Shown piece by piece: positions 1-29,071 of a stretch of DNA of 29,071 nucleotides. Source of the DNA: an uncultured Nitrospirota bacterium (lineage in GTDB: Bacteria > CG2-30-53-67 > CG2-30-70-394). Location of the stretch: NCBI GenBank assembly GCA_964599505.1, contig CAZRGD010000001.1, forward strand, positions 1 through 29,071. The letters are read 5' to 3'. Every line of letters starts with the position of its first letter. Positions within the stretch are counted from its first letter, which is position 1. The notes below the pieces were generated by a model. That model was not told the DNA's origin, searched no databases, and saw only the letters and a program-made list of their open reading frames with translations. The position numbers were made by a program, and so were the translations under genes.

Positions 1-412
1 TCCCCAGCAGCAGCGGTGCCACGCCGCGGGTCATCCCCCGGCAGTTGACCACCAGGATGACCGGCGCGGCGACGGCGCGGGCCAGGGCCGCGGTGGAGTC
101 GCTGCCGTCGATGTCGACGCCGTCGTGGAGGCCGATATTGCCCTCGATGATCGCCAGCTCGGCCCCGGCGGCGGCCGCGGCGAGGGCGGGGAGGATGCCG
201 TCGTCGCCGTGGAAGAAGAAGTCGAGGGTCGCACACGGTCGCCCCGCGGCGAGGGTGAGCCACATGGGGTCGATGAAGTCCGGCCCCTTCTTGTACGGCT
301 GTACGGCCGCGCCGGCCTCGGCGAAGGCGGCGGCCAGGGCGATGGAGAGGGTGGTCTTGCCGGAGGAGCGGTGGGCGCCGGCGACCACCAGGCGGTCAAG
401 GGCGAGGCTCAA
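1..412 (-). CDS. dsrN: Cobyrinate a,c-diamide synthase family protein (DsrN/CobB, siroheme amidase); partial, runs off the left edge
   Basis: Not in the ORF track because no stop lies in the window. TTG at 412-410 overlaps the sirC stop (TTGA). Translates MSLALDRLVVAGAHRSSGKTTLSIAL...VQPYKKGPDFIDP...IIEGNIGLHDG...VILVVNCRGMTRGVAPLLLG, with the P-loop GKTT and KxGPDxIDP motifs of CbiA/CobB. The dsrN name is inferred from dsr context. Confidence 0.88.
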   Translation of the reverse strand, partial: MSLALDRLVVAGAHRSSGKTTLSIALAAAFAEAGAAVQPYKKGPDFIDPMWLTLAAGRPCATLDFFFHGDDGILPALAAAAAGAELAIIEGNIGLHDGVDIDGSDSTAALARAVAAPVILVVNCRGMTRGVAPLLLG

Positions 413-1059
413 GGTACGGCCCCGGCGGCGTCCTCGATCGCCCGTTCCACGAGTCGCCGCGCCTCCTCCATGCGACCGGCGGCCACCAGGTCGGGGAGCG
501 GGCCGTCGAGGAGGGTGGTGAAGAGGCGGTGGCGGTCTCTCTGGGTGGCGAGACGCGCCTTCGCCTCGTCGCGGAAGCTCCCCAGCAACGAAGCAAGCTC
601 CCCGACCCGTGGCGGCAGGGCGTCGCCGAGGATGAGGCGCAGGCGGCCGGCGAGGGCCGGGCTGGTGCCATCGGTGGAGATGGCCACCAGGATCGGATCT
701 TCGCGCACCACCGACGGGACGTAGAAGGTGCACGCGGGGGGGCGGTCGACCGCGTTGAGGAAGATCCGCCGTCGGTCGCACTCCTCGGCGAGCCACCGGT
801 CCACCGTGTCGACGCCGCTGGCGCCGATGACCAGCCACATGCCGTCGAGGTGGTGCGCGACCACCTCCTCGCGCAATAGCTCGATCTCACCGCGGCGAGC
901 GCGTTCTTTGAGGGTGGCCTCTACCTCGGGGGCGACCACCGTCACCCGTGCACCCGCTTCCAGGAGTGACGCGACCTTGCTCGCCGCGATTGCCCCGGCG
1001 CCGACGACGAGCACGGCACGACCCTGGAGGCGGAGCATGACGGGGTAGAGGCTGGGCAT
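409..1059 (-). CDS. sirC: Precorrin-2 dehydrogenase / sirohydrochlorin ferrochelatase (SirC/Met8/CysG N-terminal module)
   Basis: Rossmann VVGAGAIA, NAVD, and VAISTDGTSPALA motifs of CysG-B/Met8. Confidence 0.9.
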   Translation of the reverse strand: MPSLYPVMLRLQGRAVLVVGAGAIAASKVASLLEAGARVTVVAPEVEATLKERARRGEIELLREEVVAHHLDGMWLVIGASGVDTVDRWLAEECDRRRIFLNAVDRPPACTFYVPSVVREDPILVAISTDGTSPALAGRLRLILGDALPPRVGELASLLGSFRDEAKARLATQRDRHRLFTTLLDGPLPDLVAAGRMEEARRLVERAIEDAAGAVP

Positions 1060-1074
1060 GAGTCCGACAGGCTC

Positions 1075-2031
1075 CTAACCCCCGGCGATGGTGAGGGGGA
1101 GGGGGGAGGGTGTGTAGAGGGCGGCCTGGTGGGTGCCACGGCGGTGGAGCTCCGCCAGCAGGTCGCGGTAGAGGCCCGGCTTGTCGTGGCACCACGCCTC
1201 GGAGAGGAGCAGGTTGGGCGGAGCATCACCGACCAGCCTCTGGAGCGCCACCGTCGGCGGGGTCCGTTCAAGGAAGTCCGCCACCCACGAGATGTAGATG
1301 GCGCGGTCGGGTAGGTGGATGCGCCCGGCTCGGTACGGCTCCGCGAGGTCGGTACCGTGGACGATGTGGAGGTTGTGCAGCTTCAGGCTGGTGTAGGGAA
1401 AGTGGGCGAGGGCCTCCGCAGTCTCCCGGATCTCCCGCCGCCCCTCCCCCGGAAGGCCGAGGATCGCGTGCAGGCAGAGGTCGAATCGTCGCCCCGCGGC
1501 GAGCTCCAGCGCCGCCCGGCTCTCGGCCCATGTGTGGCCACGGCGCACCCGGCGCAGGGAGGCGTCGTGAACCGTCTGGACGCCGAGCTCCAGGGTGACG
1601 TGGGTCTCGGCGGCGAGGGCGTCGAGGAGCGCCACGACCCCCTCGTCGATGCAGTCGGGGCGCGTGCCCACGGCGATCCCCACCACGTCCGGCTCTCCCT
1701 GGAAGAGTCGGTAGAGGCGGTCGAGCTCGGGGAGAGGGGCGTAGGTGTTGGAGAACGCCTGAAAATAGAGGATGTAACGGCTCTCGCCGTACCGTCGAGA
1801 GAGGTAACGGCGCCCCGCCTCGATCTGCGTCGCCAGGTCGCGGCGGTTGCCGCGCGAGCCGGCGGAGAAGGCGGCGTTGTTGCAGAAGGCACACCCCCCG
1901 GTACCCTTGTTGCCGTCGAGATTCGGACAGGTGAAACCGGCGTCGACGCACAGCTTACGCACCGGTCCGCCGAACCGGTCGCGGAGGTATCGGGAGTAGG
2001 GGCGGAAGGGGAGGGCGCGGCCGCTGAGCAT
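1075..2031 (-). CDS. YhcC/YtqA-like (TIGR01212-type) radical SAM protein
   Basis: GFTCPNLDGNKGTGGCAFC (C-x11-C-x2-C), YFQAFSNTY, GTRPDC, LELGVQT, LKLHNLHIV. Start placed at ATG 2031 because the track's ATG 2064 sits inside the putative rrf2 promoter. Confidence 0.88.
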   Translation of the reverse strand: MLSGRALPFRPYSRYLRDRFGGPVRKLCVDAGFTCPNLDGNKGTGGCAFCNNAAFSAGSRGNRRDLATQIEAGRRYLSRRYGESRYILYFQAFSNTYAPLPELDRLYRLFQGEPDVVGIAVGTRPDCIDEGVVALLDALAAETHVTLELGVQTVHDASLRRVRRGHTWAESRAALELAAGRRFDLCLHAILGLPGEGRREIRETAEALAHFPYTSLKLHNLHIVHGTDLAEPYRAGRIHLPDRAIYISWVADFLERTPPTVALQRLVGDAPPNLLLSEAWCHDKPGLYRDLLAELHRRGTHQAALYTPSPLPLTIAGG

Positions 2032-2054
2032 GACGACGAGGGCACAGGAAAAGC

Positions 2055-2070
2055 TGGCGTGCATCTTGCA
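2055..2070 (+). promoter_or_regulatory. Putative sigma54 -24/-12 promoter of rrf2
   Basis: TGGCGT-GCATC-TTGCA (GG-N10-GC) about 45 nt upstream of the rrf2 ATG; consensus TGGCAC-N5-TTGC. Confidence 0.6.
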
Positions 2071-2114
2071 TCACCCCCACAATGTGTGCGACCCCCTAAT
2101 CCCTAGGAATCCCA

Positions 2115-2585
2115 ATGCAGTTTACCCGAGCCACTGAATACGCCGCCCTTGGGGTGCTTCACCTGTCGACCCTAGAACCGGGGGTGGTGGTGAGTACCGA
2201 GGAGATCGCGCGGCGACGCAAGGTGCCGGCAAAGTTCCTCGCCGGGGTGACCCGCGACCTCGTGCGCGCCGGCATCGTCAACGCCCACCGGGGCCGCAAC
2301 GGCGGGGTCTCCCTGGCCTTGCCGCCCGTGGAGATCACCCTGCGCGACGTCTACGAGGCGGTGGAGGGGAAGATGCACGTGGCCGACTGCATGCGTCCCC
2401 AGTCCCGCTGTGTCAGGCTCGGCGAGTGTGCTCTCACCGACGTGTGGCGCCGACTCCAGGACCGCCTCCTGGAGGAGCTGGCGGGGGTGACTTTTGAGAG
2501 CCTGGCGGCCACCGAGAGGGTGAGGTGCGATGGCCGGTGTGAGCAGGCCGTGGATGGGGATGAATCGGGACAGGATGCCCCATAA
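2115..2585 (+). CDS. Rrf2-family transcriptional regulator with Fe-S-type Cys cluster
   Basis: FTRATEYA, RGRNGGVSLA wing, ITLRDVYEAVEG; Cys92/Cys99/Cys105 plus C-terminal C138-x3-C142. Confidence 0.92.
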   Translation: MQFTRATEYAALGVLHLSTLEPGVVVSTEEIARRRKVPAKFLAGVTRDLVRAGIVNAHRGRNGGVSLALPPVEITLRDVYEAVEGKMHVADCMRPQSRCVRLGECALTDVWRRLQDRLLEELAGVTFESLAATERVRCDGRCEQAVDGDESGQDAP

Positions 2586-2742
2586 GAGAGATGGTGATAG
2601 TGGAACTTTACCCCGTTTTGCCGCCGTGTCGGTGTGGCTCTGGCGCACCTCCGGAAGGCGGCGTGAACAGACAGAAGGGGCTTGCCAATTCGCCTCATTT
2701 GCGGCATCCTCCCGCGCCGATGTCACGAGGCTGTGCGAGAGC

Positions 2743-2758
2743 TGGCGTGTGTGTCGCC
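2743..2758 (+). promoter_or_regulatory. Possible sigma54-like motif upstream of dsrE
   Basis: TGGCGT-GTGTG-TCGCC (GG-N10-GC), preceded by AGC as at 2052 and 3961; -12 element deviates (TCGC). Confidence 0.35.
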
Positions 2759-2833
2759 GTGGCGTTTTGAAGTGGTCCAAAATTGAGTCCTAACGCAGTT
2801 TCGGTACGCAATCGTATGTGGAAGGGATAAGCG

Positions 2834-3193
2834 ATGACGTTTGGTATTCTAATCCTTGAGGGTCCCTACAATCACCAGGCGTCGGACAGCGCGTATAACT
2901 TTACGAAGGCTGCGGTCGAAGCCGGTCATGGAATTCAGGGAATCTTCTTCTATCACGACGGCGTCTATAACGTGGCGAAGCTGATGGAGCCACCCCAGGA
3001 TGACCGTAACATTGCCACCCGGTGGGCGGAGCTCGCCGAGAAGCACGATCTCGACCTCATCGTGTGTATCGCGGCGGGAAAACGTCGTGGCATCACGCCC
3101 GACGTGATTATCCCCCACGTTCGTATCGACGGTCTGGGGCAGTTGAGCGAAATTTGCGTCGAGGCCGACCGTATGGTCACCTTTGGAGATTGA
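2834..3193 (+). CDS. dsrE: Sulfurtransferase complex subunit DsrE
   Basis: FFYHDGVYN and LIVCIAAGKRRGI (active-site Cys); first gene of the EFH triplet. Confidence 0.95.
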   Translation: MTFGILILEGPYNHQASDSAYNFTKAAVEAGHGIQGIFFYHDGVYNVAKLMEPPQDDRNIATRWAELAEKHDLDLIVCIAAGKRRGITPDVIIPHVRIDGLGQLSEICVEADRMVTFGD

Positions 3194-3197
3194 TTCA

Positions 3198-3569
3198 ATG
3201 GCGAGAGATCGACTGACCAAAGTAATGTTTATCTGCCGCCAGGCACCTTATGGCTCGGTTTACGCCTATGAGGGGCTTGAGGTGATGCTGATTTTTGCTG
3301 CCTACGAGCAAGAATATGCGGCGGCCTTTGTCGACGACGGCGTACTCGACCTGAAGAAGGGCAAGGACTCGGCCGGAATCGGGATGAAGGAGTTTTCCAC
3401 CACCTACCGGGTGATGGAGGATTATGGAATCGAGAAGGTCTACGTGGATGGCCAGTCCATGAAAGATCGTGGTCTGACCCCAGACGACCTGATGATCCCT
3501 GTAGAGGTTGTGGACCGTGACGCCATCGCCAAGGTGATGGCGGAGCAGGATGTTATCCTGCCGTTCTGA
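3198..3569 (+). CDS. dsrF: Sulfurtransferase complex subunit DsrF
   Basis: RQAPYGSVYAYEGLE, FVDDGV, GIGMKEFS; ATG at 3198 just after the dsrE stop. Confidence 0.93.
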   Translation: MARDRLTKVMFICRQAPYGSVYAYEGLEVMLIFAAYEQEYAAAFVDDGVLDLKKGKDSAGIGMKEFSTTYRVMEDYGIEKVYVDGQSMKDRGLTPDDLMIPVEVVDRDAIAKVMAEQDVILPF

Positions 3570-3599
3570 TTGAAAAGGTCAATTTTAGGAGGCTGAACC

Positions 3600-3893
3600 T
3601 TGCTTCACACCGTCAATAAATCGCCGTTTGATCGTAGCGCCTTCGCAAGCTGCCTCTCGACCGCGCAACCTGATGACTATATCCTGTTATTCGAGGATGG
3701 CGTAATCGCGGCCAAGGCCGGTACCAAGTTCGAGCCGATGGTGAAAGAGGCCCTCGGTAAGAAAAAGGTCTATGCTCTTGGCCCGGATCTGCAGGCGCGC
3801 GGCATCGACGACGTCGTCGATGGTGTGGAGATCTGTGGTTACGCCGAGTTCGTTTCTCTGGCGGTCGATCACGTGATGTACGCATGGCTGTAA
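3600..3893 (+). CDS. dsrH: Sulfurtransferase complex subunit DsrH
   Basis: MLHTVNKSPF...SCL (conserved Cys), EDGV, DLQARG; TTG start after AGGAGG. Confidence 0.93.
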   Translation: MLHTVNKSPFDRSAFASCLSTAQPDDYILLFEDGVIAAKAGTKFEPMVKEALGKKKVYALGPDLQARGIDDVVDGVEICGYAEFVSLAVDHVMYAWL

Positions 3894-3963
3894 GTTAGGT
3901 ATTTTCGGATTCAAGGCGCGAGGATCGTGGACAGGCACTTCATGAATCGTAATTTGTAGTAGC

Positions 3964-3979
3964 TGGCTCTAAGTTCGCA
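3964..3979 (+). promoter_or_regulatory. Possible sigma54-like motif upstream of dsrJ
   Basis: TGGCTC-TAAGT-TCGCA (GG-N10-GC) about 30 nt upstream of the dsrJ start, in an AT-rich spacer. Confidence 0.4.
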
Positions 3980-4010
3980 TTGTTGTTCGAAAACCTACGG
4001 GAGGCGCCAG

Positions 4011-4409
4011 GTGAACAGGACACCGTGGATTCTTAGCTCCGTCGCCATCTTCGCACTCGTGTTGCTGGGTCCCTTCGTGATTAATACGGCGACCGGCCAC
4101 CTGTTGAAGGGGGTGAATGGTCCGAACCCTCAGTCTTCCAAGTCTGGAGAAGAGTGTCTGCGGCCTGCTGGAGAGATGCGGGCACACCACATGAACTATC
4201 TCCACTCGGTGATGGACAGTATGAGGCACATGTGGGCATCCGGCATCGACATGGGCGAGGTCTCGATCGAGACGGATTTCAGCTTCGATAAGTGTCAGGA
4301 GTGTCATCCGACTCGCGGTGATTTCTGCGATCGGTGTCACGATTTCGTCGGTGTGGCCCCTAAGTGTTGGAATTGCCACGACTATCCGCAGACCGCCGCG
4401 GACATGTAA
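4011..4409 (+). CDS. dsrJ: DsrJ-type triheme cytochrome c with N-terminal membrane/signal helix
   Basis: Three CxxCH motifs (CQECH, CDRCH, CWNCH), upstream EC...MRAHHM segment typical of DsrJ, hydrophobic N-terminus. Confidence 0.82.
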   Translation: MNRTPWILSSVAIFALVLLGPFVINTATGHLLKGVNGPNPQSSKSGEECLRPAGEMRAHHMNYLHSVMDSMRHMWASGIDMGEVSIETDFSFDKCQECHPTRGDFCDRCHDFVGVAPKCWNCHDYPQTAADM

Positions 4410-4433
4410 GGCGGTACTACATCTGTGCATAAT

Positions 4434-4453
4434 CAGCCACGTGATCGTGGCTG
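4434..4453 (+). other. Perfect 8-bp hairpin 5' of dsrC
   Basis: CAGCCACG-TGAT-CGTGGCTG; CATCTG (4420-4425) / CAGATG (4465-4470) could extend the stem. Confidence 0.55.
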
Positions 4454-4496
4454 CCTCAATAAACCAGATGGTTAACCGTGCCCTAGGAGATTGAAC

Positions 4497-4832
4497 ATGG
4501 CCAGCATCGAAGTGAACGGGAAGCAGCTCGAGGTCGACGAGGAAGGTTACCTTACGAATCTTGAGGACTGGAACATGGACGTCGCGAACTTCCTCGCCGC
4601 GCAGGAGGGCGTCGACATGACCGACAACCACTGGGAGGTCGTGAACTTCCTCCGTGATTACTACGAGGAGTACAAGATTGCACCGATGATCCGTATCCTC
4701 ACCAAGGCGATTGGCAAAAAGCTTGGCGCCAACAAGGGCAATACCAAGTACCTCTACGAGCTCTACCCGGGTGGTCCGGCGAAGCAGGCGTGCAAGATCG
4801 CCGGTCTTCCGAAGCCGACCGGCTGCGTTTGA
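4497..4832 (+). CDS. dsrC: DsrC sulfur carrier (two-Cys type)
   Basis: DEEGYL, HWEVV, YLYELYPGGPAKQACKIAGLPKPTGCV with both Cys (C99 and C110, C-x10-C); AGGAGA RBS before ATG 4497. Confidence 0.96.
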   Translation: MASIEVNGKQLEVDEEGYLTNLEDWNMDVANFLAAQEGVDMTDNHWEVVNFLRDYYEEYKIAPMIRILTKAIGKKLGANKGNTKYLYELYPGGPAKQACKIAGLPKPTGCV

Positions 4833-4874
4833 TTCGGTGTGACACCATGCCTCACCGCATGATTTCTGCGGTGG

Positions 4875-4909
4875 CCTCCCCTTCGGAATTGCCCATTCCG
4901 AAGGGGAGG
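4875..4909 (+). terminator. Perfect 15-bp stem-loop between dsrC and dsrM (terminator or mRNA-stabilising element)
   Basis: CCTCCCCTTCGGAAT-TGCCC-ATTCCGAAGGGGAGG; no U-tract follows. Confidence 0.6.
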
Positions 4910-5000
4910 GCGAGGGTGTCTACGCTGGGAATACCCCCGCTGGATATGCAGGGTTGGGTAGTCGCGTAGGGCCCCACGGATACTCGCCAGAGAGGCCGAG

Positions 5001-5738
5001 ATGACGACATTGTCGTTGGTCTACATCACCCTCTACTACATCGCGTTTGCGATCTTTTTGGGTGGTTTTCTGTTCAAGATTTGGCGCTTCGCCAAGACCC
5101 CGGCGCCGCTGGTGGTTGTGGGTACGCCGGCGGCAAAGAGCGGGGCCGGCACGGTGGCGCGCGTCGCCTCGGATGCACTCCTTTTCCGGAGTCTCTTCCG
5201 GGGGAATAAGTGGATCTGGGTAGGGGCATACTGCTTCCACTTCGGGCTCCTTTTCCTGATCTTCCGGCATTTCCGATACTTCATCTGGCCCCTGCCCGCG
5301 TGGTACAGCCAGGTGGAGCAACTGGTGGGTGTGACCGGTGGGGTGATGGTGGTGATCGGTATCCTCTGGCTTCTCGGCCGGCGGTTCTTTCACGCCCGGA
5401 CTCGATATATTTCTGCCTTCTCCGACTATTTTGTCCTCTTCCTGTTGCTTGCGATCGCCTCGACCGGCTTGTTGATCAAGTTCCGTGTCCGGACCGACAT
5501 CATCGCGGTGAAGACCTTCATGCTGGGGCTCGCGAGGCTGCACCCACAGCCGGTGCCGGCCGATCCATGGTTCTTGCTGCACTTCTCGCTGGTGCTCGCC
5601 TTGCTGGTCTATTTCCCGTTCAGCAAGCTGATGCACGCCGGCGGGATCTTCTTCAGCCCGTCGCGGAACCAGATCGATTGGACCCGCAGTACCGAACGGC
5701 GGCACGTCTCTCCCTTCGAGAACACGAAGTCTGCGTAG
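5001..5738 (+). CDS. dsrM: DsrM membrane cytochrome b (NarI-like)
   Basis: Multiple TM helices, FHFGL...RHFRYF, HFSL...FPFSKLMHAGGIFFSP. Confidence 0.93.
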   Translation: MTTLSLVYITLYYIAFAIFLGGFLFKIWRFAKTPAPLVVVGTPAAKSGAGTVARVASDALLFRSLFRGNKWIWVGAYCFHFGLLFLIFRHFRYFIWPLPAWYSQVEQLVGVTGGVMVVIGILWLLGRRFFHARTRYISAFSDYFVLFLLLAIASTGLLIKFRVRTDIIAVKTFMLGLARLHPQPVPADPWFLLHFSLVLALLVYFPFSKLMHAGGIFFSPSRNQIDWTRSTERRHVSPFENTKSA

Positions 5739-5747
5739 GAGCGCCCG

Positions 5748-7247
5748 GTGGCTGACATCGTTACCCCCAAGCTCGATGGCAAGATTCGCATCCCTCTGAT
5801 GGAAGAGGGGGCTACTGCCCACTATCATATTCTGGAATCTTCGCCAGAGATCAACGAGGCGGTCGGTTATCCGACGGAGTTGGTGGATAACTGGCAAGAG
5901 AAGGCGATCGAGAAGTTCCGTGAGGTACTCGACACCAATAAATCGCTTCGCGTCTTCATGGATATCTGCGTGAAGTGCGGCTCTTGTACCGACAAGTGCC
6001 ACTACTTCATTGGCACCCACGATTCGCGCAATATGCCGGTGGCGCGCCAGGAGCTGATGCGCAAGGTGTACCGGCGCTACTTCACCCTCGGGGGCAAGCT
6101 CTTTCCGAAGCTGGTGGGGGCGGAGGATTTCACCAAGGAGGTCCTCGACGAGTGGTACACCTACTTCCACCAGTGCAGTCAATGCCGCCGATGTTCCGTC
6201 TTTTGTCCGTACGGCATCGATACGGCCGAGATCTCCATGGCGGCCCGCCTGATCATGAATCACATCGGGCTGGGGTCGAAGTACAGCAACGAGATCATCG
6301 CCAAGGTGTACAGTACGGGTAACAATCTTGGCATCCCGGCACCCGCCCTCGCAGGGACGATGGAGTTTCTTGAGGAGGATGTAAAAGAGGAAACGGGCGT
6401 CGATGTCCGCTATCCGATAGATGAGAAGGGGACTGAAGTTCTTCTCATTGCGCCGTCCGCGGACTTTTTCAGTGCGCCCCACGTCGATTCGTTGATTGGC
6501 TACGGTAAGGTCTTCCACGAGGCGGGGATTAGCTGGACGGTAAGCTCCTATGCCTCGGAGTTTGCCAACTTCGGGATGTTCGTGGGTGATTTCCACGCCA
6601 TGCGGAAAATCGCCCAGCGGGTCAAGGACGTGGCTCGAGAGTTCGGTGTCAAGCGCATCGTCGTCGGGGAGTGTGGCCACGCATGGCGCGTCGGCCACTC
6701 CTTCTGGAACACCCTCGTTGGGCCGTGGGACTTCCTCGACAGCCGCTATGTGGTGCCACAACACATCTGTGAGTTCACCCTCGATCTCATTAAGTCTGGT
6801 GGTTTGAAGCTCGACAAGTCAGCCAACGACGAGCGCATCGTCACCTTCCACGACTCGTGTAACGTCGCCCGTGCCTCCTCCATGGGCGGTTACGAGGGCG
6901 GCCAGTTCGAGGTGCCGCGTGAGCTGATCCGGTATACGTGCAACAACTTCGTGGAGATGGCCGAGGACACAATCAGAGAGAAGACCTACTGCTGCGGTGG
7001 TGGTGGCGGGTTGCTCACGGACGACCTTATGGAGCTTCGGGTCCAGGGGGTGTTACCGCGGGCACAGGCGCTTCATGCGGTGATGGAGAGTCACGGGGTG
7101 AATTACCTGGCCTTGATCTGCGCGATCTGCAAGGCTCAGTTCAACAAGGTCCTCCCGTACTACGATATCCCGATGGAGGTGGTCGGTGGCGTCCACCAAC
7201 TCGTCGGTGACGCCATCGTTCTCGGGGGGGCGAAGCACGAGGTCTAA
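5748..7247 (+). CDS. dsrK: DsrK Fe-S / CCG-domain heterodisulfide-reductase-like subunit
   Basis: CVKCGSCTDKC, CSQCRRCSVFCP, GECGH, FHDSC, YCCGGGGG, ICAIC. Confidence 0.95.
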   Translation: MADIVTPKLDGKIRIPLMEEGATAHYHILESSPEINEAVGYPTELVDNWQEKAIEKFREVLDTNKSLRVFMDICVKCGSCTDKCHYFIGTHDSRNMPVARQELMRKVYRRYFTLGGKLFPKLVGAEDFTKEVLDEWYTYFHQCSQCRRCSVFCPYGIDTAEISMAARLIMNHIGLGSKYSNEIIAKVYSTGNNLGIPAPALAGTMEFLEEDVKEETGVDVRYPIDEKGTEVLLIAPSADFFSAPHVDSLIGYGKVFHEAGISWTVSSYASEFANFGMFVGDFHAMRKIAQRVKDVAREFGVKRIVVGECGHAWRVGHSFWNTLVGPWDFLDSRYVVPQHICEFTLDLIKSGGLKLDKSANDERIVTFHDSCNVARASSMGGYEGGQFEVPRELIRYTCNNFVEMAEDTIREKTYCCGGGGGLLTDDLMELRVQGVLPRAQALHAVMESHGVNYLALICAICKAQFNKVLPYYDIPMEVVGGVHQLVGDAIVLGGAKHEV

Positions 7248-7273
7248 CCCCCCCCTTCGCCTGAGGTGCAGTC

Positions 7274-8083
7274 GTGAAACCATCGAAGGATCGGCTGCCC
7301 CCTGACGCCGGCCACGTCGGTACGGTCTATCTGGTTGGTGCGGGTCCGGGCGATCCTGAGCTCCTCACCCTGCGCGGCGCGAAGCTCCTCGCCGAGGCGG
7401 AGGTGGTCGTCTATGACGCCCTCGTGCACGAGGAGATGTTGCGCCTCGCACACCCTCATGCAGACCTGGTCTTCATGGGGAAGCGGGCCGGGTGCAAGTC
7501 GCCGACCCAACCGGAGATCAACGAGCGGCTGATCTCCCTCGGTCGCTCCGGTAAGATGGTGGTTCGCCTCAAGGGGGGGGATCCCTTCGTTTTCGGCCGC
7601 GGTGGTGAGGAGGTGACCGCCTTGTCCGCGGCGGGGATCCCGTGTGTGGTGATCCCAGGGGTCACGGCTGGGGTCGCGGTGCCGGCATCTCTCGGGATTC
7701 CGGTTACCCATCGCGGTACTGCAGGCTCGGTCGCATTCGTCACCGGCCACCCGGGCAAGGGGCTCCCCGATCCGGTGGCGTGGGGCAAGATTGTTCACGC
7801 CGTGGATACGCTGGTGGTCTATATGGGGATGACGCGCCTGCGCGACATCGTCGCGGCGATGCTCGAGGGAGGGGCGGATCCCGAGACGCCGGCAGCGGTG
7901 ATCGCCCATGGCACCACGGGCGCGCAGCGCCACGTGATTGCTCCCCTGGCGGAGCTGGCGGAGGCGGTGGAGCGCAAGGCGATCCCCACGCCGGCGATCA
8001 TCATCATTGGCAAGGTGGTGGCGGAGCGGGAGACCTTCACTACCCTCGCAACGGTCGCCCTACCCACCGGCGTGCTCGGTTGA
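7274..8083 (+). CDS. cobA: Uroporphyrinogen-III C-methyltransferase (CobA/SirA)
   Basis: VYLVGAGPGDPELLT, RLKGGDPFVFGRGGEE, PGVTA, VVYMG. Confidence 0.95.
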   Translation: MKPSKDRLPPDAGHVGTVYLVGAGPGDPELLTLRGAKLLAEAEVVVYDALVHEEMLRLAHPHADLVFMGKRAGCKSPTQPEINERLISLGRSGKMVVRLKGGDPFVFGRGGEEVTALSAAGIPCVVIPGVTAGVAVPASLGIPVTHRGTAGSVAFVTGHPGKGLPDPVAWGKIVHAVDTLVVYMGMTRLRDIVAAMLEGGADPETPAAVIAHGTTGAQRHVIAPLAELAEAVERKAIPTPAIIIIGKVVAERETFTTLATVALPTGVLG

Positions 8084-8186
8084 GCGGGGCGGGATAGAGT
8101 CTCCCTCCGCCACGTTCGGCGCTTCCCTCGTGCGGGAGGTGAAAGGGGGGGGATAATCTTGAAATTCGGAGGTCTGTAGCGACGCC

Positions 8187-9188
8187 ATGGATAGGACCAC
8201 GCGTGCCTTCATCTACTGCTCCCTCACCTACCTCGTTCTCGGTGTGGTTCTCGGTGGGGCCATGGGCGCGGACCCCGAGGGATGGATGGCCTATCGGTTT
8301 GTCCACGTCCATTTTCTCCTCCTCGGCTTCATGGGGATGATGGTCTATGGCGTTGCGTACTTCATCCTGCCGCGCTTCAACGCCGTCCCCCTCGCCTGGC
8401 CGCGTCTCGTTCCTTTTCATCTGTGGACGGCGAATGTGGGGTTGGTGGGGATGTGTCTGTCGCGTGATGGCCTCGTCTTGCCGGAGCCTTGGGTCGCCCC
8501 CTTTCCCGCCCTGGAGATTTTTTCGGTCTTTCTCTTCGTGGCCAACCTCGGTGTCACCCTACGGCGCGGCACGATCCGTACCCGAGGCCCGGTGGCGTCC
8601 CCGGCGGAAGGTGGCGGAGGAGAGGCCACCGCGGGAGCGCCACCGTCGGCATCCTCGGAGCAGCCGCTCTCTCCGCGTGATCGTTTCACCTTTACCCTTG
8701 ATACGCCGGTGATGGAGCTCCTCGATCGTCTCCCCGGGGCGGCGGAGCAGCTCACCCGTCGGGGGGTTGCCGGGCTCGATGATCCGGCGAACCTCGCCCA
8801 CCTCAGCCGCTTCAAGGTGACCGTGGGGCGGCTGGCGGAGAACCATGGGATCGATGGCCGGGCGCTGCTCGCCGGGCTCAATCGTGGTGCGGCTCCGCCT
8901 GCCGGTCCGCCGGCGCGGCCGCACGCCTCGCCGCTGAAGCTTTCCCTGGCCACCGAGGGCGGAGCGTCGGCCTCCGGGCCGGTGACGGCCGAGTCGATCA
9001 TCGGCGAGGTGATCGATCGCTACCCCGAGGCGAGGGCGGTCTTCGAGCGGCGGTTCGGCTCGGGCTGCTTCACCTGCCCCGGTCAGGCGACCGAGTCGGT
9101 GGCCCAGGCGGCGATGATGCACGGGATGGAGGCGGAGACCCTGGCGGCGGAGATCAACACGGAGATTCAGGAGAAGAGTGATGGATGA
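8187..9188 (+). CDS. Membrane protein: heme-copper oxidase subunit I-like helical segment fused to two DUF1858-like domains
   Basis: About four TM helices with VHVHFLLLGF...GVAYFILPRF, resembling the helix X-XI region of CcoN. C-terminal IIGEVIDRYPEARAVF...GCFTCPGQATESVAQAAMMHG (DUF1858-like, CxxC). A middle Cys-less copy (FTLDTPVMELL...HGID). Confidence 0.65.
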   Translation: MDRTTRAFIYCSLTYLVLGVVLGGAMGADPEGWMAYRFVHVHFLLLGFMGMMVYGVAYFILPRFNAVPLAWPRLVPFHLWTANVGLVGMCLSRDGLVLPEPWVAPFPALEIFSVFLFVANLGVTLRRGTIRTRGPVASPAEGGGGEATAGAPPSASSEQPLSPRDRFTFTLDTPVMELLDRLPGAAEQLTRRGVAGLDDPANLAHLSRFKVTVGRLAENHGIDGRALLAGLNRGAAPPAGPPARPHASPLKLSLATEGGASASGPVTAESIIGEVIDRYPEARAVFERRFGSGCFTCPGQATESVAQAAMMHGMEAETLAAEINTEIQEKSDG

Positions 9189-10086
9189 CACCCCATGGCC
9201 TTCGCCGCCCGCCGACGGTCCATTCAGCCTCTTGGATCGGGACGGTTACGGGCGCTGGTGTGACGCCAAGCTGGAGACGGCCCCGACGCGGATCGAGGAG
9301 CTGGTGGTGGAGGTGGTCGACCCGCGTAATCTCCGCGAGGCGGAGCACGCGGCGCTCCTGGATCGCTGCCGGCGCGCCAACATGGCGATCTACGTGAGCC
9401 CCACCGGGGGCGACGCGGACACCTCCATCCCGGTGGAGCTCGGTCGTCGTTTTGGCCTCACCCACCTCGACCACAACCCGGGGGCGGACGACGCCGGGAT
9501 CACGGCGATCACGGTGGTGGACGGCAGCGGCTACATCCCCTACTCCAATCGCCCCATCTCCTGGCACACGGATGGCTACTATAACCGGTCCGATCGGCAG
9601 ATTCGTGGCCTCCTCCTCCACTGCGTCGACCAGTCTGCGGACGGTGGTGAGAGTGGCCTGATCGACTACGAGCTCCTCTACATCGCCATGCGCGACGCCC
9701 ACTCGGAGTACGTCGAGGCGCTCATGGCGCCCGACGTGATGACCATCCCGGGGAATATGGAGGATCCGCGGGTGATGCGACCGGACCGGAGTGGCCCGGT
9801 ATTCTGGGTCGATCCGGAGACGGGGACGCTACAGATGCGCTACACCGCACGCCGGCGCAACATCTGCTGGAAGGATGCGCCGCTCGTGGCGGAGGCGGTG
9901 GCGTGGATCCGGGACTGGTGCACGACCGGGCCGCACTGCCTCCGCGGGACGCTCCTGCCCGGGTGGGGGCTCCTGTGTAACAACGTCCTCCACGACCGCA
10001 CCGGCTTCGTCGATCAGGCGGAGCAACGTCCCCGTCTCCTCTACCGAGGTCGTTACTACGACCGGATCGCCGGGACCGGCCGCTGA
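9181..10086 (+). CDS. TauD/TfdA-family Fe(II)/2-oxoglutarate dioxygenase-like protein
   Basis: WHTDG (HxD), LHCV, DGGES and distal NNVLHDRTGF (His, Arg); overlaps the upstream stop by 8 nt. Confidence 0.85.
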   Translation: MDDTPWPSPPADGPFSLLDRDGYGRWCDAKLETAPTRIEELVVEVVDPRNLREAEHAALLDRCRRANMAIYVSPTGGDADTSIPVELGRRFGLTHLDHNPGADDAGITAITVVDGSGYIPYSNRPISWHTDGYYNRSDRQIRGLLLHCVDQSADGGESGLIDYELLYIAMRDAHSEYVEALMAPDVMTIPGNMEDPRVMRPDRSGPVFWVDPETGTLQMRYTARRRNICWKDAPLVAEAVAWIRDWCTTGPHCLRGTLLPGWGLLCNNVLHDRTGFVDQAEQRPRLLYRGRYYDRIAGTGR

Positions 10087-10189
10087 TCGTGGCGGTCGGC
10101 GGTGTGGCTTGGTCTCGGCGTCGGGGGTAGGCGCCACCGTCGGTGACCGTGGGGCAGCAAGGGTTGCCGCCTCGTACCCTGTCTTTTGG

Positions 10190-10975
10190 TTACGCCGTGG
10201 CCACCATCGCCGGGTTGAGGGTGAGGACGGTGCCGGGGGCCACCCGCGGCAGGTTGAGGCGCAGGGCAGAGAGGAAGGGGGTGGCGAGGTCGTCGCGCCC
10301 GCCGAGGCGGTAGATGACAGCACGTCCCTGGGCCGATCGGCCGAGGAGCCGGTCATAGACGATCGCCTCGATGGTCGCAGGGGGGAGGAGGGCGGGGTGG
10401 TGGATCACCGCGCGCAGCTCCCGCGCGCCATGCCGTTCCACCAGCCCGCGTGTTCCGAAAGGCGCATGGCCGACGGTGTCGAGGTGGCTGGGATCCGCCT
10501 GGATCAGGGCGAAGGAGAGGATCTCCCCGGGTGCCAGGTTGTCCGCCATCGCCTGGAAACCGGCCATTCGCTCGGGGGTGGTGAAAGGGCTTTTGGACCC
10601 GTCGTTCGCCCTGCGCTCGTTCGCCGATGCAGGTCGCGCTGACCCGCCGTCCCACCGTTGCTGTCGTTCCAGCGGCAGGAATGTCTGGTAGTAGCGCGCC
10701 CGCAGGGCGAGGACCGTAGACTCGCGGTGGGGTGCGGTCTCGGTAAGGCGGCAGTAGCGCGGTCCGCGCAGGACCTGCTCTACCTTCTCGATCTCCTGGA
10801 AGCGGGCGAGGGCACGTTGGTACCACTGGCGGGCTTGGCGTCCCAGGGTCGCCTCCTCGCGCTCTACCGCGTGTTGGCAGGCCGACTCGAACTCCTCCAC
10901 CTCACCGTTGAGAATGGAGAGGTTACGCTCGATGGAGCGTTCAAGGCGTTCGACGTAGTTGGTGAGTACCGACAT
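10190..10975 (-). CDS. Hypothetical protein: N-terminal coiled coil, possible highly degenerate GGDEF-like C-terminus
   Basis: Helical N-terminus (VERLERSIERNL...), then LSFALIQAD, DTVGHA, YRLGGRDD. Start could instead be GTG 11074. Confidence 0.6.
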   Translation of the reverse strand: MSVLTNYVERLERSIERNLSILNGEVEEFESACQHAVEREEATLGRQARQWYQRALARFQEIEKVEQVLRGPRYCRLTETAPHRESTVLALRARYYQTFLPLERQQRWDGGSARPASANERRANDGSKSPFTTPERMAGFQAMADNLAPGEILSFALIQADPSHLDTVGHAPFGTRGLVERHGARELRAVIHHPALLPPATIEAIVYDRLLGRSAQGRAVIYRLGGRDDLATPFLSALRLNLPRVAPGTVLTLNPAMVATA

Positions 10976-11112
10976 GGCCGCCTGGCGAATGATCTGGTGG
11001 GGACGACCGGCAGGTGTCGCCATCCAACGACATCTGCCGAGGGGCCCGCGGGATGTAACCCATTGGGGCTTCACGTCCCGCCGCCTTGTTGTCCCGGTTA
11101 TACCGGTCCAGA

Positions 11113-11154
11113 TGCAACCCGTGTGCCAGTGTCCGCAACCCGCGTGCCAGCGTC
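11113..11154 (-). promoter_or_regulatory. Tandem sigma54 -24/-12 sites (20-bp direct repeat, period 21)
   Basis: Minus strand: TGGCAC-GCGGG-TTGC (11149-11135) and TGGCAC-ACGGG-TTGCA (11128-11113); repeat units 11114-11133 and 11135-11154 are 18/20 identical. Confidence 0.75.
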
Positions 11155-11203
11155 GGTCCGGCCTCGCGGCTATTTTCAGCGGCCCACCCCGCCGCGGCGC
11201 GAT

Positions 11204-11641
11204 CTACTGCGTCCGGCGTTCGAGCGCCTCGCAGTAGGCGAGGGTCCGCTCAAGGCCGCCCGGGAGGCCGGCGACCTCCAGGAGCGCCTCGACTCGCTGG
11301 AGGAGGGAGAGCTTGTTCACCGGCTTGGTGAGAAAGTCGTCCACCCCCAGGTTCACCGCCCGCTCGCGGTCACCGGCGTCGTCGTAGGCGGTGAGCATGA
11401 TGACCGGTGGAACGTCCTCCGTACCGTGGATCGCTCGCAGGAGCTGGTAGCCGTCCATTCCGGGCATCCGGCCGTCGACAATCAGCAGGTCCAGGGGGGA
11501 GCCCGCCAAACGAATCAGCGCGGTATCGCCGCTGTCGGCGGTCTCCACCTGGTACCCGGCGCGGCCGAGGTAGGCGGCAAGCAGGGCCGCGTTCGCCTGG
11601 TTGTCCTCGACTACGAGGATGTGCTGGTCGGCCGGATCCAT
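11204..11641 (-). CDS. Single-domain response regulator (receiver)
   Basis: ILVVEDN, LIVDGRMPGMDG (phospho-Asp), IMLTA, FLTKP; AGGAG RBS before ATG 11641. Confidence 0.92.
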   Translation of the reverse strand: MDPADQHILVVEDNQANAALLAAYLGRAGYQVETADSGDTALIRLAGSPLDLLIVDGRMPGMDGYQLLRAIHGTEDVPPVIMLTAYDDAGDRERAVNLGVDDFLTKPVNKLSLLQRVEALLEVAGLPGGLERTLAYCEALERRTQ

Positions 11642-11762
11642 CACCCGTCTCCTCTCCATGCCGCGGAGACACCCTTGCCGCGGTTCCCCACCTCATCGGC
11701 GATTTGGAGCGGTGGCTTACCGCTAACCGACGATACCCGTAGCTCAGGTGGATGGCCCGATG

Positions 11763-11849
11763 GGAACACGAAGTCACGAAAGGGGGAAAACACGAAAAGC
11801 CTTGATGGAGCTTTTTCGTGCTTTTCAAGATTTCGTGTTTTCGTGTTCC
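11763..11849. repeat. CACGAA/TTCGTG palindromic intergenic element
   Basis: CACGAA at 11767, 11775, 11791; TTCGTG at 11815, 11832, 11840; outer arms GGAACACGAA / TTCGTGTTCC are perfect inverted repeats. Confidence 0.8.
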
Positions 11850-11906
11850 TGTTTTGCCGGGTTCCTTGAGCTTTGCTGAGGCGGGTACCGCCAAGAGAGG
11901 GAGGCG

Positions 11907-12611
11907 CTATTGAGGGCGCGCGGCACGCTCGGCATGGCCCGAGGTGCCGAAGCGGCGAACGAGCTCCTCCAGCACCGCCTCGGGGGCGACGTCGCGGCTG
12001 GCGAGGGCGACGACCATGTGAAAGAGGAGATCGGCCGCCTCGTGGACCACGGCGGCGTCGTCCTCACCGGCAACGGCCGCGGCGAGCTCCCCAGCCTCCT
12101 CGGTGAGCTTCGCACCGATGTGCTCCGCGCCTCCGGCAAGGAGCTCGGCAACGTACGAGGTCTCGGGATCGCCACCGCGCCGCTGGCCGGCGACCTGCGC
12201 CAGGGCGGGGAGGATGTTGGCGGTGGTGGGGGCGCCGGCGTAGACCGCCTCCGGGTCGAAGAGCGCCTCGCCCACCTCGTGCGCGGTGTCGCCGTCGACC
12301 TGATTGAAGAAGCAGCTCCGCCTTCCCGTGTGGCAGGCGGCGACCGCCTGGTCGACCTGAAAGAGGAGGGTGTCGGCGTCGCAGTCGTAGGCGATCTTGC
12401 GCACCGTCTGCAGGTGGCCCGACGACTCCCCCTTCTTCCACATCTGCTGGCGCGAGCGAGAGAAGTAGTGGGCAAAGCCGCTCTCCTGGGTCAGGCGCAC
12501 CGCCTCGCGGTTGCAGTAGGCGAGCATCAGGACCTCGCCGGTGGCGGCGTCCTGGGCGATCGCCGGCAGGAGACCGCGGTCGTCGTACTTCAAATCATCG
12601 ATCCAACTCAT
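11907..12611 (-). CDS. hisIE: Bifunctional phosphoribosyl-AMP cyclohydrolase / phosphoribosyl-ATP pyrophosphatase
   Basis: [43 protein letters not shown]. Confidence 0.96.
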
Positions 12612-13384
12612 GACACGCCCTCCAGGCGCACCGCGACACCCCGCTCGGCGAGGTACTGCTTTGCCTCGCCGATGGTGTGCTCGCGGTAGTGAAAGATGGA
12701 GGCGGCGAGGACCGCATCGGCGTTGCCGTCCACCAGGCCGCTGTACAGGTGTTCCAGGGTGCCGGCGCCGCCGGAGGCGATCAGCGGCACCCGGGCACGG
12801 TTGGCGATGGCACGGTTGAGGTCATTGTCGTAGCCAATCTTCGTTCCGTCACGGTCCATGCTGGTGACCAGGAACTCCCCGGCTCCGTACTCCTCCATCC
12901 GCTCCGCCCACGCCAGGGCGTCGAGCCCCGTGGGGCGGCGACCCCCGTGGGTGTAGATCTCCCACCGTAGGGGCGCCTCGTCTACCCGTTTGGCGTCGAT
13001 CGCCACCACGATGCACTGGGCTCCGAACCGCTCCGCCGCCTCGCGGATCAGCTCCGGTCGCTTGACCGCCGCGGAGTTGATCGACACCTTGTCGGCGCCG
13101 GCGTTCAGCAGCGCCCGGATGTCCTCCACCGTGCGGATGCCGCCGCCGACGGTGAGCGGCATGAAGACCCGCTCGGCGGTCGCCTCGACGATCTCGTAGA
13201 TCGTGTCGCGCCCCTCGTGGGTGGCGGTGATGTCGAGGAAGCAGAGCTCGTCGGCGCCCTCGGCGTCGTATCGCTGGGCCACCTCCACCGGGTCGCCGGC
13301 GTCTCGGAGATCGACGAAGTTGACCCCCTTCACGACCCGCCCGCCGGCGACGTCGAGACACGGGATGATGCGCTTCTTGATCAT
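12608..13384 (-). CDS. hisF: Imidazole glycerol phosphate synthase cyclase subunit
   Basis: [39 protein letters not shown]. Confidence 0.97.
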
Positions 13385-13387
13385 CGC

Positions 13388-14119
13388 CTACCCCTCCCCG
13401 CCGCACGCCGCCAGCGCCTCGGCGAGGTCGAGGGCGCCGTCGTAGAGCGCCCGGCCGGAGATCATCCCGGTCACCCCCACCTTTTTTAGGGCGCAGATAG
13501 CGTGCACGTCGTCGAGGGAGGCGATGCCGCCGGAGGCGATCACTGGAACCGAGGTGGCGTCGGCGAAGGCGCGGGTCGCCTCCACGTTGTGGCCCTGCAT
13601 CATCCCGTCGCGGCTGATGTCGGTGTAGATGAAGCAGCTCACCCCGGCGTCGGCGAGCTGGGCAGCGAGGTCGATGGCGGCGAGGTCCAGCACCTCTACC
13701 CAACCACGCACCGCCACCATCCCGTCGGCGGCGTCGATCCCCACCGCGATCTGGCCGGGGAAGGCGGTGCATGCCCTGCGCACCAGGTCCGGATCACGCG
13801 CCGCGGCGGTGCCGAGGATCACCCGGTCGAGGCCAAGGGTGAGATACGCCTCGATCCGGTCGAGGTCGCGGATGCCGCCGCCGAGCTCCGCCGGGATGTC
13901 GATGACCGAGAGGATCGAGCGCACCGCCTCCAGGTTGCGCGGGCTCCCCTCGATGGCGCCGTCGAGGTCCACCAGGTGGAGATAGGGGGCGCCGCCCGCC
14001 TGCCACGCCGTCGCCTGGGCGGCGGGGTCTTCACCAAAGACGGTCGCGTCCTCCATGCGCCCCTGGCGCAGGCGGACGCAGCGGCCCTCTTTCAGGTCGA
14101 TTGCGGGGAGAAAAAGCAT
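13388..14119 (-). CDS. hisA: ProFAR isomerase
   Basis: [46 protein letters not shown]. Confidence 0.96.
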
Positions 14120-14325
14120 GGTCGTAGGGGCTCCTGGAGCGGGGCGGAAGGGTAGCAGCTACGCCGCCCTCGCCCCAGGGGGACGGTGCGATGGGTGGTG
14201 ATCGTCTCATCTTGATACGCGCCGTTTGCGGCGACTGTCTCAGATTGGAGCGGCTCATAAGGGAGTCGCCAAATGATATTGTTGTTTTTCAATGAGTTGG
14301 CGTGAATTGTCTCCCGAGTGGGACC

Positions 14326-14341
14326 TGGCACACGGATTGAT
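14326..14341 (+). promoter_or_regulatory. Sigma54-like motif upstream of the 92-aa ORF
   Basis: TGGCAC-ACGGA-TTGAT: perfect -24 element, -12 has GA instead of GC; CTGGCACACGG is identical to the site at 11129-11119. Confidence 0.45.
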
Positions 14342-14425
14342 AGAGGGGGGGGTAGGAAGCGTGCAGGAGTCGAGTGGGCTCCTATTTGAAGAATCTAAGG
14401 TGCAAGCCCCCCCACGGAGTCGATC

Positions 14426-14704
14426 ATGGAATCCCAGAACAACGCCCCCGAACCCGAGAAGAACGATTCGTTCAGTGAGCGGCTGACCGCCCTGCGCGAG
14501 GAGATCGCCATCCTCCCCGACGACAAGCGTGGTGAGTTGGAAGAGCTCGCCGACGCCACCGAGCGGCTCCACCAGCAGATGCGCAAGGCGACGACTCAGG
14601 CCCTGGCGCAGCTCGGTAACCTACAGCTCGGGATCAAGTACCTCCTCTTTGACCTGGAGGCGACCAAGCGGGAGAACGACGAGCTGCGTGGATCCAAGAA
14701 GTAG
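14426..14704 (+). CDS. Small coiled-coil hypothetical protein (92 aa)
   Basis: GGAG RBS, helical amphipathic sequence, C-terminal LGIKYLLFDLEATKREN. Confidence 0.8.
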   Translation: MESQNNAPEPEKNDSFSERLTALREEIAILPDDKRGELEELADATERLHQQMRKATTQALAQLGNLQLGIKYLLFDLEATKRENDELRGSKK

Positions 14705-14709
14705 GTTGC

Positions 14710-14871
14710 CTAGCGGCGATCGCGGCGTAGGGCGCCCACGAGCCGCAGATTGGGCTGGTGGACGATTCGCTCGACGATTGCGGTGAGCAACCGTTCGTCA
14801 TCGGTGAATCGCGACACGGCGGCGACCAACTCCAGCAAGGTGACTTCGATCCTTCTCTTCGTGGCAACCAT
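14710..14871 (-). CDS. Small hypothetical protein (53 aa), below the ORF-track cutoff
   Basis: MVATKRRIEVTLLELVAAVSRFTDDERLLTAIVERIVHQPNLRLVGALRRDRR; AGGTGG RBS; stop 5 nt from the convergent neighbour's stop. Confidence 0.65.
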   Translation of the reverse strand: MVATKRRIEVTLLELVAAVSRFTDDERLLTAIVERIVHQPNLRLVGALRRDRR

Positions 14872-14928
14872 GGCACCACCTACCGATTGGTTGACTCCCT
14901 GACCCCCTTTTCGTATCCGAAAGCGCCC

Positions 14929-16242
14929 GTGATAAACCCATTCTCTCGCCCTGGACGTTTTGCCTCACTGCGGGTCGCTGCGGCGGCGGCGACCGTCGTG
15001 ACCCTCCTCTTCGGTGGGGTCGCGGTGGCCTTCGGCGGTCTCGTTGCCGCCGTTGTGGCGGCCGTCTGTGCCGGGGTGACGGTCACCCTCGTCGCCGTCG
15101 ATCGCCGGCTCGTCTCTCCCCTCCTGGAGGAGCTCCGAGCCGCCCACTACGACGCCGCGGTGGCGCGCGAGGCGGTGGCCCTGGCACGGGTGGCCGCCGC
15201 CAGTCTCAGCCAGGGGTGCGATACCCTCGCAACCCTCGCGACTCACCATGGCCGCCTCCTCAACCCGATCCGGCGTAGTGAGTCGCCGGGGAAGAAGGGC
15301 GACAAGGGAGATTCTGCTCTCACCCCTCCCGCCCTCACCCGTGAGCTCCTGGGGCATGCCACCCCGGCGGCCAAGAACCACCGCTTTCTCGATGTCACTC
15401 CCCTTCTGGAGAATGTCGCCAAACGCCTCGGTCGACGGATTACTCCCGCCGTGCGTATCGATCTCCACCTCGAGCCCGGCCTTCCGGGGATCGACGGCAG
15501 CCCGGCACAGATTCGCCAGGTGATCCTCAGCCTCGCCCTGCGGGGCATCGCGGCGATGCCGCACGGCGGGACGCTGGAGCTCTCCAGCCGTCTCCTCGAT
15601 TTGCCGCAGGATAACGGCGAGGGGCTGTTGCAGGGACGCTATGTGGAGGTCGCGGTCGCCGACTCGGGCGATGCGGCACAGCCCGGGGAGGAGGGCGTTG
15701 CCGGCCACGGTCTGCTCGCCACTCCCCTCACCATCGCCACCGCGCGTGGTGTGGTAGCGGCCCACGGCGGTCGTCTCGACCTCTTCGCCGAGGCAGGGGA
15801 GGGGACCACGGTCACCCTCCTCTTCCCGGTCAGTGACGTCTCCGGGGAGGAAGCGGCATCTCCGCCCCCCAGTCGGCGAGGGTCCATCCTCGTCGTCGAC
15901 GACGATGTGGATGTGCGCAACCTTATCGACAACATCCTTACCCGCGGCGGCTATCACGTGGTGACCGTCGCCTCGGGTGAGGCAGGTTTGGATGTATGCC
16001 GGCACAACGCCGGCGAGATCGATCTGATCCTCGTGGACGTCGACCTTCCAGAACGCGAAGGGCGATCCCTCCTCCGTGAGCTCACCCGCGTGGCGGGCAA
16101 TGCGCGGGTCCTCGTCTGCCGCGGCCCCGGCGCTGGCGGCCTGCCGGTGGAGCTCGAGGGGATCGCGGGGATCCTTCCGAAGCCGTTTCGCATCCAGGAG
16201 ATGACCGACACCATCCGGCGCCTCCTCGACGAGCGGGCGTAG
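14929..16242 (+). CDS. Degenerate membrane hybrid histidine-kinase-like protein (HisKA-HATPase-REC architecture, likely pseudokinase)
   Basis: Two N-terminal TM helices; LTRELL, QIRQVILSLALRGIAAMP, VADSG, HGGRL, GEGTTVTLLFP; receiver ILVVDDD...DLILVDV...LPKPF. Start uncertain; GTG 14929 chosen because the track's 14758 start overlaps the 53-aa ORF. Confidence 0.8.
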   Translation: MINPFSRPGRFASLRVAAAAATVVTLLFGGVAVAFGGLVAAVVAAVCAGVTVTLVAVDRRLVSPLLEELRAAHYDAAVAREAVALARVAAASLSQGCDTLATLATHHGRLLNPIRRSESPGKKGDKGDSALTPPALTRELLGHATPAAKNHRFLDVTPLLENVAKRLGRRITPAVRIDLHLEPGLPGIDGSPAQIRQVILSLALRGIAAMPHGGTLELSSRLLDLPQDNGEGLLQGRYVEVAVADSGDAAQPGEEGVAGHGLLATPLTIATARGVVAAHGGRLDLFAEAGEGTTVTLLFPVSDVSGEEAASPPPSRRGSILVVDDDVDVRNLIDNILTRGGYHVVTVASGEAGLDVCRHNAGEIDLILVDVDLPEREGRSLLRELTRVAGNARVLVCRGPGAGGLPVELEGIAGILPKPFRIQEMTDTIRRLLDERA

Positions 16243-16247
16243 CCCGT

Positions 16248-16275
16248 CTATTTTTCGCCGGAGGGTGAAAAATAG
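16248..16275 (+). promoter_or_regulatory. AT-rich hairpin/palindrome overlapping the ldh ribosome-binding site
   Basis: CTATTTTTC-GCC-GGAG-GGT-GAAAAATAG; the 3' arm ends in the AG of AGGAGG. Confidence 0.5.
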
Positions 16276-16285
16276 GAGGAGCTCC

Positions 16286-17230
16286 ATGGGAACGACACAT
16301 CGGGTCGCGATCATCGGCTGCGGGCGGGTGGGGGCGACCACCGCCTTCGCCCTCCTGCACACGGGACAGGTGGAGGAGGTGGTCCTCATCGATGCCGACC
16401 GGGGGCGCGCCGAAGGCGAGGCGATGGACCTCGCCCACGCCACTGCCCTGCTGGCCCCGGCACGGGTGTGGGCGGGTGACTACGGCGACGCGGCCACTGC
16501 CGAGATCGCCATCCTCGCCGCCGGTCGCGCCTCCGCCACCCGCGACGAGAGCCGCCTGCAGCTCGTGGGCGACAACGCCCGGATCACCAAGACGATCGTT
16601 GGTGAGCTGGCGGCGGTCGGCTTCGACGGCTGCCTGCTGGTGGCCACCAATCCGGTCGACGTCCTGGCGCATGTCGCCGAGGTCGCCTCACCCCTGCCGG
16701 CGGCGCGGGTGATCGGCTCCGGCACGCTCCTGGACACCGCAAGGCTGCGCCAGCGGATCGCCGCCGCCTGCGGCCTCGACCCGCGCTCGGTCCATGCCCA
16801 TATCTTCGGCGAGCACGGCGACTCGGAGATCGCCGCATGGTCGTCGGCGACCATCGCCGGCCTGCCGTGGGCCGCCTTCGCCACCCAGACCGGCGCCGAT
16901 CTCGCACCGGAGGCGATCCTCGCCGAGGTGCGTGGCGCGGCGCCGGCGATCATCGAGCGCAAGGGGGCGACCAACTTCGCCATCGGTGCGGCCCTGGCCC
17001 GCCTCGTCTCCTGCATCTTGCGCGACGAGCGCTCCGTCCTCATGGTCTCCACTCGCCTGTCCGGCGAGTACGGCGAGCACGACGTCTACCTGTCGGTCCC
17101 GTGCGTCGTGGGCGGTGGCGGGGTGGAGCGGATCATCGAGCTCGATCTCAATTCGGAGGAGCAGGCCGGGCTACACCGCTCGGCGGAGATCCTCCGGCAC
17201 GTCGCCCGTCGCATCGGCGAGGCGGCGTGA
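16286..17230 (+). CDS. ldh: L-lactate/malate dehydrogenase family 2-hydroxyacid dehydrogenase (LDH-like)
   Basis: IIGCGRVG, ATNPVDV, SGTLLDTARLR, GEHGDSE, IIERKGAT; atypical substrate loop, so substrate is unproven. Confidence 0.8.
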   Translation: MGTTHRVAIIGCGRVGATTAFALLHTGQVEEVVLIDADRGRAEGEAMDLAHATALLAPARVWAGDYGDAATAEIAILAAGRASATRDESRLQLVGDNARITKTIVGELAAVGFDGCLLVATNPVDVLAHVAEVASPLPAARVIGSGTLLDTARLRQRIAAACGLDPRSVHAHIFGEHGDSEIAAWSSATIAGLPWAAFATQTGADLAPEAILAEVRGAAPAIIERKGATNFAIGAALARLVSCILRDERSVLMVSTRLSGEYGEHDVYLSVPCVVGGGGVERIIELDLNSEEQAGLHRSAEILRHVARRIGEAA

Positions 17231-17252
17231 GCACCCGGAAACGGTCAGCCGA

Positions 17253-17717
17253 CTACCGCCTCTCCCCCATGGCCGCCTCCGCCAGGTGGTACTGACCCGC
17301 CGCCTCGGAGTGGGTGTCGCCGCGATCCTCGGCGATCATCTCGCAGGTTCGCGCCATGCGGGCGTAGAGGGCGGCGCGCCACGCGGGGTTGCCCATCTCC
17401 GCCGCCACCTCCGGCGGCGCGGTGGCGGCGGCGGCCGCGGCGGCGACGAAGTGGCCCGCCTGGCTGCGCCACTCGGTGTCGTGGCCGCACTGGGTGAAGC
17501 TCTCTGCCGCTGCCGCCTTCGCCTCGTGGTGGGCGGTGGCGAGGAGCGGCGCTCCGATCTCCGCCTGGGCCGCCACCTCCACCGCCTGGCGTACCCTCGG
17601 GTCGTCGGAGAGGGCGAGGACCGCAGCCGCAAACCGGCTCGCCAGGCGGCGGCATGTCGTCGGGGAGAGATGGTCGAGGGCGGCTCGGAGCTCGTGGTCG
17701 TTGGTGATCGGGGTCAT
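17253..17717 (-). CDS. Hypothetical all-helical protein, last gene of the hydrogenase operon
   Basis: AGGAG RBS, 18 nt after the hynL stop; Ala-rich helices with W..QAGHFVA and AW.AA..ARMAR..E segments. Confidence 0.75.
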   Translation of the reverse strand: MTPITNDHELRAALDHLSPTTCRRLASRFAAAVLALSDDPRVRQAVEVAAQAEIGAPLLATAHHEAKAAAAESFTQCGHDTEWRSQAGHFVAAAAAAATAPPEVAAEMGNPAWRAALYARMARTCEMIAEDRGDTHSEAAGQYHLAEAAMGERR

Positions 17718-17735
17718 CGTCGCGCTCCTCTCGCC

Positions 17736-19466
17736 TCATTGAATCCGTACCTGCACCAGCTCCCCCTGGTCCGGGTCGCTCACGTGGACGGCGCAGGCGA
17801 TGCACGGGTCGAAGGAGTGGATCGTGCGGAGGATCTCGATGGGCCGCTTCGGGTCCGCCAGACGGTGGCCGGCGAGGGCCGCCTCGTACGGTCCTGGCTG
17901 GCCCTTCGCATCCCGCGGGCCTCCGTTCCAGGTGGAGGGGACCACCGCCTGATAGTTGGCGATCCGGCCGCCCTCGATGGAGACCCAGTGGGCGAGGGCG
18001 CCGCGTGGCGCCTCCATGAAGCCGACCCCGCGGCAGCGATCGGGCCAGGTGGCGGGCTCCCACCGGTCGCCGTTGAAGGTGGTGAGGTCGCCCGCCTTGA
18101 TGTTGGCCAGCAGCCGCTCATACCAGCCGGTCATGGCGTCGGCGAAGAGCTTCGTCTCCAGGCCACGGGCGGCGGTGCGGCCGAGGGTGGAGAAGAGGGC
18201 CTCTTGCGGCAGGTCGAGCTTGGCGAGCGTCGTGTCCACCAACTCCTGTGCCGCCGGGTTGCCGGTGGCGTAGAGCATCAGGATTCGTGCCAGGGGTCCG
18301 ACCTCCATGGGGCGACCGCGCCAGCGCGGTGACTTGATCCACGAGTAGGACTGCGCCACATCGAGGTGCTTGTAGGGCGGCTCGGGACCGGTGTAGTGGA
18401 GGGCGGTCTCGCCGTCATACGGGTGGAGCGGCTCTTCCTTGCCCGCAGCGTAGTCGTACCACGAGTGGGCGATGAGCTCCTGGATCTGGGCCGGGTCGCA
18501 GAGGTTGAGCGGCTCGACCGTGGCGAGGTCGCGGTCGACGATCACCCCGCCGGGGACGAGGTAGCTCGCCGGGTCGCCGATCCCCTTTTCCGGGAAGTCG
18601 CCGTAGCAGAGGAAATTGCCCACCCCCTCCCCCTGGCGCGCCCAATCCTTGTAATAGGAGGCGATGGCCAGCAGGTCCGGGAGGTAGACCTGGTCGACGA
18701 AGGTGCGCATCGACGCGATCACCTCGCCCACCTGTGCCAGCCCCACCATGTCCAGGGCGGTCCCTGCCTGGCCGCCGCTGTCGACCGAGATGGCACACGG
18801 CACCCCGCCGACGACGAAGCTCGGGTGCGGGTTCTTGCCCCCGAAGATGGTGTGCAGCTTGACCACGTCACGCTGCCAGGTGAGCGCCTCCAGGTAATGG
18901 GCCAGGGCCATGAGGTTCGCCTCCGGCGGCAGCTTGTACGCCGGGTGGCCCCAGTAGCCGTGGGCGAAGATGCCGAGCTGCCCCGATTCGACGAAGGCGG
19001 CGAGGCGCGAACGCACCTCGGCGAAGTAGCCCGGCGACGACTTCGGGTAGGCGGAGATCGACTGGGCGAGGGCCGAGGTCTGCCGTGGGTCCGCCTTCAG
19101 GGCGGAGACCACGTCGACCCAGTCGAGGGCGTGGAGGTGGTAGAAGTGCATCACGTGGTCGTGGACGTGCTGGGCCGCGGACATCAGGTTGCGGATCAGC
19201 TCGGCGTTCGGCGGCACGGTGATCTCCAGGGCGTTCTCCACCGCGCGTACTGAACAGAGGGCGTGGACCAGGGTGCAGACGCCGCAGATCCGCTGGGTGT
19301 AGGCCCACGCATCGCGCGGATCCTGCCCCTTCAGGATGATCTCGATGCCGCGGACCATCGTCCCGGAGGAGTACGCCTGGCGGATCACCTCCCCGTCCAT
19401 CTCCGCCTCGATGCGCAGGTGGCCCTCGATGCGGGTGATCGGGTCGACGACGATTCGCTCAGCCAT
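17736..19466 (-). CDS. hynL: [NiFe] hydrogenase large subunit, group 1 (Isp/1e-type by context)
   Basis: DPITRIEGH, L1 QRICGVCTLVH, L2 SFDPCIACAVH followed by a 15-aa cleavable tail. Confidence 0.96.
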   Translation of the reverse strand: MAERIVVDPITRIEGHLRIEAEMDGEVIRQAYSSGTMVRGIEIILKGQDPRDAWAYTQRICGVCTLVHALCSVRAVENALEITVPPNAELIRNLMSAAQHVHDHVMHFYHLHALDWVDVVSALKADPRQTSALAQSISAYPKSSPGYFAEVRSRLAAFVESGQLGIFAHGYWGHPAYKLPPEANLMALAHYLEALTWQRDVVKLHTIFGGKNPHPSFVVGGVPCAISVDSGGQAGTALDMVGLAQVGEVIASMRTFVDQVYLPDLLAIASYYKDWARQGEGVGNFLCYGDFPEKGIGDPASYLVPGGVIVDRDLATVEPLNLCDPAQIQELIAHSWYDYAAGKEEPLHPYDGETALHYTGPEPPYKHLDVAQSYSWIKSPRWRGRPMEVGPLARILMLYATGNPAAQELVDTTLAKLDLPQEALFSTLGRTAARGLETKLFADAMTGWYERLLANIKAGDLTTFNGDRWEPATWPDRCRGVGFMEAPRGALAHWVSIEGGRIANYQAVVPSTWNGGPRDAKGQPGPYEAALAGHRLADPKRPIEILRTIHSFDPCIACAVHVSDPDQGELVQVRIQ

Positions 19467-20733
19467 GCTGTGCCTCCGCCTCCTCCAGGTGGTCGGCGAT
19501 CATCTCCGTGAGTCCCACCAGCTCCACGTCCATCTGGTAGTGGTCGATCCCCTCTTCCATGACGACGCGGCAGTTGGCGCAGGCGGTGACCACGATCTTC
19601 GCGCCGGTCGTCTCGATCTGGCCGCGCTTCTTGCCAAAGGCGGTGAGGCGCAACGCCTCGGCGCGCCCCGTGGCGCTCACCCCGCCGCCGCCGCCGCAGC
19701 ACCAGTTGTAGACCCCGTGGTCGTGCATCTCGCGGACGTCGCTCGCCACCAAGTTGAGGAGGCGGCCCGGCGCCTCGGTGACCCCGCCACGCCGGACCAC
19801 CTGGCACGGGTCGTGGAAGGTGACCGGCAGGTCGAACGTCGACTCGACCTTCAGCCTCCCTGCGGCACGCAGCAGGTCGAGGAGCTCGAGGATGTGGAGG
19901 ACCTCGAAGCGGTACGGCCTGCCGATCAGCTCCGGCCCCTCCCAGCGCAGGGCCATGTAGGCGTGGCCGCACTCGGGGCTGACCACCGCTTTGACGCCGA
20001 TGCGCTCGGCGGCGGTCACGGTGCGCATGACGATCTCCCGGGCGAGGTCGGAGCAGCCGATCTGGATGCCGCTGTTGGTCGCCTCGAAGGCGTCGCTCGC
20101 CAGGGTCCACGACACCCCCGCGTGGTGGAAGATGCGCGCCAGGGCGCCGAGCATCTCCGGGGTGTTGACGATCTCCATGGAGGAGAGCAGCACCATGTAG
20201 TCGACCCCCTCCTGGTCCACCGGGATGGTGAGGCCGGTTGCCTCCTCCTGGTGGCGGATCTGTGCTTCCAGGGTCGCGAGCTTCACCCCCATGGGGCTGC
20301 CGAGCTCGATCGCCCGCCGGGTCGCCCCGATGAGCCCCGGCGGGGCGTGGCCGGCGGCGGCCATCCCCTCGCGCATCCGGCGGATCATGTAGACGAGGTC
20401 GTTGCCCACCGGGCAGACGAGGGAGCAGCGACCGCACAGGGTGCACGAGTCGTAGACCAGCTCGCTCCATGCGCCGAGCTCCGCGTCCGTCACCGGCTTC
20501 GACAGGCCGAGGGCGGCGGCGGCGCGGCCGAGGAGGGTGTACTCACGCCACCACAGCCTTTTCAGCGGCTGGAGCTTGTGGATCGGGGTGTACTTTGGCT
20601 CCTTGGTCTCGGTGTAGAAGAGGCACGCCTCGGCGCACATGCCGCAGCGCACGCAGGTGGCGAAGAATCCCGCGGTGTCTGCGTCGAGGACCTCGCGAAA
20701 GCGGTCCAGGCCGCGTTCCAGTGAGGCGCTCAT
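19459..20733 (-). CDS. isp2: Isp2, DsrK/HdrD-like Fe-S/CCG protein
   Basis: CVRCGMCAEAC, CTLCGRCSLVCP, PECGH, HDPC, WCCGGGGG, TACANC; ATG 20733 overlaps the isp1 stop (ATGA). Confidence 0.9.
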   Translation of the reverse strand: MSASLERGLDRFREVLDADTAGFFATCVRCGMCAEACLFYTETKEPKYTPIHKLQPLKRLWWREYTLLGRAAAALGLSKPVTDAELGAWSELVYDSCTLCGRCSLVCPVGNDLVYMIRRMREGMAAAGHAPPGLIGATRRAIELGSPMGVKLATLEAQIRHQEEATGLTIPVDQEGVDYMVLLSSMEIVNTPEMLGALARIFHHAGVSWTLASDAFEATNSGIQIGCSDLAREIVMRTVTAAERIGVKAVVSPECGHAYMALRWEGPELIGRPYRFEVLHILELLDLLRAAGRLKVESTFDLPVTFHDPCQVVRRGGVTEAPGRLLNLVASDVREMHDHGVYNWCCGGGGGVSATGRAEALRLTAFGKKRGQIETTGAKIVVTACANCRVVMEEGIDHYQMDVELVGLTEMIADHLEEAEAQHG

Positions 20734-21389
20734 GAGGCCACCCCGGTGCGTCCGAAGTGCTCGCCGTTCATCCACCGGGACGGGAAGAGGGTGACGAAGT
20801 GGATGAGCTTGGTGAACGGCATCAAGACCATCAGCACCTCCACGCTCGCCAGGTGCAGCGCCATCATGGTGGTGTAGGGAAGGAGCAAGTGGTGGAAACA
20901 GAGGTAGCCGGTGAGCACCGGCGCGAGGGTGAGCCCCCACGCGAGGTAGTCCTCCGCCACCGACAGGAACCGCTTCACCGGATCCATCACCCGGCTGGCG
21001 AGCATCACCCCGAGGGCGAGGAGGGTGACCACCGCCATCGCGTCCACCAGGGGGGTGGGCAGCGCCGGCCAGGAGAAGCCGACGGCGCGGCGCAGGACCT
21101 CGATGTGCGGCACAAAGAAAAAGAAGGTGACGATGATCCCGATGTGGAAGGTGTAGCCCGACAGATAGCTCACCATCGACTCGTGCTCTGCCGAGGGCTT
21201 CGAGCGGCGCAGGATCGTCCACCACCCGGAGGCACCTTTCCGGTGGCGCAGGGGCGCCAGGGGACGGTCGCGGCCGAGGGAGTAGATCTCGATGAGCCGC
21301 CACACCAACCCGAGGCAGAAGAGGCCTAAGGCGATGTGGAAACCGGGGCCACGGACCCAGGCGAGAAAGGCGATCGAGGCGGCGCTCAT
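20730..21389 (-). CDS. isp1: Isp1, DsrM/NarI-like membrane cytochrome b
   Basis: About five TM helices, FHIG...PHI, LHLASVE...MPFTKLIH. Confidence 0.9.
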   Translation of the reverse strand: MSAASIAFLAWVRGPGFHIALGLFCLGLVWRLIEIYSLGRDRPLAPLRHRKGASGWWTILRRSKPSAEHESMVSYLSGYTFHIGIIVTFFFFVPHIEVLRRAVGFSWPALPTPLVDAMAVVTLLALGVMLASRVMDPVKRFLSVAEDYLAWGLTLAPVLTGYLCFHHLLLPYTTMMALHLASVEVLMVLMPFTKLIHFVTLFPSRWMNGEHFGRTGVAS

Positions 21390-22486
21390 GTCGGTTCCTC
21401 CTTTGGTCGCTCCAAATCGTCGACGGTGAGCGGCTTATGCGCCGCGCGTGCCTTGGCGCGCTTGCGCCGGTTGGCCACCGCCATCGCCCCACCCACGGCG
21501 ACACCGGCGGCGGCGGCGATCGTCGCGGTGGGGGTGAGCGGCCCGAAGGGAACCGAGACCGCCCGGTAGAAGCCGCCGCCGTCCCAGAAGTCGGGCTGCG
21601 AGCAGCCGAGGCAGCCGTGACCCGACTGGATCGGGAAGCTGGTGCCGTCGTTCCACTTGGTGGTGGCGCAGGCGTTGTAGGTCGTCGGACCCTTGCAGCC
21701 GAGCTTGTAGAGGCACCACCCCTTGCGTGCCCCCTCGTCGTCGAAGGTGTCGGCAAACAGACCGCGGTCGTAGAAGGGGCGGCGGTAGCAGCGGTCGTGG
21801 ATCGTCTCGCCGTAGAACGCCTTCGGCCGGTGGAGGGGGTCGAGCTCGGGCAGGCGGCCGAAGGTGAGGAAGTGGGCGAGGGTTCCGACGATCACCGCCG
21901 GGATCGGCGGGCAGCCGGGGAGGGTCACCAGCGGTCGGTCTTTGACGATCTCCGAGACCGGCACCGCGCCGGTGGGGTTGGGCGTCGCCCCGGGGAGGCC
22001 GCCGAAGGCGGCGCACGATCCCATGGCGATCACCGCCGCCGCGCCCGCCGCCACCTCCTGGAGCATCGCCAGGTTGGAGACCCCTCCGATGGTGGAGTAG
22101 CCCGGGTGGCCCACCGGCAAGGAGCCATCGACGATCAGCAGGTAGTGGCCCCGGTTTGCCGCCATCGCCTCGTGCCTGGCCTCCTCCGCCGCCTCGCCGG
22201 CGGCCGCCTGGAGGGTGTGGTGGTAGTCGAGGGAGACCATGTCGAAGAGGAGCGACTCCAGGGTCGGGGCGTGGGCGCGGGTGAGGGACTCGGTGCAGCC
22301 GGTGCACTCCTGGAAGGAGAGCCAGATCACCGACGGCCGCGCCGTCCGCTCCAGGGCCCGGGCGATCGCCCTCCCCGAGCCCGGCGGCAGGGCGAGGGAG
22401 GCGGCAATGGCAGCGCAGGTCCGCAGGAAGGTGCGGCGGCTCATGCCGCGACCACGCAGCGCCTCGTAGACCGTCACCTTCGCCAT
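21386..22486 (-). CDS. hynS: [NiFe] hydrogenase small subunit with Tat signal and C-terminal membrane anchor
   Basis: SRRTFL twin-arginine motif, QECTGC, GSCAAFGG, PGCPP, IHDRC, LGCKGP; GGAGGT RBS before ATG 22486. Confidence 0.95.
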   Translation of the reverse strand: MAKVTVYEALRGRGMSRRTFLRTCAAIAASLALPPGSGRAIARALERTARPSVIWLSFQECTGCTESLTRAHAPTLESLLFDMVSLDYHHTLQAAAGEAAEEARHEAMAANRGHYLLIVDGSLPVGHPGYSTIGGVSNLAMLQEVAAGAAAVIAMGSCAAFGGLPGATPNPTGAVPVSEIVKDRPLVTLPGCPPIPAVIVGTLAHFLTFGRLPELDPLHRPKAFYGETIHDRCYRRPFYDRGLFADTFDDEGARKGWCLYKLGCKGPTTYNACATTKWNDGTSFPIQSGHGCLGCSQPDFWDGGGFYRAVSVPFGPLTPTATIAAAAGVAVGGAMAVANRRKRAKARAAHKPLTVDDLERPKEEPT

Positions 22487-22499
22487 CACCACCTCCGGA

Positions 22500-23033
22500 T
22501 TACGGTGCAGTCTCCCGGTTGTCCAACCCTGGCGAACTCTCCACCAACCCACTACTGTCCTCCCCATGGCTCCAGCGCTTTACCACCTTCATCGCGAGGC
22601 GGGCGGCGATCGGTACCGCTGCCGCCACCTGCGGTGTGAGCCGGGTTCCCCACTCCAGCGAGGCGGGCTCGATCGTGATCAAGGCGCGCTCCACCGGCGG
22701 CTTCCAGCCGGCGAGGCGGGCAAGGTCGAGGAGATCGGCGAGGCCGATCTCATGGGCGGTGCGGCCTCGGCAGGCGAGCATCCGGTCCATCGCCTCCCCC
22801 TCCAGGAGTCGCACGCTCCCGGGCTCATCGCCCATCCGTCCGGCATCGATGACGAGAAGCCGCCGGCAGCAGGTGAGGGAGGAGATGAAGGAGAGGTCCA
22901 GTGCCCCCGCTTCGTGATAGACGACGCCGTCCTCTGGGGGATGGTCGCGACGCAGCATGGCGAGGCAGACGATCCCGGCACCGTCATCGCTCATCAGGGG
23001 GTTACCGATGCCGAGGATCAGGATGTCCTGCAT
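22500..23033 (-). CDS. hupD: Hydrogenase maturation endopeptidase (HyaD/HupD family)
   Basis: ILGIGNPLMSDDGAG, LVIDAG, AHEIGL; GAGGAG RBS before ATG 23033. Confidence 0.9.
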   Translation of the reverse strand: MQDILILGIGNPLMSDDGAGIVCLAMLRRDHPPEDGVVYHEAGALDLSFISSLTCCRRLLVIDAGRMGDEPGSVRLLEGEAMDRMLACRGRTAHEIGLADLLDLARLAGWKPPVERALITIEPASLEWGTRLTPQVAAAVPIAARLAMKVVKRWSHGEDSSGLVESSPGLDNRETAP

Positions 23034-23144
23034 CCCACCACTCCTCTCTTGCGCCTTGAGCACGCAGCGAAAGCGGCCTTGCGTGCGTCGGTCGGAAACC
23101 GCTTTCATATTTGACTATAGCGAAAAAAATGGTGATTTGAGTCA

Positions 23145-23164
23145 ACAAACTTATGGTAGTTTGT
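23145..23164. promoter_or_regulatory. Inverted repeat in the AT-rich divergent hupD/hypC promoter
   Basis: ACAAACT-N6-AGTTTGT; also TTGACT (23111-23116) ... AGTCAA (23140-23145). Confidence 0.45.
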
Positions 23165-23211
23165 AAAGTATTCTTTTCTGTATAAAGAGCTGACACCACT
23201 CTGCTGCTGCC

Positions 23212-23460
23212 ATGTGTCTCGCCATCCCCATGCGTATCGAGGTGATCGACGGCTTCAACGCCCGCTGTGAGGCGAAGGGGGTAGAACGCGACGTCTCCCT
23301 CTTCCTCCTCCAGGGCGAAGAGGTTGCGGTGGGCGACTACGTGATGGTCCACGTGGGCTACGCGATCCAAAAGGTGGCGCAGGCGGACGCCGAGGCGTCG
23401 TGGGCCCTGTTTGACGAGATCCTCGCCACCGAGCCGCCGCCGAACGGCGGCGGGGGGTAG
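23212..23460 (+). CDS. hypC: Hydrogenase maturation chaperone HypC
   Basis: MCLAIP N-terminus, GDYVMVHVGYAI. Confidence 0.96.
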   Translation: MCLAIPMRIEVIDGFNARCEAKGVERDVSLFLLQGEEVAVGDYVMVHVGYAIQKVAQADAEASWALFDEILATEPPPNGGGG

Positions 23461-23473
23461 CCGCGGATGGGTG

Positions 23474-23697
23474 CGCAGAGAGGAGCGGGCGTCATGCCGG
23501 CTCGGGGCACTACGGCGACCGCTCGGACGATGGGTAGGAGCCGGCTCCTGCCGGCGATCCCAGCCCAGGGGGCTGGCGGGGCCTGCGGCCCCGTTTCGCG
23601 AGCGGGAGCTCGCTCCTACCGGGGTGGCGGGGGCTGGTTGCGATGCCCGGGAGGGCCGGTCACCTCTCTGCGTCTCTGCCCCTCTGCGTCTCTGCGT
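23474..23697. repeat. Nested intergenic element: GTAG-type REP doublet inside CGCAGAG/CTCTGCG arms
   Basis: REP1 GGTAGGAGCCGGCTCCTGCCGGCGA (23533-23557); inverted REP2 (23596-23620) reads GGTAGGAGCGAGCTCCCGCTCGCGA. Outer CGCAGAGAGG (23474-23483) complements CCTCTCTGCG (23663-23672), within four 8-bp CTCTGC(G/C)(T/C) units (23666-23697). Confidence 0.8.
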
Positions 23698-23738
23698 TGG
23701 AAAACGTCCAGCCACCGATCTTTCAGAGGAGACTCCCG

Positions 23739-24824
23739 GTGACCGCCGGGGCTACGTGGCTGGCGCGGATCCGCGCCCTTGATCTGCCGGAGCGGGTGCG
23801 GATCATGAATGTCTGTGGGGGGCATGAGCGCGCCATCGCCCAGGCGGGGCTACGCTCCGTCCTGCCGGAGGAGATCGAGCTCATCCCCGGCCCCGGCTGC
23901 CCGGTCTGTGTCTGTCCGGAGGAGGCGATCTACCACGCGATCCGCCTGAGCCTCGACGAGAGGGTCACCCTCGTCGCCTTCGGCGACATGCTGCGGGTGC
24001 CGGTAAACGTCGCCAGGGGAGAGGTGCGCTCCCTGGAGGAGGCGCGGGGTCTCGGCGGCGACGTCCGCCCCATCGCCTCACCCACGGAGGCCAGGGCAAT
24101 CGCCGAGGCGGAGCCGGAGCGCACGGTGGTCTTCTTCGCCGCCGGCTTCGAGACCACCACCGCGCCGGTGGCCGCCCTGGTGGCCGAGGGGCTGCCGGAG
24201 AACCTCCTCCTGCTCACCGCCTGCCGTCGCACCTGGCCGGCGGTGGCGCTGCTGTTGGAATCAGGCGAGGCGGGCTTCGACGGCCTGGTGGCGCCGGGCC
24301 ATGTGGCCACGGTGATGGGGCCGGAAGAGTGGTCGTTCGTCGCCGAACGGTTCCGGATCCCGGTGGCGGTCGCCGGCTTCACCCCCGAGAGCCTCCTGGC
24401 CGCCTTCGACTCGGTGGTCCGCCAGCACCTCGCGGGCCACCCCCACCTCACCAACTGCTACCCGCGGGTGGTCCGGCCCGGGGGCAACCGGGCGGCGCAG
24501 CAGATGCTGGCGGCGACCTTCGACGTGGTCGACGCCCCGTGGCGCGGCATCGGCACCCTGCCGGCCTCGGGCTACCGGCTGAAGGAGCGGTACGCCGACC
24601 ACGACGCCGCCCTCCGTTTTCCCGCCGTCACCGAGCGGGCCCGCGCCCGCGCCGGGGAGATGCCCGCCGGCTGCGGCTGCGCCGAGGTGGTCCTCGGTCG
24701 CCTCACCCCCACCGCCTGCGTCCTCTACGGCCACCCCTGCACCCCACGCGCGCCGGTGGGGCCGTGCATGGTCTCCGACGAGGGGGCGTGCCGCATCTGG
24801 TGGTCGAGCGGCAATCGTGGCTGA
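23739..24824 (+). CDS. hypD: Hydrogenase maturation protein HypD
   Basis: NVCGGH, GPGCPVC, GFETT, PGHV, C-terminal CGC...C...CTP...CMVSDEGAC; GAGGAG RBS before GTG 23739. Confidence 0.95.
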   Translation: MTAGATWLARIRALDLPERVRIMNVCGGHERAIAQAGLRSVLPEEIELIPGPGCPVCVCPEEAIYHAIRLSLDERVTLVAFGDMLRVPVNVARGEVRSLEEARGLGGDVRPIASPTEARAIAEAEPERTVVFFAAGFETTTAPVAALVAEGLPENLLLLTACRRTWPAVALLLESGEAGFDGLVAPGHVATVMGPEEWSFVAERFRIPVAVAGFTPESLLAAFDSVVRQHLAGHPHLTNCYPRVVRPGGNRAAQQMLAATFDVVDAPWRGIGTLPASGYRLKERYADHDAALRFPAVTERARARAGEMPAGCGCAEVVLGRLTPTACVLYGHPCTPRAPVGPCMVSDEGACRIWWSSGNRG

Positions 24825-24852
24825 GGCCACGATTGGGGCTGGGTGCAGGCCC

Positions 24853-25179
24853 TCAGCTCGCGGCCTCGTCGAGGCCGAGGGCGAAGCAGAGGGCGCGGTC
24901 GACCTCGGCCATCTTTTTTGGAGAGACCGCGCCCGCGGGTTGGATCAGGCGGCGTTTGGGGATGGTGGTGACGGTGTCGAGGTTGGCGACACACCTTTTG
25001 GGTAGTCCCTCCGCCCGTCCAAGAGCGACTTCCACCGGTAGCCTGCGGATCCGCGTGGTCACCGGGGCTACGGTCACCAGGGTGCGCACCGCATACGCCT
25101 CGTTGCGCGAGAGGAGGAGCACTGGACGTCGACCCGCCGGGGATGGGAGCTCTGCCCACCACACCTCACCTCGTCTCAT
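24853..25179 (-). CDS. mazF: MazF/PemK-family mRNA interferase toxin
   Basis: MRRGEVWWA, GRRPVLLLSR, VAPVTT, NLDTVTTI; ATG overlaps the antitoxin stop (ATGA). Confidence 0.92.
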   Translation of the reverse strand: MRRGEVWWAELPSPAGRRPVLLLSRNEAYAVRTLVTVAPVTTRIRRLPVEVALGRAEGLPKRCVANLDTVTTIPKRRLIQPAGAVSPKKMAEVDRALCFALGLDEAAS

Positions 25180-25433
25180 TCCCACGGCTCCTCGCCAAAG
25201 ACCTCCCCTGCCACCGTTTCGGAGAGGGCCTCCTCTTCCCCCTCGGGGTGGCGCTGGTAGCCAGCGACGTACTCGGCCACGCGTTCGGTATGGCTCTGGC
25301 GGACAAAAAGGAGCTCGATGGCGCGACGGATGAAGGCGCTCCGGCTCTCAGAGCGAGCAGTACGCTCCCGCTCCATCCGTTCCAGCAACTCCTCCGGGAG
25401 GCTGATGGCGATCTTCTTGCAGTGCGAGATCAT
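25176..25433 (-). CDS. Ribbon-helix-helix antitoxin (CopG/MazE-like)
   Basis: KIAISLPEELL...SRSAFIRRAIE; acidic C-terminus; coupled to mazF. Confidence 0.85.
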   Translation of the reverse strand: MISHCKKIAISLPEELLERMERERTARSESRSAFIRRAIELLFVRQSHTERVAEYVAGYQRHPEGEEEALSETVAGEVFGEEPWE

Positions 25434-25540
25434 GGGATAGTGTCGATGCTCAAGTCTTACCACAGTATGAGAAGAATAATACCACTAGGCATACAAAGCA
25501 GCTAAGAACACTTTGCCCTCGCGGGTATGGCGTGTTCCCC

Positions 25541-26293
25541 TCACCACCCCCAGTCGGCCAGCTCCGCCATGAAGGGGCGGGCGGTGAGGTCGAAGTGGAT
25601 CGGGGTGACGGCGACGTAGCCCTCCGCCAGGGCGGTGTCGTCGACGGTCTCGCCATGGTCGGGGATCAGGGTCTCTCCCGCCTGCCAGTAGTACTGCTTG
25701 CCGCGCGGGTCGACGCGTGCCTCGAACGCCTCGACGAATCGCCCCTGCCCCTGCTCGGTGACGCGGAAGCCGTGGATCTGCTCGCGTGGAATCGGCGGGA
25801 CGTTGACGTTGAGCAACACCCCGTCGGGCAGCCGGTGGGCGAGGATCTGCTCGGCCACCTCCACAGCGATCTCCGCCGCGGGTCCAAATTCCGGCTCCAT
25901 GGACCAGCCGCGGGAGATGGCGAAGGAGGGGATGGAGAGGATCGCCCCCTCGGTTGCGGCGGAGACGGTCCCCGAGTAGATGACGTTGTGGCCGGTGTTG
26001 GCGCCGTGGTTGATCCCCGAGACCACCAGGTCCGGCGGTGCCTCCATCAGCATGCGCACCGCCAGTTTCACGCAGTCCGCCGGGGTGCCGTTGACCGCTC
26101 GGCCGAAGAGGACCCCATCGTGAAAGACCTTCTCCACCCGCAGGGGATCGGTGAGGGTGATGGCGTGGCCGACCGCGGAGCGCTCCGCCAGGGGTGCCAC
26201 CACGGTCACCTCGCCGAGGCGCGCCATCGCCTTGGCCAGGCGGTAGAGCCCCTCGGCGTGGATGCCATCGTCATTGGTCACCAAGATCCGCAT
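25541..26293 (-). CDS. surE: 5'/3'-nucleotidase SurE
   Basis: RILVTNDDG, GTPADCV, SGINHGAN, YSGTVSAA, LNVN. Confidence 0.96.
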   Translation of the reverse strand: MRILVTNDDGIHAEGLYRLAKAMARLGEVTVVAPLAERSAVGHAITLTDPLRVEKVFHDGVLFGRAVNGTPADCVKLAVRMLMEAPPDLVVSGINHGANTGHNVIYSGTVSAATEGAILSIPSFAISRGWSMEPEFGPAAEIAVEVAEQILAHRLPDGVLLNVNVPPIPREQIHGFRVTEQGQGRFVEAFEARVDPRGKQYYWQAGETLIPDHGETVDDTALAEGYVAVTPIHFDLTARPFMAELADWGW

Positions 26294-27068
26294 GCCATGC
26301 CTCCAGTCGCGCCGCGTCGTAGGTCACCTCCACCAGACAGAGCCCCTCGGGACGGGCGGTGGGGCCGGCGGCAGCACGGTCACGCGCCGAGATGATCGGG
26401 GCGAGGGCGCCGCTTGGCAAGCGGCCTCGTCCTACCTCCAGGAGGGTGCCGGCGATCGCCCGCACCATGTGCTTCAAAAAACCAGTGCCGGCGATCTCCA
26501 GGTGGAGCTCGTCGCCTACCGGGCTGAAGCGCGCCCCCACCACCTCGCGCACGGTGGTGGTGGTGTCGGCGTCGGAGGCGCAGAAGCTGGCGAAGTCGTG
26601 GGTCCCTACCAGGGGCGCCACCGCCGCGGCCATCGCCGCCACGTCCAGGGGGCGAGATTCCCAAAAGACGAACGGCCGGCGGAAGAGGGGGCGTAGCGGC
26701 CGGTTGAGGATCCGGTAGCGGTAGAGCTTTCCGCAGGCGGCGAAGCGGGCGTGGAAGTCGGGCTCCACCGGCTCCAACTTGCGGCAGAGGATGTCCGGCG
26801 GCAGGAGGGCGTTGATCCCGCGCAGGAGCGCCGTCGCTGCGAACGGCCGCTCCAGGTCGAAGTGGGCCGGGAGGTGGTTCGCGTGGACCCCGGTGTCGGT
26901 GCGCGAGGCGGCGTGGATCCGCACCGGCCGGTCGCACAGGCGCGACAGCGCCGCCTCCACCGCCCCCTGCACGGTCACCTGATTGGGCTGCACCTGCCAG
27001 CCGGCGTAGGCGGTGCCCTCGAAGGCGAGGTGCAGCAACAGGCGCTGGCCGGCGACGAGGTCGCTCAC
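26271..27068 (-). CDS. truA: tRNA pseudouridine(38-40) synthase TruA
   Basis: FEGTAYAGWQ, SRTDTGVHA (catalytic Asp), GTHDFASF, FLKHMVRAIAG; GTG 27068 overlaps the ecfT stop. Confidence 0.95.
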   Translation of the reverse strand: MSDLVAGQRLLLHLAFEGTAYAGWQVQPNQVTVQGAVEAALSRLCDRPVRIHAASRTDTGVHANHLPAHFDLERPFAATALLRGINALLPPDILCRKLEPVEPDFHARFAACGKLYRYRILNRPLRPLFRRPFVFWESRPLDVAAMAAAVAPLVGTHDFASFCASDADTTTTVREVVGARFSPVGDELHLEIAGTGFLKHMVRAIAGTLLEVGRGRLPSGALAPIISARDRAAAGPTARPEGLCLVEVTYDAARLEAWHADLGDQ

Positions 27069-27796
27069 AGCGCGCCTTTCTGGAGGAGCCAGCCGGTGGC
27101 GACCACGGCGGCGACGGCGACGGCGAAGAGGCCATCGGCGGCGGTGAGGCGCAGGGCGGCGGCCGCCGTCGTCGGGTCGGTGAGCGTGCCGGCCTCGGCG
27201 GCCGTGGCACGGGCGGCGATTTCCGCCTCGCCCGCGGTGATCAGCCGCCGCAGGCGGCCGTCGAGATCGAGCGGCCCCTCGCGCCAGGTGTGCAGGTGGG
27301 CAGCGAACCATGGCAGAAAGCCGAGGGCGAGGGAGGCGACCACCACTGCGTGGTGCAGGCGATGGCCCGGGGCGGCGAGGCGACCGGCGAGGCGGGCGAG
27401 GCCCGCCACCAGCGCCTCGGGCTCCACCGCCCGGTAGAGGGCATGGGCGATCCACACCGCCCCGATCAGGCGCACCGCGGTGAGCAGCGCGAGGTGCACC
27501 CCCTCGCGGGTGATCCACAGGTGCAGGGGTGCCACTCCGATCAGGACGTGGCCCGGGGTCAGGACCAGGTTGAGGGTCACGGTGATCAGCAGCAGCGCCC
27601 GGAGGAAGCGGAGGATGGCGAGGAAGGGGCGGCCGGGGAGGTGGTGGAGGAGCCCGTAGGCGACCCCTGCGGCGGCGAGGACGGCGAGGGCGGCGGGTCG
27701 CTCCCAGCGGAAGAGGGGGAGGAGGAGGGCGAGGGCGAAGAGGAGGTGGGTGCGCGGGTCGAGCGGCGACGGGCGGCGATCGAGGGCGGGCAGCAT
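27065..27796 (-). CDS. EcfT/CbiQ-like energy-coupling-factor transmembrane protein (divergent)
   Basis: LDPRT N-terminal motif, ITREG...R...PEAL helix pattern, adjacency to truA. Confidence 0.65.
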   Translation of the reverse strand: MLPALDRRPSPLDPRTHLLFALALLLPLFRWERPAALAVLAAAGVAYGLLHHLPGRPFLAILRFLRALLLITVTLNLVLTPGHVLIGVAPLHLWITREGVHLALLTAVRLIGAVWIAHALYRAVEPEALVAGLARLAGRLAAPGHRLHHAVVVASLALGFLPWFAAHLHTWREGPLDLDGRLRRLITAGEAEIAARATAAEAGTLTDPTTAAAALRLTAADGLFAVAVAAVVATGWLLQKGAL

Positions 27797-27800
27797 GACT

Positions 27801-28102
27801 ACAGAAGGCAGAAGGCAGAAGGCGGTAGGCAGTGGGAGGCGAGGGCGAAGTATGGCGTGTCCTGCGCCGTTCCCAAGGCCCCCACCATAATCGTCGGTTC
27901 CAAATCGGGATCGGGATCGAAATCGGCTGTACCGTCGCCAGAGACCGCATGCTCTCGCGAAGCGGGTAGCCTCTGTTGCCAAGATGGCTGAGCGGAGCCA
28001 GCGCTCGTCGAACCCGATAGCGATCCCGATCCCGATAGCGATGGCCCCAACGTTCCCCCCCGGGCCAGGACTGCCTACTGCCTACTGCCCTCTGCCCTCT
28101 GT
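27801..28102. repeat. Nested inverted short-period repeat element between bioD and ecfT
   Basis: Outer 7-bp-unit arms 27801-27833 and 28070-28102 (29/33 complementary); inner 6-bp-unit arms 27904-27926 and 28014-28036 (21/23 complementary). Confidence 0.85.
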
Positions 28103-28105
28103 CTA

Positions 28106-28828
28106 CTACCTCAGCGGTTCCCCCGACAGGGCGTAGGCCGCCTGATAGAGGGCGGCGCCGTTGAACCGACGGGCGAGCCGCTCCCAGGTGGCGGGGTCGG
28201 TGGGCGCCGTTACTTCCGGGAGGCGGGCCACGAGGGGGACGCGACACAGGGCCACCAAGTCCTCCACCGCGTGTACCACCGCCGGTTCTGCCTCGGTCCC
28301 GACCACCTGGTTTACCACCATCCCCACCACCGCCACGTGGGCGGCGCGCAGGGCGCGGAGGGTGAGCCAGGTGTGGTTGAGGGTACCGAGGCGCGGGGTG
28401 GTCACCACCAGGCAGGGGAGGTGGAGGGTGGCGAGCCAGTCCAGGAGGGTGGCCTTAGGGGTGAGGGGGACGCCGAGGCCGCCGATCCCCTCGACCACCA
28501 CGAAGGGGTGGTGGAGCCGCAGGCGGGTCACGAGAGCGGTGAGCGCCGCGACATCCACCTCCTGCCCCGCCTCGCGCGCCGCGCGCAGGGGGGCAGCGGG
28601 GGTCGGGAAGCGTAGGGCGCATGCCTCCTCGGCGGTCAGCTCACCGTCCGCGGCGGCGCGCAGGCGGGCGGTGTCCTCGCCCTCGCTTCCCACGACCCCG
28701 GTCTCCACCGGCTTGCACGCCACCGCCATCACATGGGCCTGGCGCAAGGCGCGGGTCACGGCGCACGCCACCACCGTCTTGCCGACGCCGGTGTCCGTCC
28801 CGGTGATGAAGAGGCCGCTGCCGAGCAT
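28106..28828 (-). CDS. bioD: Dethiobiotin synthase
   Basis: FITGTDTGVGKT, CKPVETG, VVEGIGG, LGTLNHT. Confidence 0.95.
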   Translation of the reverse strand: MLGSGLFITGTDTGVGKTVVACAVTRALRQAHVMAVACKPVETGVVGSEGEDTARLRAAADGELTAEEACALRFPTPAAPLRAAREAGQEVDVAALTALVTRLRLHHPFVVVEGIGGLGVPLTPKATLLDWLATLHLPCLVVTTPRLGTLNHTWLTLRALRAAHVAVVGMVVNQVVGTEAEPAVVHAVEDLVALCRVPLVARLPEVTAPTDPATWERLARRFNGAALYQAAYALSGEPLR

Positions 28829-28878
28829 GGGGGGAGTATCGCCGATCTTCCTCGATCAAGCTGCCATGGGGACAAAAC

Positions 28879-28960
28879 CACGAAGACCACGAAGTTCACG
28901 AAGGGGAAAACGGCAGTCGGCAGTCGCCGTAGGGTGGCGCCAAGCGAAGCGCGGCGTACC
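28879..28960. repeat. Composite repeat stack: 3x CACGAAG (period 9), 2x GGCAGTC, GTAG-type REP-like hairpin
   Basis: CACGAAG at 28879, 28888, 28897; GGCAGTC at 28912, 28919; GTAGGGTGGCGCC-AAGCGAAGCGC-GGCGTACC at 28929-28960. Confidence 0.7.
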
Positions 28961-29071
28961 GAATTCCGGACCATTGCAGAATTTGGGTACCCAATCGAAG
29001 CACGTGCGACGCGAATCGCGTGGGCGTTGGGCTCCATCTCCGACACCGCTTTCACCATGAAGAGCATGAAG

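Follow-up and report, generated by a model that had tools for sequence, protein, structure and literature searches.

Among the closest described systems are the intervening sequences (IVSs) of bacterial rRNA genes. The IVS of Coxiella 23S rRNA has a stem of ~28 bp, formed by terminal inverted repeats around one ~120-aa PF05635 ORF, totals ~430 nt and is distributed sporadically, which suggested horizontal transfer (PMC4990558). The ORF-bearing cassettes described below have the same layout and size as rRNA IVSs (Leptospira, Coxiella; S23p/four-helix-bundle ORF), and one uses the outer GGCAGAA unit of our site 3. However, the copies studied here lie in spacers between protein-coding genes rather than in rRNA helices and lack an ORF; their build as tandem arrays of short units may be a further difference. 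Excision by RNase III has been demonstrated for rRNA IVSs. A second cargo, a GxxExxY nuclease, is absent from the published picture of IVSs as far as the literature was searched.

Intergenic heptamer repeats were reportedly described in cyanobacteria by Mazel et al. in 1990 as STRR sequences. The TAACTGA direct repeats of Beggiatoaceae, cyanobacteria and Bacteroidetes comprise 2–6 tandem 7-mers in spacers, often beside start codons, are mixed with other heptamer families and are missing from the shorter spacers of close relatives; their phylogenetic scatter was taken as a sign of horizontal transfer, although "no mechanism is evident", and the sets are described as direct repeats, with an inverted partner in 1 of 170 (PMC4679880). 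Unlike the TAACTGA and STRR repeats, the cassettes are inverted pairs of fixed polarity that enclose cores, other cassettes or ORFs, and no link to GxxExxY or four-helix-bundle genes was made for those repeats.

REP, REPIN and BIME elements are short spacer palindromes, mosaic and nested, that lack target duplications, and a single-copy gene that itself lies between such repeats is presumed to act in trans to move their non-autonomous copies (PMC3116915). The inner pair of our site 2 is such a REP doublet, but the cassette arms have no GTAG head and the genes they enclose encode a four-helix-bundle protein or a PD-(D/E)XK nuclease rather than an HUH tyrosine transposase. The cassettes resemble MITEs in being small, non-coding and present in many copies, with terminal inverted repeats and longer kin that have a gene between the same ends. 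In contrast to MITEs, they have no target-site duplication, their inverted repeats are internally repetitive, and no known transposase is among their candidate partner proteins. The SDR repeats of Nostoc (Elhai et al. 2008) are said to be very small mobile repeats that lie in spacers, within hairpin-forming contexts and within one another, and we know of no enzyme for them; they belong to another organism group and tandem-heptamer arms are not part of the description of their 21–27 nt units, making the resemblance a lead only. No published description of the hairpin-cassette class was found in the literature searched, and the class, though very widespread, is apparently undescribed.

Four hairpin sites in a Nitrospirota contig

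The window (the whole 29,071-nt stretch of DNA analyzed, from an uncultured Nitrospirota bacterium) contained inverted arms of short tandem units in four spacers, at 11763–11849 (site 1), 23471–23697 (site 2), 27801–28107 (site 3) and from 28877 past the window end (site 4). The sequence and its inverted and tandem repeats placed all four sites and all five unit types where a preliminary description had located them, and the spacers were also as described there. They are hisIE/response-regulator gene (site 1, both minus strand), hypC/hypD (site 2, plus strand), bioD/cbiQ (site 3, minus strand) and the divergent bioD and acylphosphatase genes (site 4). The features, none of which is assigned a strand, are as follows.

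11763..11799: site 1 left arm, GGAA-CACGAAG-T-CACGAAA-GGGGGAAAA-CACGAAAAG; inverted repeat I4, pairing with 11811–11849 in the minimum-energy fold (sequence)
11811..11849: site 1 right arm, CTTTTTCGTG ... TTCGTG-TT-TTCGTG-TTCC (sequence, inverted repeat, fold)
After the site 1 right arm: tail TGTTTTGCC, common to the arms of site 4
11742..11893: ~150-nt segment with the site 1 hairpin, missing in two relatives (alignment with L612 and L611)
23471..23484: site 2 outer left arm, a single unit GTG-CGCAGAG-AGG, pairing with CCTCTCTGCG in the fold (sequence)
23533..23620: site 2 inner element, an inverted pair of GTAG-headed REPs (23533–23557 and 23596–23620), REPIN-like (inverted repeat I8)
23665..23697: site 2 outer right arm, (TCTCTGCG/CCTCTGCG) x4, reverse complement of CGCAGAG units (TRF, sequence)
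27801..27836: site 3 outer left arm, (GGCAGAA)x3-GGCGGTA-GGCAGT, period 7 (inverted and tandem repeats, fold, enrichment)
27904..27926: site 3 inner left arm, ATCGGG-ATCGGG-ATCGAA-ATCGG, period 6 (inverted and tandem repeats, fold, enrichment)
27927..28013: site 3 core, 87 nt, without ORF (sequence, remnant search)
28014..28042: site 3 inner right arm, (CGATAG/CGATCC) units (inverted repeats, sequence, fold)
28070..28107: site 3 outer right arm, (ACTGCCT)x2-ACTGCCC-TCTGCCC-TCTGTCT, overlapping the bioD stop (inverted and tandem repeats, fold)
28868..28910: site 4 outer left arm, GGGGACAAAAC-(CACGAAG NN)x3-GGGAAAA (sequence, fold, enrichment)
28911..28928: site 4 array of CGGCAGT x2, stacked within the CACGAAG arm (tandem repeats, sequence, enrichment)
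28929..28960: site 4 GTAGGG-headed, REP-like imperfect palindrome, GTAGGGTGGCGCC...GCGCGGCGTACC (sequence only)
29051..29071, on to window-equivalent ~29118: start of the site 4 compact inner hairpin, TCAC-(CATGAAG NN)x3 ... (CTTCATG)x2 (sequence, L001, fold)
Window-equivalent ~29211–29239, past the window end: site 4 outer right arm, (CTTCGTG)x2-GTTTTGCCC (L001)

Comparison with dinucleotide-preserving shuffles of the window indicated that the arrays were enriched, with 4 matches to CACGAAN{1,4}CACGAA (0.00 expected), 3 to CTCTGCN{1,4}CTCTGC (0.02), 6 to GGCAGN{1,3}GGCAG (0.52) and 4 to ATCGGGATCG (0.19); the observed count of each of the four patterns was reached in 0 of 100 shuffles. Inverted repeats of at least 16 nt were absent from the first 11.7 kb of the window.

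All four sites were folded with RNA parameters. The fold energies were -40.4 kcal/mol (z -6.3) for site 1, -172.3 kcal/mol (z -8.1) for site 3, with concentric pairing of the outer GGCAGAA/GGCAGTA arms and the inner ATCGGG arms, and -192.6 kcal/mol (z -6.5) for site 4 when its sequence was extended with L001, a contig that overlaps the window end and is 99.9% identical to the window. Site 2 folded at -155.9 kcal/mol, forming both the GTAG-REP pair and the outer CGCAGAGAGG/CCTCTCTGCG pair, at a z of only -2.5, marginally beyond shuffles, which counts against the interpretation we favor below.

The preliminary description had recognized concentric nesting at two sites and had taken site 4 for a half-site. 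The nesting stands, but the arrangement is found at three of the four sites, since the right arms of site 4 lie just past the window end. L001 also revealed a complete (CATGAAG)3/(CTTCATG)2 hairpin (~29051–29118) and a half-arm, TTCAC-CACAGAG-CGCCGAG-CGCCGAG, within site 4. Site 3 occupies nearly its whole spacer, with the right outer arm overlapping the bioD stop (28106–28108) and the left outer arm beginning 4 nt from the cbiQ ATG (27795–27797).

As had been reported, the window held no transposase gene; we also found no RAYT, GxxExxY or four-helix-bundle gene in it, and none of the four kinds in ~90 kb of syntenic relatives. The site 3 core contained no GxxExxY or four-helix-bundle remnant, and the cores contained no ORF remnant. 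These absences of a candidate enzyme count against the mobile origin proposed below.

Related arms and their cargo genes across bacteria

We consider it probable that the four sites are gene-less, MITE-like and mostly stacked derivatives of a widespread class of IVS-like palindromic hairpin cassettes. Each cassette has two inverted arms of ~20–35 nt, which are short tandem arrays of a 7-mer plus a 1–3 nt spacer in one group and of a plain 7-nt period in the other, and the purine-rich reading (CACGAAG, CGCAGAG, CATGAAG, GGCAGAA and others) runs from the outside inwards. The loop may consist of a few dozen bases or of a further cassette; in full-length members it contains a single small gene that abuts the arms and encodes either a 123-aa GxxExxY PD-(D/E)XK nuclease or a four-helix-bundle protein (~115 aa) belonging to the 23S-rRNA-intervening-sequence family.

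Most of the unit families extend beyond this genome: arrays of CACGAAG, CGCAGAG and GGCAGAA occurred in many phyla and nearly always in one polarity, with convergent versus divergent pairs numbering 59 and 3 for CACGAAG, 25 and 2 for CGCAGAG, and 40 and 2 for GGCAGWA. Many phyla, and the complete genomes of Herpetosiphon aurantiacus and Desulfonema magnum, were among the matches listed for a three-unit CACGAAG pattern in a species-representative genome collection. Where families co-occurred, stacking was the usual arrangement: 31 mixed-family clusters were stacked on the same side versus ~6 side by side.

The link between arms and ORFs was evident in several settings. CACGAAG arms surround GxxExxY ORFs in L016 and L093 (TIGR04256, E 1e-42 and 1e-45; PF13366), and CATGAAG arms, the unit of the site 4 inner hairpin, flank GxxExxY genes in L511, L527 and L529. 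Tandem C[AG][CT]NNA[GT] heptamer arrays flanked 68 of 80 metagenomic GxxExxY (PD-(D/E)XK nuclease) genes, a figure that may overstate the family as a whole because the loci were chosen as the closest relatives of CACGAAG-flanked seeds, and this too is counted against our interpretation. For 45 of these GxxExxY genes, among 75 whose flanks were adequate, the best inverted repeat between upstream and downstream sequence consisted of heptamer units. In addition, 36 of 68 proteins shared their unit type with their nearest protein neighbor, versus 10.7 expected (0 of 5000 permutations). In L438, a PF05635 four-helix-bundle gene lies between arms of GGCAGAA, the outer unit of site 3, and this unit also borders four-helix-bundle genes in L579–L581; period-7 inverted arms were present around ~21 of 32 four-helix-bundle (PF05635) genes. 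The same arms occurred in annotated complete records, where the GxxExxY gene is placed within a pair of housekeeping genes of one strand (fabD and fabG in Sphingomonas, ade and manC in Bernardetia). The 123-aa GxxExxY proteins are 67–80% identical across phyla, and identity of ~70% at such distances points to horizontal movement of the whole unit. Against our interpretation, two GxxExxY proteins present on several contigs each represented one locus in different samples, not several loci per genome.

These cargo genes bear on the possibility that all arms are REP variants that owe their spread to a RAYT (IS200/IS605-like tyrosine transposase) from another part of the genome, which we regard as very unlikely. 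The textbook inverted GTAG-headed pair in site 2, the GTAGGG-headed palindrome in site 4, and nested palindrome mosaics in spacers with no target duplication, all typical of REP/BIME, would fit it. However, the tandem-unit arms are headless arrays rather than single imperfect palindromes, neither the window nor its relatives hold a RAYT gene, and the genes found between such arms (68/80 and ~21/32) encode GxxExxY and four-helix-bundle proteins, although these counts show which genes carry arms and not that RAYT genes never do, because the loci were retrieved by homology to those two families. The search for genes sharing the arms, suggested in the preliminary description, succeeded for these two families; the sign of RAYT/HUH involvement here is the ordinary GTAG-REP pair of site 2.

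Inter-unit spacers were equal across both arms of one element in 35% of cases versus 8% in shuffles, and 35% was reached by 0 of 2000 shuffles. A pure array of binding sites does not require such co-variation. Such elements also lay between unrelated genes in unrelated phyla, the window sites were dispensable in close relatives, and sites 1–3 had no proper T-run on the transcribed strand. We therefore give very little credence to the sites being arrays bound by a host DNA-binding protein (operators, iteron-like or nucleoid-protein sites) or bidirectional terminators, symmetric in spacers, even though conserved 7-mers with variable spacers resemble repeated protein-binding sites, site 4 sits between divergent genes and GTTTTG follows the arms of sites 1 and 4.

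The elements behave as DNA-level inverted repeats. G.U-compatible arm mismatches numbered 88 in the sense and 93 in the antisense orientation (p 0.77), which speaks against an RNA-level origin or upkeep of the arms. The single mechanism adding paired arms that had been proposed does not follow from these data. A direct repeat of at least 3 bp, as expected of a target duplication, was found in 0 of 63 CACGAAG elements, and no transposition event or excision footprint was seen; these results also count against mobility.

Turnover in relatives and a possible route of insertion

Comparisons with close relatives showed that sites 1 and 3 come and go. Site 1 is an insertion of ~150 nt relative to the orthologous hisIE/response-regulator spacer of L612 (LDH 91% identical) and L611 (86%). 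All of site 3 was missing from a relative ~90% identical (runs X4 and X6), in one contig of which 45 nt separate 27782 from 28128. The bioD-cbiQ spacer measured 0 nt in L011, where the genes overlap, 78 in L494, 83 in L005, 216 in L493, 308 in the window and 397 in L006, and in relatives it held other unit types (GCTGANN, GCGGACA x7).

At sites 2 and 4, one arm was kept across relatives and the interior differed. The site 2 GTAG-REP pair was missing at the orthologous site in L005 and L006; in L005 the outer right arm and GTGCGCAGAGG of the outer left arm were kept, the former in a tight hairpin with a CGCAGAG left arm. The GTAG pair is an ordinary REP doublet that probably landed within an older CGCAGAG cassette. 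An orthologous (CTTCGTG)n-GTTTTGCCCC adjoins bioD in L493 and L005, and this bioD-proximal array has 3 units in the window, 3 in L493 and 1 in L005. Since the retained arms of sites 2 and 4 are at orthologous places in relatives whose BioD is only 83–85% identical, some arrays have long been in place rather than arriving recently. Arrays on their own and arms of very unequal length were common (L493, L011), and slippage fits these at least as well as transposition. The age of some arrays and the frequency of solo and unequal ones count against the mobile interpretation.

The same observations could be accommodated if the spacers were home-grown, with arms arising and changing where they now lie, through slippage during replication and through template switching in quasi-palindromes, and being kept for a useful RNA hairpin (e.g., for RNase III processing, for mRNA stabilization or to mask a Shine-Dalgarno-like sequence). 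The 7-mers shared across phyla would then reflect functional constraint, not mobility, and the ORFs would merely be expressed from hairpins. Differing unit numbers at fixed sites, the retained single arms, and the lack of a target duplication or nearby enzyme are all compatible with this explanation, as are the RBS-like 5' units, the 3' units resembling the anti-SD sequence, and the ORF ATG directly after the last arm unit. We nevertheless consider it doubtful, because whole cassettes, including their unique cores, are present or absent between relatives ~90% identical, the sense strand has no excess of G.U over A.C mismatches of the kind that selection on an RNA stem would leave, and the same arms surround unrelated cores and contexts. 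Strict polarity, the association with two specific protein families, the co-variation of protein and arm, and the GxxExxY identity across phyla also argue against it.

Based on these comparisons, we infer a mobilizing enzyme and an insertion chemistry for the hairpin cassettes. The cassettes would be mobile DNA, inserted without target duplication into intergenic spacers and preferentially into or beside existing hairpins, and gene-less copies would be mobilized in trans, MITE-like, by the proteins of full-length copies at other genomic loci. The heptamer arrays are probably where the nuclease cleaves hairpin or cruciform DNA, with templated repair following, and after insertion the arms may grow, shrink and decay by slippage. 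By analogy with rRNA intervening sequences, transcribed stems would probably be RNase III substrates, so that insertions inside operons would be tolerable. The guild of non-autonomous elements envisaged in the preliminary description is supported as regards non-autonomous behavior, by the presence and absence of sites in relatives, the recurrence of three families in many phyla in a fixed inside/outside polarity, the arms of like kind around GxxExxY and four-helix-bundle genes, and the stacking of families; active targeting of one another's hairpins does not follow from the nesting, in which the order of events is not seen.

The ATCGGG inner arms of site 3 had no counterpart outside this community and no tie to the wider class, and this confinement is a further point against our interpretation. 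In other contigs of the same community, these inner arms surround different cores, and in run X3 the inner right arm has one extra CGATAG unit.

Four palindromic spacers in the window

The window (29,071 bp, 67% GC) derives from an uncultured bacterium, and its sequence is present in metagenomes of hot springs, microbial mats and hydrothermal vents. For its dehydrogenase (LDH), the closest match with a name is 69% identical and labelled as a Nitrospirota MAG. The gene content of the window and the palindromic sites are as follows.

Window: dsrEFH-dsrC-dsrMK sulfur cluster
Window: hisA/F/IE, two response regulators, lactate/malate dehydrogenase, NiFe hydrogenase large subunit
Window: hypC, hypD, PemK/RHH toxin-antitoxin pair, surE, truA, cbiQ, bioD
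11763–11849: site 1, palindromic spacer
23471–23697: site 2, palindromic spacer
27801–28107: site 3, palindromic spacer
28877 to beyond the window end: site 4, palindromic spacer

An Rfam scan of the whole window at the gathering score gave no match and revealed no rRNA, a tRNA/tmRNA scan found none, and none of the RNA runs searched contained the window sequence. The dsrEFH-dsrC region (2500–4900) has a G+C content of 0.49–0.58, clearly below the 0.67 found elsewhere, and the dsrH-dsrC spacer of ~600 nt (3894–4490) is free of repeats. The PemK(MazF-like)/RHH pair is located between hypD and surE (24853–25463), where one syntenic relative (L005) has a DUF433/PIN pair and another (L006) has nothing; toxin-antitoxin cassettes seem to turn over preferentially here, as at a hot spot. 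Two relatives, L005 (11673–12860) and L493 (2229–3416), have an AAA_14/DUF4143 ATPase gene between cbiQ and truA that is not in the window.

The preliminary description had placed at least five unit types at the four sites and had considered the structure to be the one that the annotated genes explain least. The sites and five unit types were confirmed at these coordinates, and we conclude that the feature is real and that the genes do not account for it. There were four CACGAA unit pairs in the window (0.00 expected), three of CTCTGC (0.02 expected), six of GGCAG (0.52 expected) and four of ATCGGGATCG (0.19 expected), and none of the 100 dinucleotide-preserving shuffles used as the null reached the observed count for any unit. 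No inverted repeats of 16 nt or longer were found in the first 11.7 kb, so that all the palindromic material is confined to four of the ~12 spacers longer than 60 nt. Sites 1, 3 and 4 have at least two copies of a 6–9 nt unit in both arms, and their terminal inverted repeats formed a long stem on folding. The arms of site 2 are unequal, with four units on the right and one on the left. Every arm in the window has the same polarity, the purine-rich unit (CACGAAG, CGCAGAG or GGCAGAA) reading from the outside inwards.

Folding of site 3 gave −172.3 kcal/mol (z, the fold energy relative to shuffles, of −8.1), with GGCAGAA/GGCAGTA arms paired around ATCGGG arms, which in turn surround an 87-nt core. 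The fold of site 1 had an energy of −40.4 kcal/mol (z −6.3). A search of sites 3 and 4 (27700–29071) against Rfam, with E values up to 1, produced no match. Within 27795–27836 the pyrimidine-rich arm adjoins the cbiQ ATG, and no separate ribosome-binding site remains there.

Site 2 had a marginal fold (z −2.5), in which CGCAGAGAGG pairs with CCTCTCTGCG around a GTAG-REP doublet. Comparison with REP/REPIN elements indicated that only 23533–23557 and 23596–23620 form a GTAG-headed inverted doublet. An origin of the arms in REP/RAYT elements fits this doublet and nothing else: no tandem-unit arm is a single GTAG-headed imperfect palindrome of 20–40 nt, and there is no RAYT gene in the window or in the relatives' loci. 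We consider such an origin very unlikely.

Site 4 appears as a half-site because the window stops there. A contig that overlaps the window end (L001; 99.9% identical and 924 nt longer) contains the partner arm, (CTTCGTG)x2-GTTTTGCCC, ~330 nt away. Between the arms, an array of CGGCAGT units and a GTAGGG palindrome are accompanied by an entire (CATGAAG)3/(CTTCATG)2 hairpin and by a half-arm that reads TTCAC-CACAGAG-CGCCGAG-CGCCGAG, and the whole region folded at −192.6 (z −6.5). With the partner arm and these interior elements, concentric nesting is seen at three of the four sites, where the preliminary description had recognized it at two.

Turnover between relatives

Presence/absence polymorphism at orthologous places, which the preliminary description had suggested looking for, was found at sites 1 and 3. 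In two hot-spring runs a relative of ~90% identity links position 27782 to position 28128 with 45 nt between them, and the whole 308-nt site 3 is absent. Site 1 is an insertion of ~150 nt relative to two relatives. One mat run had an additional CGATAG unit in the inner arm of site 3.

Syntenic contigs, retrieved via homologues of BioD and LDH, showed how variable these spacers are. The bioD and cbiQ genes overlap in L011; the spacer between them is 78, 83 and 216 nt in other relatives, 308 nt in the window and 397 nt in L006. The relatives' bioD-cbiQ spacers are occupied by other units, such as GCTGANN x4, or GCGGACA x7 opposite two to three imperfect partners. At site 2, both the TCTCTGCC-CCTCTGCG array on the right and GTGCGCAGAGG on the left are conserved in L005, where they pair in a tight hairpin that lacks the REP doublet. 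The bioD-proximal (CTTCGTG)n-GTTTTGCCCC array of site 4 has three units in L493, as in the window, and one in L005, and everything beyond it differs. Together, these comparisons indicated that whole cassettes (two inverted arms of short tandem units) are gained and lost, that unit numbers shift, and that some arms persist as old residents.

Long near-perfect palindromes with non-repetitive arms (GGGGTCAGG...CCTGACCCC) were observed between acylphosphatase and bioD in L493 (140–240) and L006 (3640–3731). These represent a different hairpin family in the same spacer as site 4.

Unit families and small genes beyond this genome

A scan for three CACGAAG units in one genome per species gave matches that, among those listed, span Methylococcaceae, Desulfobacterota, Acidobacteriota, Planctomycetota, Verrucomicrobiota, Chloroflexota, Heliobacteria, Thermotogae, Nitrospiria and others; Herpetosiphon aurantiacus DSM 785 and Desulfonema magnum are represented among them by complete genomes. 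An inverted partner was present 8–410 nt away in half of the CACGAAG loci listed, and the common form of the element ends is (T)TCAC-CACGAAGG ... CCTTCGTG-GTGA(A). Arrays of CGCAGAG and GGCAGWA were equally abundant in IMG/VR contigs. An Rfam search of 18 CACGAAG-cassette loci gave no match except one tRNA. In the Desulfonema magnum genome (CP061800), a module of ~105 nt, consisting of a CACGAAG...CTTTGTG mini-hairpin and a GGCGGGACACATCCG hairpin, is repeated four times in tandem (L092, 1–420).

The polarity of these families is strict, with convergent versus divergent pairs numbering 59/3 for CACGAAG, 25/2 for CGCAGAG and 40/2 for GGCAGWA. The two arms of an element also co-vary: their variable inter-unit spacers agree in 35% of cases, versus 8% in shuffled pairings. 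Where families were mixed within 300 nt, 31 clusters were stacked on the same side (>>, <<, >><, >><<, ><<) versus ~6 side by side, in agreement with the nests in the window. Target-site duplications were not apparent, as direct repeats of at least 3 bp flanked none of 63 CACGAAG elements and repeats of 1–2 bp barely exceeded the shuffled expectation.

Support for the ATCGGG family is confined to this community, where its arms occur on other contigs with different cores and flanks, and the family is unplaced in the wider class. Outside the community, x3 arrays of ATCGGG in IMG/VR were one-directional and had no inverted partners. Eight convergent ATCGGG matches elsewhere were rejected as plain chance 10-mers in unrelated sequence.

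Most cassette cores were 8–190 nt in length. A few were 340–480 nt, and each of these contained one ORF. CACGAAG arms surround a GxxExxY ORF (TIGR04256; PF13366, PD-(D/E)XK nuclease superfamily) at two loci, L016 and L093 (E 1e-42 and 1e-45), and GGCAGAA arms, the outer-arm unit of site 3, surround a PF05635 "23S rRNA intervening sequence protein" at another (L438). The latter is a four-helix bundle and a distant relative of bAvd. The suggestion that genes of these two types might carry the same kinds of arms was thus borne out.

We then considered loci from the proteins outwards, in a sample of 80 GxxExxY and 32 PF05635 loci that is biased to relatives of the seeds. Tandem C[AG][CT]NNA[GT] heptamers flank 68 of the 80 metagenomic GxxExxY genes (CACGAAG 18, CACAGAG 17, CACGGAG 7, CATGAAG 7, CGCAGAG 7 and others), and among the 75 loci whose flanks were adequate, 45 had these units as their best upstream/downstream inverted repeat. 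Protein and unit co-vary, the nearest protein neighbour sharing the unit type in 36 of 68 cases versus 10.7 expected (0 of 5000 permutations). The 32 four-helix-bundle loci came from IMG/VR with a broad alignment; approximately 21 of them have period-7 inverted arms. Their units are diverse (GGCAGAA, GGCAGGA, GGAAGAA, TAGGGTG, AGTGGAG, ACGTTGA and others), and the proteins most similar to that of L438 are without exception associated with GGCAGAA-like units. The units of the window that are shared with gene-bearing members are CACGAAG, CATGAAG and CGCAGAG (GxxExxY) and GGCAGAA (four-helix bundle); ATCGGG is not shared.

The fit of gene to cassette can be close. At one gene-bearing locus (L628) the ATG directly follows the last CACGAAG unit and the right arm begins 3 nt past the stop, for a total of ~430 nt. 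GxxExxY genes were found within operons and on the same strand as their neighbours. In annotated complete records these neighbours are housekeeping genes, fabD and fabG in Sphingomonas parapaucimobilis (NZ_CP155749) and ade and manC (mannose-1-phosphate guanylyltransferase) in Bernardetia (NZ_CP147018), with CGCGAAG and CACAGAG arms; in contigs of Syntrophobacter SbD1 they are two ABC-transporter ATPase genes. The bioD-cbiQ, hypC-hypD and hisIE-regulator spacers of the window are comparable locations. In addition, GxxExxY proteins with a length of exactly 123 aa share 67–80% identity across phyla (Syntrophobacteraceae, Bipolaricaulota, Brocadiia, Latescibacteria, Desulfobacter and Lacimicrobium), which looks like recent horizontal spread. 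The units of 5' arms resemble Shine-Dalgarno sequences (GAAGG, GGAGG, AGAGG) and those of 3' arms anti-Shine-Dalgarno sequence (CCTTC, CCTCC), as at L628 1480–1503 and at the Sphingomonas locus (L638) 1440–1475; in gene-bearing cassettes the last unit is immediately succeeded by the ATG.

The GxxExxY family has at least 7997 members at E 1e-10 or better (7997 of the best 8000 candidates). Its AlphaFold model has a pLDDT of only 66; a Foldseek search of this low-confidence model against the PDB gave no match at E 0.001 or better, the weak top matches including the PD-(D/E)XK enzymes MspJI and EcoRV, and a sequence search found no solved structure. The structural comparison added nothing to the Pfam assignment. 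bAvd is a pentamer. The two solved structures of IVS-type four-helix-bundle proteins, PDB entries 2gsc and 2rld, have five chains each, a number that may or may not be connected with the three to five units common in arms.

Gene-bearing cassettes have a known transcribed strand. Watson-Crick pairs make up 85% of their arm positions, and G.U-compatible mismatches numbered 88 in the sense and 93 in the antisense orientation (p 0.77). Selection on an RNA stem would favour the sense orientation, whereas no strand bias was detected; the arms thus behave as DNA-level inverted repeats, and the lack of G.U versus A.C asymmetry argues against a purely RNA-level explanation. This result also bears on whether the hairpins were home-grown by slippage and retained for an RNA function. 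Slippage covers the changes in copy number and the ribosome-binding-site-like 5' units, and leaves unexplained the presence or absence of whole cassettes, the missing strand bias and the association with proteins. We consider this origin rather unlikely. Arrays of binding sites, or terminators, are a poor fit to the sites and, in our view, very unlikely.

A proposed class of hairpin cassettes and its relation to known systems

The four sites are most likely gene-less, MITE-like copies of a class of tandem-heptamer hairpin cassettes. Sites 1 and 4 would be CACGAAG cassettes, site 4 having a CATGAAG hairpin and other arrays inside it; site 2 would be a CGCAGAG cassette to which the REP doublet was added later, and site 3 a GGCAGAA cassette around an ATCGGG hairpin of local origin. 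No GxxExxY or four-helix-bundle ORF or remnant was identified in the window cores, even at E values up to 50, or in the relatives' loci, and ~90 kb of this lineage contained no candidate enzyme gene. The anatomy, polarity, cargo association, co-variation, turnover and stacking were observed directly; beyond these, we infer that the gene-less copies are moved in trans by proteins encoded elsewhere in the genome. The PD-(D/E)XK nuclease probably cuts hairpin or cruciform DNA, with templated repair following, and existing hairpins may be preferred landing sites. Transcribed stems are probably processed by RNase III, by analogy with rRNA intervening sequences (IVSs) (PMC4990558).

More broadly, we tentatively propose, as a reading that is quite possible, an undescribed, pan-bacterial class of mobile hairpin cassettes that unites GxxExxY, the IVS-type four-helix-bundle proteins (Avd relatives) and STRR/TAACTGA heptamer arrays. 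The encoded protein would recognize the arrays on hairpin or cruciform DNA and act by cut-and-templated repair without target duplication; gene-less copies would move in trans into hairpins, a preference that would produce the concentric nests, and the rRNA IVS would be the special case of a landing in an rRNA helix. The weak points of the reading of the four sites as gene-less cassettes are the absence of a candidate enzyme gene from those ~90 kb, the absence of an observed transposition event, the unplaced ATCGGG family, and the solo and lopsided arrays, which are common and are explained equally well by slippage. Look-ups of two GxxExxY proteins returned the same locus in several samples and so gave no direct evidence of transposition.

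MITEs, REP/REPIN elements, rRNA IVSs and intergenic heptamer repeats are the nearest described systems. The cassettes resemble MITEs in their presence/absence polymorphism and differ in missing target-site duplications. They are like the rRNA IVS with an S23p ORF in layout and size (~430 nt in the Coxiella IVS), and long stems are common to both; however, the window sites lie between protein-coding genes and not in a 23S rRNA helix. Neither tandem-unit stems nor GxxExxY cargo are known to have been published for the IVS. Cyanobacterial STRRs, which are intergenic heptamer direct repeats, resemble the cassettes in their tandem 7-mers, scattered distribution over phyla and absence from close relatives, and are not known to have been recognized as inverted arms or tied to GxxExxY or four-helix-bundle genes. 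The same resemblance holds for the TAACTGA type of intergenic heptamer repeat, which was suspected of horizontal spread by a mechanism that was not evident (PMC4679880) and was likewise described without inverted arms or a link to these genes. No published description of the cassette anatomy was found in the literature searched, most subscription journals being outside that search, and an earlier description is possible; in the same literature TIGR04256 was not mentioned and GxxExxY only rarely.

To our knowledge, GxxExxY and the IVS-type four-helix-bundle proteins are very large families of small proteins without a known function. A single anatomy, with a small gene in the loop, tandem-heptamer arms and many gene-less copies, links both families with the heptamer arrays, and each of these three oddities can thereby be tested. 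The anatomy suggests a DNA movement of a possibly new form, in which a PD-(D/E)XK nuclease would act on structured repeats without target duplication, and a source from which rRNA intervening sequences could have arisen. Cassettes within essential operons (fabD-fabG, bioD-cbiQ, hypC-hypD) may change mRNA processing and translation. They also break metagenome assemblies, as L001 and several Logan contigs from other runs end in them, and they yield over-long gene calls. An example of the latter is the 173-aa "acylphosphatase" at L001 418–939 (window-equivalent 29057–29578), a call that extends too far, over the site 4 cassette, whereas the actual gene encodes 90 aa and starts at L001 690.

Follow-up and report, generated by a model that had tools for sequence, protein, structure and literature searches.

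A gene-less, two-layer palindromic repeat insertion, polymorphic among relatives, at the bioD-ecfT junction of an uncultured Nitrospirota bacterium

The window, a stretch of 29,071 nt (contig CAZRGD010000001.1) from an uncultured Nitrospirota bacterium, carries the genes bioD and ecfT in the same orientation on the minus strand, separated by a spacer that is filled almost to its edges by a nested palindrome (Table 1). An inverted-repeat search finds outer arms of 33 nt each, complementary at 29 of 33 positions (88%), and inner arms of 23 nt (27904-27926 and 28014-28036), complementary at 21 of 23 (91%) and separated by 87 nt. None of the three ORFs inside the element matched an NCBIfam family, and the repeat search and family comparison together confirm the first-pass annotation of this DNA, made from the letters alone, which had reported these arms around a core with no intact gene. 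Both pairs of arms are built of tandem repeats: Tandem Repeats Finder reports arrays with a period of 7 nt at 27802-27832 and 28070-28111 and others with a period of 6 nt at 27904-27919 and 28009-28042. The bioD stop codon (TAG) occupies 28106-28108, and the ecfT start at the ATG at 27796 is confirmed by a relative in which the junction is empty (L253), because the same ATG stands there 2 nt past the bioD stop. With both codons fixed, the palindrome lies 3 nt beyond the stop and 4 nt short of the start, exactly where it had first been placed.

Table 1. Features of the bioD-ecfT junction, in the order in which they would be transcribed; positions are those of the window.
Feature	Position	Strand	Basis
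bioD (dethiobiotin synthase)	28106..28828	-	ORF; Pfam AAA_26/CbiA; homologues named dethiobiotin synthetase
Outer arm, 5' in transcript; about five heptamers (A/G)(G/A)CAG(A/T)(A/G)	28070..28102	-	Inverted-repeat search, Tandem Repeats Finder
27-nt linker between outer and inner 5' arms	28043..28069	-	Alignment with L254 902-1050
Inner arm, 5' in transcript; ATCGGG / ATCGCT hexamers, TCGAC at end	28009..28042	-	Inverted repeats, Tandem Repeats Finder, likeness to L129
87-nt core without a gene; one 43-nt block identical in orthologous L252	27927..28013	-	Repeat, ORF-family and L252 comparison
Inner arm, 3' in transcript; CGATCC hexamers	27904..27926	-	Inverted-repeat search, Tandem Repeats Finder
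70-nt linker joining the 3' inner arm to the 3' outer arm; a side hairpin of its own at minimum energy	27834..27903	-	Predicted fold
Outer arm, 3' in transcript; CTGCC(T/C)(T/A) heptamers	27801..27833	-	Inverted-repeat search, Tandem Repeats Finder
Inner dispersed repeat unit (approximate): hexamer arms, core and short flanks	27885..28056		Depth, homology to L254
Right copy of short direct repeat (G)TAG at the junction	27799..27802	-	Window compared with L253 and L252
ecfT (CbiQ-family transmembrane component of ECF transporter)	27065..27796	-	PF02361; start from empty allele

The heptamer periodicity continues past the bioD stop codon, up to 28111, and the end of bioD, GCAGTAG, is itself one heptamer unit, the array being in register with the stop. 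Allowing up to 2 mismatches, the window has 12 occurrences of GGCAGAAGGCAG where 3.75 are expected; 8 of the 12 fall inside the two outer arms, so the motif is enriched in the window only because of this element. Scans of the element for sigma-70 promoters and intrinsic terminators found none. The element is a gene-less, two-layer palindromic repeat insertion in a bioD-ecfT junction that was originally 2 nt long. Its first layer is a hairpin with tandem GGCAG-type heptamer arms that begins in register with the bioD stop; its second, lying in the loop of the first, is a dispersed repeat of about 155-170 nt with tandem ATCGGG hexamer arms. An integron attC site was set aside for want of a GTTRRRY core and of a nearby integrase; so were a part of a retron or DGR, as the window encodes no reverse transcriptase, and an intrinsic terminator, as there is no U tract.

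Relatives whose BioD proteins are 76-85% identical to that of the window form an allelic series at this junction. Four metagenome contigs from the window's own strain have an identical element. In L253 the junction is empty (...CAGTAG TC ATG..., a 2-nt spacer; junction sequence TAGTCATG), and a contig from a hot-springs metagenome run (X6) is also without the element, position 27782 being joined to 28128 with 45 letters between. L252 has the same composite with 3.5 heptamers rather than 5, fewer 5' hexamers, one extra 3' hexamer and a core about 90% identical. Two other relatives are differently filled: after the bioD stop come eight (L247) or about 18-20 (L254) copies of GGACAGC, then an unrelated stretch of about 150 nt and degenerate inverse GCTGNNN heptamers. 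The spacers of L246 and L255 are short (83 and 78 nt) and contain a few heptamers of GGACAGC or GCTGNNN type, and that of L248 is 281 nt long and array-free. The first-pass annotation had proposed a search for empty, filled and cargo-bearing alleles; empty, filled and differently filled ones were found, but no allele examined at this site contains a gene.

A bioD tree places the filled L252 next to the empty L253 as its sister, their bioD DNA being 91% identical, with the window on a separate branch; the difference between the sisters points to a recent gain or loss. A direct repeat (AG, TAG or GTAG) flanks the insertion, with left copies at 28103-28109, and is present once in the empty allele (CAGTAG|TCATG); as it is only 2-4 nt long and overlaps the arm end, it is at most a candidate target-site duplication. 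The element is a lineage-specific insertion that is polymorphic in presence. The GGACAGC array of L247 and L254 is a hypervariable micro-repeat: these two strains from the same sample differ at the junction (L247 1178-1393, L254 3457-3763) mainly in the number of its copies.

Other sites in the window and its relatives also carry tandem arrays. A second tandem-repeat palindrome (11763-11850), in which CACGAA(A/G)-type repeats of 8-9 nt face TTTCGTG repeats across a 9-nt loop, sits between hisIE (11907-12611, minus strand) and a response-regulator gene (11204-11659, minus strand). Upstream of bioD, three copies of ACCACGAAG are followed by two of CGGCAGT (28877-28926); at the corresponding place L247 (377-401) keeps 2.8 copies of CTTCGTGCC and L254 (2616-2645) has 4.3 copies of AGTAGAA instead, which suggests that the divergent promoter region of bioD and an acylphosphatase gene is also a site of variable arrays, or possibly an operator. 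Upstream of hypD (23665-23697) stand four copies of the octamer TCTCTGCG, the reverse complement of CGCAGAGA, which is close to the outer-arm unit GGCAGAG; the orthologous spacer of L246 (16314-16402) holds an inverted pair of four CGCAGAGG and 2.6 CTGCGCCT. Between surE and hypD the window's strain has an RHH/PemK toxin-antitoxin pair (L001 4563-5143) and L246 a DUF433/PIN-like pair (14561-15156), a toxin-antitoxin module swapped at a fixed site. An extra AAA_14/DUF4143 ATPase gene lies between ecfT and truA in L246 (11673-12860) and L247 (2229-3416) and is missing from the window's strain. The host itself appears from its genes to be a sulfur- and hydrogen-metabolising bacterium of hydrothermal-vent and hot-spring mats: the window encodes DsrC, DsrMK-like proteins, a sirohaem synthase and methylase, and a group-1-like NiFe hydrogenase (409-8083 and 17253-22567) at 67% G+C. 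Sample Ga0257019 is described in the literature as marine hydrothermal-vent iron mats.

The inner layer of the element is also found away from this junction. In the source metagenome (run X1), contig depth is 13.9 over the flanks, about 290 (some 20 times the genome's) over the hexamer arms and about 59 (some 4 times) over the core, with loose ends at 27885 and 28042. Several contigs in the same run carry other copies at a depth of 13-14, equal to the genome's own, and some hold both hexamer arms around a different core. A copy at a second locus of L254 (902-1050), between two convergent genes, is 76% identical over 156 nt that span the arms, the core and 14 nt of the 5' linker; these inner 14 nt of the 27-nt linker (GGAACGTTGGGGCC) already belong to the dispersed unit. 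The outer heptamer arms have no surplus depth in X1, so spread is seen for the inner unit only. Short-read assemblies break within the element, with L004 and L005 (SRR5189949) overlapping by 30 nt at the 3' hexamer arm and the L252 contig terminating in the 3' linker, which is consistent with arms that are repeated elsewhere. Scans of genomes for four tandem GGCAGNN units and of metagenomes for ATCGGG arrays returned no second copy of the core among the matches listed.

These alleles and copies bear on an explanation that involves no transposition, in which the arrays expand by slippage from the stop-codon seed GCAGTAG and template switching within the quasi-palindrome copies one arm into the other, so that the nested structure is home-grown. 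The arrays do start exactly at GCAGTAG at the end of bioD in the window, L252, L254, L247 and L255, and close relatives differ in copy number (8 against about 18-20 GGACAGC in L247 and L254, 5 against 3.5 heptamers in the window and L252). The unpaired arrays of other relatives at this site, which fold no better than usual (z between 0 and -1.4), indicate in addition that arrays can arise or persist without a palindrome, and many arrays in other genomes, among the matches listed, are likewise unpaired. Local growth is harder to reconcile, however, with an inner unit that recurs, core included, at a second locus in a relative and at about 4-fold depth in the source metagenome, or with a whole composite common to two non-sister lineages, one of which has an empty sister. 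We regard it as unlikely to be the full explanation of the element.

Both strands of the 310-nt spacer are predicted to fold far more stably than shuffled sequences. The minimum free energy is -172.3 kcal/mol on the minus, transcribed strand (z -8.72) and -159.9 kcal/mol on the plus strand (z -7.77), and none of 100 shuffles was as good in either case, which answers the first-pass proposal to fold both strands. In this fold the stop codon of bioD and the start codon of ecfT lie together at the base of a single stem, and the structure can thus loop out, as had been supposed. A further suggestion, that two of the four outer-arm mismatches become G-U pairs in the transcript and hint at selection on RNA or single-stranded DNA folding, fares less well. 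The minus strand does have two mismatches that are G-U, and the plus strand has one, the remaining mismatch being U-U; this 2:1 split favours neither strand. Among three copies of the inner unit a consensus fold shows consistent pairing in the arms only, with 12 of 44 predicted pairs broken and 3 compensatory changes. Rfam has no match for the element at the gathering score and none at E<=5, and metatranscriptome runs from the same samples gave zero reads and zero contigs on the locus. Selection on RNA folding is not supported here, and we find no evidence of a dedicated regulatory RNA role.

The element could nevertheless be maintained for what it does: it might serve as a signal for processing or stability between the two cistrons, insulate or couple their translation, or act as a G-quadruplex regulator that tunes ecfT relative to bioD. 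Such a role would fit the very stable fold, which is 12 kcal/mol better on the transcribed strand and has 10 G-U pairs there against 5, and the G-quadruplexes that repeats of GGGNATC type from Xanthomonas and Nostoc, most of them transcribed, form in vitro (PMC4692102). It would also fit the similarity between the window and L252, which is 88.6% over the element, one 43-nt block being identical, compared with 84% over bioD DNA and 74% at bioD third codon positions. Recent spread or gene conversion among copies, however, explains this conservation equally well; one close relative manages with a spacer of 2 nt, and the spacers of others are unrelated; and the element lacks a strand bias in its mismatches, conserved core pairs, a match to an Rfam family and a promoter or terminator motif. 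We consider a selected function at this junction distinctly improbable.

Arrays of these kinds are widespread. The GGCAGNN and ATCGGG scans each returned at least 120 loci, the organism's own genome not being among the matches listed, and among those matches GGCAGNN arrays occur in Cyanobacteria, Acidobacteriota, Planctomycetota, Gemmatimonadota, Chloroflexota, Armatimonadota and Bacteroidota. The majority of the arrays in the matches listed are unpaired, a situation that the first-pass annotation had counted against its own reading if joined to a lack of polymorphism or processing; the element at bioD-ecfT is nonetheless polymorphic. A repeat-agnostic search of the listed matches turned up at least some 50 pairs of tandem arrays, with units of 6-9 nt, that stand inverted at short range. 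Of the 52 pairs inspected, 49 lie between genes, and roughly 25 come within 12 nt of a stop codon, often on both sides. Nested pairs of two different units are found among the matches listed in L121, L105, L024 and L045. The one in L121 (2691-3139, an Acidobacteriota MAG) has GGCAG-type outer arms of 4 and 12 units, AAGGCAA inner arms and a gene-less core of about 240 nt; it folds with a z of -8.3 and adjoins stop codons at both ends. In the short-range pairs of the listed matches (loci L006-L245) the G-rich arm lies 5' in a ratio of about 24 to 1 overall; the polarity is seen on both strands, the ratio being about 15:0 among heptamers of GGCAG type and 9:1 among ATCGGG hexamers. Stop codons within GGCAGTA units could cause the polarity of the heptamers, and leave that of the hexamers unexplained. 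Larger intervals between like arrays, among the matches listed, hold mostly ordinary genes (ATP synthase, ruvAC, miaB, argBD, rpoN), which suggests that these are simply arrays in successive spacers.

A few arrays do accompany a recurrent gene. Six small array-adjacent genes, at five of the listed loci, encode TIGR02436 four-helix-bundle proteins: those of L015 and L089 lie between GGCAG-type heptamer arms, and those of L129, L187 (two genes) and L234 adjoin ATCGGG hexamer arrays. The L129 arms and the window's inner arm have in common the motif ATCGCTATCGGGATCG followed by TCGAC. The statement in the first-pass annotation that such arms flank small four-helix-bundle or GxxExxY genes elsewhere is thus half right, since both arm types flank TIGR02436 genes, but a search for the G..E..Y motif in 491 ORFs near arrays among the matches listed found no GxxExxY ORF, and about 98% of the array loci in those matches are without TIGR02436 cargo. 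The notion that the element is a cassette emptied in place, a TIGR02436 or GxxExxY gene having once stood between the arms and since decayed to a remnant, can draw on the company that both arm types keep and on the motif common to the L129 arms, but it is very improbable: when the copies in the window, L252 and L254 were translated in all six frames, a TIGR02436 profile found no match (best E 0.2), the interior is a separate dispersed repeat rather than gene debris, no allele examined at the junction has a gene, and GxxExxY ORFs stand near no listed array. An ORF-less relative of such cassettes fits the core better than an emptied one.

The explanation that we favour, with a probability of roughly 0.6, is that the element is a non-autonomous, layered palindromic insertion that is gained, lost and exchanged as DNA, with arms that drift by slippage, and that folds out of the mRNA. 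The higher identity of the element than of bioD DNA between the window and L252 also speaks for this reading. At the DNA level it would enter by insertion and leave by precise loss, probably through slipped pairing of the short direct repeats, which the hairpin would bring together; no transposase or other mobilising enzyme was seen within the 29-kb window. Alternatively, the pattern of presence and absence could reflect homologous exchange between strains, the allele being swapped by recombination, rather than insertion and excision. Replication slippage may let the copy number of the arms drift, and hairpin-templated repair may keep them complementary. At the RNA level we infer that the element is co-transcribed with its neighbours and folds into a single long stem (-172 kcal/mol, predicted) that would set the bioD stop and the ecfT start no more than 7 unpaired nucleotides apart, and this re-juxtaposition may be why the insertion is tolerated. 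On the mRNA it might loop out passively or serve as a substrate of RNase III, by analogy with 23S intervening sequences and Correia elements. The element behaves as an ORF-less, MITE-like counterpart of the repeat-armed TIGR02436 cassettes found elsewhere, and explaining it needs no dedicated function for bioD or ecfT.

A broader reading is more speculative, and we think it unlikely to prove correct as a whole: stop-codon-anchored tandem-repeat hairpins in Cyanobacteria, Acidobacteriota, Planctomycetota, Chloroflexota, Bacteroidota and the vent bacterium of the window might form one layered class, with gene-bearing members that are cassettes of the 23S intervening-sequence type and ORF-less forms that have spread into operon junctions. 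The gene-bearing cassettes would encode Avd-like four-helix-bundle proteins, and the nested ORF-less forms could invade operon junctions since the stem that they form in RNA takes them functionally out of the message, whether by loop-out or by RNase III excision. The polarity of the arms (G-rich arm 5' in 24 of the 25 short-range pairs listed) might then reflect the way in which they are made. If this reading were true, the elements would amount to a bacterial counterpart of insertions that can be spliced out of mRNA. If re-juxtaposition by the stem or RNase III trimming explains how they are tolerated, it would account for the pile-up of such hairpins exactly at gene ends and offer a simple, testable model of the way in which genes that are tightly coupled withstand large insertions. 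The bioD-ecfT locus provides an allelic series (empty, filled and differently filled) for repeats that are usually recorded merely as 'simple sequence repeats', and it links three separate literatures: stop-codon heptamer repeats, heptamer-stemmed 23S intervening sequences with four-helix-bundle ORFs, and MITE- or REP-like hairpins. What makes it of interest is mainly the pattern across phyla and its clean allelic series, rather than any function at bioD-ecfT. There is also a practical effect, in that such elements break short-read assemblies and can mislead gene callers.

The nearest published parallels to the arrays are the GGGNATC heptamers of Xanthomonas and Nostoc, which in Xanthomonas include 70-75 convergent inverted pairs (Rehm et al., 2015; PMC4692102) and favour spacers between co-oriented genes, within 50 nt of a stop codon or overlapping it, the majority being transcribed (PMC4692102); TAACTGA heptamer arrays and STRR repeats are known from cyanobacteria (MacGregor, 2015; PMC4679880). 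Like the Xanthomonas and Nostoc pairs, the element at bioD-ecfT consists of tandem 7-nt intergenic units at or over a stop codon, arranged as a convergent pair that can form a stem-loop, and its inner hexamer GGGATC is GGGNATC minus the N, a 6-nt version. The outer unit GGCAGNN, however, does not match the GGGNATC consensus and is probably not prone to form G-quadruplexes, and the element nests two repeat types around a dispersed core; nested arrays, alleles with and without the repeats, and an association with cargo genes are absent from the published heptamer work (PMC4692102; PMC4679880).

A second parallel is the 23S intervening sequence of Coxiella burnetii, in which GACAGAT heptamers precede an S23p ORF and RNase III makes its 5' cut at the first repeat (PMC4990558). 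Tandem heptamers lie in the long terminal stem of each (GACAGAT in Coxiella, GACAGAG or GGCAGAG in the window), and both loop out of the host transcript, as a prediction in the present case; unlike the intervening sequence, the element lies in an mRNA spacer rather than in rRNA, has no S23p/TIGR02436 ORF and contains an extra inner layer.

In other respects the element resembles MITEs, REPINs and BIMEs (PMC2649163; PMC3116915): it is small, gene-less and intergenic, with a short flanking direct repeat and an inner unit in multiple copies. Like a MITE it has terminal inverted repeats (29/33 outer, 21/23 inner), and multiple dispersed copies are found for the inner unit only (the second locus in L254, and 4- to 20-fold depth in X1). 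Members of these families are known to be co-transcribed with their neighbours, to yield hairpin RNA that RNase III targets and to occur in nested or mosaic arrangements (PMC2649163; PMC3116915), and RNase III binds or cleaves Correia elements (PMC2649163). The differences are that the arms here, instead of being unique inverted repeats, consist of tandem micro-repeats whose number varies, that no cognate transposase (IS or RAYT) was identified in the 29-kb window, and that what looks like the target is a stop codon, not TA or a REP loop. A REP or REPIN proper was rejected, because although GTAG is present in the heptamers and at the junction, the variable tandem arms contain no unique REP palindrome of about 25-40 nt. 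Set beside the published repeats, the element is a combination of known ingredients, nested and ORF-less, at an operon junction. Paired, nested tandem-repeat hairpins that abut stop codons recur across phyla. Bacteria were already known to carry selfish or unstable hairpin repeats between genes, and the element between bioD and ecfT is a variant of these.
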